From IMG/VR virus record IMGVR_UViG_3300047373_000579, positions 1-64,000 of that record: 64,000 nucleotides of DNA. One strand, 5' to 3'. Position numbers and translations under genes: made by a program. The notes under the pieces were generated by a model, which was not told where the DNA came from, ran no database searches, and worked only from the letters and a program-made list of their open reading frames with translations. The stretch is from a virus. Every line of letters starts with the position of its first letter. Position 1 is the stretch's first letter. Positions 1-64,000 of this stretch are shown piece after piece.

Positions 1-222
1 TGGGGGCCCCATAGGGTATATGGGGGGCTCCCCCCGCGGAGCCCGTATCCCCCCTCCCCAGTATGGCGGGAGGTTTCCGGATAGGGGGGTCGGTTCTGTT
101 TACTAACCGAAAATGTGAAAATCCCATAAAAAATATTGGCAATTTTTTTTTCGGAAAAGCGATTAAAAATACCGGAATAAAAATTTTATGAAAAAAGGAC
201 TTACTAATGATACTGATAAATT

Positions 223-435
223 ATGGAAATAGAAAAGAAAACTAAGAGGTATAACTTTAAAGAAGAAAAACTAGAGTTGTGTCTCACTTACATAGAGAGG
301 TTTCCTGAAGAACAGGTGGTGGCCAACCACACTCTTTCCATCCATGAGTACAATGAAGCTTTTATAAGAGTCTTAGCAAGGAGACTTAACATACCACCCA
401 ACCGTTTAATGCCAGAAAGACCTTCAAGGAGATAA
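223..435 (+). CDS. hypothetical protein
   Basis: 70-aa ORF with A-rich upstream region; no recognisable motif. Confidence 0.6.
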   Translation: MEIEKKTKRYNFKEEKLELCLTYIERFPEEQVVANHTLSIHEYNEAFIRVLARRLNIPPNRLMPERPSRR

Positions 436-482
436 TACCATTAAAGGCTTGTAACCCAACTTATTTTTTCTTATTATTACTA

Positions 483-745
483 TAAACCAAAACAAAGATG
501 AGTAAGATAGTATTAGAATTTGACGGTATAGAAGAGGCAGATGATGCCAGAACAGCATTAGATGGTTATAAGTGGAAGATAGCTATGTGGGGTATGGACC
601 AATGGTTACGTTCTCAAATCAAGTATGCACCTGAAGGGCAGAGCGAGGATACCTACCAAGCTTTTGAGAGGTGTAGAGAAAAACTACGTGAAATACTAGC
701 AGATAATAATTTACAATTAGATTAAACCAAAACCCAGATGAGTAA
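483..745 (+). repeat. 23-nt gene-start repeat, two copies (483-505, 723-745)
   Basis: TAAACCAAAACAAAGATGAGTAA vs TAAACCAAAACCCAGATGAGTAA (21/23); each contains the ATG of the following gene. Confidence 0.75.
498..725 (+). CDS. hypothetical phage protein
   Basis: 75-aa ORF starting inside the 23-nt repeat. Confidence 0.75.
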   Translation: MSKIVLEFDGIEEADDARTALDGYKWKIAMWGMDQWLRSQIKYAPEGQSEDTYQAFERCREKLREILADNNLQLD

Positions 746-878
746 AGAAAAAATAGCAAGAAAGATAGTAGAATACTTTAACAAAGATAAAGTAACTGGT
801 GGTAAATGGGATTCTATAATGTATGAACAGAAAAGAATTGTTATGGAACTACTTAAACAATTAGATAAAGATGAATAA
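738..878 (+). CDS. small hypothetical protein (46 aa, not in ORF track)
   Basis: ATG 738 in second repeat copy, MSKEKIARKIVEYF...LDKDE, TAA 876-878 overlapping the next start. Confidence 0.65.
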   Translation: MSKEKIARKIVEYFNKDKVTGGKWDSIMYEQKRIVMELLKQLDKDE

Positions 879-1119
879 AGAATTAACTGAGAAAGAAAGG
901 GCTATTTTATTCTATAGTAGAAACTTGGATTATAGAATGAATAAATGGACACCAGAGGAACAACACGATAAAGCTGGTATTCCTAGATTAAGAAGTGAAC
1001 TAACTGATAATGATAAAACTTTTTTAGAATTAAAACAAAAAGAAGATGATTGGTGTTATTATTCGGGTATGCCTTCACCTAGTGCTTACAGTAATGATAA
1101 ACCTGAAAATGTGGATTAG
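871..1119 (+). CDS. hypothetical protein
   Basis: 82-aa ORF, C-terminal WCYYSGMPSPSAY motif. Confidence 0.65.
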   Translation: MNKELTEKERAILFYSRNLDYRMNKWTPEEQHDKAGIPRLRSELTDNDKTFLELKQKEDDWCYYSGMPSPSAYSNDKPENVD

Positions 1120-1160
1120 AAAAAAAATGGCGGCTAAACAAAAATCCCCCCTACCCCCCT

Positions 1161-2063
1161 TTATTTAAACATCTCTACAAATTCTTTGCCACTGACCCTA
1201 GGGAAATTACCCATTACCATATTATTATAATCATCATAATTATAGGTACTTATATATAAATTTCCTTTTTTTATTATATAAGCTTTTGATTTGCAGTGTT
1301 CTCTTTTTAGGTTCTTTCCTTTTCCAGACCAATAAACCCCCATATCTAATATCTTTTGTTGTATCTCACAAGCTTTCTTATCAGATACCCCATCTAAATC
1401 TATATAAAATTCACTTGTTTGTAAATTAAAATCAGGTCCACCCTGAATCCATTCTAGTTCATTAGATTCCATTAATTTATTAGAACAAGGTTTATATCTA
1501 TGACTAAGTAAATCTTCTTCAAAATACTCTTCATGCATATTCCTAATGTCTGTATTATTTTTTTTATTCTTTATTACTACAATAGGTGTTCCACCAAGAG
1601 TCATTTTAAAATCGATTATTATCCATTCTGTTTGTGTTGAATCCATTACATCTATAAAACAAGTTCCTACTTTTAATTCAGGGATGGGTTTAATATCTTT
1701 AATCCATTGAAGGTCATTAGATTCCATTAATTCATTATGGTGGTCTTCTATTTTCATCTTGCCGTCTGAAGTGTAAAACCTTGTGTCGCCTTTGCCGTCA
1801 TATTCTAAATGTTCCCAGTATTTTTTTTGTAAGGGTATAAAATGAGAATTGTTTATTTTTTTTCTAAGTTTTGTTATTTTGATTTTAAAATCATTAACTT
1901 CTATTTTTGTTTTAGCATCACAATCCGCTAGTTCCCCTGAAAGTGTTAAAACATCTCCTTTTTTAAGTGTTCCTTGTTCGAAAGCATCATTTAAAGTGGG
2001 TTTAATGTTTTTAATCCATTCTAGACCATATAGTTCTTCCTTTATGATTCTTTTTAGATTCAT
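1161..2063 (-). CDS. modular tagged polyprotein-like protein (3 modules)
   Basis: Start MNLKRIIKEE just after GATATTTAT; junctions KEELYGLEWIK, LMESNDLQWIK, LMESNELEWIQ. Confidence 0.8.
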   Translation of the reverse strand: MNLKRIIKEELYGLEWIKNIKPTLNDAFEQGTLKKGDVLTLSGELADCDAKTKIEVNDFKIKITKLRKKINNSHFIPLQKKYWEHLEYDGKGDTRFYTSDGKMKIEDHHNELMESNDLQWIKDIKPIPELKVGTCFIDVMDSTQTEWIIIDFKMTLGGTPIVVIKNKKNNTDIRNMHEEYFEEDLLSHRYKPCSNKLMESNELEWIQGGPDFNLQTSEFYIDLDGVSDKKACEIQQKILDMGVYWSGKGKNLKREHCKSKAYIIKKGNLYISTYNYDDYNNMVMGNFPRVSGKEFVEMFK

Positions 2064-2067
2064 ACTA

Positions 2068-2076
2068 ATAAATATC
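2068..2076 (-). promoter_or_regulatory. putative late promoter GATATTTAT
   Basis: 4 nt upstream of ATG 2063; same motif before about 22 genes. Confidence 0.65.
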
Positions 2077-2133
2077 ATAATTACTAATTAAAAATATATT
2101 ATATTATAGTTGTTGTTATATATTTATAAGGAG

Positions 2134-2853
2134 ATGAAAGATTTAATCAAAAAAATATTAAGAGAGAATGACTTTGATTGGGTAAAAGAATTAAACCCAA
2201 TACAATGCAAAGACTTAAAAGGTTATTATTTTTATCATGGTGGTGACACTAGAAAATTTATGATAGATGATGTTGGGGTAAAACTTTCAAAAGGTTATGT
2301 TACAGATGATTTAAAAGTCCATTATACATGGTGGGATAGTCATAGTGATGACTTTGATTGGAATCAAATGAATTGTGATACTTTTATTCATAGAGTTAAA
2401 CTTGGTGATTATAGATTGTTTAATAAAAACCGAGAAGAAGTTAACCCAAAAGACTTAGCTTATACAGATAATACTTTCGATGATGATGAAAGAAAAGAAA
2501 TTTGGGAACAAGATGAATCAGACGACTTTCAATGGATTAGAGATATAGAAAATTCTGATTACGAACCACGCCATGGAGATTATATAGAAGTTATTAATCT
2601 TGGTAGTGAAAAGAGTTTTTTAACTTGGTTGAATGACTTTGAGTATGACTATATAGATGGTTATTATGGTCCTACAATTAAAGGTGAAGTTTCTATTGGG
2701 GAAGTAAATTATTTTGAATTAACAGAAGAGAATACAAACACGGTAATTACTTTCCCCGCAATTAGTATAATGCACGATTTAACAAATAGTGAAGAGTATC
2801 CAGGACTTAAATTAATGTACAGACCTTTAACTAGAGATGGAGGAATTCAGTAG
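2134..2853 (+). CDS. modular tagged polyprotein-like protein (2 modules)
   Basis: Start MKDLIKKILRENDFDWVK after ATATTTATA (2120-2128); internal QDESDDFQWIR. Confidence 0.8.
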   Translation: MKDLIKKILRENDFDWVKELNPIQCKDLKGYYFYHGGDTRKFMIDDVGVKLSKGYVTDDLKVHYTWWDSHSDDFDWNQMNCDTFIHRVKLGDYRLFNKNREEVNPKDLAYTDNTFDDDERKEIWEQDESDDFQWIRDIENSDYEPRHGDYIEVINLGSEKSFLTWLNDFEYDYIDGYYGPTIKGEVSIGEVNYFELTEENTNTVITFPAISIMHDLTNSEEYPGLKLMYRPLTRDGGIQ

Positions 2854-2964
2854 GTTTTTAGTTTTTTTAGCTATTATAATAGTTATTTTAACTTTTAGAA
2901 AAAACGATTAAAGATTACGCCCAATAAACTTTATTTATTCAGTAATTTTTATTATAATTAAATA

Positions 2965-3057
2965 ATGGAAGGAATAGAAATAGTTTTTTGTGTTATTAGT
3001 ATTATTGTTGCAACTATATTTGTTGCAGCAAGAAAATGGCATCGTAAAAATAAGTAA
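2965..3057 (+). CDS. small membrane peptide (30 aa, not in ORF track)
   Basis: MEGIEIVFCVISIIVATIFVAARKWHRKNK: one hydrophobic helix plus basic tail. Confidence 0.45.
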   Translation: MEGIEIVFCVISIIVATIFVAARKWHRKNK

Positions 3058-3060
3058 AAA

Positions 3061-3285
3061 CTAAAAATCAAATTTTTTATTAAACCATGGAATGGGTTTA
3101 ATACTTTCTGTAAAGTGTTTTATCTTTATATTACCGTTGATAACGCCGTTCGTTAATTTACGTTTTTTAATATAAAAATGTGAACCATCAGACAAATCTA
3201 AAAAAATATCATCATCAACTATAGCGTTTATTATACCGTAATAACCATTGTTATATTCTAAAACATCACCAACTTTAAATAACAT
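3061..3285 (-). CDS. hypothetical protein, possible SH3-like barrel
   Basis: Likely start MLFKVGDVLEY at 3285 rather than 3342. Confidence 0.6.
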   Translation of the reverse strand: MLFKVGDVLEYNNGYYGIINAIVDDDIFLDLSDGSHFYIKKRKLTNGVINGNIKIKHFTESIKPIPWFNKKFDF

Positions 3286-3286
3286 A

Positions 3287-3391
3287 TTATTTAGCTTTTT
3301 TTGCTTCTTCGTAAGTTGCAAAAGTACCAACGTAAACCCCACAGTATCTTACCCAAAATGTTCCATCATCATTTTTAATTATTGTTCTCAT
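3287..3391 (-). CDS. small protein (34 aa, not in ORF track) with AP2-like motif
   Basis: MRTIIKNDDGTFWVRYCGVYVGTFATYEEAKKAK; ATGA overlap with upstream stop; YVGTFxTxEEA resembles the AP2 domain. Confidence 0.55.
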   Translation of the reverse strand: MRTIIKNDDGTFWVRYCGVYVGTFATYEEAKKAK

Positions 3392-3702
3392 CTTTTTTTG
3401 TTCCACAATTTTTTTAATATTTCATGACCACCTGGTTCATTTTCTATTTCTGCTAACATAGAAGAAAATATTTGGTTTTCATCGAACAAATAAACATAAT
3501 CTTCCTCCATTGTTTTTATAGTTAAAGAATCTTCAGATATTTGTTTATTTAAATGTTCTATTTCTTTTTTTAAGTTACCAACCTCCATTTTTAGTTGGCC
3601 GATGTTACTAGTTTTTACTATCATACTAAATGACATAATACCTACAAATACTACTAATATAAAACACAGTGTTGTGTAAATTTTTAATACTTCTTTTTTC
3701 AT
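3388..3702 (-). CDS. membrane-anchored coiled-coil protein
   Basis: N-terminal hydrophobic segment followed by heptad-like region. Confidence 0.7.
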   Translation of the reverse strand: MKKEVLKIYTTLCFILVVFVGIMSFSMIVKTSNIGQLKMEVGNLKKEIEHLNKQISEDSLTIKTMEEDYVYLFDENQIFSSMLAEIENEPGGHEILKKLWNKKR

Positions 3703-3727
3703 TTTATTTTATTTTAAATCTATGGTA

Positions 3728-3759
3728 CAAATATAGTGATTTTTACCCAATCTTCCAAA
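3728..3759 (-). promoter_or_regulatory. Bacteroidota-type housekeeping-sigma promoter
   Basis: TTTG-N20-TATATTTG, matching the -33 TTTG / -7 TAnnTTTG consensus. Confidence 0.7.
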
Positions 3760-4144
3760 CAAAGTAAACACATTTATCAGAACAATCCCAAGTATCCAAT
3801 AATGTATCACCACTTAATGCAGCAACGTGTCTAGCTACTCTAATTATATAATTATTATTTTGATTTAGTTTTGATAGTGTTTTAGCCGTCATTCTTTTTT
3901 TACCTTTTACGGCTGGAAAAGAAATCCTTTCCCATTTAACCCCTAAGTCATCCAAAGTATTGGTAATTTGTTTTTCCCATTTTTTATCAGACTTTTTACG
4001 GGTGGCTCTCCATCCATGACCATACATAAGTTTATGGACTTTTGAATAATCTTCTTTTGTGATATTAGTTACGGCTCTAATCATGCAGTCTTTATCACAT
4101 TTAATATCTCCTATTTTTTTTGGTTGTGTGTACTTGAAAATCAA
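3743..4144 (-). CDS. hypothetical protein, possible papain-like Cys-His-Asp enzyme
   Basis: DCMIRA...RHVAAL...DTWD pattern; function inferred only. Confidence 0.55.
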   Translation of the reverse strand: MIFKYTQPKKIGDIKCDKDCMIRAVTNITKEDYSKVHKLMYGHGWRATRKKSDKKWEKQITNTLDDLGVKWERISFPAVKGKKRMTAKTLSKLNQNNNYIIRVARHVAALSGDTLLDTWDCSDKCVYFVWKIG

Positions 4145-4356
4145 TTTAAATTAAATTTTTTTATTGTGAATACCATATTTTTATTTAAAAAAACATTATT
4201 ACCATCTCTATTTAAAACCCAACCGAACTCCATCATAGCTGATTTTAATTGTCTATCTAACTCCTTAGAAGCGTCTTTTTTATCTTTAAAAAATGAAACA
4301 TAAAATGGGCAATCACCTGTATTATCTAATATACCATAAATTTGTGTTTTTTTCAT
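4141..4356 (-). CDS. hypothetical protein
   Basis: 71-aa ORF, 4-nt overlap with downstream gene. Confidence 0.65.
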   Translation of the reverse strand: MKKTQIYGILDNTGDCPFYVSFFKDKKDASKELDRQLKSAMMEFGWVLNRDGNNVFLNKNMVFTIKKFNLN

Positions 4357-4399
4357 TTTTTTTTAATTTATATTTAATATTTATTTAAAAACCCATAAC

Positions 4400-4588
4400 A
4401 TGTCACACAAAGTATTCATCCGACACACCTACATTTACAAATGTTCCAACTCCGAATGTAAAGGAGAATGGAAAATTAATGAAGCCTTAGATTTAGATAG
4501 ACTCAATTGCCCTCACTGTGGTAAAAACGATGTTGTTGAGTACGTTCTAAAAGACCAAAGAGAGAAGTGGATTTCTAAAAGAGTCTAA
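4400..4588 (+). CDS. zinc-ribbon protein
   Basis: CSNSEC...CPHC. Confidence 0.7.
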   Translation: MSHKVFIRHTYIYKCSNSECKGEWKINEALDLDRLNCPHCGKNDVVEYVLKDQREKWISKRV

Positions 4589-4941
4589 CTAAATTCGAAA
4601 GGTCTAACTGGAAAATCAGGGGACAACTCAACAAATTGTGACTTTAAATTCTCAGTTTCTCTTTCAACAGCTTCTTTAGGCCATCTTTCCATATCATCAC
4701 AATAGTGAGCAGTATCAAAACCAAATACCCAACCATCTTTCATTTCCTCTGTTAAATCAAGGAAATCGTTAGCAGGTCCAGAGAATGTTAGACCACCATG
4801 AACATCAACTGGTACCTCATCATACCCTTTACCGTACATTGGGTGTCCTTTAGGGATTACAACGTAACCATTACCCCATCCATGTTTCATACCAGGTAAC
4901 CAAGTATTTTCTTTTATAAATGATAATATTTTATTTTTCAT
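4585..4941 (-). CDS. hypothetical phage protein
   Basis: GNGYV..PKGHP, VHGGLTFS, WVFGFDTAH motifs. Confidence 0.75.
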   Translation of the reverse strand: MKNKILSFIKENTWLPGMKHGWGNGYVVIPKGHPMYGKGYDEVPVDVHGGLTFSGPANDFLDLTEEMKDGWVFGFDTAHYCDDMERWPKEAVERETENLKSQFVELSPDFPVRPFEFS

Positions 4942-4945
4942 ACTT

Positions 4946-4975
4946 CAAATATAATACAATTTTTTATTTCTGCAA
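4946..4975 (-). promoter_or_regulatory. Bacteroidota-type housekeeping-sigma promoter
   Basis: TTG-N19-TATATTTG, 4 nt upstream of ATG 4941. Confidence 0.65.
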
Positions 4976-4976
4976 T

Positions 4977-4985
4977 GATATTTAT
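4977..4985 (+). promoter_or_regulatory. putative late promoter GATATTTAT
   Basis: 6 nt upstream of ATG 4992. Confidence 0.65.
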
Positions 4986-4991
4986 GAAAAG

Positions 4992-7763
4992 ATGCGTAAA
5001 CTAAACAAAAATATATTGTGGGAATCTAGTGAGTTGGATTGGATGAAAGGTCCACCTACATTTCGTTTTGGTGAAATTAGTCGTGATTTAAGAAATTTTT
5101 TTTCTAAGGGTGATAAAATTTATTTAACAGGTACTATATATCTAAGTAAAGATGATGATGATAAAACATTACTTTTAAATCATGAACCCGCTATTGTTAC
5201 AAATATTAGAGAAGATGTGGGAGTTTTAGACTTAATTTTAGGGGAAAATATAACTAGTTTACCTATTTGGATTAATGCTATGGGTGGTGCGGAATTAGAT
5301 TTAGGCATTTTTAACGAAGATGATGATATAATGATTACAGTTACATATAAAAACATAAACGAATCCGATGACCTAGATTGGATAAGAGATGTCCAACCTA
5401 ACCAAAAAGTTAAACCATGGAATGGTAATATTGGTTACCCCATTGAAGATAAAACATCACCAACATACGGTAAAGTTTATCTTTACACAGATGATGAAGG
5501 TGTGACTAGAGAGATTAAAGTTGGTGGTCTTACATCTAAACATAGAACTAAAAACTATAAGGGTGAGTGGTTTGGTTCTGATGGTGAGGTTAGTTTTTAT
5601 GACGCTTCTATAATGAGTAGTGATATAGAATCTAGAAACTATGACCCTAACTATCCAGACCCATTTGAAGGTAAGTATCGAATCACAATGAGTAGGCGAG
5701 AATATAATGATAATGCACGTAAGGGTAAATTAATATTAACCCCAAATAGTAACCCTATTATTGAGTCTGAAGAAGATTTTGAGTGGACTTCAGGGTTAAA
5801 TTGGTCTAAAGAAATGTTGGACATACTGTTAACCGATTGTAAAACATTAAAGGTTGCTAATTTTAATATTAGTAACAACGAACCATACCATTCAGCTGGA
5901 GGTCCATCGATTATGTTCTTAAGTAGATGTAAAGAATGGTGGGATTACTTCGGTAGTTTACCGTTAAGTGATTCAGGTAGAGGACCAGCAGAATGGTTCA
6001 CTGAAGATAATTATGAGGATGGTGAGTATGGTGTTATTTGGAACCCAGGATGGGGTAGAATTAATTTAACACCGAAGTTAGAGGATTTAAAAAATGGTTA
6101 TACTTCAGCTATAACAACTCAATGGGGTTATGGTATAGAAAGACAACTAAACGGTACTAGTAAGAGTGAGGCTTGGTTTATTGTAGATGAAAACAATAGG
6201 CCTGTATATGATTTAATCCCTGAATCTGTCAAGGGTTATGCTAAAATATATGAAGAAGAGTTTTTTGGTGACAAATTAAATGAATCTGATGATTTTGATT
6301 GGGCTAAAGAAATACCTGGAACTAAAGAATATGGCCAAAGATATAGGTATTTTGAAATTGTAGCTTGTTATGGTATTGATTACGAAACTGAAGAGTGTGA
6401 TGATGAATATTCTCACCATATTAGAATACCATCAGATGTAGTTGACGAGATATGGGATATACCTGATTTTGATTTTGATTATCTAGCTGGTCCTGCTGAC
6501 GAGGGTGAAGGTGTTATTATGTACGCAATAAAAAATCAATTAATACCACCCGTAGAACTAAATGAAATAGCTATGTTCCAAGGTGTTAGGGAAGAAGATG
6601 ATTCTCACTTTGATGGTATTGATGAAAACATAAATGAATCCGAAGATTTGGAATGGATTAAAAATATTAACCCACAAGGTTTTGAAAAAAGTAAAAGTTA
6701 TGTTGTTGATGTTAGTGACTTAAGACCAGACACACCAATATCTGTTTCCCCTACTTCTGAGAGATACAATAAATTAACAAAAGTAGATGTTCTAGACAAA
6801 TTTAAAAATTTAGGTTATAGTGTTGGTGGTATTCCTATTACTGACGCCGATTATCTATATATTGAACCTGAGTACCACATTGTAGACTATGATATGGAAC
6901 ATAACACACCAGACCCAACTTATAATGGTAGATATGAAGTGATGGATGTTAATGACCTTATGTTCTTACTTGATAACAATATGGTTAATGAATCCAAAGA
7001 ACATAAAAAAACAATAACTGAAGCAGCAGGAATTTCATTTGAAGCAAGAAAATGGGGTGAAACTATCTATAATGAGATAGTGAATAACCCAAATGAGAAA
7101 AAAAGATTGATTATTGATGGTTATGACCATCCTGAAGCGTTTGATGGGTTCCCAATAGACTATGTTGTTGTTGATTTCTACGATAGATTAACAGGATATG
7201 GACAAGAACACTCAGGATATGATAAAGATGGTAACTATGTGGTTCTTTTATACGTACAACCAAGGTTAGTACAAGGTCAAGGAGGGTATGATTTAAGGTC
7301 TGTACTTAACCATGAGATGAAACACGCGTGGGAAGACTACAATAGACTCTCAAAAGGGTTGCCAAGTATAGAACAAACCAAAGAATCACAAGAATTATAC
7401 AACAGAGACTTTATTTTAATGTTATCAGACCAAAATATAAGGGGTCCAATCAAAGAAATCTTAAAATATTACTATTATTTGTCTGATTTAGAGAAAAGTG
7501 CGTACCTAGAGAACGTTTATGACCAAAATAAAGTATACGAAAGGGTATTAAGAGACATAGCTGGTAAAGATTTTAATGAATTTAAGGATAGGTTTGACCT
7601 AGATATCAATTGGCACCTAATGAATACCGCGTATGACATACCATTTTTAAAGAAATTTAAGTCTCCAATCGACTTTATTGACTATTCTGCGGAAGAATTA
7701 AGGTCAAAAGCGTTAAAAATGATTAAAAAAGTGAATAAAATGAGATATATTCACAAAAAGTAG
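4992..7763 (+). CDS. modular tagged polyprotein-like protein (5 tagged modules plus C-terminal HExxH zincin-like domain)
   Basis: Junction Glu codons at 5022, 5361, 5763, 6282, 6636; untagged VNES at 6990; HEMKH at 7311-7325. Confidence 0.85.
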   Translation: MRKLNKNILWESSELDWMKGPPTFRFGEISRDLRNFFSKGDKIYLTGTIYLSKDDDDKTLLLNHEPAIVTNIREDVGVLDLILGENITSLPIWINAMGGAELDLGIFNEDDDIMITVTYKNINESDDLDWIRDVQPNQKVKPWNGNIGYPIEDKTSPTYGKVYLYTDDEGVTREIKVGGLTSKHRTKNYKGEWFGSDGEVSFYDASIMSSDIESRNYDPNYPDPFEGKYRITMSRREYNDNARKGKLILTPNSNPIIESEEDFEWTSGLNWSKEMLDILLTDCKTLKVANFNISNNEPYHSAGGPSIMFLSRCKEWWDYFGSLPLSDSGRGPAEWFTEDNYEDGEYGVIWNPGWGRINLTPKLEDLKNGYTSAITTQWGYGIERQLNGTSKSEAWFIVDENNRPVYDLIPESVKGYAKIYEEEFFGDKLNESDDFDWAKEIPGTKEYGQRYRYFEIVACYGIDYETEECDDEYSHHIRIPSDVVDEIWDIPDFDFDYLAGPADEGEGVIMYAIKNQLIPPVELNEIAMFQGVREEDDSHFDGIDENINESEDLEWIKNINPQGFEKSKSYVVDVSDLRPDTPISVSPTSERYNKLTKVDVLDKFKNLGYSVGGIPITDADYLYIEPEYHIVDYDMEHNTPDPTYNGRYEVMDVNDLMFLLDNNMVNESKEHKKTITEAAGISFEARKWGETIYNEIVNNPNEKKRLIIDGYDHPEAFDGFPIDYVVVDFYDRLTGYGQEHSGYDKDGNYVVLLYVQPRLVQGQGGYDLRSVLNHEMKHAWEDYNRLSKGLPSIEQTKESQELYNRDFILMLSDQNIRGPIKEILKYYYYLSDLEKSAYLENVYDQNKVYERVLRDIAGKDFNEFKDRFDLDINWHLMNTAYDIPFLKKFKSPIDFIDYSAEELRSKALKMIKKVNKMRYIHKK

Positions 7764-7767
7764 ATTA

Positions 7768-8091
7768 TTAGTAACTTTCTAACTTTTTTAGTATTTTAAC
7801 CTTTAAATCGTCATTTATACTCATTTCTACCTCTAAAACCTCTTCTAACAGTGATTTTATGTCTTTTTTTGACCTTTTTTTCGATTTTAGACGCGTTTTT
7901 AGCTCTACTATGTAAAGAAAATACGCAACCTCATCCACTTTTTTAAGTTTTTCGTAGTATTTTTCCATTCTTTGGTCCAACTTTCGTTGTCTATTAATAT
8001 TAGATACTGTTGGGAATGCTTTATGTAGTTCATCTAACCTACCTTTTAGGTATTGTATCTCTCCGAACTTATGTATTTCTTCGTTTGTCAT
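7768..8091 (-). CDS. hypothetical protein
   Basis: 107-aa helical ORF directly downstream of thyA. Confidence 0.7.
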   Translation of the reverse strand: MTNEEIHKFGEIQYLKGRLDELHKAFPTVSNINRQRKLDQRMEKYYEKLKKVDEVAYFLYIVELKTRLKSKKRSKKDIKSLLEEVLEVEMSINDDLKVKILKKLESY

Positions 8092-8093
8092 AA

Positions 8094-9272
8094 TTAATTA
8101 CTTAAAGGTGCTTTAATTGTTGGATGTGATTGATAGTTTTCTATTTCAAACTGACCAACCTCTAGATTTTTGAAAACCTCATCTACATCATTTAAAGACT
8201 TTGTATATTTTAATGTTGGTAATGGGAAAGGCATCCTTCTTGAATGTGGGATTTTTCTAAGGTCTAACCAATAATTAATCATTTTATCTGTAAATGGTGA
8301 GATGTCCCCAAAACCTCTAATATCTGATGGGTCAGTTAACATCTCTTTACGTTCTTTCCAAGGGATTTCAGATAATTGTTCCTTAGCTTGTTCAATGTGA
8401 TTCTTATACAAATGACAATCACCCAACGTACCAATCAATTCATCAGGAACCATATTAACTTCTTTAGCGATGATTTCTAAAAGTAATCCATAAGATGCTA
8501 TATTGAATGGTAAACCTAAGAATGTATCTACTGAACGTTGATTCCACATTAGAGAGATTGCTCTACGAGGTATTGAATTATCCATATCAACCGTTTCTCT
8601 AATCATATTTTGGCCTATACCTCCAACGTCTTCATAACCTGCTAACTTCATTCTTTCCTTATCACTCAACTCTCTTGTATAAACCTGAAATCCATAATGA
8701 CAAGGTGGAAGAACCATTTGGTCTAACTCACCTACATTCCAAGCGTTAACCATTAATCGTCTACTATCTGGATTTGTTTTAAGGTCGTTGATTAGATTTT
8801 GGATTTGGTCAATACCATTTCTAAAATTACCGTGAATAAAATCATCTCCATTCCAATTTCTCCATTGACGACCATATACGGGACCTAATTCACCCCACTT
8901 CTTTGCAAACTCATCATCTGTTTTGATACGATTGATGAATTCTTCTTTTGTTGATGTTGGTTTTAGATAATGTTTTTCTTTGAATCCACTCTGATATGCT
9001 TTATAAGCATCACCATCCCAAATATGACAATCATTGTCAACAAGGTATTTAATGTTTGTATCACCACGTAAGAACCATAACAATTCCGTTACAATTCCTT
9101 TCCAATACATTTTCTTTGTTGTTAGTAAAGGAAAACCTTGGTTCATTTTGTGTCTGATTTGTCTCCCGAATACTGAAATTGTTCCTGTTCCTGTTCTATC
9201 CTCTTTCTCTTTTCCGTTGTCTAAAACGTCTTTTAATAATCTTAAATAATCGTGTTCTATATTCATTTCCAA
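8094..9272 (-). CDS. thyA: thymidylate synthase
   Basis: DRTGTGT, FPLLTTKK, ELLWFL, GPVYG.QWR, LPPCH, QRSVD.FLGLPFNIASY, GDCHLY; carries insertions. Confidence 0.97.
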   Translation of the reverse strand: MEMNIEHDYLRLLKDVLDNGKEKEDRTGTGTISVFGRQIRHKMNQGFPLLTTKKMYWKGIVTELLWFLRGDTNIKYLVDNDCHIWDGDAYKAYQSGFKEKHYLKPTSTKEEFINRIKTDDEFAKKWGELGPVYGRQWRNWNGDDFIHGNFRNGIDQIQNLINDLKTNPDSRRLMVNAWNVGELDQMVLPPCHYGFQVYTRELSDKERMKLAGYEDVGGIGQNMIRETVDMDNSIPRRAISLMWNQRSVDTFLGLPFNIASYGLLLEIIAKEVNMVPDELIGTLGDCHLYKNHIEQAKEQLSEIPWKERKEMLTDPSDIRGFGDISPFTDKMINYWLDLRKIPHSRRMPFPLPTLKYTKSLNDVDEVFKNLEVGQFEIENYQSHPTIKAPLSN

Positions 9273-9607
9273 AACATTTGTATCATTAATATTGAAAAGG
9301 CTAGTAATAAAGTTACTAACGTTTTTAAGTTAAGTCCTTGATTAAAAAAGTAACTAACCAACAACCCATAAATTATAATCCCTATAGCGAAACCAATAAA
9401 TCTAGGTGGCCAAAATAAACCATCAAAAGCACCCACACCCCATTTAGTTGCCCATATAAAAAGTATTGAAGCGGGAATACCAATTAAGGACACCAATAAA
9501 AGATTATCTTTCCAACCCTTCCAAATAAATTGACCGTTTAATTGGAACCATATCAAAATATGACCCAACAAGAAAAATAATGAACATATTAATAAATTCT
9601 TAACCAT
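9263..9607 (-). CDS. small multi-pass membrane protein
   Basis: Four hydrophobic segments in 114 aa (SMR/DMT-like size). Confidence 0.7.
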   Translation of the reverse strand: MVKNLLICSLFFLLGHILIWFQLNGQFIWKGWKDNLLLVSLIGIPASILFIWATKWGVGAFDGLFWPPRFIGFAIGIIIYGLLVSYFFNQGLNLKTLVTLLLAFSILMIQMFWK

Positions 9608-9743
9608 CTACTTTTTTTGGTTTACAGGGTTTATCACATTTATTACAGAAGTATACATTACCCATCCCTAAAAAATTAGGTGTGTATTGTACACTAGCCT
9701 GACAACAGTTACTTACTATTTCTTTTTCTTTTTTGGTTTCCAT
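9600..9743 (-). CDS. small Cys-rich zinc-ribbon-like protein (47 aa, not in ORF track)
   Basis: METKKEKEIVSNCCQASV...YFCNKCDKPCKP; fills the gap and overlaps both neighbours. Confidence 0.6.
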   Translation of the reverse strand: METKKEKEIVSNCCQASVQYTPNFLGMGNVYFCNKCDKPCKPKKVDG

Positions 9744-9996
9744 TAGCCCTTCTACTTAATTCGTTTTTTAATTTCCAGTAATTACTTTTTATAAATTCTT
9801 GGTTTTTTTCATTTTCTTCTTTAACCATTACTCTAGTTGACGCAACCAAAATAGAACACACCACACCCATAATAATATTGTCGTAATTAATATCTTGGTT
9901 TAGTAAATAACATATAGGTACGTATATGGATATAAAAAATATATAGACAACTATAAACTGTATTGTAAAATCTTTTATTTTGTTAAAGTATTTCAT
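9709..9996 (-). CDS. membrane protein
   Basis: Two hydrophobic segments and basic C-terminus. Confidence 0.6.
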   Translation of the reverse strand: MKYFNKIKDFTIQFIVVYIFFISIYVPICYLLNQDINYDNIIMGVVCSILVASTRVMVKEENEKNQEFIKSNYWKLKNELSRRANGNQKRKRNSK

Positions 9997-10228
9997 GTTT
10001 TTTTAATTTAAATTTTAATCTGAATGCTTTTTGATTCATTATTTTATCGTAGTCTTCTCTGTAAAGTTCTACTGTTGTTCTATTACCACCTTGTTCAACA
10101 ATAGTAACAAAACAATTTTTATCAGTCAAATAATTAATCTTTAAATCATACCACTTAAGTACACTTTCATAAGAAATCTCATCCCACCATAATTCATTTG
10201 GAAATCTAATTTTTATTATTCCATCCAT
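9983..10228 (-). CDS. hypothetical protein
   Basis: 81-aa ORF in an overlapping run of minus-strand genes. Confidence 0.65.
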   Translation of the reverse strand: MDGIIKIRFPNELWWDEISYESVLKWYDLKINYLTDKNCFVTIVEQGGNRTTVELYREDYDKIMNQKAFRLKFKLKKHEIL

Positions 10229-10424
10229 TTTTTAATTTCATTTTTTTACTAAAGATAATTTTTTTAAACATTTCACTAATTTCATCATGTTCGTCTATTT
10301 TATATTGTTGTTTAAACATGTTAATATAACGTTCAGCGTATTTTAATTGTTCTAAAGTTTTACAACTATCTATTACAGACAAAGCTTTACTATAATCGGG
10401 TATCGGTGAGTCAAATAAGTCCAT
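10206..10424 (-). CDS. hypothetical phage protein
   Basis: 72 aa, VIDSCKTLEQL..AERYI motif. Confidence 0.7.
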   Translation of the reverse strand: MDLFDSPIPDYSKALSVIDSCKTLEQLKYAERYINMFKQQYKIDEHDEISEMFKKIIFSKKMKLKNGWNNKN

Positions 10425-10497
10425 TTATTTTAATGTTACTATAAATATAGAATATTATATTTACTATATCAACAGTGTTTGTTAATATTTATATTAA

Positions 10498-10815
10498 ATG
10501 GATAGTTTAGAGAAAACAGAAGATAAGGTTAATTTTATGGTTGGGCTATTCAAATTTCACCAACCAACATTAACTATAGTTGAACAGGTTGCTTTGTTGA
10601 CTGTGTGGGAAGAATCTTGTGTATTACAAGAAGAATATGAAATAGCTGAAGCTTTATTAAATGAAATGTCCATAATACAAAATAACCCAAGTGAGGTACC
10701 ACAAAAATCTGATTCAGATGTCAGTTATGATATTGTGGAAAAAAAAGTAATTAAAAAACCTTTTTATTTTAAATTTTTTAAATGGGTTAAAAGTTTGTTT
10801 AAAAATAAAGTTTAA
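10498..10815 (+). CDS. hypothetical protein with UVR-like motif
   Basis: EEYEIAEAL; AATATTTAT at 10484-10492 upstream. Confidence 0.65.
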   Translation: MDSLEKTEDKVNFMVGLFKFHQPTLTIVEQVALLTVWEESCVLQEEYEIAEALLNEMSIIQNNPSEVPQKSDSDVSYDIVEKKVIKKPFYFKFFKWVKSLFKNKV

Positions 10816-11717
10816 CTTAAAATTAATTTATCATAACTTTTTTTATATTCTAACACAGCCAATTCTTTAGCTTTAGCCTCCATCATAATATCAATATCAT
10901 GACCATAAGTGTTAACTTTTGTTCTGACATAATCATGGTGAGCTCTAAACATTTTTTCATCTCTTGGTTCTGATACGTGTACGGCTGGTGTAATATCTTT
11001 AGGCCATGTAGATATAGCCATTTCCAAAGCTTCTTGGTGAGACATACCATCAGGGTGACAAGTATGGTGATGATAATCAAAAACAATCGGTATCCCTGTA
11101 TTTTCATGAATAAACATTAAGTCACGTACAGTATATGCGGACTGCTTGTCATCATTCTCAACAGTTAAACGTGACTTCGTGTTTTTATCCAGTAACTTGA
11201 AGTTATCTACCCATCTTTGTAAAGCCGAACTTTTATCACCGTACACCCCACCAACATGTATATTTATTTTGTTGTATGGTGTAGTAGTAAGACCCATCAT
11301 ATCCATAATTTGGGATTGTTTGTTTAGGTCAGCAATTGTTTTTTTTACCACGTTTTCAGTTGGTGAAGCTAAAACATTGAAAGGTCCGGGATGAAAAGTA
11401 AGTCTTTGTCCGTATTTCTTAGCTAGATTACCAACGCCTAATAATAGGGTACATATTTTTTTATAATCAGGTAAGTCGGAAAAATCATACTCAGACATCC
11501 ATGGAAACATGTCTGATGACATACGGTAGAATTTAATATTGTTTTTTTCATTCCACTTAACGATGTGTATAAGGTCTCTAACGTTTTGTAAAACCAAACT
11601 AGAAACATAACGAATACCCTTGGTATCAAAAGTTTTACGAATCATACCACGGTTGGTGGTAATTTTTGGTTTCTGAGAACCTAGGGTCATATTAATACAA
11701 GCATATCCAATATTCAT
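10812..11717 (-). CDS. uvsE: UV-damage endonuclease
   Basis: IGYACIN, FYRMSS, RLTFHPGPF, INIHVGG, RLTVENDD, PIVFDYHHH, MMEAKAKE. Confidence 0.95.
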   Translation of the reverse strand: MNIGYACINMTLGSQKPKITTNRGMIRKTFDTKGIRYVSSLVLQNVRDLIHIVKWNEKNNIKFYRMSSDMFPWMSEYDFSDLPDYKKICTLLLGVGNLAKKYGQRLTFHPGPFNVLASPTENVVKKTIADLNKQSQIMDMMGLTTTPYNKINIHVGGVYGDKSSALQRWVDNFKLLDKNTKSRLTVENDDKQSAYTVRDLMFIHENTGIPIVFDYHHHTCHPDGMSHQEALEMAISTWPKDITPAVHVSEPRDEKMFRAHHDYVRTKVNTYGHDIDIMMEAKAKELAVLEYKKSYDKLILS

Positions 11718-11721
11718 ACCA

Positions 11722-11753
11722 CAAATATAACATTTATTTTGTGATTAAACAAG
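11722..11753 (-). promoter_or_regulatory. Bacteroidota-type housekeeping-sigma promoter of uvsE
   Basis: CTTG-N20-TATATTTG, 4 nt upstream of ATG. Confidence 0.7.
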
Positions 11754-11760
11754 TTAAAAT

Positions 11761-11769
11761 GATATTTAT
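11761..11769 (+). promoter_or_regulatory. putative late promoter GATATTTAT
   Basis: 6 nt upstream of ATG 11776. Confidence 0.6.
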
Positions 11770-11775
11770 TAATAT

Positions 11776-12030
11776 ATGAGTGAGTTTTTAGATAAAATTA
11801 GTAAGGTTTATTTGATATTAAAATCAATAAAAGATTCTAAATACAAATATATTGCCGTAATTAACCCTAAAAACAATGAAAAGATTATGAAAATAAAGAT
11901 GAATTTAGAAGATAAAAGTTTAGTGGATTTTTTAGATACTTTTTTTGATGAAGGGTTTAAAATTGAGAGTATAGATAAAAAGGAATTTGATTCTTTATCC
12001 ACAAAAGATGTTTTAAAATTCAAAATATAA
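11776..12030 (+). CDS. hypothetical protein
   Basis: 84-aa ORF after late motif. Confidence 0.65.
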   Translation: MSEFLDKISKVYLILKSIKDSKYKYIAVINPKNNEKIMKIKMNLEDKSLVDFLDTFFDEGFKIESIDKKEFDSLSTKDVLKFKI

Positions 12031-12042
12031 TAAATAATAAAA

Positions 12043-12444
12043 ATGAAAAAAAAAATGAAAAAAATTAAAAAAATTAGTTCTAACAATATAAAAGATATCG
12101 TTAAAGAACATTTTTTAGAAGATTCTTTATTACCTGAACATAAAATAGATACTATAATTAAAGAATACCTAAGTGAAAGAGAAGATTTTATTGATGATGA
12201 TTCACCAATAAAAGATGAGTATGAGTTTAGTCCAAAAACTAGTGAGGCACTATCTGATATGGTAGATGGATTAAGTGAAATGCTTGACGACTTGGAGATA
12301 ATTAAAGAGAAAGAGGGTAATGTTATTGTTTATGATAATACCTATGCTGATGAGTATTTGGATGATATAATGAACAAATTAGAAGACTTAATGCATGATA
12401 TTATGTTTTTAACTTCACTAAATTCCGATGAACAAATAGATTAA
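12043..12444 (+). CDS. acidic protein with leader-like IKDIVKE / IDTIIKE segments
   Basis: 133-aa ORF; start may be at 12055. Confidence 0.7.
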   Translation: MKKKMKKIKKISSNNIKDIVKEHFLEDSLLPEHKIDTIIKEYLSEREDFIDDDSPIKDEYEFSPKTSEALSDMVDGLSEMLDDLEIIKEKEGNVIVYDNTYADEYLDDIMNKLEDLMHDIMFLTSLNSDEQID

Positions 12445-12445
12445 T

Positions 12446-15160
12446 ATGGGTATTTATTCTAATTTAAGAAGAAATATAGTAGAAAGTGGTAGGGTTTATA
12501 AAATTAAAGACCTTTTTGGTGGTTTAATAAAAGAAAATCAAACAACTTTATTGGATGACCCAAAGTTTTACGACATTTCTACCAAAACATTAAAATTAGG
12601 TAATCTTTGTGCAAGAGATATTGAACAAAATAAAACACCTAAAATTAATGTAGGGGGGCAGATGTACACCACTTACTGTGCTTTAGCTCATCTCACCTCA
12701 ATCTTAGACCCTAATCTAGTAACAAAATTTCATTATAATATAGATAAAATTTATAATTTTTTAAGACGTGATTTAAAATACGACAATAGAGTTAAATTTC
12801 ATAGTTTATTAAAAACTATTTTAGAATACGATGACCCCGCAAACACAATGAATATTATTGTTACTTTTATTGAGGGTGAAGATAATGTTGATGAGATTGC
12901 TGTCGCTTTAGATAGATTTAGAAAATCAGAAGAAGTTACGGAATTAGAAATAGATGAGTTTTTACGAAGAGTTAAATCGGCTGGGCACCAAGAGTACGAA
13001 AAAAGTTTTTATGGTGACCATTTCCAAAAGTACCAAACTAGACTTTCTTTAAAATATAAAACTGAAAAAGAGAATTTAAGTATTTTAAAAAGAATAGAAG
13101 ATGTGATAGATGGTAAATACACTGTTGGGGAAGCGGTTAATTCACTTTATAAAAATATAAATGAAAATTATTCAGCTCAAGAAATGATTAAAGCTGATTT
13201 AAAGTGTGTGAAAAGTGTTTATGACAAAAATGGTGATGTTATCATAGAAAATGGTGAATTAATAGAAGTTAAAAAAATTGATTACGCAGCAGATAGTTAT
13301 TTATCTGAATTTATGTCAATGTATAAAAGTAGTCAATTACCAGATTACGCACATGAAACAAAATACCTAAAAACCTATAATCAAATAATAGATGGGTTAT
13401 ACCAAAAATTTGAGGGTAGGGGTGATATATTGGAGGACGTAAAAAGTAATTTCGCTGGTATTATTTATGATGATAAAATTTTTATAGATAAGAAAGATGT
13501 TGAATTGTATTGGAGTAATAAAGGAAGGAGTAGTTGTTTAAAAGACCATAGATTAAGTATTAGATATAGAATTAAAAGTTCTAATTTAATGGGTTATGTT
13601 TATGAAGGTGGTGATGTTTTAACTGAAAAACCAATAAAAATAAACCTATCTACCGATAAAATTCTTTGCCCTATAACAAAACCAAGAAAAATAAAAGAAT
13701 CTTATAACCTACAACAAATCTCCAATTTATTATTAGAAGGTAGGAAAGAAGATATTCTTAAAAAATACGGGATAGACGAAGAAACCACAGATGCAATTAA
13801 TTATTTTTCAGATAATGACCCATCTGGTAATAACAAATATTTAGAGTGGATGTTTAAAAATTGGTCAGGTCTAGGGAAAAATAGAGATTATGTACCATTA
13901 GACTATGAAGTCGTAGATGTTATAAAAACATTCCATGAAAATATACAAAGAATTAAAAATAAAGACATAAATTCTTATTCTTTCTTAGAACTTAAAAAAA
14001 CAGTTAAAGAGGCAGAAGAAAAAAGAAAATTAGCTCAATTAAAAAAAGAAGCTAAAAAACAAAAAACTGTTATTTATGATGATGATAGGTGGTTAGTGGT
14101 TTCACCCCATTCTTGGAAAGCTTCTTGTTATTATGGTGCGGGAACCAAATGGTGTGTCACATCTAAAGATACAGCAAGTCATTGGAATAATTATTCAAAA
14201 AAAGCCACTTTCTTTTATATCATAGATAAAACCAAAACTAAAAAAGATAGGTATTACAAAGTTGCCTATAGACAATTAAAAAAGTCTAAGTTTGAGTTAT
14301 GGGACGCTGAAGACATAGAATTTTCAAGTCGAAGGTTTGGTCGAGAATGGTTTAGTGAATTACCTGAAGAATTAAAAGAAAAAGCATTAATTTACCACAA
14401 CGAAAAATTCCCAAAAATGGTCGGTGTACCAGAATGGGTAGATGATGACTATTCAGCCCAAGCTTTAGTTAATCATTTAAATACTGCAGATATAAGTCGA
14501 ACAAATAGAGACCACTATGGTTTAGATGTTTATGAAGTAGATGGTGAGGACTGGTGTTCCGCGCAAGAAGATGATGTTGACGGGGCGGTAATGGAGTATT
14601 ATACTAACTATAGTGACGAAGAATTAATAGACTACTATGATGAGGAAGGTTATTATATTTACTTGGACGATGAAGAACAATATATAGAAAGTGAAGTATA
14701 TTCTTATATTTCAGATTTAAGTGAAGAAGAAATTTTATCAATAACAGGTATAGATAGTGATATAGAAAGAATAGAGGAAAAGATAGAAGAATTACGTAAT
14801 AAGTTAGAAAATACTGATGAAGAAGATGAAGATAGGGTTGAGGATTTAGAATCTGAAATAGAATCATATTTAGGTGAATTAGAACAAACACGTTATGAAG
14901 CTAAAACTACACTCGAAGATGATTATAAAAACGATTGGGAAAGTTGTTTAGAAGATGGTGTGGTTAGTTGTTTAGTTTATGATAAAGGCTTTTATCGTAG
15001 TGCGAGTGATTTATATAGAGCAGGTTTTGTCTACCTTGAAAGGGAAGATTTAATAGACAGTTTAATTGGTTATAGTGATTATGAAATGTTAACTGATTAT
15101 GGTTGGGAAGAAGAACAAGATGACGATGGTGATGAGTTTATAGTATTTAGGGTGGATTAA
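12446..15160 (+). CDS. large multidomain protein; C-terminal half has a GTKWC-motif domain
   Basis: 904 aa; linker KIKES...LLLEG; DPSGNNKYL, RWLVV.P, YGAGTKWCV shared with 54800-55540. Confidence 0.8.
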   Translation: MGIYSNLRRNIVESGRVYKIKDLFGGLIKENQTTLLDDPKFYDISTKTLKLGNLCARDIEQNKTPKINVGGQMYTTYCALAHLTSILDPNLVTKFHYNIDKIYNFLRRDLKYDNRVKFHSLLKTILEYDDPANTMNIIVTFIEGEDNVDEIAVALDRFRKSEEVTELEIDEFLRRVKSAGHQEYEKSFYGDHFQKYQTRLSLKYKTEKENLSILKRIEDVIDGKYTVGEAVNSLYKNINENYSAQEMIKADLKCVKSVYDKNGDVIIENGELIEVKKIDYAADSYLSEFMSMYKSSQLPDYAHETKYLKTYNQIIDGLYQKFEGRGDILEDVKSNFAGIIYDDKIFIDKKDVELYWSNKGRSSCLKDHRLSIRYRIKSSNLMGYVYEGGDVLTEKPIKINLSTDKILCPITKPRKIKESYNLQQISNLLLEGRKEDILKKYGIDEETTDAINYFSDNDPSGNNKYLEWMFKNWSGLGKNRDYVPLDYEVVDVIKTFHENIQRIKNKDINSYSFLELKKTVKEAEEKRKLAQLKKEAKKQKTVIYDDDRWLVVSPHSWKASCYYGAGTKWCVTSKDTASHWNNYSKKATFFYIIDKTKTKKDRYYKVAYRQLKKSKFELWDAEDIEFSSRRFGREWFSELPEELKEKALIYHNEKFPKMVGVPEWVDDDYSAQALVNHLNTADISRTNRDHYGLDVYEVDGEDWCSAQEDDVDGAVMEYYTNYSDEELIDYYDEEGYYIYLDDEEQYIESEVYSYISDLSEEEILSITGIDSDIERIEEKIEELRNKLENTDEEDEDRVEDLESEIESYLGELEQTRYEAKTTLEDDYKNDWESCLEDGVVSCLVYDKGFYRSASDLYRAGFVYLEREDLIDSLIGYSDYEMLTDYGWEEEQDDDGDEFIVFRVD

Positions 15161-15182
15161 TCAGTTTCTTTTTACCTTCTTT

Positions 15183-15191
15183 GATATTTAT
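15183..15191 (+). promoter_or_regulatory. putative late promoter GATATTTAT
   Basis: Upstream of the fibre gene cluster. Confidence 0.65.
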
Positions 15192-15210
15192 AATAAAAAA
15201 AGAATAAAAC

Positions 15211-17685
15211 ATGTCAATTCCATTAACATTAAGATTAGTAAAAGGTAGTAAATTAACTTTTGCTGAGTTAGACCAAAATTTTATTTCATTAAGAAATGCT
15301 ATAAATACAGCAACTGGTTCAGACACATTTGTAACTGGGGGTACTTATAACCCGGCTACGGTAGAATTAAATTTTACTGGTAACGGTGGGTTTAATCCCT
15401 TTAATGTAGACGTTTCAAATTTATTAGACACTTATGTAAGTGGTGGTGTTTATAACCCTACAACGGGTTGTGCTACTTTTACCACAACAAGTGGTTATAC
15501 TTTTGATGTTTGTGGTTTCTTAACAGGAGCTACAGGAACAGCGGAAGTTGTTTGGACAGGAGGTTCAGCCGGAAATTTCTCAGTAAGACAAATAACAGAT
15601 ACAACAACAGATGCGACAGGTAATTATTCTGTCGCACAAGGATTTAACACCACAGCTAGTGGTGTAGGTTCCCACGCAGAAGGGTATCAAGCAACGGCTA
15701 GTGGTGATTATTCCCACGCAGAAGGCGGTTTTAGTGGTAAAGGTGGTGGTGGTAATACAGCTTTTGGTTTGGCGTCTCACGCTGAAGGAGCTAATACTAT
15801 CGCTAGTGGAAGAACCTCACATACAGAAGGGTTTAATACCATCGCTTTAGGTGCAAACGCTCACGCAGAAGGAGCAACAACAACCGCTAGTGGGTACGCT
15901 TCACACTCGGAAGGGTCTAATACAATCGCAAGTGGTTTATTTTCTCACGCTGAAGGTAACCAAACTCAAGCAACAGGGACAACATCTCACGCAGAAGGTT
16001 ATTTAACACAAGCTTTTGGTGATTATTCCCATTCTGAAGGATTCGAAACACAATCTTTGGGTGATTATTCTCACGCAGAAGGATTGAGAACAACAGCAAG
16101 TGGTCGTTATTCTCACGCTGAAGGTATTGGGTTTACTGGAAAAGGTGGTTTTGCGAGTGGTATTGGTTCTCACTCAGAAGGTTATCTAACAAAAGCGATA
16201 GGAAACTATTCACACGCAGAAGGTGAGGATACAAGCGCTAGTGGGACTAATTCTCACGCCCAAGGTTGGGGTACAATAGCCAGTGGTATTGGTTCTCACT
16301 CAGAAGGTTACTTTACGACAGCTAGTGGTCGTTATTCTCACGCGGGTGGTGATAATTCTATTGTTTCTGGTGACACTTCTTTTATACATTCCACCGACTC
16401 ATCTTTAACAGGTGATAGGAGTGTTTTATTAGGTGGTCGATTTTTAATAGGTACGGAAGATGATACAGTTTATGTTCCTTATCTTAATATAAACAATATT
16501 AACACGGGTACATCTATTAATAACTTAGGTATTGATTCTAGTGGTAATGTTGTTGTAGGGACCACAGGAGCACCACAATTCACTGGAAACACATCCGCAA
16601 CTTGTATAAACGAATTATGGGTATCCAATATATCAGGGTGTAGTCCTGTAACAATAGGTACTGAGGTAGTAACCAATGGTCAAATAACAGCAAACAACGA
16701 TATTAAATTACCAGACAATTCCCAAATAATGTTGGGTGACTCATCAGACTTTAGAATTTATCATGACGGTATTAATACTAGGGTAGGTGAGAGTGGTACA
16801 GGTAACTTACTTATTTCAGGTACAGAAATATGGTTATCTGATAGTACAACAGGAAAATCTTTTTTAAGAACTTATTCTTCCCAAGGTAAAGCAGAATTAT
16901 TATGGAGTGGCTCCCCAAGACTTTATACAAGTGCTGATGGAATAGTCATTCAAAATGAAGACTTATTAGTTGAAGATGGTAATGTTGGTGTTGGCACCCT
17001 GTCACCGTCATCTAGATTAGAGGTATTAGGACTTACAGATAATTCAAGTGGAGATACTTTGGTTCTTAAAGGTTCGGGTGGTACTACAAATATGGTTGTC
17101 CAAGACGGGGGTTATGTTGGTATTGGTACATCTTCTCCGACAAAAACTTTAGATGTTGTAGGAGAAACAAGATTATCTGGAAGTGGACAAAATATATTAA
17201 CAATAATCGGTTCAGGTGATACACAACCTTTATTTACAGTACAAGGTTCTAGTGGTGAGTTATTTAGTATTACAGATAGTTTAACGGGTTCCTTATTCTC
17301 AGTTAATGATATTTCAGGGTTACCAATATTAGAAGTATTTGATGATGATACCGTACATATGGGTAGTTATCAAGCACCATCACTTAACACTACTGTGATT
17401 ACAAATCCAGGTACTGGATTATCAACAGTTTACTCATTACCTGTAAGTGCGTATACAGGGGCTTTCTTTGATTATACAGTTTCTAACACAACAGGGGCTA
17501 GAGCGGGTAATATAATGTCAATATTTAGTGGTTCAACAGTTGAGTTTAATGAAACTACAACAAGTGATATTGGTTCGACCACCCCAATAACCTTTACTAT
17601 GTCTTCTGATGGTTCTAATGCTACTCTACAAGTGTCAGCTACTACCACAGGATGGGAAGTGAAGACGATTGTAAGAAGTATATAA
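15211..17685 (+). CDS. fibre / adhesin-like virion protein with YadA-head-like repeats
   Basis: Many ~14-aa (T)ASGxxSHAEG repeats, G(N/Y)VG(V/I)GT motifs, Gly/Thr/Ser-rich. Confidence 0.8.
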   Translation: MSIPLTLRLVKGSKLTFAELDQNFISLRNAINTATGSDTFVTGGTYNPATVELNFTGNGGFNPFNVDVSNLLDTYVSGGVYNPTTGCATFTTTSGYTFDVCGFLTGATGTAEVVWTGGSAGNFSVRQITDTTTDATGNYSVAQGFNTTASGVGSHAEGYQATASGDYSHAEGGFSGKGGGGNTAFGLASHAEGANTIASGRTSHTEGFNTIALGANAHAEGATTTASGYASHSEGSNTIASGLFSHAEGNQTQATGTTSHAEGYLTQAFGDYSHSEGFETQSLGDYSHAEGLRTTASGRYSHAEGIGFTGKGGFASGIGSHSEGYLTKAIGNYSHAEGEDTSASGTNSHAQGWGTIASGIGSHSEGYFTTASGRYSHAGGDNSIVSGDTSFIHSTDSSLTGDRSVLLGGRFLIGTEDDTVYVPYLNINNINTGTSINNLGIDSSGNVVVGTTGAPQFTGNTSATCINELWVSNISGCSPVTIGTEVVTNGQITANNDIKLPDNSQIMLGDSSDFRIYHDGINTRVGESGTGNLLISGTEIWLSDSTTGKSFLRTYSSQGKAELLWSGSPRLYTSADGIVIQNEDLLVEDGNVGVGTLSPSSRLEVLGLTDNSSGDTLVLKGSGGTTNMVVQDGGYVGIGTSSPTKTLDVVGETRLSGSGQNILTIIGSGDTQPLFTVQGSSGELFSITDSLTGSLFSVNDISGLPILEVFDDDTVHMGSYQAPSLNTTVITNPGTGLSTVYSLPVSAYTGAFFDYTVSNTTGARAGNIMSIFSGSTVEFNETTTSDIGSTTPITFTMSSDGSNATLQVSATTTGWEVKTIVRSI

Positions 17686-17686
17686 A

Positions 17687-18748
17687 ATGAGTTTTAATTA
17701 TTCACCTAAAATAGTAACAGATGGTTTAGTGTTTTACACTGACCCATTTAACTTTAAATCTAGAGATAGGTCTGTAGGTTTAACTGGTGGTACTATTGTT
17801 GATTTAACTAGTTCTTATGGTTTCGAAGGTACTTTTACAAATGAACCTGATGTTTCTAATGATTATAAGTATATAAATTTTGATGGGACAGATGATTTCA
17901 TTTTATTCCCATCTTCTTCCGCGGAGTCAATTCAAAAACAAATGCCATTTTATAGATACAAACCAAAAACTTTTACATTTTCAGCTTGGGTTAAATCAGG
18001 AACGACAGGTGGAGGTGGTGTTATGTTTTTTGGTGGTGGTAACGATAGATTTCTAAAAATACCAGCATTGACTGCAACAACTTCTTATACTCCAGGAACT
18101 TATACAGGTGTCATTGGTGAAAATTGGAGTGGGACAACTACAGGACAAACATCTTTAAATTTACCTTCTTTTGAGGTTACTATAGATTCGGGTGGTACAA
18201 TAACAAAGGCAGTTGCAGAAACTATTAACCCTATTGGTGGTGGTTCCGCACCAGGTAATGAACTAGTCATAGTAAAATTATCAGGTAATACTATTGGTGG
18301 TTCTACACCTGCAGATGACGCATACTTATTTTGGAGAAGTGGTACATCTAGTCAAATGAGATGGGGTTTTGGGATAGGAAATAATTATGGAATGACAATT
18401 GGTGATAGTATTGATAGAGGAACTTTTACTACAGATAGAGTAAGTAACGAACCAAAAGAATGGAATTTAATTACTATCACAGATGTGGGAGAATTGGTTA
18501 CTAATAATTTAAGTTGTTATGTTAATGGTGAATTAGTTAATCAAGATACATCAACATTCCTAAATGGTTCACAAATGAATCCTGGAACTATAAACGCGGG
18601 ACAAATAAATATTGGTAAGGGTGCAGCTTCTAGTTTCGGAACATTCTTAAATGGTTCTTTAGGTCCTTGTATGATGTATGATAGAGCATTAACACCTAAT
18701 GAAGTATTACAAAATTACAACGCATTAAAAAATAGATTTGAGATATGA
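17687..18748 (+). CDS. LamG/concanavalin-A-like lectin domain virion protein
   Basis: IVTDGLV, FDGTDD, FTFSAWVK, YVNGEL, YDRALTPNEVLQNYNA. Confidence 0.8.
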   Translation: MSFNYSPKIVTDGLVFYTDPFNFKSRDRSVGLTGGTIVDLTSSYGFEGTFTNEPDVSNDYKYINFDGTDDFILFPSSSAESIQKQMPFYRYKPKTFTFSAWVKSGTTGGGGVMFFGGGNDRFLKIPALTATTSYTPGTYTGVIGENWSGTTTGQTSLNLPSFEVTIDSGGTITKAVAETINPIGGGSAPGNELVIVKLSGNTIGGSTPADDAYLFWRSGTSSQMRWGFGIGNNYGMTIGDSIDRGTFTTDRVSNEPKEWNLITITDVGELVTNNLSCYVNGELVNQDTSTFLNGSQMNPGTINAGQINIGKGAASSFGTFLNGSLGPCMMYDRALTPNEVLQNYNALKNRFEI

Positions 18749-19026
18749 GTGGAACTGTAGGGGCAAAAACACAATTTTTTAGTTATAGGGTAGATTTACC
18801 TGGTACGGCTACAACATATATTATAGAATGGCAAGATTCTGATGGTGTTAACCAAAAAATCACTTACGGTCCAAGAAAAACCCCAATTAGTTCCATTTTA
18901 AATTCCTGCGTCACATATGGTACTTTTATTATTAATGGTAGTCGAGTATTCGCAAGTGGTGAATCTTGTCCCGGTAATACCATATGTGTTGGAACCTCTT
19001 TAATAACAAATAATGGAAATTGTTAA
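18745..19026 (+). CDS. hypothetical virion-associated protein
   Basis: 93 aa with 4 Cys; ATGA coupling to upstream gene. Confidence 0.65.
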   Translation: MSGTVGAKTQFFSYRVDLPGTATTYIIEWQDSDGVNQKITYGPRKTPISSILNSCVTYGTFIINGSRVFASGESCPGNTICVGTSLITNNGNC

Positions 19027-19029
19027 ACT

Positions 19030-19290
19030 ATGTCACACACATTTGACCACAGAAATTTTATGATATTCAATGTATCCGAATTGGGTTCAGTGAATTTTAA
19101 TGAAGTATTGGAAACTTCACAAGATACGGTTAGAAAATCCGTTGATGAAACAAAAACATTTGTAAAATGGGAAGGAGAAACAACACCCACAAGTGTTGAT
19201 TCATTAACAACTAAAGAAGGTCCTTACACATACAATGAAATACTAACAATATTGTCCACATCGGAGTGGAGAAATGAGGGGGTTGTATAA
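19030..19290 (+). CDS. hypothetical phage protein
   Basis: RKSVDETKTFVKW...GPYTYNEIL; lies between LamG genes. Confidence 0.75.
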   Translation: MSHTFDHRNFMIFNVSELGSVNFNEVLETSQDTVRKSVDETKTFVKWEGETTPTSVDSLTTKEGPYTYNEILTILSTSEWRNEGVV

Positions 19291-20090
19291 TGAGTACTAC
19301 TGAATGGGCAAAATATGGTGGAATAGTAACTGAGAGTTTAGTGTTACACTATAATTCTTTAAGTAAAGAGTCTTACCCTAAAACAGGTAATGTATGGAAA
19401 GATTTAAGTGGTAATGGCTATGATGCGATAATTACAGGAGTTACTTTTAATACAACAGATAACACTTTTAATTTTAATTCTCCTGCAACCCTTAATTATG
19501 GTGCGTATATAACAGGATTAAATTATGTTACAGGACCTTCAGACCAAATAGAAAACTTAACCGTTGAATGTTGGTGTAAATCTAATAGTGCAACTGCGAC
19601 AGGTAATGATGATGACGAAAGAATAATCATATCTTTTGATAGAAGTTCTGTTTTTAGGTTTGGTATTGGAAAAGACACCAATGCTTTAGCGGAGGGTAAA
19701 CCCCATTTTGGTTTTGAAACCCTTTCTGGTACGTTAGATGTGTTAGCCTCTTCCTATGTTGGTGATTTAAGAGACGATACTTGGCATCAAGTTGTTGTCA
19801 CATTTATTGCAAACGAAACAAATGGGGTTAAATTTTATATTGATGGTTCTTTGGTTCACACCGAAGCCTCCACTTATGACCCAATAGGAGGTCAAAACGA
19901 CCCTGGAGAAACCCCTAGATATGGATGGGTTGGGACTGGTTCTGAAGCAACAACTGAAGGTGGTACTACTAATCCTGATAATACTTTTTATGGTTTTATC
20001 GGTAATTTAAAATATTATTATAAAACTTTATCTGCGGATGAGGTATTAAGAAATTATAACGCATTATCAGGTAGATATTCTACTTTATAA
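19290..20090 (+). CDS. LamG/concanavalin-A-like lectin domain virion protein
   Basis: IVTESLVLHY, WKDLSGNG, WHQVVVTF, FYIDG, LSADEVLRNYNA. Confidence 0.85.
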   Translation: MSTTEWAKYGGIVTESLVLHYNSLSKESYPKTGNVWKDLSGNGYDAIITGVTFNTTDNTFNFNSPATLNYGAYITGLNYVTGPSDQIENLTVECWCKSNSATATGNDDDERIIISFDRSSVFRFGIGKDTNALAEGKPHFGFETLSGTLDVLASSYVGDLRDDTWHQVVVTFIANETNGVKFYIDGSLVHTEASTYDPIGGQNDPGETPRYGWVGTGSEATTEGGTTNPDNTFYGFIGNLKYYYKTLSADEVLRNYNALSGRYSTL

Positions 20091-20132
20091 TATTTATTAA
20101 TAAATAACAATTTATGGAAAGGGAAATAAATT

Positions 20133-20534
20133 ATGGCAAATGAATTTGTAATTAAAAATGGATTTATCTCAAAAGGAGATGGACAAATCGAAAATAATCT
20201 AAATGTTAACGGGGAATTTGAGTCTAGTGGACTAATAAAAACAACAGCAATTAACACAGCCGCCAATCAAAATCCTGTAATAACAAATACATCAGTATTA
20301 AGAGTAAGTGGTAGTGGTGGTACAGACACACCCACAATACCTAATGGAGTATCAGGTCAAAGACTAACACTATATTGTGTTAGTTTTCCGGGTGGTAGAA
20401 TTACTTACAGTCCATTAACTGGGGCGGGTTGGTCTTCTTTCGAAATGGGTGCACTAGGTGATTCTATAGATTTAATATATGACTCACCATTTGGTTGGGT
20501 TATATTAGGTAATAGAGGTGGTTCGATAACTTAG
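20133..20534 (+). CDS. short fibre-tip-like protein
   Basis: C-terminal GQRL...SIDLIYD..GWVI similar to the end of 21824-24814. Confidence 0.7.
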   Translation: MANEFVIKNGFISKGDGQIENNLNVNGEFESSGLIKTTAINTAANQNPVITNTSVLRVSGSGGTDTPTIPNGVSGQRLTLYCVSFPGGRITYSPLTGAGWSSFEMGALGDSIDLIYDSPFGWVILGNRGGSIT

Positions 20535-20648
20535 TATTAATTATGGGGTAATAAACCCAATTTCAGTAGTAGGAGAAGTAATTAACGAAACAGATACTCC
20601 TTAAACTAAATTTAATTTAATTCTTATTTTAATTAATTACTATTGCTA

Positions 20649-20657
20649 GATATTTAT
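20649..20657 (+). promoter_or_regulatory. putative late promoter GATATTTAT
   Basis: 13 nt upstream of neck gene ATG. Confidence 0.65.
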
Positions 20658-20670
20658 CAATAAAAGCAAT

Positions 20671-21816
20671 ATGTCATTAATAATCAACGAAGCAGAAAAA
20701 GCAAAACTTTTTAGACAAGTAAAACACAGGTTGGGGGCTCCAATGAGAAAAATTGAATTGGAGGATGAAACTATGTGTACTTTACTTGAGATTTCAGTGG
20801 AAGACCACTCAGCTTACATTAATGAATGGTTAATAGAGGCACAATGGTCATCAGTTTATGGTAAAGATATTTCAGTCACAGACTTATCAAAATCTTTAAC
20901 AACAAGAGAATTAAGTTATGAAGATTCTTTTACCTACGCCTATTCTAAAATTGTCGGTTTACAAGCAAGAGGTCCTTGGGAGTTGAAACAAGATTATGTT
21001 GAAATTAAAACAGGTCAACAAGTATATGAAATACCGGCTTGTAGAGAAATAAATGAAGTTTTATGGATAACCCCACCTACAATAGATAACGCACTATTTT
21101 CTAGTTTTGGATTTGGTGACTATGGTGGTTTTGGTGGTGGTTTCGCTCAAATGCCTTTTGGTGGAGGAGGAGGAGGTGCTGGTTACGCTGGTTTCTTTTT
21201 AGCTTCATCTTACGATATATTAAGTAGAGATGCTGACTTTGACCTTAAACAAAGAATTATATCTGGTGATTTAATTTATAAAATTACGGCTGGAGCTGAT
21301 GGTAAAAAATTATTACACCTTATACCACCACCAGGTTCAAGAATATCCTTTGGTTTGCCTAGCTTAACTAATGGTATTGATGCAACAGGTAGTAAAGTTT
21401 GGTATCATTATTATGAAGCTTGTGAAGAAGATAGACAAAAATGTTTAAATGATAATAAAGATGTTATTAAACTACCTTCAGATGTTCCTGTAGATGTTGT
21501 TAATTTTGATGAGTTAAATACCGCATCAAAACAATGGGTTAGGGATTACTTTACAGCGATGTGTAAAGAAACTCTTGGTAGAGTTAGGGGTAAGTTTGGG
21601 GGTAATTTAGGTGTTACTGATGCTGAAGTTACTATGGATTATGATTCACTTTTAGGTGAAGCTAAAGAAGATAAATCAGCTTTATGGGAAAGACTTAAAG
21701 AACGTCTTGAGAGATTACAACCCGATAAAATGTTAGAAAGAAAAGCTAATGAAGCTGAAAACCTTAATAAAACATTACAGTTTAGACCACTTGGTCATAA
21801 TTGGAACGTAATATAA
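20671..21816 (+). CDS. neck (head-tail adaptor) protein, T4 gp13-like
   Basis: RLGAP..KIEL N-terminus; WVRDY..A.CKETLG.VRGKF and VTMDYDSLL near C-terminus. Confidence 0.75.
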   Translation: MSLIINEAEKAKLFRQVKHRLGAPMRKIELEDETMCTLLEISVEDHSAYINEWLIEAQWSSVYGKDISVTDLSKSLTTRELSYEDSFTYAYSKIVGLQARGPWELKQDYVEIKTGQQVYEIPACREINEVLWITPPTIDNALFSSFGFGDYGGFGGGFAQMPFGGGGGGAGYAGFFLASSYDILSRDADFDLKQRIISGDLIYKITAGADGKKLLHLIPPPGSRISFGLPSLTNGIDATGSKVWYHYYEACEEDRQKCLNDNKDVIKLPSDVPVDVVNFDELNTASKQWVRDYFTAMCKETLGRVRGKFGGNLGVTDAEVTMDYDSLLGEAKEDKSALWERLKERLERLQPDKMLERKANEAENLNKTLQFRPLGHNWNVI

Positions 21817-21823
21817 TTAAAAG

Positions 21824-24814
21824 ATGCCGTTTTTAACAAGACCTCATTTCGAGGATAGACAAATAGTACAGTATGGTGAAGATGTTATTAAACTCTCAGG
21901 TACAACCAAAATAGCGCCAACAATATTAGATTTTAGTGGTGCAACCACGGGTGAAACCACGGTAACCATAAATACATTAACAGGTTATTTAAATGACCAA
22001 AGGTTGTCTGGTTTAGTAGTAGAACCAGCACAATTAAAAATTAGTGGCTCAACAGGAACAACAACACAAAACGTAACAGGTTTTGTTTTACAATCAATAG
22101 ACCCTTATGGTTCTGTAGAATGGGCACCAATTAGTGGTGTTAGTTGGTCTGTTTCTGCTTGTACCTCACCACTTTATGTTTCTACTATTGAAGCTTGTCC
22201 TAACCCAACAGACCCAATTTATATAACAGCTGGAAATGTTCAATTTGGTGCAGCACCAAGTCTTATAGCTGATATAACAAATACTAGATTAGGTATTGGT
22301 ACGGGTTCTCCTAGTGAGAGATTACACGTTAATAGTGGTGATATTTTAGTTACAAATAACAACGGTAGTTTTTCTACTGACATTCAAAATTCTGCAGGAC
22401 CATTAACTCTTTTAAGTGGTGCTACAACTGAATTACCTAGGTTTGGTGTCAAAACCCCAACATATGACTCAGTAGTTTTTGGTATTAGGGGTGGTTCAGA
22501 ACCTAATTTTACAGGTTATGGAAAACAAGGAGACGCTTTTATTTATTCATCTAATGAAAATAATGGACTTAACATATTAAGTACTCCGGGGACAGGTACA
22601 GATGATTACATAAGATTTTATGCAGGACAAGATGCTAATGGTACAACACCTGACCTATACATACAAGGTAGTGGAACAACTAGAGGTAATATTGGTATAA
22701 ATAATGACACACCAACAGAAAAATTACATGTAGAAGGTTCAGTTAGAATTGTAGATGGGACAGAACAAAATGGTTATGTACTCACATCTGACGCTAATGG
22801 TGTTGGGAGTTGGCAAGCTTCTTCTGGGGGTGGTACATTCACAGGGAATACATCAGCCACATGTATTACCGATTTATATATAACAAACTTATATGGTTGT
22901 TCACCTGTTACAGTTCATGATACAATAACCTATGATGGTTCTATAATAGATTCTGAAGCAACCAACTCTTTTATTTTTGGTACAAACCATGTATTAACCG
23001 CAACTTCTTTAACACATGGTGTTAATGCTGATGCTAATTCAATTTTAGGTGGTTCTAATAATAGAATATTACCTTCCCAAATAGGTACATATAATACTAT
23101 TATTGGTGGTTCTAACAATACATTGGGTATTTCTAGAATACAATCTTCAGGGATTATAAGTTCAAGTGGTTCAAGAATTGAGGCTTCTAATGGCCCCAAT
23201 GTTATTTTAGGTGGTACAAATAATAGTATAAACGGTGCCAATGGTAATGTTATTCTAGGGGGGATAAATAATACAACCCAAGGTGGTGGCGCCGCATTTA
23301 ATGGTATTTTAGGTGGACAAAATAATAACCTAACTACATCTGTTTTTCATAGTAACATACTTGGGGGTCAAAATATTACAGGTTCAACTAGTAACACAGT
23401 ATACGTACCAAATCTAACAGTAAGAAATGACTATATTTTACATTCCGATTCTGTTTTGGAGGTTGAGGATTTACCGTCTACCTTCGAAGACGAACTTAAG
23501 GGTCAGGTAACTTACTTTAATTGGAGTGGTTTAACAACACATACAACATCCAATGATAACCCTGAAGGTCGTGTAGGGTTTCTTATGGGTAACTTTTCTA
23601 ATTTCCCAACCACAAAAACTTATGGTTTTCTAACCTATTATAATTCTGGACATACTAGAAATGGTGCCCCACCTGTGGGGACAGATTTTTATCGTGATAA
23701 ATTAGTATTAAAAGCAGCTGATGGAGCTAATGGTATAGTTATTAACCCACAAGCAAATAACCCTTCAGGCAATCTTTGGTTTGAAATGGATGGCACTTCA
23801 GTTATGAAACTAAAAGGTGATGGAGTTAGTAAAGCTAATCTAGGTATTGCAATGAACCCTGACGGCACTGAAGACGCGACCGCTAATTTACAAATAGGTG
23901 GTACAGGTACAACAGGTACATTTAAGTATAGAGACGGTAACCAACAATCAGGTTATGTTTTAACTTCTGATTCTGACGGTAACGCTAGTTGGGGTCCAGC
24001 GGGAGCATTTACAGGAAATACGTCAGCTACATGTATCACAGATTTATATATCACAAATCTTTACGGTTGTTCACCTATAACAGTACACGATAATATACAA
24101 TCAAGTAACTCTTCAGCCACCGGTACAACTTCATTCGCCTTCGGAGAAAATAATAAAGCTTTTGCGACCTCAACATTTGCTTTTGGTACAAATTTAACTG
24201 TAAATGGTGAACGTTCTTTTGCTGGGGGTGGTATTGATAATACTTTAGGCAGTGGTACTGATAACGCTATTATAGGTGGTGACACAAATACTATTGGTAA
24301 TGGTAACGACTCTGTTATAATTGGTGGTACTAATAATACTATTCTACCTGGTGTTCAAAGAGCTGTAATTTTAGGTGGTCAAAATATTACTGCTAGTAAA
24401 AACGATATAGTACTTATGGATAGTCTAGGTACATTCAATCCATCTACAATGGCCGGTTTAACTGTTAATGGTGGTAACCTTGTAATCGCTGATGAGATGG
24501 TATTATCTAGTGGTGTTGTTACTACAGGTAGTGTTGCCGCACCAGGTCCAACAATAACAGGTAAAACTACTTGGGTACTTAATCTAACAGGAGTTAACAC
24601 ATCAGCTTTACCAAACGCTGGTGGGGCAGGACAAAGATTAGCTGTATACATAAGAGCTGGCGGAGGTGGTGGTAATAGTATGACAATAACACCAGCAACA
24701 CTTAACGGTTATTCAACAATAACACTTACTAATAATGGTGAATCAGTAGATTTAATTTATGATTTTACTTCTGGATGGACTGTTATTGGTGGTAATGGAT
24801 ATATTTTAGCGTAA
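21824..24814 (+). CDS. long fibre-like virion protein
   Basis: 996 aa Gly/Thr/Asn-rich; ILGGxNN beta-helix repeats; duplicated GYVLTSD...FTGNTSATCITDLYITNLYGCSP block. Confidence 0.8.
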   Translation: MPFLTRPHFEDRQIVQYGEDVIKLSGTTKIAPTILDFSGATTGETTVTINTLTGYLNDQRLSGLVVEPAQLKISGSTGTTTQNVTGFVLQSIDPYGSVEWAPISGVSWSVSACTSPLYVSTIEACPNPTDPIYITAGNVQFGAAPSLIADITNTRLGIGTGSPSERLHVNSGDILVTNNNGSFSTDIQNSAGPLTLLSGATTELPRFGVKTPTYDSVVFGIRGGSEPNFTGYGKQGDAFIYSSNENNGLNILSTPGTGTDDYIRFYAGQDANGTTPDLYIQGSGTTRGNIGINNDTPTEKLHVEGSVRIVDGTEQNGYVLTSDANGVGSWQASSGGGTFTGNTSATCITDLYITNLYGCSPVTVHDTITYDGSIIDSEATNSFIFGTNHVLTATSLTHGVNADANSILGGSNNRILPSQIGTYNTIIGGSNNTLGISRIQSSGIISSSGSRIEASNGPNVILGGTNNSINGANGNVILGGINNTTQGGGAAFNGILGGQNNNLTTSVFHSNILGGQNITGSTSNTVYVPNLTVRNDYILHSDSVLEVEDLPSTFEDELKGQVTYFNWSGLTTHTTSNDNPEGRVGFLMGNFSNFPTTKTYGFLTYYNSGHTRNGAPPVGTDFYRDKLVLKAADGANGIVINPQANNPSGNLWFEMDGTSVMKLKGDGVSKANLGIAMNPDGTEDATANLQIGGTGTTGTFKYRDGNQQSGYVLTSDSDGNASWGPAGAFTGNTSATCITDLYITNLYGCSPITVHDNIQSSNSSATGTTSFAFGENNKAFATSTFAFGTNLTVNGERSFAGGGIDNTLGSGTDNAIIGGDTNTIGNGNDSVIIGGTNNTILPGVQRAVILGGQNITASKNDIVLMDSLGTFNPSTMAGLTVNGGNLVIADEMVLSSGVVTTGSVAAPGPTITGKTTWVLNLTGVNTSALPNAGGAGQRLAVYIRAGGGGGNSMTITPATLNGYSTITLTNNGESVDLIYDFTSGWTVIGGNGYILA

Positions 24815-24815
24815 A

Positions 24816-26510
24816 ATGGGAATCAATAATTACTATTTTAATAATATTGGAGCTCGTTTATGGGACGTGGACAATCAAGATTTTTGGTTATCTTCTGATA
24901 ATCAAGGACAATGTTTAGATTATGCCACAGATTGTACAGGTGACTATGATGTTGTAACAGATGGTTTGGTTATTTGGTTTGATATTAACAACACAGGTAC
25001 TACAATAGATGGTTCTTCTTTAACTTCTTTGGTTAGTTGGGAAGACTATGAAATTAGTTATACTTCGGGTTCAACATCTAACTGTGGTTGTTATTTACCC
25101 CTACAACAAAACCCTACAGGAATAACTTTTTGTGATTGGGGATTGACAGGTGTTGATAATGGTAGATTTGATATGTTATCAGGTATTACCCAAACCATAA
25201 CTTCAGCTGACACAAAAGTTATTTTATACCCTGTTACAGGTTACACTGTTAATGACGCAGTTTCTGTTGGAACAAAAGGAAAGTATGATTATCCTTGGAC
25301 CTTTAGAACAGGTACCACAACATCTGATGGTTGTTTAGTAGGTGATACTATATGCCTAAATGGCGGTTTTTATCAAGGTTATTTTAAGTTAGATTTAGAA
25401 AAACCTAATCCTATAAAATTTACTGCAAGTACTGTAACTAAATGTGGTAATGAAACTGAAACCGAATATAGTAATGTTGACCCTGATGCTTTAAAATATG
25501 ATTTGGGTCCCACTAATTTTGATTGTGGTGAAGGTAATGGTGGTTGGTCCATGGAAACTTGGATTAAATGGGATAACTCTTATTGTTATGATGCCAAAAG
25601 AAATACATTAAATGATAATTTCACAGGAAACACTGACTTCTTCTTTTATATAGGAACAAGAGCTGAGAATAAATTTAGAAATGTATTTTCAGGTGAATCA
25701 GGTTTATATACTTGTGACGGAATAATACCACTTCAACCTGATGAAGACGGACCAAGATTAACCACTGATGGTCAATCTTGGTTTTCAATAAATACCTTTA
25801 ATAGGGGCGGTTGTTGTAATCCTTGTACTGGGGATACGCCAACTATTATAACAGCGACTACTTATTGTGATGAATTATCTGAAAACGCTTTAGGGTTTAG
25901 ATTTACACCTGAAGGTAGGATTGGTTATAGAAAAATGACGGTTGACGGCCATAATTATTGGTGTGAAGAAAGTGGTTCTACAGGTGGTAGTCATTATATG
26001 ATAACAGGTACCAAAATGGAAGAAGGGTATTCTCCTGATTTTACCATTAGTGGTAATACTCAAAAGTGGTACCATGTTGTTGTTACTTATTCACAAAATA
26101 GTGTTAAAAATGGGTTACCAGCTGGAACTCTTAGATTTTGGGTCGATGGTAGAGTGGTTTATAGAGTAGAAGATTTTATTGGATTAAAATTAAGACCTTT
26201 AAATGACTATAGTTCAAAACAATTAGGTGTTCCTTATAATATTTCTTGGGGTGGTGGTTCACAAGGTTTAGTAGAATCACAAACTTTTGGTGGTCCCGAC
26301 CCTAAAGACCAAGACCTACCGATAGCAACTTATTTTACAGGTACTTTTGAGGGTGAGTTATCACAATTAAGGTTCTATGATAGAACACTTAATTTAATGG
26401 AGATAAGAAATAACTTATATGTTGACTGTGATAGGTATTGTGTTGAAGTTACTTATGGTGGTTCACAAATAACACAACCAGGTTCACCTTTTTGTGATAA
26501 CTGTAATTAA
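24816..26510 (+). CDS. Cys-rich virion protein with LamG-like elements
   Basis: VVTDGLVIWFD, WSMETWIK, WYHVVVTY, FWVDG, LRFYDRTL; 20 Cys counted. Confidence 0.7.
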   Translation: MGINNYYFNNIGARLWDVDNQDFWLSSDNQGQCLDYATDCTGDYDVVTDGLVIWFDINNTGTTIDGSSLTSLVSWEDYEISYTSGSTSNCGCYLPLQQNPTGITFCDWGLTGVDNGRFDMLSGITQTITSADTKVILYPVTGYTVNDAVSVGTKGKYDYPWTFRTGTTTSDGCLVGDTICLNGGFYQGYFKLDLEKPNPIKFTASTVTKCGNETETEYSNVDPDALKYDLGPTNFDCGEGNGGWSMETWIKWDNSYCYDAKRNTLNDNFTGNTDFFFYIGTRAENKFRNVFSGESGLYTCDGIIPLQPDEDGPRLTTDGQSWFSINTFNRGGCCNPCTGDTPTIITATTYCDELSENALGFRFTPEGRIGYRKMTVDGHNYWCEESGSTGGSHYMITGTKMEEGYSPDFTISGNTQKWYHVVVTYSQNSVKNGLPAGTLRFWVDGRVVYRVEDFIGLKLRPLNDYSSKQLGVPYNISWGGGSQGLVESQTFGGPDPKDQDLPIATYFTGTFEGELSQLRFYDRTLNLMEIRNNLYVDCDRYCVEVTYGGSQITQPGSPFCDNCN

Positions 26511-26529
26511 ATAGATATTTATAATTGAT

Positions 26530-26928
26530 ATGGCACAAAATTTTTACATAAGAAAAAACTCACAACTACCCATTCTTAAAATGAAAGTTAATAATGATGG
26601 TAGAAACGATTATAAAAAGATATTTGAAAATTTAGAAAATGCTGCTGTAACTTTCTCAATGAAAGAAATGGATTGTAGTTCTTGTAAATGGAAAGTTTTC
26701 AATAAACAAGGTTTAATTATACCCGTTGTTGATTCTGATTGTGGTTCAGAACAAGAGTATTACATTGGTTATAAATTTTCTAAAAAAGAAACTAATGAAT
26801 CTGGTATTTACAAAGGTGAGTTTAAAATAGATTTCTTAGATGATGGTTGTACTTTAATTGTACCCATTAGAGAAGATTTAATTATCCATATTTTGGATAG
26901 TCAAACAATGAGTAGAATTGTTTGTTAA
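26530..26928 (+). CDS. structural protein, BppU-N/Ig-like
   Basis: FYIRKNSQLP, VTFSM, GIYKGEFKIDF; GATATTTAT at 26514-26522. Confidence 0.6.
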   Translation: MAQNFYIRKNSQLPILKMKVNNDGRNDYKKIFENLENAAVTFSMKEMDCSSCKWKVFNKQGLIIPVVDSDCGSEQEYYIGYKFSKKETNESGIYKGEFKIDFLDDGCTLIVPIREDLIIHILDSQTMSRIVC

Positions 26929-26932
26929 AAAC

Positions 26933-26956
26933 AAAACCCCCTTTCGGGGGTGTTTT
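26933..26956. terminator. bidirectional intrinsic terminator
   Basis: AAAA-CCCCC-TTTC-GGGGG-TGTTTT between convergent genes. Confidence 0.75.
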
Positions 26957-29423
26957 ATTTTACAGGTTCTATATCTACGGTAACATCACCCTTAGAGTAA
27001 CCAATTTTAATAGTATCACCTTCTTTAAGGTCACCATCTAACATTCTTTCAGCTATTGGGTCTTCAACATATCTTTGGATAGCTCTGTTTAAAGGTCTAG
27101 CCCCATACTTTTCATCGTAACCAGCTTCAACTAGATAGTTTCTAAGTTTTGTAGATACTTTAATCTTATAACCCATTTCTAACATTCTTTCTCTTAAATC
27201 ATTTAAAGGAATATCAATTATTTTCTTAATATCTTCTTTATCTAAAGATTTAAAAATAATAATATCATCTAACCTATTTAAAAATTCGGGTGAAAAAGCT
27301 TTTTTTACTGATTCTTCAATTACATTATTTCTAATATCTTCTAAGTTATCAATCTTAGCTTTTGTACCAAAACCTACACCTGTACCGAAGTCTTGTAATT
27401 TTCTTGCCCCAACGTTAGAGGTCATAATAATTAAAGTATTTCTAAAGTCTACCTTTCTACCCAAACCATCGGTTAGGTGTCCTTCATCTAATACTTGTAA
27501 CAATATGTTAAATACGTCTGGGTGTGCTTTTTCAACCTCATCTAACAACACAACTGAATAAGGTTTTCTACGAATTTTTTCAGTTAACTGACCACCCTCT
27601 TCATACCCAACATATCCTGGAGGTGCCCCAACTAATTTAGATACCGCGTGTTTTTCCATGTATTCTGACATGTCTACTCTAATCATAGAGTCTTGTGTTC
27701 CAAACATCTCTTCAGATAGTTTTTTAGCTAAGTGAGTTTTACCTACACCTGTTGGTCCTAAGAATATAAAAGAACCGATTGGTTTTTCGTGATTCTTAAT
27801 ACCCATTCTATTTCTTCTAATAGCTTTAGATATCTGTTCCACTGCTGAATCTTGTCCAATAACTTTAGTCATAAGTGTTTTAGCCATGTTTTTGAGTCTA
27901 GTTAAATCATCTTGTGAAACTTTAGAGACAGGTATACCCGTAACCATTGAAACTACATTAGCAACATCTTCTTCAGTAATTTCTTTTCTAACTGTGTTTA
28001 ATTCGTTAGTCCATACTTCGGTTTCTATTTCCAAATTTTCTTTTAATTTACGTTCTTCATCACGAAGTCTTGCTGCTTCTTCATATTTTTGTGCTTTAAC
28101 AACGTCAATTTTCTTTTGGTCTACCTCAACTATCTTACCTTCCAATTCTAAGATATGTTTTGGTGGTTTAAGGTGTACTTGTGACCTTGCACCAACCTCA
28201 TCTAAAATATCAATAGATTTGTCAGGCTGTTCCCTATCAGTAATATACCTATCCGCTAATTTAGCACAAGCCTCTATAGCTTCAAGTGTGTAAAACACTT
28301 TGTGATGGTCTTCATACCTATCTTTAATATTTTTAAGTATTACTAAGGTATCCTCAAGTGAGGGTGGATTAACGGTAACTTTTTGAAATCTTCTAGTTAA
28401 AGCCCCATCTTTTTCTATGTTTTCACGAAATTCATCTAAAGTTGTTGCTCCAATACATTGAATTTCGCCTCTAGCTAAAGCGGGTTTAAGTATATTAGAC
28501 GCATCTAAAGCCCCTGAAGCATTACCTGCTCCCATCATGGTGTGTATTTCATCTATAAATAAAATAACATCTGTAGTTTTTTCTAGTTCTTGCATGATAC
28601 CTTTAAGTCTTTCTTCAAATTGACCTCTATATTTAGTACCAGCAACTAATAAAGCTAAATCCAAACCAATAATCCTTTTCCCAAATAAAATTCTAGGACA
28701 TTTTTTTTGAACTATCTTTAAAGCTAAACCTTCTACAATAGCCGTTTTACCGACACCAGGTTCACCGATAAGAATAGGATTATTCTTTTTTCTTCTTGAA
28801 AGAATTTGGGACACTCTTTCAATCTCTTCACCTCTACCAATAATAGGGTCAATACCACCTTTTGCAGCAATTTCAGTAATATCCCTACCAAAATTATCTA
28901 GTATCGGTGTTTCTGATTTTTCACCACCTTTTTTACCTCTTATTTTTTCCATGTCTCCGTAATCATCTGTTATACTCATATTTATTTCTTTTTTAATTTC
29001 AAGTAATGTGTTTTTAAAATTTTTATATTCAATACCTTGGTTTTTTAAAACTTTGGTACCATCTAATTCTTTATCTTTTAAGATTGCTAACATTAAATGT
29101 ATATCACTTATCCCATCATCTCCTAATTTGTCTAATTCCATTTCAGAAACACTTAACATTCTTTTAGAACTTTTACTCAAAGATAGTAATTTTTTTTTAA
29201 TTATAGGGCTTTTTATTTTTAATCTTAAATAAGCCTCTATTTTTGAGTTTAATTCTTCACAATCAAAACCCATTAAAGATAAGATATCATTTACCTCATT
29301 TTCTGGTTTAGATAGTATTGCCATTAATATGTGGTCAGGTGTGATTTCACCATAACCCAATCTATCGGACTCCTTATAAGCGTCTTTTAATATTATTCTT
29401 ATCCTTCTGTTAATAGGTTTCAT
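26955..29423 (-). CDS. clpC: ClpC-type AAA+ chaperone
   Basis: Clp-N repeats, GEPGVGKT / LFIDE, UVR segment QKYEEAARLRD, GPTGVGKT / VLLDE, GARPL. Confidence 0.93.
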   Translation of the reverse strand: MKPINRRIRIILKDAYKESDRLGYGEITPDHILMAILSKPENEVNDILSLMGFDCEELNSKIEAYLRLKIKSPIIKKKLLSLSKSSKRMLSVSEMELDKLGDDGISDIHLMLAILKDKELDGTKVLKNQGIEYKNFKNTLLEIKKEINMSITDDYGDMEKIRGKKGGEKSETPILDNFGRDITEIAAKGGIDPIIGRGEEIERVSQILSRRKKNNPILIGEPGVGKTAIVEGLALKIVQKKCPRILFGKRIIGLDLALLVAGTKYRGQFEERLKGIMQELEKTTDVILFIDEIHTMMGAGNASGALDASNILKPALARGEIQCIGATTLDEFRENIEKDGALTRRFQKVTVNPPSLEDTLVILKNIKDRYEDHHKVFYTLEAIEACAKLADRYITDREQPDKSIDILDEVGARSQVHLKPPKHILELEGKIVEVDQKKIDVVKAQKYEEAARLRDEERKLKENLEIETEVWTNELNTVRKEITEEDVANVVSMVTGIPVSKVSQDDLTRLKNMAKTLMTKVIGQDSAVEQISKAIRRNRMGIKNHEKPIGSFIFLGPTGVGKTHLAKKLSEEMFGTQDSMIRVDMSEYMEKHAVSKLVGAPPGYVGYEEGGQLTEKIRRKPYSVVLLDEVEKAHPDVFNILLQVLDEGHLTDGLGRKVDFRNTLIIMTSNVGARKLQDFGTGVGFGTKAKIDNLEDIRNNVIEESVKKAFSPEFLNRLDDIIIFKSLDKEDIKKIIDIPLNDLRERMLEMGYKIKVSTKLRNYLVEAGYDEKYGARPLNRAIQRYVEDPIAERMLDGDLKEGDTIKIGYSKGDVTVDIEPVK

Positions 29424-29536
29424 TAATACTTAAGTATAGTAATCTTTTATCTTTAAGACAACTGGATTTACTTTTTTTAAAATATTTTTTATTTTTAATT
29501 ACTTAATAATAACAATAAATTATAAATAACTAAAGA

Positions 29537-29761
29537 ATGGATTTAAATTTGGCACAGTATTGTCTTAAAATAAAATTAATAATTAAAAATACACCATACG
29601 ATGATGATGAGTTTGGTGGTGGGACTTATACTTTAGAATTTGAGGATTCTTTTTACAGAATAGATGGTGGGTATATAATAGTTGAAACTAAAAAAGGAGA
29701 TGATATTATAGGCCAAATATTCGAATTAAAATCAATTAAATCTTATAAAATATGTCAGTAG
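29537..29761 (+). CDS. hypothetical protein
   Basis: 74-aa ORF overlapping the next gene. Confidence 0.6.
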   Translation: MDLNLAQYCLKIKLIIKNTPYDDDEFGGGTYTLEFEDSFYRIDGGYIIVETKKGDDIIGQIFELKSIKSYKICQ

Positions 29762-30048
29762 TAAAAAAAGAAGAAAAAGAAAATGGGGTTATCGAATGTT
29801 TAATCGATTCCTCTAATATTTTATTATCAGAATATAATAAATCTAAAAAAACCTTAAAAATAACATTTAAGGCGGGTACACAGTACCTTTATAAAGATGT
29901 CTTAGATAGAGACTATGTTAGGTTTGAAGTTTCTGAAAGTCAGGGTTCTGTTTTTAATAAAACAATGCGTAAGTATGAGTTTGAAAAACTAGAAAAAATA
30001 GATACTACTGAATTGTTGGAAAGAATAGAAGAAAATAAAGGGGATTAA
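29752..30048 (+). CDS. KTSC domain protein
   Basis: SSNI...Y.....L.I.F..G..Y.Y..V...SQGSVFN. Confidence 0.8.
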   Translation: MSVVKKEEKENGVIECLIDSSNILLSEYNKSKKTLKITFKAGTQYLYKDVLDRDYVRFEVSESQGSVFNKTMRKYEFEKLEKIDTTELLERIEENKGD

Positions 30049-30377
30049 GCTTTTGTATAAGCAACAACATCCATCACTTCCATACAAGGTGGTTGAGCTT
30101 CTGAATTACTTATCGCATCAACCACAAAAATAGGTCCTTCGGTATAAATAATATATCGAAGGGTTTTTTTATCATTTTCACCATAGCCCAAAAATTTAAT
30201 ATTAACATTTTCAAAACCATATTCCATAAGTTTTTTACTTATTAAAGTTTTAATACCTTCACCCGTACAAGGGATGTCTTTAAGAACATTAGCCAACTCA
30301 ATAGCACTAACCTCGTTAATTCTTGTTTCAGTTAGTTTATCTAACTGTGATTCTGTTAGTTTAATTATTTTTTTCAC
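30045..30377 (-). CDS. hypothetical protein with KLTES-type leader
   Basis: Likely start MKKIIKLTESQLD; RINE site follows. Confidence 0.7.
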   Translation of the reverse strand: MKKIIKLTESQLDKLTETRINEVSAIELANVLKDIPCTGEGIKTLISKKLMEYGFENVNIKFLGYGENDKKTLRYIIYTEGPIFVVDAISNSEAQPPCMEVMDVVAYTKA

Positions 30378-30912
30378 CTCTATTTCTTTTTTTCTTTTTT
30401 TTATCTTTTGGTTCCGACTCTTCTTTTACTACTTCAACTAAAGATAGTTTATCGTTTAACAAATCTATAGTTTCTTCTAGTGATTTAATTTTACTGGTGT
30501 AAAAATTAACTAAATCTATTTTTTCATTTGTTAATTTTTCTCTAATTTCTACTAAAGAATCACCTAACTTAATTAATTTTTCTTCTTTTATTTTACATTT
30601 AGATAAAGCCAATTCTAATTCTTTCTTAGTTAATTGTAGGTTAGCGTCAATATCTTCAATTCTTTTAACCTTTCTATCAATAATGTATTGTTCTTGTTTT
30701 ATTGTTTGTTCTAAGGAATCCATAATAAATACCTTTTGTCTATTGTTTTCCCTTATTTTACCAATCTTACCGTCAGCATAAGATAATAAACTATCCGTTT
30801 TATTTATGACCTCAACATAATGTTTAGTCTTAACCTCTTCTTTAACCTCTATTGTTTTACCACAAGAGAATAAAGCTGTTGTAGATAATAAAATTAATTT
30901 ATACTTAAACAT
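30361..30912 (-). CDS. lipoprotein with long coiled coil (o-spanin candidate)
   Basis: MFKYKLILLSTTALFS-C lipoprotein-like signal. Confidence 0.55.
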   Translation of the reverse strand: MFKYKLILLSTTALFSCGKTIEVKEEVKTKHYVEVINKTDSLLSYADGKIGKIRENNRQKVFIMDSLEQTIKQEQYIIDRKVKRIEDIDANLQLTKKELELALSKCKIKEEKLIKLGDSLVEIREKLTNEKIDLVNFYTSKIKSLEETIDLLNDKLSLVEVVKEESEPKDKKKKKRNRGEKNN

Positions 30913-31124
30913 TCTAATAACTTTTCATTTATTTTATCTAGTTTTTTCTCTAGTTCTTGTTCTTCTGCTTCTAATTTTTCGATTCTTTTTTCATAATCAT
31001 TAAAAATCCTTTCATTCTTTTTATCGGCGTCAAGGTAAAGATAACCCACCACTATGACTAATAAGAAAGCTATAGCCGCTATAGGACTTTTTTTAAATTG
31101 GTCAAATGATACAGGTAATTTCAT
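30894..31124 (-). CDS. single-TM coiled-coil protein (i-spanin candidate)
   Basis: IAAIAFLLVIVVGYLYL followed by heptads; ATATTTAT on minus strand at 31130-31137. Confidence 0.55.
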   Translation of the reverse strand: MKLPVSFDQFKKSPIAAIAFLLVIVVGYLYLDADKKNERIFNDYEKRIEKLEAEEQELEKKLDKINEKLLECLSIN

Positions 31125-31136
31125 ATATTATAAATA

Positions 31137-31703
31137 TTAATCGTAATCTTCATCGTAATCTCTAGGGTCAAAACCAGACTGTCTTTTTTCGTATTCCTCT
31201 GACTCTAAACCAGATTCATATTCTCTACCTTCTTCAAAACCCCTATTATATATTATCGATTTTTGTTTTTTTATCTCATCTTCTAATTCCCCTCTCATAT
31301 CAATTTTCCCATCTTCAAAACCTTCATCATAAGCCTCTTCAAGTTCATTGTCAATGTCATACTTAGCATCTATTTCACCATCATACACACCTTCTCTATA
31401 ACCCTCATTATGACCTTCTTCCCAACCCTCTCGTTGACCTGTATCTCTACCACTATCATAAATAGATTCAGAAAAATCATATAACACATCAGCCATTTCA
31501 TCTAATTTTTCACCACTTAAACCTAAACGATAAATAAAGTCTACTAATTTATTTGAATCTACAAATCTTTCATGAATATAATAATCATTATCCTCTAAAT
31601 TTTTTAATTTATTAGTGATTTCACTTTTTGATGCGGGGTTGGTATTTTTAACCCAATCAAAATCATTATCTTCCTTTAATATTTTCTTAATTAAATCTTT
31701 CAT
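31137..31703 (-). CDS. tagged single-module protein with GxxxG (FliH/Yae1-like) repeats
   Basis: MKDLIKKILKEDNDFDWVK; GRDTGQREGWEEGHNEGYREG. Confidence 0.75.
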   Translation of the reverse strand: MKDLIKKILKEDNDFDWVKNTNPASKSEITNKLKNLEDNDYYIHERFVDSNKLVDFIYRLGLSGEKLDEMADVLYDFSESIYDSGRDTGQREGWEEGHNEGYREGVYDGEIDAKYDIDNELEEAYDEGFEDGKIDMRGELEDEIKKQKSIIYNRGFEEGREYESGLESEEYEKRQSGFDPRDYDEDYD

Positions 31704-31712
31704 TATCATTTA

Positions 31713-31732
31713 ATAAATATCACGATATTTAT
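31713..31732. promoter_or_regulatory. back-to-back divergent late promoters
   Basis: ATAAATATC-AC-GATATTTAT perfect inverted pair between divergent genes. Confidence 0.7.
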
Positions 31733-31736
31733 GAAT

Positions 31737-32831
31737 ATGGACATAAACGAGAAAGAAATTGAACAAGCCAGCAGAAAGATAGATTTATCTGGATTTAAAA
31801 TGCAGGATGAACTCAACCCTAAGATATGGGATAAAGAACAAAAGATGAAACCTGATGTTAAAAAAACTCTATTAAAGATTGCTGATGATTATTTTGAATC
31901 TTTAGATTTACCTGGGGTAGATATTGAAGATGTTACTATGACGGGTTCTTTAGCTAACTATAATTGGTCTAAGTACTCTGATGTTGATTTACATATTGTA
32001 GTGGATTATAATGATATTCCTGTAGATGAGGATTTAGTTGTAGATTTTCTTAAATCAAAAAGTTCTAATTGGAATAAAGAACATGATGTTAAAATATATG
32101 GGTACGATGTTGAACTATATGTTCAAGATGAAAATGAAGAGCATCACTCAACTGGGGTTTACTCTATACTAAAAAACGAGTGGATAACCAAACCACAAAA
32201 AAAGAAAATATCTTTTAACGATAAGTCCGTTAAAGATAAATCAAATCGTTTTATGGATAAAATAGAGGAGATTTATAGTGAAATGGACGATGTTGATAAT
32301 AGTGAGACGATTAAACGTGTTGATAAATTAACAGAAAAAATTAAAAAAATGCGTCAATCAGGTTTAGAGTCTGGTGGTGAATTTTCAGTTGAAAATATTG
32401 TTTTTAAAGTTTTAAGACGTAATGGTATGTTGGATAGATTGTATGATATTAAAACTGTCGCGTATGATAAATCCGTTACCTTAGAATCTACAATTATGAA
32501 TGAGAGGTTGATGGATAAAATAAAAGAAATTAACCCAAAAGAAGAAATAGATAAAGCCAAAAAAAAATTAAAAAAGTTTGGTGAAGGTTTAAAACAAGAA
32601 GGGAAAGAAACAAAGAGGGCTTGGAATACTGTAGTTGATGCTATAAATAATAAAAGAGATTTAACACCCGAAGAAAGAAAAGAGGTTGGTGACCAATTAG
32701 GTGACTTATTAAAAACAACTGGTCTTACCTTAGCTACCTTTTTACCAGGTGGTATATTATATCTTTTATTAACAAGAGTTCCACGTTTTAAAAAATACCT
32801 AATTCCATCTTCTTTCAGGGATTTAAACTAA
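31737..32831 (+). CDS. Pol-beta-superfamily nucleotidyltransferase with extra C-terminal domain
   Basis: TGSLANYNWSKYSDVDLH (GS...DxD), YDVELYVQD; second domain after TLESTIMNE. Confidence 0.8.
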   Translation: MDINEKEIEQASRKIDLSGFKMQDELNPKIWDKEQKMKPDVKKTLLKIADDYFESLDLPGVDIEDVTMTGSLANYNWSKYSDVDLHIVVDYNDIPVDEDLVVDFLKSKSSNWNKEHDVKIYGYDVELYVQDENEEHHSTGVYSILKNEWITKPQKKKISFNDKSVKDKSNRFMDKIEEIYSEMDDVDNSETIKRVDKLTEKIKKMRQSGLESGGEFSVENIVFKVLRRNGMLDRLYDIKTVAYDKSVTLESTIMNERLMDKIKEINPKEEIDKAKKKLKKFGEGLKQEGKETKRAWNTVVDAINNKRDLTPEERKEVGDQLGDLLKTTGLTLATFLPGGILYLLLTRVPRFKKYLIPSSFRDLN

Positions 32832-32861
32832 AATAAACATATTTATATATAAAAGAAAATT

Positions 32862-33146
32862 ATGGGCACTAGTTATTATGTATTACATACACCAGCTGAA
32901 GCTAATTATTCAGCTTACACCTATTACCAAATATACGTTAATGCGGGTGGTACTTTAACCTATAAAGGTAGTGTACTACCATCACCATCAGGTGGACCAA
33001 TTGTTTTAGATTTGACAGTTAATTCACCCACAGATGCAACAGGTACATTAATATCCTTTTTAGGTAAGAAAAAACCTGAAGCATTCGCACCAGGACCTCC
33101 AGGTCAAGGTGGTGTTAACACAGATGGAACTTGGAGTATAAAGTAA
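32862..33146 (+). CDS. hypothetical late protein
   Basis: 94 aa; CATATTTAT at 32838-32846. Confidence 0.7.
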   Translation: MGTSYYVLHTPAEANYSAYTYYQIYVNAGGTLTYKGSVLPSPSGGPIVLDLTVNSPTDATGTLISFLGKKKPEAFAPGPPGQGGVNTDGTWSIK

Positions 33147-33160
33147 AAAAATAAAATAAA

Positions 33161-35464
33161 ATGAAAAAAAGTACTTTAAATAGAATGTTAAAATTAGCGG
33201 ATATTAAACCTGTTATAAAAGAAAGTAAAATGTCACTTTCTAATTTTGAATTAGTTAAAAATTCTGCTGATGGTAATACTTACGCAATTGTAAGAGAAAA
33301 TAAAAGATACCACATAAAACAAGCCCAAACGAAAGAAAATTTAGTTGAGTCTGATTTTGATTACGTTGGTGGTGTGGCAAATAAAATAAAAAGGTCTTTT
33401 ACTTCATTTAGTGAAGCAACAAAAAACCTTAATTTAATGTTTGAAGAAATTAATAATCACTATGAAAATGAAAGTACTAATATACTAGAATCTGATAGTG
33501 TTTTATCTGAAAAAAAGTTTGTTTTAAAATTAGACAAAAAGAAAAAAACTAAATCTGCTCCTCCAGCAGAAGAACCAATGGAAGAACCGGCAGCTGAAGA
33601 AGGTGGTGAAGATGAATTTGATTTTGGTGGAGAAGAAGAAACCGAAGAAGGTGGTGATGATTTTGACTTTGAAGGAGGTGAAGAAGAAGGTGGTGATGAT
33701 TTTGACTTTGAAGGAGGTGAAGAAGAAGGTGGAGAAGAATTTGATTTCGAAGATGAAGAAGGTGGTGAAGAAGAATCTGATGTTGAGGAATTTGGTGGTG
33801 AAGAAGATGAAGATTTAGAGTTAGATGACTCTGATGATGAAATTAAAGATATTCAAAGTACAACAGGAAAATTAGGACAACAATTAAGAGATGTTGAAGA
33901 TATTTCTTCTGATATGCAAAAATGGGTTGCTAAATCTGTGTTATCAGCTTTAGACCTAGATACAATGGATTCAGAAGACAAAAAAGATATTATTAAAACC
34001 GTTAAAAAGAAATCAGATAAACCAGCTGAAGATGAAGAAGTGGAATCTTCTGAAGAAGAATTTGATTTTGAAGAAATGGAGGAGTCATATGATAACCATA
34101 TGGGTGATGATTACGAAGATGACATGGATGGTATGGATAATTATAACTGGGATGGTGTTAATATAGAAGACGAGTTCCCTTCTTATGAAGATGTTTATGA
34201 TGAAACTGAAGAAACAGAACTTGTTGATGAGGATGAAGAAAGGTACATCAAACCAAGAAAAAGAAGAAATACTACTTCTGCTTTACCAGGTTTTCATAGA
34301 CCAAATTTAAGAAATCAAGAACATGATTCTGATGAGTATGATTCACATATGAGTGAAAAAAGCATGGAAGAGATTGATGAGTTTCTTATGGATATGGAAG
34401 AAACGGGTATTATAGAACCGTCTAATGAGTATGATGATTATGATTCATATATGGATGAAACTACCGTTGTACAAGGAAACTCAGGAGAAGAAGAAGCAGG
34501 AGAAGAAGGTAACTATGACCCAAATAGAGCGGCTTACGAATCTGAAGATAAAGGAGAAGATACTGAAATAGGTGGTGACGAAGATGATAAAGTTGCTGAC
34601 CCTGATGACAAAAATGTTGAAGATAAATTATTATTAGATATTGAAGAAGATATGGGACCTGAAGAAATGGAAGCTCTTTATGGACCTAATACAAAAAAAT
34701 ATGACAGGTCAGGTTCTTCTAGAGCTATGAGACAAGCTGATAAAGATATTTCAACCCATTACCATAGACCGGCAGCACCAGGTTATGATTTAGACCCTAT
34801 AGAAAAATGGGCAAAACATAAATTACCTTATGATACCGAATTTATGGGTGAAGGTGATTATATGACAGAAGACCACTTAAACGATAAGATGGAAACTTAC
34901 GAACAAGAAAAGGCTTATGAAGATGTAGAAACTGTTGTTAGAAGATATGGAATGGATGTTGAATTAAGAGAAAAGGCAACATCTGAAGACCCTGAAGAAA
35001 GTTTAATTTATTTAGACATTGTTGATGGTGACACAAAATTACTTGTGGCTAGAATAAATTCAGTAGGTGATATTGAAGTTGGTGAGATGAGGGGTAATAA
35101 GTTTACAGGTGAACCGCTTGACAGTGTGGAAGATTTTATCGAAATTTTTGGTGAAGATTTAACTAAAAAAGAAAAACAAAAATTAGATATGGAAGAAAAT
35201 ATTGAAATGAGCCCAGCACCACAAAAAGCACCCGAAGAAAAACCAAACGAACCAGCAACAAAACCTGGTACACCCGATAAAACACCAGGAAAAGATAGAC
35301 CTTCAAGAAGGCCGTTCACTCCACCCCCAACAATTACGCCGGGAGAGGAACCAGGACCTAAAGCGGCTGACGGACAAGATAAAGTAGATAAAGATACGAG
35401 GTACGATAAGGATAATGAAAAGTGGAGTTGGGAAAAAGATAACGAAGACGTAGAATTCGAATAA
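33161..35464 (+). CDS. very acidic low-complexity protein, probable prohead-core/internal protein
   Basis: Globular N-terminus with IKES, LVES, ILES sites, then E/D-rich repeats and a Pro-rich tail. Confidence 0.7.
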   Translation: MKKSTLNRMLKLADIKPVIKESKMSLSNFELVKNSADGNTYAIVRENKRYHIKQAQTKENLVESDFDYVGGVANKIKRSFTSFSEATKNLNLMFEEINNHYENESTNILESDSVLSEKKFVLKLDKKKKTKSAPPAEEPMEEPAAEEGGEDEFDFGGEEETEEGGDDFDFEGGEEEGGDDFDFEGGEEEGGEEFDFEDEEGGEEESDVEEFGGEEDEDLELDDSDDEIKDIQSTTGKLGQQLRDVEDISSDMQKWVAKSVLSALDLDTMDSEDKKDIIKTVKKKSDKPAEDEEVESSEEEFDFEEMEESYDNHMGDDYEDDMDGMDNYNWDGVNIEDEFPSYEDVYDETEETELVDEDEERYIKPRKRRNTTSALPGFHRPNLRNQEHDSDEYDSHMSEKSMEEIDEFLMDMEETGIIEPSNEYDDYDSYMDETTVVQGNSGEEEAGEEGNYDPNRAAYESEDKGEDTEIGGDEDDKVADPDDKNVEDKLLLDIEEDMGPEEMEALYGPNTKKYDRSGSSRAMRQADKDISTHYHRPAAPGYDLDPIEKWAKHKLPYDTEFMGEGDYMTEDHLNDKMETYEQEKAYEDVETVVRRYGMDVELREKATSEDPEESLIYLDIVDGDTKLLVARINSVGDIEVGEMRGNKFTGEPLDSVEDFIEIFGEDLTKKEKQKLDMEENIEMSPAPQKAPEEKPNEPATKPGTPDKTPGKDRPSRRPFTPPPTITPGEEPGPKAADGQDKVDKDTRYDKDNEKWSWEKDNEDVEFE
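33644..33732 (+). repeat. 39-nt coding tandem repeat (EEGGDDFDFEGGE)
   Basis: Identical units at 33644 and 33683 with degenerate flanking copies. Confidence 0.85.
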
Positions 35465-35478
35465 TAAAAAAATAAATT

Positions 35479-35841
35479 ATGAACAACAACCCATTTAAAC
35501 AACCAATGATGTCAAACATATCAGGACTCAAATGTGATAATCCTGAATGTGAATATAAAGATGATACGGTTGATAGTGTTGATTATGAACAACATATAGA
35601 TAAACCATGTCCTGATTGTGGTGAAAGTCTTTTAACACAAGATGATTATGATAAGGTACAACAAATACAACAACAAATAATGGACCTTAACAAATTGTTT
35701 GGTAATATGTCTGGTATGGGAATGCCTACAGATGGTGATGAAGACCCACAGTACACAGAATTAAACCCTGATATGTTAAAAGGTTTAGGTGATGATGAAA
35801 ACATGAACGAAACTATTAAGAGATTTAATAAACTTATTTAA
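35479..35841 (+). CDS. zinc-ribbon protein
   Basis: KCDNPEC...CPDCG; C-terminal MNETIKRFNKLI. Confidence 0.75.
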   Translation: MNNNPFKQPMMSNISGLKCDNPECEYKDDTVDSVDYEQHIDKPCPDCGESLLTQDDYDKVQQIQQQIMDLNKLFGNMSGMGMPTDGDEDPQYTELNPDMLKGLGDDENMNETIKRFNKLI

Positions 35842-36254
35842 TGTATCTAATCTACATCAACAGAATAGGAACAACATTTAAAGGGGAACACATTTTTGAG
35901 TTCCTCTTTTCGCATTCAATAGAATGGGATTGGGATGATACGTGGTATGAGTCATCAGTTATGACAGATACTAGAGAATTAGCACCTGATGAATCTATAG
36001 TAAAAATTGTAGGAACATTAAAAACGGATGAATTTAATTTAGAATTAGTGCAGGAGGATGGTGTTCGTGATATTTATAATGCAGTAGAAGGAATTATTGC
36101 GTTGGGTTGGGAAAAGTTGGAGGATGAAGAAGAAATACCTGAAAAACGTAGGGTATTTAATTTTGGTGACACCAAAGAGTCTGTTGATGAACAACTTTAT
36201 GAATATGACCTAGCGTTAAAATATAAAGAAAATAAAATAACAAGAGATGTCTAA
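35841..36254 (+). CDS. hypothetical protein in head-gene region
   Basis: 137 aa, overlaps both neighbours. Confidence 0.75.
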   Translation: MYLIYINRIGTTFKGEHIFEFLFSHSIEWDWDDTWYESSVMTDTRELAPDESIVKIVGTLKTDEFNLELVQEDGVRDIYNAVEGIIALGWEKLEDEEEIPEKRRVFNFGDTKESVDEQLYEYDLALKYKENKITRDV

Positions 36255-38190
36255 TAAAGAAAAAAATAAAGAACCATATCTTTTACAAGATGAGAAGTCT
36301 TTGGATGAACTCAAAAATGTCGACACAACCATAATTGAGCCTGAAGACCAAGAAAAAGCTAGTAAAAATGACAATGAAGGTAAAAAAATAACCGATTTAA
36401 TAAAAAAGGCTAAACCTGAAAATGTTAAATATCAGGAAGACGGTTCAATTGAAATAACAAATGAGGGTGATTTAGCTGAAGATGAGGTAAACGAATACAA
36501 AGAAACAGAAGGTTTTCATTTTGATAAACTACAAATAAAAGGACAAGACGAAAAGAAATTTTTAGAATTTTTACAAGCTGTAGCGGATGGGAAAGTAGAT
36601 GTTGGTTCTGTTTCTTTAGGGGCTAAGGGAGATTTAACAATACAAAAAGCTCACTATGACCCAACATTAAATAAAAAGGGAAAAATATTAACTAATGAAT
36701 CATTTAAAAAATTAGTTAATAACTTTAATAGAATTAATTTGTCAGAGTCAGATATTATTAATATACTTGAAGAAACTCAGAACCCTACGATGACTAAATC
36801 TGAGTTATTGGAAACTATACAAAACAATTTAATATCCGAAGCAAATATGAACGATAACGTAAGACAAAATTTTGAAAGTGGTGAAAACGATTACCAAGAT
36901 ATATTAGGTGGTGAACTAACTAATCAGTTAGCCCAAGAAGCCTTCCAAGAAATAGCTGATGATATTAGAAGAAAAACAGGTAAACAAAATGTTACCTTAG
37001 GCGATGTACAAAACCTTTTGGGCACATCTTTAATGGCGGCAGCAAAAGAAGAGTATAGAATTGGCACTGAAAGTTTGGAAAGAAAAGCGGTAGATATGAT
37101 TCGTAAACAATACAACATCCCTGCTGATGCTGTTGAATTTGATGCTAAGATTGTGGGATTACCACCTCAAATGTTGGTTGGTGGTGATATGTCTCCTCAA
37201 CAAATGGAACAATTATCAAACCAAGCTGGAATTAAGGTTGGTAAAATTAATCGTGAGGGTTTAAAAATGTCTAAAGGTGATAAACAACCACCCCAAGGTA
37301 AATCTCATGATGAATTAAAACCACAAATAAAAAGACGTAGATTGACTAACGCTATGATGCATGGAGCGGCTAGAAAGTCACAAAATCTACACCATTTAGA
37401 TGACCAATTAAGGGATGAAAACCCTCAGTTAGGTAGAAATTACGCTAATTTAATGGCAGCCAATGACGCTAACTATTTTTTAATAGATGATGAAACAATT
37501 AAAAGAGAAGGGGAGAGTGGTATTCACGCTGGTAATGTTAGAGTAGACCTTTCTAACAGAGAAAAACCAAAAATTATAGCTCAAGGGATGGTATTCCCAA
37601 TACTTTTACATGAATTATCTAAAGGTGTGGTAGAGTTAATGTCATTATGGGGTTTACCTGAAGATGCTGAAACAAGAAGATATGTTTTAGATAAAACAGA
37701 TAACTTATCTTCTGAAACAAATGACATTCGTTTGGGTACAAAAATTTGGGAAAGGTTCGTATCTCAAATTCCTGTAGATAATCAAGAAGTGATTTCTTTA
37801 ACTTGGAATATGTTACAAGAATTACCCGATACTGAATATAATAACGTCATAGAGGGGTTAATTCAAAATAGTACTAACGCTGAACAAAAAGTTAGGAGAT
37901 TGGCTGATGAAGCTTTAGAAGAGTTAAGAAAAGAATCTTCTGATGACGTTTTTGGTGGTTATGACGATAGCCCTGAAGAAGAAGATGATGGTGATACTTT
38001 AACACCACCAGAAGAAGAGGGTGGTAGAGAGGTAACACCTTCTCCCGAAATAGATGAACCATCTGAACCATCTGAACCTGACTATGAAAGAATGTCAAAA
38101 AGAGAATTAGAAAGAGAAATTGATTCGGCTTTAGACACTGGGGATATGGAACTAGTTAGACATCTAGGTTCAATCCTAAATAAGAAATAA
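36247..38190 (+). CDS. hypothetical head-associated protein
   Basis: 647 aa; several L/I-x-E sites (LTNES, LSES, LISEA); FPILLHELSKG motif. Confidence 0.75.
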   Translation: MSNKEKNKEPYLLQDEKSLDELKNVDTTIIEPEDQEKASKNDNEGKKITDLIKKAKPENVKYQEDGSIEITNEGDLAEDEVNEYKETEGFHFDKLQIKGQDEKKFLEFLQAVADGKVDVGSVSLGAKGDLTIQKAHYDPTLNKKGKILTNESFKKLVNNFNRINLSESDIINILEETQNPTMTKSELLETIQNNLISEANMNDNVRQNFESGENDYQDILGGELTNQLAQEAFQEIADDIRRKTGKQNVTLGDVQNLLGTSLMAAAKEEYRIGTESLERKAVDMIRKQYNIPADAVEFDAKIVGLPPQMLVGGDMSPQQMEQLSNQAGIKVGKINREGLKMSKGDKQPPQGKSHDELKPQIKRRRLTNAMMHGAARKSQNLHHLDDQLRDENPQLGRNYANLMAANDANYFLIDDETIKREGESGIHAGNVRVDLSNREKPKIIAQGMVFPILLHELSKGVVELMSLWGLPEDAETRRYVLDKTDNLSSETNDIRLGTKIWERFVSQIPVDNQEVISLTWNMLQELPDTEYNNVIEGLIQNSTNAEQKVRRLADEALEELRKESSDDVFGGYDDSPEEEDDGDTLTPPEEEGGREVTPSPEIDEPSEPSEPDYERMSKRELEREIDSALDTGDMELVRHLGSILNKK

Positions 38191-38222
38191 CAGATTAGGA
38201 CTGTTATAGTCTACGGACTACG

Positions 38223-38258
38223 AAACCCACTAAAGTTCGCTACTATGGTGGGTTTTTT
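38223..38258 (+). terminator. intrinsic terminator with long loop
   Basis: AAACCCAC...GTGGGTTT followed by T run. Confidence 0.65.
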
Positions 38259-38268
38259 CTTGCACATC

Positions 38269-38277
38269 GATATTTAT
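38269..38277 (+). promoter_or_regulatory. putative late promoter GATATTTAT
   Basis: 4 nt upstream of terminase ATG. Confidence 0.65.
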
Positions 38278-38281
38278 AGGT

Positions 38282-40141
38282 ATGAGTATTAGTAAAGGAC
38301 AAATGATGTATGAAATAGGGAAATGTATGAAAGACCCTATATACGCGATTGAGTCTTACCTTGAAACTGAGGATAGGACACAAGGTGGGTTTGTTCCGTT
38401 TAAACTATTCCCTAGACAAAAAGAGTTAGTCGATGCTTATCGTGTTAATGACCATAATATAGTCATGAAACCTAGACAGGCAGGTATATCAACAACTACC
38501 GCAGCTTTTTTAGCGATACTAACAGCTTTAGCTTCAAATAAAAGTACCCAAAAAATTCTTATTGCAGCAAATAAACAAGAAACAGCAAAAGAATTCTTAA
38601 AAAAAATTAGAGATTTCACAGTACAATTACCATCTTGGATGGATGTATATAGACCACCAAACTCAGAGTCGTGGTTTGACCCTGAAAAAAATTCTAGTTC
38701 ACACTATAAATTATGGAATGGTTCTGAGGTTAAGGCGGTAGCTTCTTCAAAAGATGCTTTAAGGGGTTATACCCCATCAGTCATTGTTGTGGATGAGGCA
38801 GCTTTTATTGAAGGTAATAAAGGTGAAGAATTCTATACAGCCGCTCAACCTTCATTATCGACAGGGGGTAGGTCAATACTTATTTCAACACCCAATGGAC
38901 ATGACCCACTGTACCATAAAGCTTATATTAACGCTGAAAGGGGTAAAAATAATTTTAATATTGTTTCTATGAAATGGTATGAAGACCCTAGATATAATGG
39001 TAGGAATAAAAATGAACAATTCCCACATGGTATGACTTGGAATTTATTTGATGAGAAAACTGGTGATGTTGTTGAAACTATATTTGACCCAGCTAGTGGT
39101 GATATAAACCATTACACAGGTGAAAAATGTACTGTACCTGAAGAAACTTGGCCTGATATGATTGAGAAAGGGTTTCAACCCACGTCTGGTTGGTTTGATG
39201 GTATGTGTGCTCAACTTAACCACAATGCTAGGTCAATTGCTCAAGAGTTACTTTGTTCATTTGTTGGTTCAGGTGATAATGTTATTGATGACAAATATAA
39301 AAACAGACAAAGTCGTGATAATGTTAAGGACCCAATAAGAAAAGAATGGATTGATGGTAATATGTGGATATGGGAAGACCCTATTAAGGACCACCAATAT
39401 ATTTTGTCCGCTGACCCATCTTCAGGTTCTTCTGATGATTTTGCTGGTCTTGTGATATGGGATTTTACAACAGGTAACCAAGTTGCTGAATATCACGGTA
39501 AAGTCGCTCCTGATGTATTGGGTGAAATATGTAAGTACTATGGTGAATCCTACAACGCTTTTATAGTGGTAGATATTACAGGTGGATGGGGAGCTTCGGT
39601 TGTTCTTAAGTTAATAGAACTAGGGTACCCAAAAAGAAACCTTTATTATGACGTAACTGTTGGTATTGATTCTGTAGAAAACAATAAAGCTTTACAGAAA
39701 TATATGGATAAAGGTAAATTACCTGGTTTAAATTTCCAAAAAAATAGAAACACAATAGTATCAAAACTGGAAGAATCGATAAGAATGGATTCATTTAAAA
39801 TTCGTTCTAAAAGAGCTTTAATGGAGATAGAAACCTTTGTATTTATTGGTGGTAGAGCAGACCACATGAAAGGTTATCACGATGACCTTTTAATGTCAAT
39901 AGCCATGTGTTGTTTTGTTGGTTCTACTTCTTTTAAAGATTTAGAGAAATCGAAAGGACAAGCTAAAGCGATGATTAGTAGTTGGTCTGTAGAGACTACT
40001 GATAGTAATGATAGTGAGACACTTAAAGAAGTTGTTGGTTCTAGTTTTTACACTGACAAAAAACCAAAAAATAACGTTACTACCGAACAATTTAAAGAAA
40101 ATATGTGGATTTTTGGTGGAATGAAAGGGTTTAGAAAATAA
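38282..40141 (+). CDS. terL: terminase large subunit (T4 gp17-like)
   Basis: FKLFPRQ, KPRQAGISTT (Walker A), VIVVDEAAF (Walker B), ISTPNG, ADPSSG..DD nuclease, HDDLLMS. Confidence 0.95.
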   Translation: MSISKGQMMYEIGKCMKDPIYAIESYLETEDRTQGGFVPFKLFPRQKELVDAYRVNDHNIVMKPRQAGISTTTAAFLAILTALASNKSTQKILIAANKQETAKEFLKKIRDFTVQLPSWMDVYRPPNSESWFDPEKNSSSHYKLWNGSEVKAVASSKDALRGYTPSVIVVDEAAFIEGNKGEEFYTAAQPSLSTGGRSILISTPNGHDPLYHKAYINAERGKNNFNIVSMKWYEDPRYNGRNKNEQFPHGMTWNLFDEKTGDVVETIFDPASGDINHYTGEKCTVPEETWPDMIEKGFQPTSGWFDGMCAQLNHNARSIAQELLCSFVGSGDNVIDDKYKNRQSRDNVKDPIRKEWIDGNMWIWEDPIKDHQYILSADPSSGSSDDFAGLVIWDFTTGNQVAEYHGKVAPDVLGEICKYYGESYNAFIVVDITGGWGASVVLKLIELGYPKRNLYYDVTVGIDSVENNKALQKYMDKGKLPGLNFQKNRNTIVSKLEESIRMDSFKIRSKRALMEIETFVFIGGRADHMKGYHDDLLMSIAMCCFVGSTSFKDLEKSKGQAKAMISSWSVETTDSNDSETLKEVVGSSFYTDKKPKNNVTTEQFKENMWIFGGMKGFRK

Positions 40142-40145
40142 TATT

Positions 40146-40385
40146 ATGGCAAATAAAATAACATCAAAGAGTCCTTTTAAAGGGAAACCAAATCGTAGAG
40201 CTGGTACTGGCCCAGTTTACAATAAGTTTAATACACCACCTAGAATTTCTAGTGGTAGAGTTAAAACTAATACATTAGAAAAAGAACCTTGTTTTGGGCC
40301 TTACGACAACATAACTAATTATGTTTGGGTAATAGATGTTTCTAATGGTAATCATTTGGCATATGTAGATTGTGATTATGTATAA
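40146..40385 (+). CDS. hypothetical basic protein
   Basis: 79-aa ORF between terminase and portal. Confidence 0.65.
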   Translation: MANKITSKSPFKGKPNRRAGTGPVYNKFNTPPRISSGRVKTNTLEKEPCFGPYDNITNYVWVIDVSNGNHLAYVDCDYV

Positions 40386-40428
40386 CATAACCTTCACATT
40401 AATAAATGTGTTAATTACATTTATGGAT

Positions 40429-40437
40429 GATATTTAT
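40429..40437 (+). promoter_or_regulatory. putative late promoter GATATTTAT
   Basis: Upstream of portal gene. Confidence 0.65.
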
Positions 40438-40456
40438 AAGAGAATATTAAATAAAA

Positions 40457-42316
40457 ATGGCAGAAGAAAATAAAAATTTAACAGTATACCAAAAACTATT
40501 TTACCTTTTTGGTCAGGGTGGTGGACCTAAAACTAATGCCACATACAACAAGTATAGTTTAAGTGACAAAGATTTAATCGTAACAAAATCAAAACAAGAT
40601 TTCCAAAAAGAAAAATTACAGTTACAACAACAAAAATATTTAGAGGGTCAATGGGCTAAAGTAGATAACGAACTCTACCAAAAATCAGTGTTTTATGAAA
40701 CCTCTAGAGTGGCTTCTTATATGGATTTTGAAGCTATGGAATTCACACCTGAAATTGCTGTGGCCTTAGATATTATGTCTGAAGAATCTTGTACTTTAAA
40801 TGAACAGGGTAGAATAATGTCTATATACTCAGATTCAAATAGAATTAAAAAAATTCTTGATGATTTATTTTTTAATGTTTTAGATATTCACTCTAATTTA
40901 CCAATGTGGACTAGAAATACTTGTAAATACGGTGATAACTTTGTTTACCTAAAAATAGACTATAAAGACGGTATTGTTGGAGCAAATCAATTAACCAATG
41001 TAGACATAGAAAGAAAAGAGGCTGATTCATTTCCATTTCAAAGAAACACTGAAGAAATAGAAGGGGAGATGAAAAAGAAAAACGTCACTTTTGTATGGAA
41101 AGATAAAAGTTTAGATTTTAATGCGTGGGAAGTAGCTCATTTTAGGTTACTTGGTGATGATAGAAAATTACCTTATGGTACTTCAGTGTTAGAAAAAGTT
41201 AGACGTATATGGAAACAATTACTTTTAGCTGAAGATGCTATGTTGGTTTATCGTGTGACAAGGGCACCTGAAAGAAGGGTTTTTAAAGTTTATGTTGGTA
41301 ATATTGATGACGCTGATGTTGAATCTTATGTGCAAAAAGTTGCTAATAAATTTAAAAGAACACAAGTAACCGATAGTCAAACAGGTCAAGCAGATGTTAG
41401 GTATAACACATTAGCTGTTGACCAAGATTATTTTGTACCAGTTAGAGACCCTAACGCTTCAATGCCAATTGAGACTCTCCCTGGGGCAACGAACCTAGAC
41501 CAAATAGCGGACATTCAATTTATTCAAAGAAAAATGGTTACAGCTCTTAGAGTACCAAAAACTTTCTTAGGTTTTGAAGAACCAACAGGTGAAGGTAAAA
41601 ATTTAGCTTTAATGGATATTAGATTCGCAAGAACTATTAATAGAATCCAACAAGCTATGATTCAAGAATTGAATAAAATTGCTATTATTCATTTATATAT
41701 CTTAGGTTTTCACGATGAAATAAATAATTTTAAACTATCTCTTAACAACCCATCTACTCAAGGTGAGATGTTAAAAGTAGAACAATGGAAAGAAAAAGTA
41801 TTACTTTATAAAGATTTAGTCGCTCCTGTAGATGGTGGTATCGCACCAACATCACATACTTGGGCTAAAAAGAATATCTTTAATTGGTCATCGGAAGAAA
41901 TACTAGAAGATTTAGAACAACAAAGACTAGAGAAGGCTGCATCAGCTGAATTAGAACAAACCCCTAATATTATTAAAAACACAGGATTCTTTAAGAAAGT
42001 AGATAAATTATACGGAGAATTACCGATGGACCAAGGGGAAGGAGCTGAGGCGGGAGCTGAAGGTGGTGATACAGGTGGCTTTGGTGGAGACACTGGAGGA
42101 GGCTTTGGTGGAGACACAGGTGGTGGATTTGGAGATGATACTGGAGGATTCGGAGATGATACTGGAGGAGATGATACTGGAGGATTCGGTGAAAGTTTTA
42201 GGGGGGATGAAGACACTATAGATAGACTTTTATTAGAAGGAAAAAGAAAAAATGAAGATATTTCTACGATGACTAAAGGTATCGATGACTTATTAAATGA
42301 AGAAAGTGAGGATTAA
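40457..42316 (+). CDS. portal protein (T4 gp20-like)
   Basis: PEIAVALDI, EDAMLVYRVTRAPERRVFKVYVGN, DYFVP.R, IETLPGA, ALRVP. Confidence 0.95.
   Translation: MAEENKNLTVYQKLFYLFGQGGGPKTNATYNKYSLSDKDLIVTKSKQDFQKEKLQLQQQKYLEGQWAKVDNELYQKSVFYETSRVASYMDFEAMEFTPEIAVALDIMSEESCTLNEQGRIMSIYSDSNRIKKILDDLFFNVLDIHSNLPMWTRNTCKYGDNFVYLKIDYKDGIVGANQLTNVDIERKEADSFPFQRNTEEIEGEMKKKNVTFVWKDKSLDFNAWEVAHFRLLGDDRKLPYGTSVLEKVRRIWKQLLLAEDAMLVYRVTRAPERRVFKVYVGNIDDADVESYVQKVANKFKRTQVTDSQTGQADVRYNTLAVDQDYFVPVRDPNASMPIETLPGATNLDQIADIQFIQRKMVTALRVPKTFLGFEEPTGEGKNLALMDIRFARTINRIQQAMIQELNKIAIIHLYILGFHDEINNFKLSLNNPSTQGEMLKVEQWKEKVLLYKDLVAPVDGGIAPTSHTWAKKNIFNWSSEEILEDLEQQRLEKAASAELEQTPNIIKNTGFFKKVDKLYGELPMDQGEGAEAGAEGGDTGGFGGDTGGGFGGDTGGGFGDDTGGFGDDTGGDDTGGFGESFRGDEDTIDRLLLEGKRKNEDISTMTKGIDDLLNEESED
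42061..42190 (+). repeat. G(G/D)DTGG(G)F coding repeats in portal C-terminal tail
   Basis: About six DTGG-containing units. Confidence 0.75.
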
Positions 42317-42363
42317 TTTTAAATACTTACAAATTAAGGCATATTTATTTTAAAAATAATACA

Positions 42364-43164
42364 ATGAATTTTGGTACATTAAAAGATATATTTTGTTTAA
42401 AACTAATAGAATCTTATTCTTCTGAAGACGAAATTTCTAAAGAACACGGTAAAGATTTATATAAAAAGTTTTTAAAAACAATAAATGAAAGTGAAACATT
42501 AAAAACAGCCTTTATTGTTTTTAAGAATATTGAAACTGAGACTTTAAGTAGTGAAATCTCAGCCAATGAGTATTTAAAAGAGTCTATTAAATTATTTAAA
42601 AATAAAAAATCATTAACTAAGGAAATCAATAAATTAACTAATTTATTAGAGAGTAATGGTATTGATTATAAAGATTCAAAAACAACAAAACTACATAGAG
42701 ATATACAAAATCTAATAACTTCACCTAGAAACATTGGGACTTTACAAAAGTTACAAGAATCTAGGGAAAGTATAACTGAGTGGTTAGTTACAGATAAAAT
42801 TAAAATAAACGAAACAGAATCAGAGGAGGATTTAATTAGGAAAAATGTTGACCCTAAAAAATTCTTAAACATTGCTGTAAATAAATTTAATGAAAAATAT
42901 AAAGATTCATTAAACGAAGAGGAAAAATATATATTAAAAGTTTTACGTGAAAACAATGAAGACACAATTAAAGAATTAGTGTTAAATTTAGTGAAAGAAA
43001 CAGTAACCCTTGTTAATAAACATTTAAATGAGAACGGAGAAAATATTAATATTAAAGGAAAATTGTTAGAAACTAAGGACACAATATACAGAATGTCTGA
43101 AGATAACGGCAATTTTAATCAAAATATTTTAAAATTGTATGAGTTAAAAAAGAGTTTAAATTAA
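42364..43164 (+). CDS. hypothetical head-assembly protein
   Basis: 266 aa, helical; follows portal; CATATTTAT at 42340-42348. Confidence 0.7.
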   Translation: MNFGTLKDIFCLKLIESYSSEDEISKEHGKDLYKKFLKTINESETLKTAFIVFKNIETETLSSEISANEYLKESIKLFKNKKSLTKEINKLTNLLESNGIDYKDSKTTKLHRDIQNLITSPRNIGTLQKLQESRESITEWLVTDKIKINETESEEDLIRKNVDPKKFLNIAVNKFNEKYKDSLNEEEKYILKVLRENNEDTIKELVLNLVKETVTLVNKHLNENGENINIKGKLLETKDTIYRMSEDNGNFNQNILKLYELKKSLN

Positions 43165-43186
43165 ATTCTTAATAAAAAATCAGACA

Positions 43187-43783
43187 ATGTTAGAAGTTTT
43201 AATACCAATTTTTACTACTATTATAGGTGTGGTCGGAACATTATTAACCATATGGCTTAAACACAAATTAGACGCTAGTAAAAAAGAAGATAAGTGTATA
43301 ATCAATAAAACAGTAAAAGAAGATACTGAAATAATCTCAAGATTAGATGAAATTAAAGAAGAGATAGATGCGGACAGAATATCTATATACTCTTTCCATA
43401 ATGGTGGAGAATATTATTCAGGTAAATCAATGCAAAAACTATCTTGTTCTTACGAGGTGGTAAAACCTGGTGTTTCTAGAACACAATTAACTGCACAAAA
43501 TATTCCTGTTTCAGCTTGTTTAACCACTTTACAAAATTTAATGGAAAATAAGGAGTTTCATTGTGTAGATGTAGAAAATAACTACCCTGAAAGTGCTTGT
43601 AAATTTCAGTTAGTTGAAAATGGTGTTAAATCAACTTATCAATATGCTATATTCAATTTAGAGAGAAAAGCTATAGGTATTCTTAGAGTTGATTTTGTTG
43701 GTGAGATGAATGAGTTAACTAATGAAGAAGAACACACTTTAAAATATTCCGCTATTAAACTTTCGGGATATTTACTTAAATAG
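43187..43783 (+). CDS. TM-anchored GAF-like domain protein (T4 holin T-like candidate)
   Basis: N-terminal TM; ADRISIYSFHNG, GVKS, IGILRVDF resemble a GAF fold. Confidence 0.55.
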   Translation: MLEVLIPIFTTIIGVVGTLLTIWLKHKLDASKKEDKCIINKTVKEDTEIISRLDEIKEEIDADRISIYSFHNGGEYYSGKSMQKLSCSYEVVKPGVSRTQLTAQNIPVSACLTTLQNLMENKEFHCVDVENNYPESACKFQLVENGVKSTYQYAIFNLERKAIGILRVDFVGEMNELTNEEEHTLKYSAIKLSGYLLK

Positions 43784-43812
43784 ATAATAAATAAATTAAA
43801 TAGTTTTATAAT

Positions 43813-44097
43813 ATGTTTAAAGATATGCTAAAAGAAAGAGGCAAATGGTCACAAGGTAGAGTTTATCTACTAGTATCTGTAGTCGTATACTATATTACAT
43901 TAGGGTTTTTAATGGTAGCTGGATTACACAAATCTAATAACGATTTAGATTTAGATAAATTTAAAATTATTATAGATGCGTTAGAATACGCAATGGTATT
44001 ATTTGGTGGTTATGTATTTGGTGGTAAGTTCTTAGATGTGGTTAAGGTTATTGGGGGTAAAAAAGATGACCCACCAAAAGAACAGAATATAGGATAA
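43813..44097 (+). CDS. two-TM membrane protein (holin candidate)
   Basis: Two hydrophobic helices with charged termini, 94 aa. Confidence 0.55.
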   Translation: MFKDMLKERGKWSQGRVYLLVSVVVYYITLGFLMVAGLHKSNNDLDLDKFKIIIDALEYAMVLFGGYVFGGKFLDVVKVIGGKKDDPPKEQNIG

Positions 44098-44106
44098 AAA
44101 ACGGAT

Positions 44107-44139
44107 AAAAGCCTCCTTATACCAAGGGGGCTTTTTTTT
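44107..44139 (+). terminator. intrinsic terminator
   Basis: AAAAGCCTCCTT / AAGGGGGCTTTT stem plus T run. Confidence 0.8.
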
Positions 44140-44192
44140 GTTACATAAAATGGTTATAATTAATAACAAATAACAATTGATAAAAAATAAAA

Positions 44193-45302
44193 ATGAAAAA
44201 AGTTTTTTTAGAATACGTTTGGTTGGACGGAAATCAACCACAACAATTAAGAAGTAAAACTAAAGTAACTAGTTTTGAAGAGGTAAAAGATTACATCCAT
44301 AGTGGGTTTGTTTGGAACTTACCCAAATGGTCTTTTGATGGAAGCTCAACAAAACAGGCTAAAGCCGGTAAAGGTGAAAATACAGATTGTATTTTAAAAC
44401 CTGTGTTTTCTTGTAATGACCCATTTAGAGGTGATAATCATTATATAGTCTTTTGTGAAGTCTTAAATCCAGACGGAACCTTACACCCAACAAATAAAAG
44501 AGGTGAGTTGAGAGAGTTTATGAAAAAAAATAAAATGATGGACTCTAAAGATAATCTAGAAAAATCTAATTGGTTTGGTTGGGAACAAGAATATACTTTA
44601 ACCACGAAACCAAATTTTAAAGAAGGTGAAGGATTACCCCTTGGTTTTAGACCAAAAGAAGAACCTAGACCACAAGGAGATTATTATTGTGGTGTTGGAG
44701 CAGATAATATCACAGGTAGAAGAATCGTGGAAGAACATTTAGAAAAATGTGTTGAAGCGGGTCTAGATATCTCAGGTATTAATGCTGAAGTTATGTTAGG
44801 ACAATGGGAATACCAAATTGGGCCTGTAACTTCTCTTGAGGGTTCAGACCAATTATGGGTTTCTAGGTACATTTTACAAAGAGTGGCAGAGGAAAACGGA
44901 GTTAAGGTATCTTTCCACCCCAAACCTAAAACAGGTGATTGGAATGGTTCAGGATGTCACGTTAATTTTTCAACCCCTGAAATGCGAGAAGAGGGTGGTA
45001 TTGAATTAATTAAAGATTCTGTAGAGAAATTGGCTTTAACACATGACGAACATATGAAAGTTTATGGTTTACATAATGATAAACGTATGACAGGTGAACA
45101 TGAAACTTCTAGTATAGACGATTTTAGTTATGGGTATAGTACTAGAGATACTAGTATTAGAATACCCGCTCAATCAAGTATCGATGGTAAAGGTTATTTT
45201 GAAGACCGTAGACCAGCTTCTAATTGTGACCCATACAGTGTGGCATTACGTATGTTACAAACTGTATATAACGAAGTTGAAGAACTTATGAGTATTGACT
45301 AA
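44193..45302 (+). CDS. glnII: glutamine synthetase type II
   Basis: EYVWLDG, WSFDGSST, EQEY, GINAEVM.GQWEYQIGP, DWNGSGCH, SIRIP, GYFEDRRPASNCDPY. Confidence 0.95.
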   Translation: MKKVFLEYVWLDGNQPQQLRSKTKVTSFEEVKDYIHSGFVWNLPKWSFDGSSTKQAKAGKGENTDCILKPVFSCNDPFRGDNHYIVFCEVLNPDGTLHPTNKRGELREFMKKNKMMDSKDNLEKSNWFGWEQEYTLTTKPNFKEGEGLPLGFRPKEEPRPQGDYYCGVGADNITGRRIVEEHLEKCVEAGLDISGINAEVMLGQWEYQIGPVTSLEGSDQLWVSRYILQRVAEENGVKVSFHPKPKTGDWNGSGCHVNFSTPEMREEGGIELIKDSVEKLALTHDEHMKVYGLHNDKRMTGEHETSSIDDFSYGYSTRDTSIRIPAQSSIDGKGYFEDRRPASNCDPYSVALRMLQTVYNEVEELMSID

Positions 45303-45310
45303 ATTAATTT

Positions 45311-45748
45311 ATGAAAAGAGGAAAAGAAATGAAGATAGAAACACCATATCAATATAACATAAAATCAGGAACAGTAGATAACAAAAATCCAAAATCAGTT
45401 TATATTCAAATATCAGCTTGGGGTAAACCTAAAGACTCTGATATCGAGGACTATGAATCTATTTTAAGGAAAAAATCTAAAAGAGTTAAAAGAAAGTTAT
45501 TCGAGGTTTTAGATAATAATAACTTTTATAAAGATAAATCTATTGTTGATTTTAATATGGCTTCTTCAGGTGTTAGTTATGGAAAAAGAAGTTTTATGTC
45601 AGTGGAAGTTACTTTATTTAAAAAAGAACCATTATTACCAATAAATTCAGATAAAATGATTCCAATGGTAAAAAATATATCAGAAAAAATAATAACCGAT
45701 GTTTTTGAAAAAGATGAAAATTTTAAATTTTTTAAGAAAAAAAGTTAA
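45311..45748 (+). CDS. hypothetical protein
   Basis: 145-aa ORF directly after glutamine synthetase. Confidence 0.75.
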   Translation: MKRGKEMKIETPYQYNIKSGTVDNKNPKSVYIQISAWGKPKDSDIEDYESILRKKSKRVKRKLFEVLDNNNFYKDKSIVDFNMASSGVSYGKRSFMSVEVTLFKKEPLLPINSDKMIPMVKNISEKIITDVFEKDENFKFFKKKS

Positions 45749-45841
45749 AATAAAAAAACTAACACTAAAAAGCAAGTCTCCTAGTTTAATAGAAAAGGAA
45801 AACTGGTTAAACGGTGAAGGTCCACAAACTGATTAATAATT

Positions 45842-45866
45842 AAAAGGGCTTTTTGCCCTTTTTTTT
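45842..45866 (+). terminator. intrinsic terminator
   Basis: AAAAGGGC-TTTTT-GCCC plus T run. Confidence 0.65.
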
Positions 45867-45921
45867 ATTGGTAAACCTAAAACATAAGGTTTATTAGCAT
45901 ATTTATAGAAAAAGTATAGAT

Positions 45922-46653
45922 ATGAAAATATTAAAACCAGGTGAAGAAGGTTATGGATTCCTAGTAGAATACGATTCTGGATTTGTATCGTCTGAACTAA
46001 CCTGCCAAGATGGGGTGTGTTCAAACCACAATTTAATTAACGAATTTAAATCAGGATTAAGTCTAGGACAAGATGGTTCTTTACCAGACAAAATAGAAAT
46101 ATATGCTGTACTCCAAAAATGGGGTGTAGAAAATAAAAACGGGAGAGTCTATCCCGAAGAAATCCTTAAAAGAGAGGCAAAAAGATACCAAGAATTTATT
46201 GACATGGGGACTTCACTAGGTGAGTTAAATCACCCCGAATCTTCAATTATTGATGCTGATAGAGTGTCACATATGATTTCAGAGATTTGGTGGAACGGTA
46301 GAACACTTATGGGTAAAATGGAATTGGACACAACTCCGGGTTATCTTAAGTCAGGTATTATTTCATCTGTAGGTGACAAAGTTCTTAATATGATTAGGAA
46401 GGGTTGGACCGTTGGTATTTCTTCAAGGGGTGTTGGTTCACTTAAAAATGAAAATGGTAAGAATGTGGTACAAGATGATTTTGAATTAATTTGTTGGGAT
46501 ATCGTTACGTCACCATCAACTCCAGGTTCTTGGATTTCTTCAAGTGAAAAAGATTTGAAACCTTATATGGAATCAACAAAAGATAATAAAACAAAATTAG
46601 TGGTTGAGAATGACTCTGACTTACTAGATAATTTAAATAAATTTTTATTGTAA
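45922..46653 (+). CDS. prohead core protease (T4 gp21-like)
   Basis: NKNGRVYP, LGELNHP, RVSH, GISSRGVGS, DFELICWDIVTSPST; CATATTTAT at 45898-45906. Confidence 0.93.
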   Translation: MKILKPGEEGYGFLVEYDSGFVSSELTCQDGVCSNHNLINEFKSGLSLGQDGSLPDKIEIYAVLQKWGVENKNGRVYPEEILKREAKRYQEFIDMGTSLGELNHPESSIIDADRVSHMISEIWWNGRTLMGKMELDTTPGYLKSGIISSVGDKVLNMIRKGWTVGISSRGVGSLKNENGKNVVQDDFELICWDIVTSPSTPGSWISSSEKDLKPYMESTKDNKTKLVVENDSDLLDNLNKFLL

Positions 46654-47018
46654 TGAAAAAGAAAATAGTAAAATTAACAGAACAAGACCTAGAAAAGTTG
46701 GTCAAAAAAATCATTAAGGAAGATGACAATTATGATGATGACAATTATGAAGCCTTTTATGAAAGAAGTCCTCAATTAGCTGATTTACATGATGAGGTTT
46801 TATATTTAACACCCGGCTTTGGAATGGGTGGTACCGCAGGTGGTGTTGAAGTATTTGAACAAATGATGGATGCAATAGACATGGATGGTACAGAACTTTC
46901 TGATGAAGCTAAAGGAATAATTAAAAGACTTAGGTATGACCTTGGTGCTTTAGAAGGTTTCAATGAAAGAGTGGTGAAATTATATGAGGTCATCAGTGGT
47001 GAAAATCTTAGTGATTAA
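46653..47018 (+). CDS. leader-bearing putative internal head protein
   Basis: MKKKIVKLTEQDLEKLVKKIIKED. Confidence 0.7.
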   Translation: MKKKIVKLTEQDLEKLVKKIIKEDDNYDDDNYEAFYERSPQLADLHDEVLYLTPGFGMGGTAGGVEVFEQMMDAIDMDGTELSDEAKGIIKRLRYDLGALEGFNERVVKLYEVISGENLSD

Positions 47019-47030
47019 AATAAATAAATT

Positions 47031-47594
47031 ATGAAAAACATTATATCAGAAAGAGAATTAAAAAGAATGGTTAAAAAAGTTGTTAGAGAAGAAAAACTAA
47101 ACAACATTAACGAAGATAGAACTGACTTTGAAATGAGTGGTGCTAGAAGTCGTAAAGATTATACATCAAACCCAAGAGAAAGAGACATCTCTTCTATGTT
47201 TGGTAAATACGCTGATGATGTTCCACCAATAGTAATTAGATATCTAAGAAAAAATCCTGAAGCTATTGTAAAAAGATTATTTAAAATTTATGGTGAAAAA
47301 ATATTTGACTATCTACCACAACAAGAAATGGAGGAAGAGTATGATTCTTATATGGATGATGTTCATGAAGATAAGGATTGGATTAAAAAAGCTGTTGAGA
47401 AACCTGGTTCTCTAAGAAAAAAAATGGGACTTAAAAAAGACCAAAAATTAACTTCAGCTGATATTAGAAAAAAAATGTCTCAACTTAAGAAAAAAGATAA
47501 AGACCCTAGTAAAAAAGGTGTTCAAGGTTTAGGTAAAAGAGATTTAAAAACTTATAGACAATTGAATTTGGCTAAAACTTTACGTGGCTTATAA
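47031..47594 (+). CDS. leader-bearing protein with basic C-terminal module
   Basis: MKNIISERELKRMVKKVVREE; WIKKAVEKPGSLRKKMG...LAKTL. Confidence 0.7.
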   Translation: MKNIISERELKRMVKKVVREEKLNNINEDRTDFEMSGARSRKDYTSNPRERDISSMFGKYADDVPPIVIRYLRKNPEAIVKRLFKIYGEKIFDYLPQQEMEEEYDSYMDDVHEDKDWIKKAVEKPGSLRKKMGLKKDQKLTSADIRKKMSQLKKKDKDPSKKGVQGLGKRDLKTYRQLNLAKTLRGL

Positions 47595-47678
47595 GTATTT
47601 ATATATAAGTTGCGCTGCAGCAAGCAGCTTAAGCAAAAAGCAGCAAGCAAATAAATAAAAATATAATATATAATAAAA

Positions 47679-47951
47679 ATGAAAAAAAGAATCGTAAAAT
47701 TAACTGAAAATGATTTAGAAATGTTAGTTCAAAAAATCATCAAAGAAGAAGGTGAAATGTCTTCTGGTATTGAAAAGAAAACTGGTAGGATTATTGAGTT
47801 ACCCGTTTTTGGTCAATTAACTAAACAAATTAAATCTAAAAACGTGGATGAACAGGTTGAGGTCTTTATGACTTTATTAGGTCAAATGGATTTAAAAGGT
47901 AACTTTGGCATTAAACTTAAAAAAGCGATGCAAGAAAAAGGTTTAATGTAA
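47679..47951 (+). CDS. leader-bearing putative internal head protein
   Basis: MKKRIVKLTENDLEMLVQKIIKEE. Confidence 0.7.
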   Translation: MKKRIVKLTENDLEMLVQKIIKEEGEMSSGIEKKTGRIIELPVFGQLTKQIKSKNVDEQVEVFMTLLGQMDLKGNFGIKLKKAMQEKGLM

Positions 47952-47952
47952 T

Positions 47953-48477
47953 ATGAACATTCGTAAAATCATAAAGGAAGAACTTCTTAAGGAAGTGGGT
48001 GGTTATGATGACCCAAGTGTCATGGCTCAACATGCTGGAAAGTCAATGGGAGCACTCGCTAGTAGTCATAATGATTTATCTAACTTATTAGCTGGTATAG
48101 CTAATCAAGTTATGGATAGAGCTGATAAAAATGATATCAGTGATTCTTTAAGGGAAACATCAAAAGAAATAAATTTTTTCATAGACATTATCAAAACCGC
48201 TATAAGTGAAGTTATGGAAGATGATGTTATACTCCAAGCTAAAAAAGTTATTAAGTCACTTAATTCTTTTAGAAGAAGAATAGATGTTCTTTCTAATTTT
48301 TCAGACTCTATGGGTAATGATGAACAGTTTATTGAAAGGGTTAAACTTTTATTAATGGATTTAATACCTACACTAGAAGAATACGGTAAACAATTAATGA
48401 CCACTAACAAAATGTTCGGTGATAGATTGTCCAATATGGGTCGTAGTTCTTTTGGTTCTGGATTTAGTTCTAACTAA
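47953..48477 (+). CDS. leader-bearing helical protein
   Basis: MNIRKIIKEELLKE. Confidence 0.7.
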   Translation: MNIRKIIKEELLKEVGGYDDPSVMAQHAGKSMGALASSHNDLSNLLAGIANQVMDRADKNDISDSLRETSKEINFFIDIIKTAISEVMEDDVILQAKKVIKSLNSFRRRIDVLSNFSDSMGNDEQFIERVKLLLMDLIPTLEEYGKQLMTTNKMFGDRLSNMGRSSFGSGFSSN

Positions 48478-48552
48478 TACTTCACATATTAATATATTAC
48501 CACTATAATTATATCTCACAAATAATTATTAATTAAAAAAAAGTTTTAAATT

Positions 48553-48786
48553 ATGGGAGACCAAATCACAAATTTTTTCCTGGTTAGAGTAGAGTTCGAA
48601 TCAATTAACGAACAAACAGGAAAACCAAAAAAAATCAAAACACAATATCTTGTAGATTCAATGACTTGTACTGAAGCTGAGGCTAGAACTCACCAATACC
48701 TTAATGGTACAGTATTAGATTATGAAATTGTATCCGCAGTTAAATCACCAATCGAAGACGTTATCCGTGTAGAAGTACCGGCATAA
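48553..48786 (+). CDS. DUF4494-like protein
   Basis: GKPKKIKTQYLVDSMTCTEAEAR resembles the Bacteroidota DUF4494 pattern (recalled, not searched). Confidence 0.7.
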   Translation: MGDQITNFFLVRVEFESINEQTGKPKKIKTQYLVDSMTCTEAEARTHQYLNGTVLDYEIVSAVKSPIEDVIRVEVPA

Positions 48787-48810
48787 TAATAATAAAATTG
48801 GTTAGAAATA

Positions 48811-48842
48811 AAAAAAGACTCAGAAATGGGTCTTTTTTTTTT
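48811..48842. terminator. intrinsic terminator between convergent genes
   Basis: AAAAAAGACTCA-GAAA-TGGGTCTTTTTT. Confidence 0.8.
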
Positions 48843-49269
48843 AGTCTTGATATTCTTTAGGTAATCCCATTTCATCAGCTATTTTTTTAAATAACCCCTC
48901 ATGTTCTTTATGTTTGGGTAAATCTTTTCCTACACACGCGTGAATCAATTCGTGTACAATCACCCATTTAAGGTATTCTTTATCTTCTAAAGCTTTTGGT
49001 TTAATACCCATTAAACCGTTTTTCCCATTTTTAGGGTGATTAAATCCAGCTATTTTACCATCCTCTATTTTACTATCTAGTTTAATATCTATTTTAGGTA
49101 AATCTAATTCTTTTCCTGTCACTTTTTTATAAACTTTTTTTAATTCCACCTCAATACTATTTTTTAATGTATTAATAGTCTTTAAATCATCGTTTTTTTC
49201 TTTTAAACGTAGATTTGTCATTTCCATAGAAAGACTTTCCTTAATCATTTTTTTAATAAAATCAACCAT
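48841..49269 (-). CDS. SprT-like zinc metalloprotease with leader
   Basis: HELIH...H...FKK; N-terminal IKKMIKES; GATATTTAT on minus strand at 49276-49284. Confidence 0.75.
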   Translation of the reverse strand: MVDFIKKMIKESLSMEMTNLRLKEKNDDLKTINTLKNSIEVELKKVYKKVTGKELDLPKIDIKLDSKIEDGKIAGFNHPKNGKNGLMGIKPKALEDKEYLKWVIVHELIHACVGKDLPKHKEHEGLFKKIADEMGLPKEYQD

Positions 49270-49336
49270 ATAAAAATAAATATCACCATTTTTTAAACAA
49301 GTCCCATAAAAAAATCAAACTTTTCCACATTTATTG

Positions 49337-49345
49337 GATATTTAT
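49337..49345 (+). promoter_or_regulatory. putative late promoter of scaffold-capsid operon
   Basis: GATATTTAT followed by a hairpin at 49349-49378. Confidence 0.65.
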
Positions 49346-49414
49346 TTTAAAAACAACGCATTTTATTGCGCTGTTTTTTAATAATAATAATTTTTTAAAT
49401 AAAAAAAGAAAAAA

Positions 49415-50566
49415 ATGGCTGAAACAAGAAAGTCTATCATCGATGAAGCTTTTATGGAAGCGGAAAGTATAGAACAAGCTTTCAAAGCTAACTCAAAAGA
49501 AATACTGGCTCATACAATGGGTTCAGAAATTGAAGAAATGGTAAAGGAATCTTTAGAAGGTTCGGTAGCTTTAAACGAAGACGAAGATGATGAGAATGTT
49601 GATTTAGAGTTAGACTTAGGTTTAGACTCTGACGAGGCCGGCGAGGATGCTGGTGACGACCTTGACCTAGAATTAGGTGATGAGGATGATGAAATTGAAA
49701 TGGACGATGAGGATATGGATATGGATTCTGATGACCTTGAAATTGTAGACCTTACAGATGAAGATGACGAGACAGTAGTTAATGTTTTCAAAAAAATGGC
49801 TGACGAAGACGAAATCGAAGTTGTTCAAACTGAAGACGGGGTTGAAATCAAGGATAACGAAACTGGTGCCGAGTACAAAATAGAACTTGGTGGTGATTCT
49901 GAAATGGATGATGAAGACATGGAAGATATGGATGATGAAGATATGGAAGACATGGAAGACATGGAAGGTGAAATTGAGTATCAAATCGAATTAGATGATG
50001 AGGAAGACGAAGAAGAAATGGAAGACGAAATGTCTGAAGATTCTAGACGTACACCTTCTAATAGAAGAAAACGTAATTTAAAACCTGCTAGTCTAAAAAA
50101 CGAGTCTAAAAAACCAAAGTTCTTAAAGTTAGTAAACGAAAATAAAGTTCTAAAAAATAAAATGAGTTCAATCACGACTGAAAACGAAACTTTAAAAGAA
50201 GACTACAACAAAATGGTAGACGCTCTTAAAGAATTCAGACAAAAGTTGAACGAGGTAGCTGTTTTTAACAGTAACCTTACATATACAGTTAGATTGTTTA
50301 CTGAACACACAACAACTAAAAGTGAAAAAGTTGATATCATTAAAAGATTTGACGATTCAAAGTCACTTAAAGAATCTAAGGCTACATACAAAAATTTAGT
50401 TAAAGAAATCTCTAAGACAAAGACACCAATTAAAGAATCAATTGATGAAAAACTTAATGAAACTAAAAGTAGTGGTTCAGCATCTGAAATAACTGAATCA
50501 AAAGTTTATGTAGACCCACAAATAGAAAAAATGAAACAATTGTGGAACTACGAATATAAAAATTAA
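49415..50566 (+). CDS. prohead scaffolding protein (T4 gp22-like position)
   Basis: Acidic N-half and coiled-coil C-half, many L/I-x-E sites, immediately upstream of the capsid gene. Confidence 0.8.
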   Translation: MAETRKSIIDEAFMEAESIEQAFKANSKEILAHTMGSEIEEMVKESLEGSVALNEDEDDENVDLELDLGLDSDEAGEDAGDDLDLELGDEDDEIEMDDEDMDMDSDDLEIVDLTDEDDETVVNVFKKMADEDEIEVVQTEDGVEIKDNETGAEYKIELGGDSEMDDEDMEDMDDEDMEDMEDMEGEIEYQIELDDEEDEEEMEDEMSEDSRRTPSNRRKRNLKPASLKNESKKPKFLKLVNENKVLKNKMSSITTENETLKEDYNKMVDALKEFRQKLNEVAVFNSNLTYTVRLFTEHTTTKSEKVDIIKRFDDSKSLKESKATYKNLVKEISKTKTPIKESIDEKLNETKSSGSASEITESKVYVDPQIEKMKQLWNYEYKN

Positions 50567-50599
50567 AAAATAATAATAAAAAATTAAAAACCAAAAAAA

Positions 50600-52378
50600 A
50601 TGGGATATTTATTAAAATCTGGAGAAGTTGGTAATATCGGACTTAAGCACCAAAAAGCTGTTCGTGAAGCAACTGTCTCTAAATGGAACGACCTAGGATT
50701 CTTAGAAGGATTAGAAGGTCACGTAAGAGAGAACATTGCTTTGTTATATGAAAACCAAGCATCTGTTCTTATCAATGAAACTACTGACGCTGGTTCAAGC
50801 GGTTCTTTCGAGACTGTAGTTTTTCCTATCGTTAGAAGAGTTTTCTCTAAATTATTAGCTAACGATATCGTATCTGTACAAGCTATGAACTTACCAATCG
50901 GTAAATTGTTCTACTTCGTACCTAAAGCTTCTGAAAGAGTTACTGGTGCCGATGGTAAAGAAAGACACGGTGAGCCAGTTGTTACAACTTGTATCAATGA
51001 TAATGTAGCTTGTGACGAAACAACTTACTCTGATTGTGCTAAGAATCTTTATGACAGATTCTACAACGATGAGTTCTTTGACCAATCAAAAGGTGCTTTC
51101 TCAGCAGTTACAAGAAACGCAGACCCTGTAATTTGGACGGCATGTTCTACTGGTTCTGAATTTACTGACGGTGTTTCTGCATTCGGTGGTGACGGTTCGG
51201 TTAGAACTCAAATCTTAAAATTATGTGGTTTCAATACATCTGGAGCTGGAAGATTAACAGGACCTAACGGAAACGAAATGGATACTGAAGAGTTTTTAGC
51301 TTCTTTAGACCTTACTGTTACTGGTGACTTAGTTGATAAAGATGGTCAAGTAATTTTAGCGTCAGGTGACCAAGTTCCTTTTAGAGTTGTTACTCAAAGA
51401 TATGGAAAAGGTATCGTTGATTACGGTGATATCTGTACTCCTGATGGATGTATCTATTTAGAGGCTGATTTAACTCACCCTGTATGTGTTACTTGTGATG
51501 ACGGTACTTTCGATGGTTACATTGGAGCACAATCAGGTACAACTGCTATCGTTCCTGGAGCTGGTGTAGCTAACTTAGGTGGAACTTCATTCGCAGCAGT
51601 TTGGAGACAATACGAAGACCTAGAGCTTGAATCTCAAATGGGAGAAGTTTCTTTCGAACTTGATTCTGTTACAGTATCGGTTACTGAAAGAAAACTAAGA
51701 GCTACTTGGACTCCTGAATTAGCACAAGACGTATCAGCATTCCATAACATTGATGCTGAAGCTGAATTAACAGCTTTATTGTCTGAGCAAGTTGCAGCTG
51801 AAATCGATAGAGAAATCTTGAGAGACCTTAGAAAAGGTGCAGCATGGCAATTACGTTGGGATTACAACGGTTATAAGAGATTACCACAATCTAACGCTTA
51901 CACTCAAAAAGAGTGGAACCAAACGTTAGTAACGGCAATCAACCAAATCTCAGCTCAAATTCACAAGTCTACATTAAGAGGTGGAGCTAACTTTATCGTG
52001 GTATCTTCTGAAGTATCAGCAATTTTTGATGATTTAGAGTACTTCCACGTATCAAACGCTTCTCCTGAGCAAGACAACTATAACATGGGTATTGAGAGAG
52101 TAGGTTCTTTATCAGGTAGATATACTGTATACAGAGACCCTTACGCTCCAGCTAACTCAGTATTAGTAGGTCATAAAGGTAAGTCATTGTTGGATACTGG
52201 GTACATTTACGCACCTTACGTACCATTACAATTGACTCCTACAATGTACAACCCGTTCAACTTCGTACCTGTTAAAGGTATCATGACTCGTTACGCTAAG
52301 AAATTTGTTAACAACAGATTCTACGGACAAGTTAATGTTGATGGATTACGTACATTTGACGTGAGAGAATTAAGATAG
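50600..52378 (+). CDS. major capsid protein (T4 gp23-like)
   Basis: LYENQA, PIVRRVF, VSVQAM..P.G, RKLRATWTPELAQD, AEIDREI, YAPYVPL, GIMTRYA. Confidence 0.97.
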   Translation: MGYLLKSGEVGNIGLKHQKAVREATVSKWNDLGFLEGLEGHVRENIALLYENQASVLINETTDAGSSGSFETVVFPIVRRVFSKLLANDIVSVQAMNLPIGKLFYFVPKASERVTGADGKERHGEPVVTTCINDNVACDETTYSDCAKNLYDRFYNDEFFDQSKGAFSAVTRNADPVIWTACSTGSEFTDGVSAFGGDGSVRTQILKLCGFNTSGAGRLTGPNGNEMDTEEFLASLDLTVTGDLVDKDGQVILASGDQVPFRVVTQRYGKGIVDYGDICTPDGCIYLEADLTHPVCVTCDDGTFDGYIGAQSGTTAIVPGAGVANLGGTSFAAVWRQYEDLELESQMGEVSFELDSVTVSVTERKLRATWTPELAQDVSAFHNIDAEAELTALLSEQVAAEIDREILRDLRKGAAWQLRWDYNGYKRLPQSNAYTQKEWNQTLVTAINQISAQIHKSTLRGGANFIVVSSEVSAIFDDLEYFHVSNASPEQDNYNMGIERVGSLSGRYTVYRDPYAPANSVLVGHKGKSLLDTGYIYAPYVPLQLTPTMYNPFNFVPVKGIMTRYAKKFVNNRFYGQVNVDGLRTFDVRELR

Positions 52379-52400
52379 TATAAATCTTAAACAATAACTG

Positions 52401-52428
52401 AAGGGGAACTTAATGTTCCCCTTTTTTT
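52401..52428 (+). terminator. intrinsic terminator after capsid gene
   Basis: AAGGGGAAC-TTAAT-GTTCCCCTT plus T run. Confidence 0.85.
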
Positions 52429-52439
52429 ATGCTTTATTA

Positions 52440-52448
52440 GATATTTAT
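52440..52448 (+). promoter_or_regulatory. putative late promoter GATATTTAT
   Basis: 4 nt upstream of ATG 52453. Confidence 0.65.
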
Positions 52449-52452
52449 TAAT

Positions 52453-53712
52453 ATGAATCTAAAAAGAATCATAAAAGAAGAAATTGACGATAGTCTAGAT
52501 TGGATTAAGGATACACCAGAAGTTTCTATTGGGGGTAAAAACGGTTTACCAATAGAAAGTGTTCCTTTAGGTACCAAGATAGTAACACCTGACGGTGATG
52601 TATTCACTATAGAAGATGTTACTGGCTTTCATATGCCACATCAATTTGTGTGGGGTAGAGACTTAAAACCAGCTTGGTTGGGCCCTAAAAATGATGAGGA
52701 TAATAAGAATTGGCATAACGCTTTATGGTTACGAAGAGCAACCCCTGAAGATTTAAACGAATCTGAAGAGTTAGATTGGATTAAAGGTGTTGACACATAT
52801 TATAAGGTAGAACAATTAGAAGTTGGTAAGATGTATGAGTTCATACCTGATTATTCTATCATGGGCAAATACGATGGTTATGATGATTTCCCTAATTGGG
52901 TTTCTAGTTATGAGGGTCAAAACTTTTATATTATTAAACAAGAGCCCAAACCTAGATTTCCAAAAAGTGGTGAGATTACCTTTAAACAGATTGGTAAGTC
53001 TAATAAAATGATTTACGATGGTAAATACGTTAAACTACCATACAACGCTAGAGTATTTTTATGGGGTAAGTTTAAAGAGGTTGAAAACCCTGAATTTGTT
53101 ACGGAGAATGAAGAATTAGATTGGATTCAAGATACACAACCTGATAAAAAAGACATTCTTAATTTTAATAAAAAAATGTATAAAACAACCCTTGATTATG
53201 ATGATATTAAGATAGGGGATAAGTTTATACCACCCGGTAGCCATCATATATGGACCGTTGATGATATGTATGATTGGGGTGTAAGTAGACGTGACTATCG
53301 TTTCATGGTTTGGTTAAAAAATGATAAAGGAAGTATTAGAAGAAAAATTTATAACCGTGGTAATAAATTTCCTGGTGATTATAGGCCTTGGAGAAAAATT
53401 GTTAATGAACAAATAAAAGAATCTAATAAAGAATGGGATTGGGCTAAAGATATTACTCCTGTTGAATTGGAAGACCCTGAAGATTGGATTGGGAGGTCGT
53501 TTGGTTATGGTCCTGAAATAATAGATGAAATGAGTGATATGGAAATAATTGAAGGTGACCATGAAGAATATTATACAATAAAAGAAATTGATGTTAATGG
53601 TAATTTATCCTTAACCAAGTACCACCCAAAGTATGGTAAAAATCATGATAGTAGTACATCAGTTAATTTTTTAAGAGAGTATATTAGTAACGGTAGATGG
53701 GTATGGAAATAA
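52453..53712 (+). CDS. modular tagged polyprotein-like protein (4 modules)
   Basis: IIKEEIDDSLDWIK, LNESEELDWIK, VTENEELDWIQ, IKESNKEWDWAK. Confidence 0.85.
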   Translation: MNLKRIIKEEIDDSLDWIKDTPEVSIGGKNGLPIESVPLGTKIVTPDGDVFTIEDVTGFHMPHQFVWGRDLKPAWLGPKNDEDNKNWHNALWLRRATPEDLNESEELDWIKGVDTYYKVEQLEVGKMYEFIPDYSIMGKYDGYDDFPNWVSSYEGQNFYIIKQEPKPRFPKSGEITFKQIGKSNKMIYDGKYVKLPYNARVFLWGKFKEVENPEFVTENEELDWIQDTQPDKKDILNFNKKMYKTTLDYDDIKIGDKFIPPGSHHIWTVDDMYDWGVSRRDYRFMVWLKNDKGSIRRKIYNRGNKFPGDYRPWRKIVNEQIKESNKEWDWAKDITPVELEDPEDWIGRSFGYGPEIIDEMSDMEIIEGDHEEYYTIKEIDVNGNLSLTKYHPKYGKNHDSSTSVNFLREYISNGRWVWK

Positions 53713-54407
53713 GAAAAATAATACGAGAAGAAATAGAAGACTTTAGTGACTTTGAATGGGCTAAAGGTGAAATAGAATACCCAATATATTCAATAGATTT
53801 TCTTATTGGTAAAAAGGCGTATTATAGAGAGAATAACATGGAAGAGGTCCAAAAAACTCAAAAATGTACTATGTCAGATTTAAATAAGTCAGACTTAAAT
53901 TTAGGTGAAATAAAAAATGGTATTGGTTGGACAATAAAAAAAGGTAATTTACCAGGTCCGAAGAATAGTGTTAGTATAATACTTGACAACAACAAAGGTA
54001 CACAGCATTGGTTTGAAGACGATGTATTAGAATTTGTTAGGTTAGGTATTTGGGTTGTTGAGGGTGATGACGGTAAATTTATAAATGAATCAGAGGAATT
54101 TGATTGGATTAAAGATATTGAACCTGAAATCACTAATGAAAATTTTCATATGTTTTATAATAAACCTTTTTATTGGTATAGTCCCTTGAGTCCAAATAAA
54201 TGGGTTACTTCTCAAGGAATGCCTAGAGTTTATTGGTTTGAAGAGTCTGGTATTCATTCAAGAGATAACGATGAGATAGCTTTGTTTTGTTATAAAGATT
54301 TTGAAAGAGATGAGTGTACGGATATGTTCCATTCAACAGCTATTAACTATATAAAAAAAGGGGTTTTACAACACCAACCACAATTAAGTGATATTAAGGA
54401 TGATTAA
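53703..54407 (+). CDS. modular tagged polyprotein-like protein (2 modules)
   Basis: MEIRKIIREEIEDFSDFEWAK, INESEEFDWIK; start 53703 or 53697. Confidence 0.8.
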   Translation: MEIRKIIREEIEDFSDFEWAKGEIEYPIYSIDFLIGKKAYYRENNMEEVQKTQKCTMSDLNKSDLNLGEIKNGIGWTIKKGNLPGPKNSVSIILDNNKGTQHWFEDDVLEFVRLGIWVVEGDDGKFINESEEFDWIKDIEPEITNENFHMFYNKPFYWYSPLSPNKWVTSQGMPRVYWFEESGIHSRDNDEIALFCYKDFERDECTDMFHSTAINYIKKGVLQHQPQLSDIKDD

Positions 54408-54730
54408 ACACCGTTTTCAAGGTCTTCTTGTAAAATATTATAATATTCTTCCCTAAAAATTTCCCTAACTCTTTCTTCTGTCATTAAATCACTACCATTC
54501 CAAGTTATTTGATTTTCGTTTGCCTCAAAAATAACACCACCTTGACCATTTGTAACAGTAACACCTTGATATGTTGGTGTATCGGTTATTGTTGTGGTAA
54601 AGTCTACATCATAAGGAATGTTAATTTGACCCGTTAATTCATCAATATAACCCCACTCTCTTTGTGAAACATAATAAAAAGGGGAACCATCTAGGAAACT
54701 ATGTTTTGGTATTGTTTTAAAATTAAACAT
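54404..54730 (-). CDS. hypothetical protein
   Basis: 108-aa ORF. Confidence 0.65.
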   Translation of the reverse strand: MFNFKTIPKHSFLDGSPFYYVSQREWGYIDELTGQINIPYDVDFTTTITDTPTYQGVTVTNGQGGVIFEANENQITWNGSDLMTEERVREIFREEYYNILQEDLENGV

Positions 54731-54752
54731 ATAAAAATATATGTTTATAAAT

Positions 54753-54782
54753 AAAAAAAGGAAGTCTTTCGACCTCCTTTTT
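54753..54782 (-). terminator. intrinsic terminator
   Basis: Minus strand GGAGGTC-GAAA-GACTTCC plus T7. Confidence 0.8.
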
Positions 54783-54799
54783 ATGACAAAAATAGTTGG

Positions 54800-55540
54800 C
54801 TAGTCTCTCACACCCTTTTTATTCGCTAACTGTCTGTTTGTAGGACCACTCTCAAGTCTTTCGTTAATGATTTCCATTATGTCGCCACCCAACATACTGT
54901 AAACTTTCATGGCGTTTCCTACATTCATTTGTTTGTCTTTGATGTCCCACAAAGTGATACCATCGTTTTTCTTCTTATCGTTATGAAAAGCCACTTTAGC
55001 TAAGTCATTAGTTCGATATTCAGATTCTTTTGCTTTCTTGTCGATTACAAAAACTAGTGAACCATTTTCGGTGTACTGTTTGTAGTACTTACCGTAGTTG
55101 TTGTCTTCACTAGAGACACACCACTTTGTTCCTTTACCGTAAAGGTTAGAACTACGAACACTTAAGGGGTATACAACTAACCAACGATTATCTTCAAATA
55201 ATACTTCAGTTTCTTTCTTTTTAACTTCAGAACGAGTAATCTTTTCTTTCGCAGTTTTAACCGCTTCAATTATATCTTGATTTGACTCGTAGGTGTAGAT
55301 GTCTTTATTTTCTAATAAATTTCTTTTAGATAGGTCTTCAAAATCTTGAATAACCTCAAACATTTCCTTAAACGTTTCATTTGTCAATTCATTGTGAATC
55401 CATTCTACCCAATCAGAAGTACACTTAATCATGAAAGGTAAGTATTTGTTGGTTTTTGTTGGGTCCATTTTTGATAAAACAGAGATAACGTCTATTAGAT
55501 AATTTGGGTTTTGTGCTTTTAATTCTTTAATTTTTGCCAT
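54800..55540 (-). CDS. GTKWC-motif protein, paralogue of the C-terminal half of 12446-15160
   Basis: DPTKTNKYL, NKDIYTY, RWLVVYP, YGKGTKWCVS. Confidence 0.8.
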   Translation of the reverse strand: MAKIKELKAQNPNYLIDVISVLSKMDPTKTNKYLPFMIKCTSDWVEWIHNELTNETFKEMFEVIQDFEDLSKRNLLENKDIYTYESNQDIIEAVKTAKEKITRSEVKKKETEVLFEDNRWLVVYPLSVRSSNLYGKGTKWCVSSEDNNYGKYYKQYTENGSLVFVIDKKAKESEYRTNDLAKVAFHNDKKKNDGITLWDIKDKQMNVGNAMKVYSMLGGDIMEIINERLESGPTNRQLANKKGVRD

Positions 55541-55584
55541 ATCGTTTAAAAAGTTTTTTTTTATTTATTTAATCATTAACAATA

Positions 55585-55616
55585 CAAATATAGAAAACTT
55601 TTTTTGTTCTGACAAA
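55585..55616 (-). promoter_or_regulatory. Bacteroidota-type housekeeping-sigma promoter
   Basis: TTTG-N20-TATATTTG. Confidence 0.75.
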
Positions 55617-55672
55617 TAAAAACCTAAAAATTTTTACACTTTCTTTGATATTTATATAAAAAGCATTTTAAA

Positions 55673-56089
55673 ATGAAAAAAAGAATAGTAAAATTAAACG
55701 AATCTGACTTAGAAAAGTTAGTTAAAAGAATTATAAAGGAAGAGGAGGATACTAAAGAAAAGAAAACTACTCTTACCAAACACCCAGCTTATCCGGCTGT
55801 AGATAGATTAGAGAGAGCTCTAGAAGACCTTAAAATGAATTTTAAAGATACCATCGCAAATGAAGTATCTGGTTCTGATGGTTATCATAGTGAAATAGAT
55901 AAGTTTTCTGAAGATTTTGGTAAGTTTATTACTAAAGTATCTAAGATGAAGAGTAAAATCAATGACTATCAAATAGCGAATAAAGATAAGGAGGTGGCTG
56001 AAGCTAAGAAACGGAAAGAAAAACAACGACAATACCAACATCATATGAGAGAAAGAGCTAGAATGGAGGGTCGTAATTATTCATACTAA
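55673..56089 (+). CDS. leader-bearing putative internal head protein
   Basis: MKKRIVKLNESDLEKLVKRIIKEE; GATATTTAT at 55647-55655. Confidence 0.75.
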   Translation: MKKRIVKLNESDLEKLVKRIIKEEEDTKEKKTTLTKHPAYPAVDRLERALEDLKMNFKDTIANEVSGSDGYHSEIDKFSEDFGKFITKVSKMKSKINDYQIANKDKEVAEAKKRKEKQRQYQHHMRERARMEGRNYSY

Positions 56090-56100
56090 AATATAATACA

Positions 56101-56349
56101 ATGAGAAGACAAGATAAACTAAAATCAATAGAGGAAGCTAACAAAAGATTACTACAAGAAGGTTCAGGACCTGGTGGTAGAGTATCTTTTGATGTAATGA
56201 TACATAAATTAACTATGGGTAAAGAATTGGGTGAACCTGATTTAAGTCAAATGGTTGATGAGGTTATAACTGATTTAAAGACATATCTAGATTATGATGT
56301 TATTAAAAAAGATGATAAAGGTATGTCTGATACCGATAGATTAAAATAA
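56101..56349 (+). CDS. leader-bearing small protein
   Basis: MRRQDKLKSIEEANKRLLQE. Confidence 0.7.
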   Translation: MRRQDKLKSIEEANKRLLQEGSGPGGRVSFDVMIHKLTMGKELGEPDLSQMVDEVITDLKTYLDYDVIKKDDKGMSDTDRLK

Positions 56350-56355
56350 AGTAAA

Positions 56356-56895
56356 ATGAGAAGATTTGATAAAAAATTAGTTATAACTGAAGCTAACCAA
56401 AAATTAGAAGAAAAATATCTTAAAGATAAAGGCTTATTAAAAGAAGATATTTTAGAGTTAAAACAAATGTCTAAACAAATCTATTCTTATCTAAAAAAGA
56501 AAGGTTATGAGGTTAAAATAAAAACTGAAAAAGGTGATAAGTCTAGAGATTCTTTTAATACTAATTTAGATTTAAATGATACTATTCAGTTAGTGGTAAA
56601 AGAAGGGTCAGAAGTGGTCATGATAGCTTTACCAGTTATTGCCGTTGTTAAGGACTTAACTGGTGATAAACAACTTCTTTCAACTACAGAAAATAAATAC
56701 GGTAAGGGTTACCAAGATTGGTATGTAAATAAAGAAGTGACTAATTATGTCAATAAATTAGGTGATGAATTAATTTCACAATTAAAATCTAAATACCCAA
56801 ACATGAAACACGGTTTTGATAAAGATGATTCTAGAATGTTTTACTTTATGAGGTTTGGTTATGGTAGAAATAAAAAGGGTGGTGACATAAAATAA
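56356..56895 (+). CDS. leader-bearing protein
   Basis: MRRFDKKLVITEANQKLEE...LLKED. Confidence 0.7.
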   Translation: MRRFDKKLVITEANQKLEEKYLKDKGLLKEDILELKQMSKQIYSYLKKKGYEVKIKTEKGDKSRDSFNTNLDLNDTIQLVVKEGSEVVMIALPVIAVVKDLTGDKQLLSTTENKYGKGYQDWYVNKEVTNYVNKLGDELISQLKSKYPNMKHGFDKDDSRMFYFMRFGYGRNKKGGDIK

Positions 56896-56896
56896 G

Positions 56897-57175
56897 GTGA
56901 AAAGTTTAATCCGTAAGATATTAAAAGAAGAGTCAGACAAACAAACTGATTTAGCAAACTCCAATACTAAAGAACATAATATATGTGATGATTTTAGTGC
57001 TGAAAGTTATGAAGACTTAGTTAACTTAATTAATAAGTCCCATGTATCTAAGGAAGACCACGGTAATATAGAAAAATTATTAGATGACTTAAAAAAAGAA
57101 ATGAAAATTTTAGGTACTGATAAAGATTTAATTAATACCTACCAACATAAAATTGCGAACCAACTATGTAAATAG
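56897..57175 (+). CDS. leader-bearing small protein
   Basis: GTG start, MKSLIRKILKEES. Confidence 0.7.
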   Translation: MKSLIRKILKEESDKQTDLANSNTKEHNICDDFSAESYEDLVNLINKSHVSKEDHGNIEKLLDDLKKEMKILGTDKDLINTYQHKIANQLCK

Positions 57176-57176
57176 T

Positions 57177-57209
57177 AAAAAGGTCTGAGAAATCAGACCT
57201 TTTCTTTTT
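57177..57209. terminator. bidirectional intrinsic terminator
   Basis: AAAAGGTCTGA-GAAA-TCAGACCTTTT between convergent genes. Confidence 0.85.
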
Positions 57210-58737
57210 AACACCAATCTTTTTCAGAGACTATTTCAAATTGTATAATATCGTGGTAAGTTCTAACTTCGTTACCTGATTCTATTTTAAATTCCATATA
57301 ATAATCATTAGGAATAAACCAAGAAGTATCAACTAAGAAATAATTACTGTCATCAGTCCTATTAACTTCTTTCCAAGGAACGTATTCTATTTGTGTCTCC
57401 CCCTCTTTAATGTATATTCTATAGGATATCTTATCCAATGGTTTGTAACTGTTTGTGTAAGGTAACATAGCTTCAATATCTACTCTTCTAGTGTCACCAC
57501 GTTTAATTTTTTCTTTACGTTTAATCCCACTAAAAGAAAAATGGTAATCATAAATAGAAATGTTACGGGAGTTACCAACACCTCTACCACTCTTATCACC
57601 TGAACCAATATTATAGTAAGATTCATCATCTTTTATCACAAAGTCTAATTCTACATTACCTAAATCTCTACCGTTGACAACCACACCTTGCCAAACATCC
57701 CTAAATTGAATGTTACCACAATAACCACTAGTAGGGTTACTACTAACAGACACATCAACATAATAAACACCTGTTGTTGTTTGTTTTATATCACCACTTG
57801 TTAAATTTTGGTATACATTATCATTTTGGTCGTATATTGTAACACCTGAAATGGTAGCATTAACACGTTCTCCTCCCGCATTAACGTACAAGTATAGTCT
57901 ATTACTCTTATCTAAATGAAACTCACACCTATCGTCTTGTATTAGGTCATCATAAGTTGTTTCCATAAAGGGTTCATATACCGTTTGAGTATCTCTAGTA
58001 AAAAAACCTGTGTAACAAAGTGACTCTTGTGGTGCGGACTCTAATCCAGGTGAATAAGCTAACCCTAAATTTGCTTCAGTAATACCACTACTAATTAATC
58101 CATTAATATAATCAGTTATATCTATACAAACGTTTTCACTACCCTTTTCAAAGTATTGTTCACTTTTAACTAAATCTATTGTTGTCCCTGTATAACCTGA
58201 AGTATTCCCTGAATACCACATTGTTGGGTCATTGTAGACCCCAGGTTGTGACCACACTGTAGATGATAGTCTATCTTCCCAGTTTGAGGGTCCTTCACAA
58301 TAAGCTTGGTCTCTTATATCAGCGAAAACTCTATTTTGCTTATTAGGTTGGATTATTAAATTACTTTCAACATAATCATACCCATTCCCTTCAGCCCATT
58401 TTTCAGGTACTTCAAAAAGTATTAAATCAAAAGCCGTTGCTCTTGTTGATTCTCCATAAGAAGAACAAAATGTTTTACAAAATAATTCTGAATCAAAACA
58501 AGAAGTGTTTGTGATGTTAATTTTGTGTGTCATTCCCGACAAAGAATATTCTTTACTATTAACCCTATTTATTAATTCAGTTAAGTCAAAACCAAACAAA
58601 TATCTTGAATAAGTTATATTATCAGAATCTAAAGAACCACCGTGAAATAATTCAGCTATTGGGTTTCTACCTGTGTTAGCGCATGAATTTTTAACAATCA
58701 CAGTATCCCTATCGAAATAAGTTCTATATATACTCAT
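57208..58737 (-). CDS. putative structural protein
   Basis: 509 aa beta-rich; GATATTTAT on minus strand at 58753-58761; adjacent to spike gene. Confidence 0.65.
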   Translation of the reverse strand: MSIYRTYFDRDTVIVKNSCANTGRNPIAELFHGGSLDSDNITYSRYLFGFDLTELINRVNSKEYSLSGMTHKINITNTSCFDSELFCKTFCSSYGESTRATAFDLILFEVPEKWAEGNGYDYVESNLIIQPNKQNRVFADIRDQAYCEGPSNWEDRLSSTVWSQPGVYNDPTMWYSGNTSGYTGTTIDLVKSEQYFEKGSENVCIDITDYINGLISSGITEANLGLAYSPGLESAPQESLCYTGFFTRDTQTVYEPFMETTYDDLIQDDRCEFHLDKSNRLYLYVNAGGERVNATISGVTIYDQNDNVYQNLTSGDIKQTTTGVYYVDVSVSSNPTSGYCGNIQFRDVWQGVVVNGRDLGNVELDFVIKDDESYYNIGSGDKSGRGVGNSRNISIYDYHFSFSGIKRKEKIKRGDTRRVDIEAMLPYTNSYKPLDKISYRIYIKEGETQIEYVPWKEVNRTDDSNYFLVDTSWFIPNDYYMEFKIESGNEVRTYHDIIQFEIVSEKDWC

Positions 58738-58769
58738 TAGTTTCTTTTACTAATAAATATCTAAAAAAA

Positions 58770-59909
58770 TTAATTAATCTTAATGTTGTTAGATATTAAG
58801 TCCCCTTGGTATTCATAATATGTCTTACCATTGGGGCTAATCTTTTCTTTGGGGTTTCCACCTAAGGCTTTATCTATCATACTTAGTAGTTCCGTAGTTT
58901 CAATATCTCTAGATGGTGTTGTGTAAGCTACACCACCACCAGAGTGTTTATGTTCACTAACCCATGTTCTTAACTTTTTTAAAACTTCCCATAACACATC
59001 ACCATAAACGGTAGGTCTTAATTGTAAATTTTCTAAATCAATTTGTTTATTTGGTTCACTAGAATTTAATATAAGACCATCACTTTTTGCTGGTAACCCA
59101 CCTAAAGAATTTATTGGGTTTAGTGGTGAACCTTTGTAAGAAATTAAGTTTATTTGGTCTGCAACAATATTAACAGATGATTTATCTTCATTTAATTCAG
59201 GTATTTTACTAGAATCATAAGAAACTATGGATATATAACCAGGGTTTTTAAGATTTAACTCTAAATTATTATCTTTTTTGTACTTTGCTGTTCTAAGTAG
59301 AATTTCGTCATAAAAATCACCACTTCTTAATATAATATCTTCATTACCCCTACCGTTGATAGCTACATCTGTAGGGTCTTTTGGGTGACTGGGGTAAATA
59401 GACCAATTAGAATCACTGGATTTACCATTTAACCTAGAACCTTCATTATCGAACCAAGCTGTTTCATAATCAAATAATCCACTACTTGTACCAAACATAC
59501 CGTCAAGAATACCTAATATTTTACTAACTCCACTTAGTTTTTGTGGTTGTGAAACTATAGGCCCAATATAATATCTATTAAATCTCTTGTTTTGTTTTTC
59601 ATTTAAAAAAACTATAACTGTTTCACCTAACTTGGGTAATGAGAAAAAAAACTTAGTTTCTATTGCGTATGAGTCAGGCAATCTATCAATTAAATTAGAA
59701 TAGTTTTCTGGGTTTTCTTCTAAATCTTTAGTTTTAATCCCTTTGTTTCTTAAATCCCTATCCAATGTTCTAATAAAAACTTTACATCTACCTGCACCAG
59801 AAGGGTCTTTTAATGGGTCTGTAATTACTTGACCAAAATAAAAATTAAAATTTTGATACTCTTCATTATTAATATCACCCCAATCGTTATCGTATCCTTT
59901 AATTGCCAT
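58770..59909 (-). CDS. baseplate central spike/hub protein (gp5/gpV-like)
   Basis: N-terminal OB-like DP..AGRCKV...PKLGETVIVF...YIG; C-terminal HKH metal-binding motif. Confidence 0.7.
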   Translation of the reverse strand: MAIKGYDNDWGDINNEEYQNFNFYFGQVITDPLKDPSGAGRCKVFIRTLDRDLRNKGIKTKDLEENPENYSNLIDRLPDSYAIETKFFFSLPKLGETVIVFLNEKQNKRFNRYYIGPIVSQPQKLSGVSKILGILDGMFGTSSGLFDYETAWFDNEGSRLNGKSSDSNWSIYPSHPKDPTDVAINGRGNEDIILRSGDFYDEILLRTAKYKKDNNLELNLKNPGYISIVSYDSSKIPELNEDKSSVNIVADQINLISYKGSPLNPINSLGGLPAKSDGLILNSSEPNKQIDLENLQLRPTVYGDVLWEVLKKLRTWVSEHKHSGGGVAYTTPSRDIETTELLSMIDKALGGNPKEKISPNGKTYYEYQGDLISNNIKIN

Positions 59910-59911
59910 AT

Positions 59912-60088
59912 CTATCTAATCCCATACCTTATTTTTAACTCTTCTAAAACTCTAAGGTATTCTTTTTTTATTTTTTCTAAATGTTTAGTTTTTAAGTATA
60001 ATTCTTTTTTAACAAATTCAAAATCACTCTTTAAACCTTGTTGATAGCTTTGTAGTTCGTTGTTTGTTTTTTTACTTAAATCTTCCAT
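59912..60088 (-). CDS. small coiled-coil protein (58 aa, not in ORF track)
   Basis: MEDLSKKTNNELQ...ELKIRYGIR; fills the gap in the minus-strand operon. Confidence 0.65.
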   Translation of the reverse strand: MEDLSKKTNNELQSYQQGLKSDFEFVKKELYLKTKHLEKIKKEYLRVLEELKIRYGIR

Positions 60089-60092
60089 ATCT

Positions 60093-60527
60093 TTAACTAG
60101 CTACCGCATTCCCACCAAGGATAGTTGTTATCACAGAATTCCCTACAACAGGTAAAGGACCTGCGGTACCAGTAACTGCACCAACACCACCAGGTGTTAC
60201 AGCTAAATCAATCTTCATTTCGGTTGTTATAGCGTCTACAATTTCTTCCATTCTAATTTTTTCCATTATTTCAGCCGGTGATATTTCTCCAGTACCTAAA
60301 GGACCAACATTTAATCCAGCTTCAGATTGTCTTTGTATAACTCTAGCTGCCATTTTTTTAGCGCTTAAACCTGGTCTACTTTTTGAGGCTAAAATTAATT
60401 GTTTAGGAATACTACTATTATTTGTTGTAGGTATTTTAAATAAACTTAATAATCCATTTAAGATTGATTTTGGTTGTTTAAAATTTATTTCGCTTGAACT
60501 TACTTTTTCACACCCTAATTTTGCCAT
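60093..60527 (-). CDS. putative baseplate-region protein
   Basis: 144 aa with Gly/Val/Thr-rich beta C-terminus, upstream of spike gene. Confidence 0.65.
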   Translation of the reverse strand: MAKLGCEKVSSSEINFKQPKSILNGLLSLFKIPTTNNSSIPKQLILASKSRPGLSAKKMAARVIQRQSEAGLNVGPLGTGEISPAEIMEKIRMEEIVDAITTEMKIDLAVTPGGVGAVTGTAGPLPVVGNSVITTILGGNAVAS

Positions 60528-60549
60528 TTTTATTTTTTTTTATTAATTG

Positions 60550-62067
60550 TTATGAGCCTATTGATTTTAATGCGGAAATACCAGAACTAACATCAAACCC
60601 ACCCGTTAGACTTTTTAATTGTTTTAATTTTTTATCTATACCTTCTTTAATTAATGTTACTGTTATACAAGCAACAATTTTTAATATTTCTTCTTTTAGT
60701 TGATTGTATAATATTTCTAAAAGAGCTGCTCCAGATTCTCTAACTACAAACTCAAAAAAAACTCTATTAGCAATCGCAAAATCAAAATTATCTTTAAAAT
60801 CATCAATAGTATTAGTTACTAGTTTTTTTGAGACTTGAAATAGAACCATTATTTTAGGTGTAAATATTATATTTGTACTTAGTTTAGGTAAAGCCAAAGC
60901 TAAATCAAAACTAAGTGAACGTTTAACATCTTCATTAGTATCACCTTGTGGACCAACCGCTCCATCCACTTCACCACTTAGGTCAAATAATAGTTTTTCT
61001 GTTGCTTTTTTAGTTATTAATTTGGCCTGTGAAGGCTCATTTTTAATTAACTCACCCACATCCCTAAAAGATTCTAAGGAATCGGAACCGACCATGGTTG
61101 GGGTACAACTATAATTTATTAATTTTTTACCTAAAACTCTGTTTTCTGCTCTTTTTTCTATATCCAATAAAGTATCAGAATCAAAAGTAAAAAAACTATC
61201 ATCTAAATTAAAAGTTTCTTCACAAGGGTCTGTGTCAAGAATTTTTTCAATCATACTATTAACCTTTTCTTTTTCAATTGACTTCTCAATATTAAGACTT
61301 AAAGAACCTTCTGTTTCGGCTAATAATGCTGTTATTGAACCATTTAATTCTTCCATTAGGTTGGGTACGAAGTTTTTAAAATTAAATAATTCAATACTAT
61401 TAATATAATCTTTAAGAAAAACATCGTATTCTTTACCTATATAAGAGCTATTAATAGTTACTTTTAACCCATTTGTGTTAGAACTTGTTGACAAAGGGTA
61501 ACTAATTACTTCAAAATCTAAAATATTTTTCCAAACCCCAGTTGAACCAACCCCACTTTGCATTAAATCGGCTAAGAAAATATTTAAATCATTTTCAGGT
61601 TCACCAAAAAAAAGACTTGCGGGAAATTGTGTTGGGTCTAGTGTTGTTAACTTATTTGAGTCGAACTCATTAGGTTTTAAACTAACCGTTGGTGCTGGTG
61701 TAGGTATTTTAAAACTTGCTGGACAAAGTAGACCGGCTTTTATACCTTTAATAATGCCTTCTTTTATTATCCTTATGAATATTGGAAAAAATTCTACTAA
61801 TATTTCAATTAGTATTCTAATTAATTCACATTTAAGTCTAGATTTATTTATACTATTACCCTTTTTAACACTAGGTAAACACCCATTACCACTACCCCCA
61901 TCTCTACAAGCTATAGATAATAAGTCTAATAAATAAGGTATTAAATTTTTTGATGTTGACTTTACTGATGCTATATTAGATATAAGTTTATTGCCAGGTA
62001 AATCACCTAAAACTTCTGAAAGATTTATTTGTTGTACAATATTATTTTTATCATCAATAAAACCCAT
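60550..62067 (-). CDS. hypothetical late protein
   Basis: 505-aa ORF in late minus-strand operon. Confidence 0.7.
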   Translation of the reverse strand: MGFIDDKNNIVQQINLSEVLGDLPGNKLISNIASVKSTSKNLIPYLLDLLSIACRDGGSGNGCLPSVKKGNSINKSRLKCELIRILIEILVEFFPIFIRIIKEGIIKGIKAGLLCPASFKIPTPAPTVSLKPNEFDSNKLTTLDPTQFPASLFFGEPENDLNIFLADLMQSGVGSTGVWKNILDFEVISYPLSTSSNTNGLKVTINSSYIGKEYDVFLKDYINSIELFNFKNFVPNLMEELNGSITALLAETEGSLSLNIEKSIEKEKVNSMIEKILDTDPCEETFNLDDSFFTFDSDTLLDIEKRAENRVLGKKLINYSCTPTMVGSDSLESFRDVGELIKNEPSQAKLITKKATEKLLFDLSGEVDGAVGPQGDTNEDVKRSLSFDLALALPKLSTNIIFTPKIMVLFQVSKKLVTNTIDDFKDNFDFAIANRVFFEFVVRESGAALLEILYNQLKEEILKIVACITVTLIKEGIDKKLKQLKSLTGGFDVSSGISALKSIGS

Positions 62068-62069
62068 TA

Positions 62070-62420
62070 CTATTCTTCTTTTTTATCGAACATGTCCCTT
62101 AAAAGTTCCATATCTTCAGGTGTTAGTGAACCATCAACCTTTTCACCCACATTATCACCTTTAAAAACTAAAGTACTCATTAATTTTACTAAAGATAATT
62201 TTTTATCTATTGTATTATCAATAAGTTTAAGTAAATCGGTGTTAGCCTTATTTAGATTAACTAAATCGTGCATATCATCTACCTCAACCTTCTTTTTATT
62301 TTCATTGATTTGTCTAATAGCGGTTGTACGTTGTTCAACAAGTTCATTATAAGCTTCTTGGGCCATACCCAAAAAACTATCCGTAGATATTTTAACTTCT
62401 TTTTTCTTTGGTCTACCCAT
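62070..62420 (-). CDS. helical late protein (possibly small terminase-like; unconfirmed)
   Basis: 116 aa, two long helices; GATATTTAT on minus strand at 62434-62442. Confidence 0.6.
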   Translation of the reverse strand: MGRPKKKEVKISTDSFLGMAQEAYNELVEQRTTAIRQINENKKKVEVDDMHDLVNLNKANTDLLKLIDNTIDKKLSLVKLMSTLVFKGDNVGEKVDGSLTPEDMELLRDMFDKKEE

Positions 62421-62455
62421 AATCTTTTTTATTATAAATATCTTTTTATTTAATT

Positions 62456-63238
62456 TTAAATTGACTCTTCTTTTAATACATTGTAGATAATTTTATACCT
62501 TTTCATTGCATTCCTAATGTCTTTAGTATTTAAAGCAGTCATTTCTCTCATATAATAAAGAATTAAATTTTTATTAAATTTATTTTTTCCGGGAACGTTA
62601 TCATCATCAAATAAAGTTTCCCAGTCATCTAAAATAGAAGTTAAAGCATTACCAACCTTCATTTCATTTTCGTTTAAAACTCTTTCTTCCATTTCTTTTT
62701 TAATAGATTTAGAGATTCCTTCTATTAATTTTGTTAAATCAAGACCATCATTATCTATGGTATAAATTAACTCATCTTTTTCTTCAACAGCAGGAGCAAC
62801 TTCATCAAAACTTAGGTTTTGTTTCATTTTTTTATCTTCTTTAATTAACTTACCTAATAGGTAATGTTTAACTACTGTTCCGTAATATGAATATGATTTT
62901 TTGTTTTTAGCTGGTTTAAATTTATGAAATTTAACATGTAAAAAGCCTAAAGTATCGGCGTGAAGGTCTTCAAACTCCATTGTTTTAGAATAGAGTTTGT
63001 ACCTTCTAATAATACTTTCCACCATTTTATCTAGTGGGGCTTTTAATTGTTTGAGGTATATTCTATTTCTTTGTATATCCTCATGTGTCGTACCCGTCCA
63101 TCTGTACCCATCTTGTGTATTAGGGTCTTTTATAATTGTTCCAAGTTCAAGATATTTCTTTACTGCTTCTTCCTCTTCTGGACCAAAGTAAGGCTTCTTT
63201 TTTGGTTTTCTACCCCTTTTCTTTGGTTCTACTGACAT
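62456..63238 (-). CDS. phage sigma factor (T4 gp55-like late sigma)
   Basis: Region-2-like EDLHADTLGFLHVKFHKFKPAKNKKSYSYYGTVVKHYL. Confidence 0.7.
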   Translation of the reverse strand: MSVEPKKRGRKPKKKPYFGPEEEEAVKKYLELGTIIKDPNTQDGYRWTGTTHEDIQRNRIYLKQLKAPLDKMVESIIRRYKLYSKTMEFEDLHADTLGFLHVKFHKFKPAKNKKSYSYYGTVVKHYLLGKLIKEDKKMKQNLSFDEVAPAVEEKDELIYTIDNDGLDLTKLIEGISKSIKKEMEERVLNENEMKVGNALTSILDDWETLFDDDNVPGKNKFNKNLILYYMREMTALNTKDIRNAMKRYKIIYNVLKEESI

Positions 63239-63239
63239 G

Positions 63240-64000
63240 TTACTGGGTCATTTCTTCTTCGTATGTTATGCCTCTGTCTTGTTTAAAATAACATTCTTTT
63301 TTTGCTTGGCTAAACCACCATTTAGCTTCATCAGGCCTCATTTTTTCATCCCCATCAACGTAATATCGATGGAAAAGAGAATCTTTTCTCATATTTATTT
63401 TTTTATAACCTAATCTAGGAATTGTCATTATTGTTTTATCGTAGTAAGTCATTCTTAGTAAAAATTCATAAACAAAATGTAGTTTAATTCCAGGTTTAAA
63501 ACCTCCAATAGAAAGGAAAGTTTCTGTTTTATAAACACCACCTGAAGTTTGAAAATTTGGGTAATTTAAAAGTGAATCGTTATCTAAAAAACCCATTTTA
63601 TCACTAAATTCAGGGGCCCATACTGGTTCATTTGTAAATTGTAAAAATTTACCTTCAGAGTTTACATCTAAAACTAATGGTAAAAACACTTCAACATCAT
63701 TATAGTGTCCTACATATTCCTTAACATTTGAAAACCATATTTTAGAGTATTCATCATCAATTTCTAAGATAGAAAACCATTCAGTTGTTATATTTTTAAC
63801 ACCAAAATTTACTTGTGAACAAAAATCAGACTCACCATCATTTATTAAAACTTTTACATTTTCTTTAAATTCTTCATCGTAATCAAAAGACTCAACCTCT
63901 TTTTTTAGTTCTTCATTCGTTACGACAATCAATAGTTGTGGTTTATTTTCTATTTTTTGTGTGACAACACTTTTAACAGCGTTAGCAAAATAATCTTTTT
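63240..64000 (-). CDS. glycosyltransferase family 2 (5'-truncated by window end)
   Basis: QVNFGV..ITTEWFSILEIDD, FLSIGGF, EFLLR; reading frame open to the window edge. Confidence 0.75.
   Translation of the reverse strand, partial: KDYFANAVKSVVTQKIENKPQLLIVVTNEELKKEVESFDYDEEFKENVKVLINDGESDFCSQVNFGVKNITTEWFSILEIDDEYSKIWFSNVKEYVGHYNDVEVFLPLVLDVNSEGKFLQFTNEPVWAPEFSDKMGFLDNDSLLNYPNFQTSGGVYKTETFLSIGGFKPGIKLHFVYEFLLRMTYYDKTIMTIPRLGYKKINMRKDSLFHRYYVDGDEKMRPDEAKWWFSQAKKECYFKQDRGITYEEEMTQ

Follow-up and report, generated by a model that had tools for sequence, protein, structure and literature searches.

Why do six open reading frames (ORFs), spread over a 64,000-nt stretch of viral DNA (the window, part of a 72,624-base record), carry the same short acidic, tryptophan-containing peptide in front of protein segments that look unrelated to one another? 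The source is an uncultured giant T4-like phage. The ORFs, whose translations agree with those of an initial annotation of the sequence, are listed here with their N-terminal leader, the position of the aromatic residue of each tag, the junction segments from which our profile (A1) was built and the late motif discussed below:

1161-2063, minus strand: wA, 300 aa; leader MNLKRIIKEE and three tagged modules (aa 14, 118, 203); junction segments 1959-2060, 1647-1748 and 1392-1493; late motif at 2068-2075, minus strand.
2134-2853, plus strand: wB, 239 aa; leader MKDLIKKILRE and two tagged modules (aa 14, 132); junction segments 2137-2238 and 2491-2592; late motif at 2120-2127.
4992-7763, plus strand: wC, 923 aa; diverged leader MRKLNKNILWE and five tagged modules (aa 15, 128, 263, 435, 553); junction segments 4998-5099, 5337-5438, 5742-5843, 6258-6359 and 6612-6713; late motif at 4978-4985.
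31137-31703, minus strand: wD, 188 aa; leader MKDLIKKILKE, one tag and a strongly acidic body (net charge -30); junction segment 31596-31697; late motif at 31713-31720, minus strand.
52453-53712, plus strand: wE, 419 aa; leader MNLKRIIKEE and four tagged modules, E1 to E4 (aa 15, 107, 222, 328); junction segments 52459-52560, 52735-52836 (between E1 and E2, DLNE↓SEELDWIKG, the arrow marking the predicted cut), 53080-53181 and 53398-53499; late motif at 52441-52448.
53703-54407, plus strand: wF, 234 aa; leader MEIRKIIREE and two tagged modules (aa 17, 133); junction segments 53715-53816 and 54063-54164; start at 53697 or 53703, overlapping the wE stop (53710-53712).

The motif is real and specific. 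As initially counted, the six ORFs hold 17 junctions (3+2+5+1+4+2 matches to the core [LFW]-[DEQ]-W-[IAVTM]-x), spaced 85-172 aa from tag to tag, and each module is preceded by the consensus [IL]-N-E↓S-[DE]-[DE]-[FLW]-[DE]-W-[IVA]-[KR]-D. A loose regular expression finds 16 of the 17 tags (the remaining one, FEWTS, lies at about 5778 in wC), against 1.14 matches expected from the residue composition of the 72.6-kb record and a mean of 1.22 (maximum 5) in 200 residue shuffles. A search of all six frames and the ORFs of the whole record yielded no tag outside the six ORFs, and the profile built from the 17 junctions recovered all 17 in its own genome with zero extra.

The same profile matched 280 representative proteins at E<=1e-3 among 1.84 billion searched (73 at E<=1e-10 and 2 at E<=1e-30), with up to 13 junctions per protein. 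In 144 metagenome representatives the median tag spacing is 111 aa (IQR 95-125, n=383). A complete 380-kb sister phage, G001, has 43 matches in 21 open frames. A wA module matches part of a 1254-aa tagged ORF of G001, and wD has a syntenic homologue there (43% identity), while no wE counterpart occurs at the corresponding position. Module B1 of wB (family 7) recurs within many metagenome polyproteins. The tag profile had no match in the cultured relatives Flavobacterium phage immuto and Mel-JY01 and in LR756508, tblastn of wE and wC against 50,697 phage records gave none either, and a literature search for the motif found no paper. The six ORFs are best placed in a family of late proteins that is large, restricted to phages and so far undescribed.

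Homology between tagged proteins begins and ends at the tags: of 491 internal starts of homology, 58% fall within -12 to +6 residues of the tag Trp, as do 51% of 505 internal ends (null 17% in both cases). Protein P0001 lacks E2, and its hybrid junction is exactly that expected from a crossover within the tag. A fixed module composition had been named at the outset as an observation that would speak against the proposed system, and composition instead proved extremely variable, even between two phages with 83.5% identical capsid proteins. Because it is so strongly conserved, the tag may double as a crossover point for the gain, loss and swap of modules. Together with a promoter-plus-leader cassette that is identical at 41 of 43 nt before wA and wE, these breakpoints might suggest that the junction is kept mainly as a DNA-level recombination site and that its peptide has no function. 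This is very improbable: the Trp is retained in 17 of 17 window junctions, the conserved residues are written in varied codons (Ser TCT/TCA/TCC, Asp GAT/GAC, Leu CTA/CTT/TTG/TTA), and the peptide consensus persists in otherwise unalignable proteins. Since synonymous codons vary at conserved positions, selection acts on the peptide and not on the DNA alone.

The 721 modules extracted from 189 proteins fall into 180 BLAST families. They measure 47 to >160 aa, typically about 110 aa, which is within the size range of the T4 internal proteins, and they are mostly acidic (median pI 4.8; 77% below 6). The description of the modules as unrelated stands for sequence, as hhalign exceeded 90% probability in only 6 of 729 family pairs, and holds less well for structure, where small SH3-like beta-barrels are predicted for E1 as well as for E3 of wE (Z 6.8-7.3, a middling score). 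These two barrels, and the Gly-containing strand with which many modules begin shortly past the tag, would also fit ordinary tandem repeats of a single ancient, much diverged domain of which the tag is the N-terminal element. We regard this as decidedly unlikely in view of the hhalign result, the spread of module sizes, the predicted alpha/beta fold of E4 and the occurrence of a nucleotidyltransferase among the tagged partners (the G001 homologue of the one at 31731 bears two tagged modules). Moreover, the SH3-like barrel alignments begin 3-25 residues past the tag. In the AlphaFold model the tag regions (residues 1-20 and 320-333) have pLDDT <50 and the bodies of E1, E3 and E4 60-89; as the alignment is shallow (18 rows, mean pLDDT 54.7), the low tag confidence is weak evidence of disorder. 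The tags were thus modelled outside the module folds rather than as the buried element of one repeated fold that would have told against the initial reading, and may be linker-like. Recognisable domains are few: among 41 scanned tagged proteins a lysozyme was detected in 4 and a NUDIX domain in 2, to which a putative zincin is added, and the term effector, as applied to the modules, depends on these predicted domains.

What, then, precedes the tag? The initial annotation had taken the junction for a T4-type prohead-protease motif, and the family bears this out. [ILVM]-x-E, counted 3-8 residues ahead of the tag aromatic (background about 10%), is found before 485 of 512 unique internal tags (95%). 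At these 485 junctions P3 is I in 222, L in 186, V in 39 and M in 38, and Asn occupies P2 in 276; Ser follows as P1' in 423 of the 512. According to the excerpted accounts, T4 gp21 cleaves after L/I-X-E (PMC9026906) and Ser at P1' is also favoured by the SPN3US protease (PMC10052503). The expected enzyme and other putative substrates lie in the window:

45922-46653, plus strand: prohead maturation protease of the T4 gp21 family (PHROG 207).
49415-50566, plus strand: very acidic coiled-coil protein, putative scaffold judging by its composition and its position between the protease and capsid genes.
50600-52378, plus strand: major capsid protein (PHROG 138), with V-L-I-N-E↓T at residue 60.

The gp21 homologue, correctly recognised before, scores 97.6 bits with Peptidase_S77 (PF03420; cutoff 27) and is likely to be the enzyme that makes the junction cuts. 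Its 24 homologues all retain E41-F42 (after L-I-N/R) and E217 (in [YF]-[MT]-E↓S), and these conserved sites near both ends look like self-processing sites. The capsid protein does have the same type of site, I-N-E↓T aligning with the L-T-E↓A column of T4 gp23, and 5 of 5 sequences (window, T4 gp23, G001, immuto and Mel-JY01) share the Glu of the E60 column. The scaffold-position protein, which has no family match, likewise carries [IL]-x-E at 11 places, often with S or T as the next residue. Because the cut motif of the capsid protein, the putative scaffold and the protease comes with no DW tag, cleavage does not account for the tag.

Two further peptidase candidates are encoded:

7005-7760, plus strand: C-terminal domain of wC, about 250 aa, putative zincin-like metallopeptidase (HEMKH at 7311-7325).
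48841-49269, minus strand: small leader-bearing protein (MVDFIKKMIKE) with HELIH, SprT-like zincin.

The first is a conserved, untagged domain that follows the five tagged modules of wC and has ahead of it a conserved I-T-E↓A site from which the DW tag is absent. A Glu lies 20 residues past the second His of HEMKH, and 8 of 8 homologues (74-94% identical) keep H115, E116, H119 and E139. These residues weakly suggest a zincin: the zincin families among its Atlas structure neighbours reach only TM 0.32-0.36, Pfam and PDB searches gave no sequence match, and the AlphaFold model (pLDDT 39.9) is too low for use. The second scores 25.2 bits against PF10263, slightly below the Pfam cutoff of 25.6, and is conserved in G001 (60% identity). 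Either one, rather than the prohead protease, might process the chains, and the C-terminal place of the wC domain recalls the peptidase domains at the C-terminus of several polyvalent proteins, P1 DdrB and ArdC among them, as excerpted from Iyer et al. (PMC5512222). We consider this unlikely, as the zincin family accounts for only 7 modules among 189 proteins, the junction matches both S77 specificity and the site of the capsid protein, and the assignment as a zincin is poorly supported.

The leader reported for all six ORFs is indeed present in each (diverged in wC). Its general form is 9-11 residues, M-x-[IL]-[KR]-[KR]-[IL]-[IL]-[KR]-E, and a strict expression matches 123 of 184 family members. 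Some members open directly with M-[SDE]-D-F-D-W, so that, unless gene starts were mis-called, the leader is not the sole address. Small genes lying between those for protease and capsid carry it too, and so does one beyond them:

46653-47018, 47679-47951 and 47953-48477, plus strand: three small leader genes (..KKIIKEE) without DW tag, in the protease-to-scaffold interval.
47031-47594, plus strand: fourth small gene of the 46653-48477 interval, with a related ..KKVVREE leader.
55673-56089: another leader-only gene of the ..KKIIKEE class.

These may be members of a putative head-targeted set. The late motif, ATATTTAT, was counted 31 times where 14.5 are expected (31 was reached in 0 of 100 shuffles) and also precedes structural genes, among them those for terminase, portal and protease. 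As had been noticed, it precedes five of the tagged ORFs, at a distance of 4-10 nt from their starts (2063 and 31703 on the minus strand; 2134, 4992 and 52453), while the sixth, wF, overlaps the stop of wE.

Are the chains cut at all? They could instead be intact proteins, of the polyvalent type or resembling decoration or fibre proteins, with a C-terminal anchor, displayed barrels and the tag as a multivalent partner-binding linker. Some families are tied to the end position (E4 family, last in 31 of 31; zincin-like, 7 of 7; wB_m2 family, 13 of 17) and others are never last, a pattern that fits intact anchored multi-domain proteins at least as well as independent cleavage products. SH3-like barrels such as E1 and E3 are typical binding domains, wE and then wF lie immediately downstream of the capsid gene, and phage multi-domain proteins with lysozyme and zincin-like peptidase domains form a class described in excerpts of PMC5512222. 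However, a pure linker leaves the [ILVM]-x-E-S before 95% of the tags unaccounted for, and a linker so conserved across many unrelated module families would be unusual. Single-module genes with their own leader also exist for modules found in chains, and the leader is common to genes at the head-core position. We therefore see uncut chains as a serious but rather improbable alternative.

The idea of chained cargo has a counterpart in MARTX-type toxins, whose mosaic, swappable effector modules are freed by cuts in the inter-module linkers. MARTX is secreted by bacteria and brings a cysteine protease domain of its own, and the likeness is one of concept only, sequence and context being unrelated.

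Closer are the internal proteins of T4 and the T-even phages (Ip1, Ip2, Ip3, Alt and at least 10 further Ips in the excerpts of PMC9026906, PMC3012670 and PMC12373910). As described there, they share with the tagged proteins a leader at the N-terminus, about 10 residues long with [IL]-x-E at its end, as well as a protease of the gp21 family, small products, and a conserved address before diverse, fast-changing and non-homologous cargo. The length and layout of our leader (residues 8 and 10) resemble the outline given of the 10-residue T4 capsid-targeting sequence, processed through residues 8 and 10 (PMC9026906). Unlike the T4 proteins, the window phage family chains up to 13 cargo units per ORF, and past each predicted cut an internal acidic-Trp tag would stay on the product. 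The tagged modules, known here from genes alone, are also acidic, whereas the T4 proteins are described as basic in the part of PMC9026906 consulted.

Polyvalent proteins of phages and conjugative elements (Iyer, Burroughs, Anand, de Souza and Aravind 2017; PMC5512222, in excerpt) have 2-15 domains; packing into the head followed by injection is predicted for them, as it is proposed for the tagged chains. Both include lysozyme/transglycosylase and NUDIX domains, and the zincin-like peptidase domains proposed to process polyvalent chains have a possible parallel in wC. In that account their domains are mostly large, recognisable enzymes, whereas nearly all tagged modules are family-less, of about 110 aa and behind one fixed motif; the excerpts describe no conserved junction peptide or prohead-protease punctuation. 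The giant phages phiKZ and SPN3US have, according to the text available of PMC10052503, many head-internal proteins, gp21-like proteases and paralogue families, and their ejection and inner-body proteins are cut after x-x-Glu with Ser preferred at P1', as predicted for our junctions. Those cuts strip N-terminal propeptides (13 of 14 sites), unlike the predicted cuts in the chains, and the same text reports neither chains of unrelated modules nor a post-cleavage tag.

The initial annotation had read the ORFs as packaged polyproteins. The junction, the protease, the capsid site and the leader support this; the acidic modules and the families confined to the C-terminus do not. The role then suggested for the tag, as an ejection or docking signal, is speculative. 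To the reading in which the ORFs are late polyproteins of head cargo, addressed by the leader and cleaved at the junctions, with the tag as a linear motif for a common partner, we give about an even chance. Packaging, cutting, ejection and the existence of a tag partner are all inferred. The architecture would be a leader followed by a chain of 1 to 13 modules, each behind a junction, a few chains additionally bearing a lysozyme, NUDIX or putative zincin domain. Like the T4 capsid-targeting sequence, the leader would take the chain into the prohead core, where the S77 (gp21-type) prohead protease would cleave past the Glu of each [ILVM]-x-E, stripping the leader and freeing the modules, with the acidic-Trp peptide as the new N-terminus of each. 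The freed modules would remain in the head and exit with the DNA. Because the modules behind it are unrelated in sequence, the tag would be a short linear motif for one shared partner rather than for its own module; that partner might be the core or scaffold of the prohead, the inner face of the capsid, the portal, the tail channel or the protease. If this is true, the family probably represents a plug-in route for loading changeable proteins into the virion.

The six ORFs singled out in the initial annotation all carry one recurrent junction, [ILVM]-x-E followed by an acidic-Trp peptide (the tag, or DW tag), and their translations match the description given there. The stretches between tags are referred to as modules.

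1161-2063 (-), wA, three tags
2134-2853 (+), wB, two tags
4992-7763 (+), wC, five tags
31137-31703 (-), wD, one tag
52453-53712 (+), wE, four tags, with modules E1 to E4
53703-54407 (+), wF, two tags

The core [LFW]-[DEQ]-W-[IAVTM]-x thus occurs 17 times, and no further copy is present in any of the record's six reading frames. A looser regular expression gives 16 matches against 1.14 expected from composition, and 200 shuffled sequences give a mean of 1.22 and a maximum of 5. Five regular expression matches that are not junction-like were discarded (wF, residue 74; the metagenome proteins P0029, P0030 and P0031, around residue 288; P0034, residue 178). Synonymous codons vary at the conserved tag residues, which indicates that selection acts on the peptide. 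The consensus of 107 unique internal junctions is [IL]-N-E-S-D-D-F-D-W-[IAV]-[KR]-D-[TI]-x-P, with Trp in 100% of them. The tripeptide [ILVM]-x-E precedes 485 of the 512 unique internal tags, against a background expectation of ~10%, and its Glu occupies -8 to -3 relative to the aromatic residue, with -4 in 358 cases. P3 is Ile in 222 members of this set, Leu in 186, Val in 39 and Met in 38, while P2 is Asn in 276 and P1' is Ser in 423.

The window, which has a GC content of ~31%, covers the first 64 kb of a 72.6-kb record whose completeness is estimated at 22%. Its structural genes form a T4-type module:

38282, large terminase
40457, portal
45922-46653, prohead protease
50600-52378, capsid protein

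Searched against 50,697 phage records, the capsid protein shares just 37-46% identity, over partial coverage, with its best relatives: those of Microcystis phage Mel-JY01, an uncultured 484-kb phage, Flavobacterium phage immuto and Rhodothermus phage RM378. These capsid relatives make marine Bacteroidota the probable hosts of tag-bearing phages. A complete 380-kb IMG/VR phage, G001, is close and syntenic (83.5% identity for the capsid protein, 93% for the protease and 84% for the terminase). This match, together with the T4-type module, identifies the source of the window as a jumbo myovirus. Several other genes accompany this core. A glutamine-synthetase-like gene (44193-45302 (+); Gln-synt_C 3.8e-19, Gln-synt_N 9e-10) lies in the head cluster, flanked by portal-side genes on one side and the protease on the other, and has no counterpart in syntenic G001. 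A full-length ClpB/ClpA-type double AAA+ chaperone (26955-29423 (-); Clp_N, AAA, AAA_2 and ClpB_D2-small) shares 71% identity with that of G001. A 142-aa product with a head-type leader and an HELIH motif (48841-49269 (-)) scores 25.2 as an SprT-like zincin against a Pfam cutoff of 25.6; its gene sits between scaffold-position genes (60% identity in G001) and it could be a packaged metallopeptidase. Past the end of the window, positions 67008-72530 of the record carry sugar-nucleotide dehydratase/epimerase-like and related genes without a BLAST counterpart in G001, and this block is a strain-specific accessory island adjoining the conserved core.

Searching with wE alone recovered 39 metagenome proteins that combine wE modules in different orders and with different neighbours; a C-terminal phage lysozyme is present in two. 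The 17 window junctions were built into a 34-position profile (A1). Among 1.84 billion representative proteins it matched 280 at E<=1e-3, of which 73 reach <=1e-10 and 2 reach <=1e-30; the maximum is 13 matched stretches per protein. By regular expression, the 144 new representatives carry 1-10 tags each, mostly 2-4, with a median spacing of 111 aa; the size range of T4 internal proteins likewise includes ~110 aa. In G001, the profile gives 43 matches in 21 open frames, the longest of 1582 aa; this count is used rather than that of the regular expression (74 tags in 38 ORFs), which includes evident false positives. The profile has zero matches in the three database phages nearest to the window. 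No cultured tag carrier was found: wE and wC also drew no tblastn match from the 50,697 phage records. As a query for related loci among viral contigs, wE found no relatives. A degenerate DNA pattern for N-E-S-D-D-F-D-W was also searched in viral contigs and in 185,579 prokaryote genomes. It hit three viral stretches, of which only L002, part of G001, holds real tags; L003 and L004 were rejected as tag loci after the regular expression found zero tags in them. In the prokaryote genomes this narrow pattern hit ten stretches, with a lone tag-like peptide in only two Aliivibrio loci and no array in any matched 8-kb locus.

Scanning the six ORFs with Pfam and PHROGs returned nothing meaningful (just sub-threshold Pfam rows for wD and wF and two PHROGs of unknown function for wA and wD), and none of the sources consulted gives a functional name for any family protein. 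In 41 long family members scanned with Pfam, phage lysozyme was found in four and NUDIX in two; most modules have no family. In P0006 and P0007, two metagenome homologues of wE, three tagged modules lead into a hydrophobic segment resembling a membrane anchor, and a phage lysozyme (PF00959) forms the C-terminus, an arrangement possibly corresponding to a virion-delivered wall hydrolase.

The presence of a gp21 homologue, claimed from the sequence alone, is borne out: the prohead protease is a clear Peptidase_S77 (PF03420, 97.6 bits against a cutoff of 27). Its 24 homologues share an invariant Glu-Phe after L-I-N/R near the N-terminus and an invariant Glu in [YF]-[MT]-E|S near the C-terminus. 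The site V-L-I-N-E|T reported for the capsid protein is indeed found at residue 60. Glu60 forms an invariant column, aligned with the proteins of G001, immuto and Mel-JY01 and with F-L-T-E|A of T4 gp23, a position which we take to be the gp21 cut site. The T4 record lists gp23 only as cleaved by gp21. In PMC9026906, gp21 is described as cleaving after L/I-X-E, and the conserved sites at the two ends of our protease resemble the gp21 self-processing proposed there. The acidic scaffold-position protein (49415-50566) and the protein starting at 42364 are rich in [IL]-x-E|S/T. The other likely protease substrates (capsid protein, scaffold and the protease itself) are without the DW tag. A complex prediction combining the mature protease (residues 42-217) with the A1 junction scored 0.05 for a mark of 0.32, a result that weighs neither way on binding.

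The expression signals and the leader seen in the initial annotation are also recovered. The late motif ATATTTAT is enriched in the window (31 occurrences against 14.5 expected; 0/100 shuffles reach 31) and is found a few nucleotides ahead of the start of five tagged ORFs, the sixth, wF, overlapping the stop of wE. It likewise precedes the terminase, portal, protease and further structural genes. All six ORFs open with a leader of about 10 residues whose last three are [L/I]-x-E (I-K-E at 7-9 or L-K/R-E at 9-11; L-W-E in wC). The T4 capsid-targeting sequence, as described in PMC9026906, comprises 10 residues, of which 4 and 7 serve targeting and 8 and 10 processing; the window leader matches it in length, its closing I-K-E or L-K-E falling within residues 7-11. 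A strict leader expression matches 123 of 184 family members, and some members, reading M-S-D-F-D-W..., open straight with the tag, without leader. The 43 nt covering motif, ATG and leader are identical at 41 positions between wA (2034-2076 (-)) and wE (52440-52482 (+)), and the modules downstream differ, a pattern that indicates recent copying of an expression-and-address unit.

Leaders are not confined to tagged genes. A ..KKIIKEE form without DW tag heads the small genes 46653, 47679 and 47953, between the protease and capsid genes, and also 55673, and a related form, ..KKVVREE, heads 47031. A second, longer class is found at 46653-47018, 47679-47951 and 55673-56089 (M-K-K-[KR]-I-V-K-L-[TN]-E-x-D-L-E-x-L-V-[KQ]-[KR]-I-I-K-E-E). 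Apart from a Leu where the DW junction has Trp, the first half of this leader (L-N-E-S-D-L-E-K-L-V-K) is similar to that junction, and leader and tag may share a common origin.

A set of 189 family proteins was cut in silico into 721 modules falling into 180 BLAST families, 99 of them singletons. Profile-profile comparison (hhalign) of the 45 largest families, covering 729 of 990 pairs, exceeded 90% probability in only 6/729, in agreement with the initial impression that the modules are unrelated in sequence. Architectures are combinatorial: E1, for example, is elsewhere first, mid-chain or near the end, with many different neighbours. Module composition also varies between close relatives, as had been anticipated, since G001 differs widely despite its 83.5% identical capsid protein. 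The site that wE and wF occupy in the window, downstream of the capsid gene, holds no tagged gene in G001; wE/wF modules sit at other G001 loci, and wC shares with its G001 counterpart only the last module and the C-terminal domain. A late nucleotidyltransferase-like gene (31731-32831 (+); weak Pfam NTP_transf_2 and MTPAP-like matches) has a G001 homologue (138362-140242, that is L044 18362-20000 plus L045 1-242) with 81% identity over the first ~280 aa; the G001 protein ends in two DW-tagged modules and that of the window in a different tail.

Breaks in homology concentrate at the tag. Of the internal HSP starts (n=491), 58% lie within -12..+6 of the tag Trp, as do 51% of the ends (n=505), against 17% under the null. 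P0001 corresponds to wE without E2, and its junction joins the left half of E1|E2 to the right half of E2|E3, which reads as a crossover inside the tag. The conservation of the tag suggests that it doubles as a crossover point for shuffling. That the junction is purely a DNA-level joint would fit these breaks, but selection on the peptide argues against it and this explanation is very improbable.

Modules are mostly acidic (median pI 4.8; 77% below 6 and 13% above 8, n=643) and in this differ from the small basic proteins of the T4 internal type. Members of the E4 family are the last module in 31/31 cases. In wE, E4 (53434-53709) ends with an invariant Trp-Val-Trp plus one residue, found in 18/18 sequences of the wE alignment (wE and 17 homologues), and this terminus may be an end-specific signal or anchor. 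The body of wD, 169 aa after its single tag (31137-31703 (-)), has a net charge of -30, Gly/Glu-rich periodic repeats and a weak Yae1_N-like match; it is reminiscent of acidic proteins of the DNA-mimic type.

When wE was modelled with AlphaFold2 from an 18-row alignment (mean pLDDT 54.7), the bodies of E1, E3 and E4 reached 60-89. The alignment left out P0003, P0006, P0032, P0033, P0036, P0073 and P0166, whose non-homologous modules MAFFT had forced under wE columns, and also the E2-family proteins; E2 has no relatives in it and no usable model. Foldseek found zero PDB matches at E<=1e-3. VIA-align superposes E3 (246-319) on EF-P domain I (Z 7.3, rmsd 2.2, 64 aligned residues) and E1 (20-96) on a KOW domain (Z 6.8, rmsd 2.5, 61 aligned). 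Compared with five-stranded barrels superposable on KOW, Tudor or EF-P domain I, E1 and E3 may be SH3-like barrels, the middling Z (<8) perhaps reflecting a mere common arrangement. Such a resemblance is what one diverged repeated fold would produce, an explanation made very unlikely by the scarcity of profile relationships among the 729 family pairs compared. The tag-holding residues 1-20 and 320-333 are predicted at pLDDT <50 on this shallow alignment, and both barrel alignments start after the tags. The tag therefore seems to behave as a linker motif outside the fold rather than as a buried element of it, although this is the weakest of the supporting results. At the level of sequence and model, the junctions resemble S77 substrates: [L/I]-x-E-type sites, preceding the tag in 485/512 cases, in segments predicted to be exposed (pLDDT <50).

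The C-terminal domain of wC (~250 aa) is the last module in 7/7 proteins and is preceded by a conserved I-T-E|A without DW tag. It carries HEMKH and a Glu 20 residues on, invariant in 8/8, and its Atlas structure neighbours are zincin families, at a TM of only 0.32-0.36. It has no Pfam match, a profile search of PDB sequences gave one chance row (E 4.5), and its AlphaFold model (mean pLDDT 39.9) was set aside, so that the zincin assignment is a lead only. Processing of the chains by a zincin peptidase could draw on this domain, but the junctions are of the type cut by the S77 protease, and such processing is quite unlikely.

The proposal that these ORFs are packaged and cut polyproteins thus stands in part. 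The cut motif, the S77 protease and the leader favour it: the leader would address the chain to the head, where the S77 protease would cleave it at the junctions. The acidic modules, the strictly terminal families, the leaderless members starting at the tag, the tagless other likely substrates and the lack of a cultured tag carrier in the 50,697 phage records argue against such a simple cargo story. Leader-addressed head cargo, cut in this way, is nevertheless the most likely reading, at about even odds. Uncut multi-domain proteins joined by a docking linker would accommodate the terminal families; however, the [ILVM]-x-E preceding nearly every tag is not accounted for by a mere linker, and this alternative is unlikely. 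Because the tag precedes modules without detectable mutual sequence relationship, it is most likely a short linear motif recognised by one common partner. A tentative and rather unlikely extension combines these elements. The acidic-Trp peptide would be a second portable address, distinct from the removable leader, bared at the N-terminus of each released module by the prohead protease and read by one receptor, for instance the portal or tail channel at ejection or a conserved host factor after entry. A lineage of jumbo phages would in this way deliver to the host a changing plug-and-play kit of well over 100 kinds of small proteins, and the same peptide would be the recombination joint that keeps the kit shuffling.

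The family resembles the polyvalent proteins of Iyer et al. 2017 (PMC5512222) in its multi-module architecture but has few recognisable effector domains. The protease-processed ejection proteins of giant phages, described in PMC10052503, provide a further comparison. A literature search covering the main text of searchable CC-licensed papers, with ~1.7 million PMC articles outside it, found no description of the motif strings or of comparable polyproteins in phage heads. The novel features are a tandem polyprotein format built on one fixed junction, an internal tag that is retained, and the extent to which the modules diversify.

If the packaged reading is true, a marine jumbo lineage loads dozens of different small proteins per virion from few genes and reshuffles this kit by recombination at one conserved peptide, extending the T4 internal-protein paradigm, in which each leader serves a single cargo, to polyproteins of combinatorial make-up. 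The rule [IL]-N-E|S-D-D-F-D-W-I-K would then find candidate injected proteins in metagenomes, and the 180 BLAST-level families in just 189 proteins would offer a reservoir of candidates for anti-defence or host takeover. Like the T4 targeting sequence before it, the tag could also be used to bring foreign proteins into phage heads. Should the proteins remain uncut, they are still a large, clean and undescribed case in which unrelated domains are joined by a conserved short linear motif.
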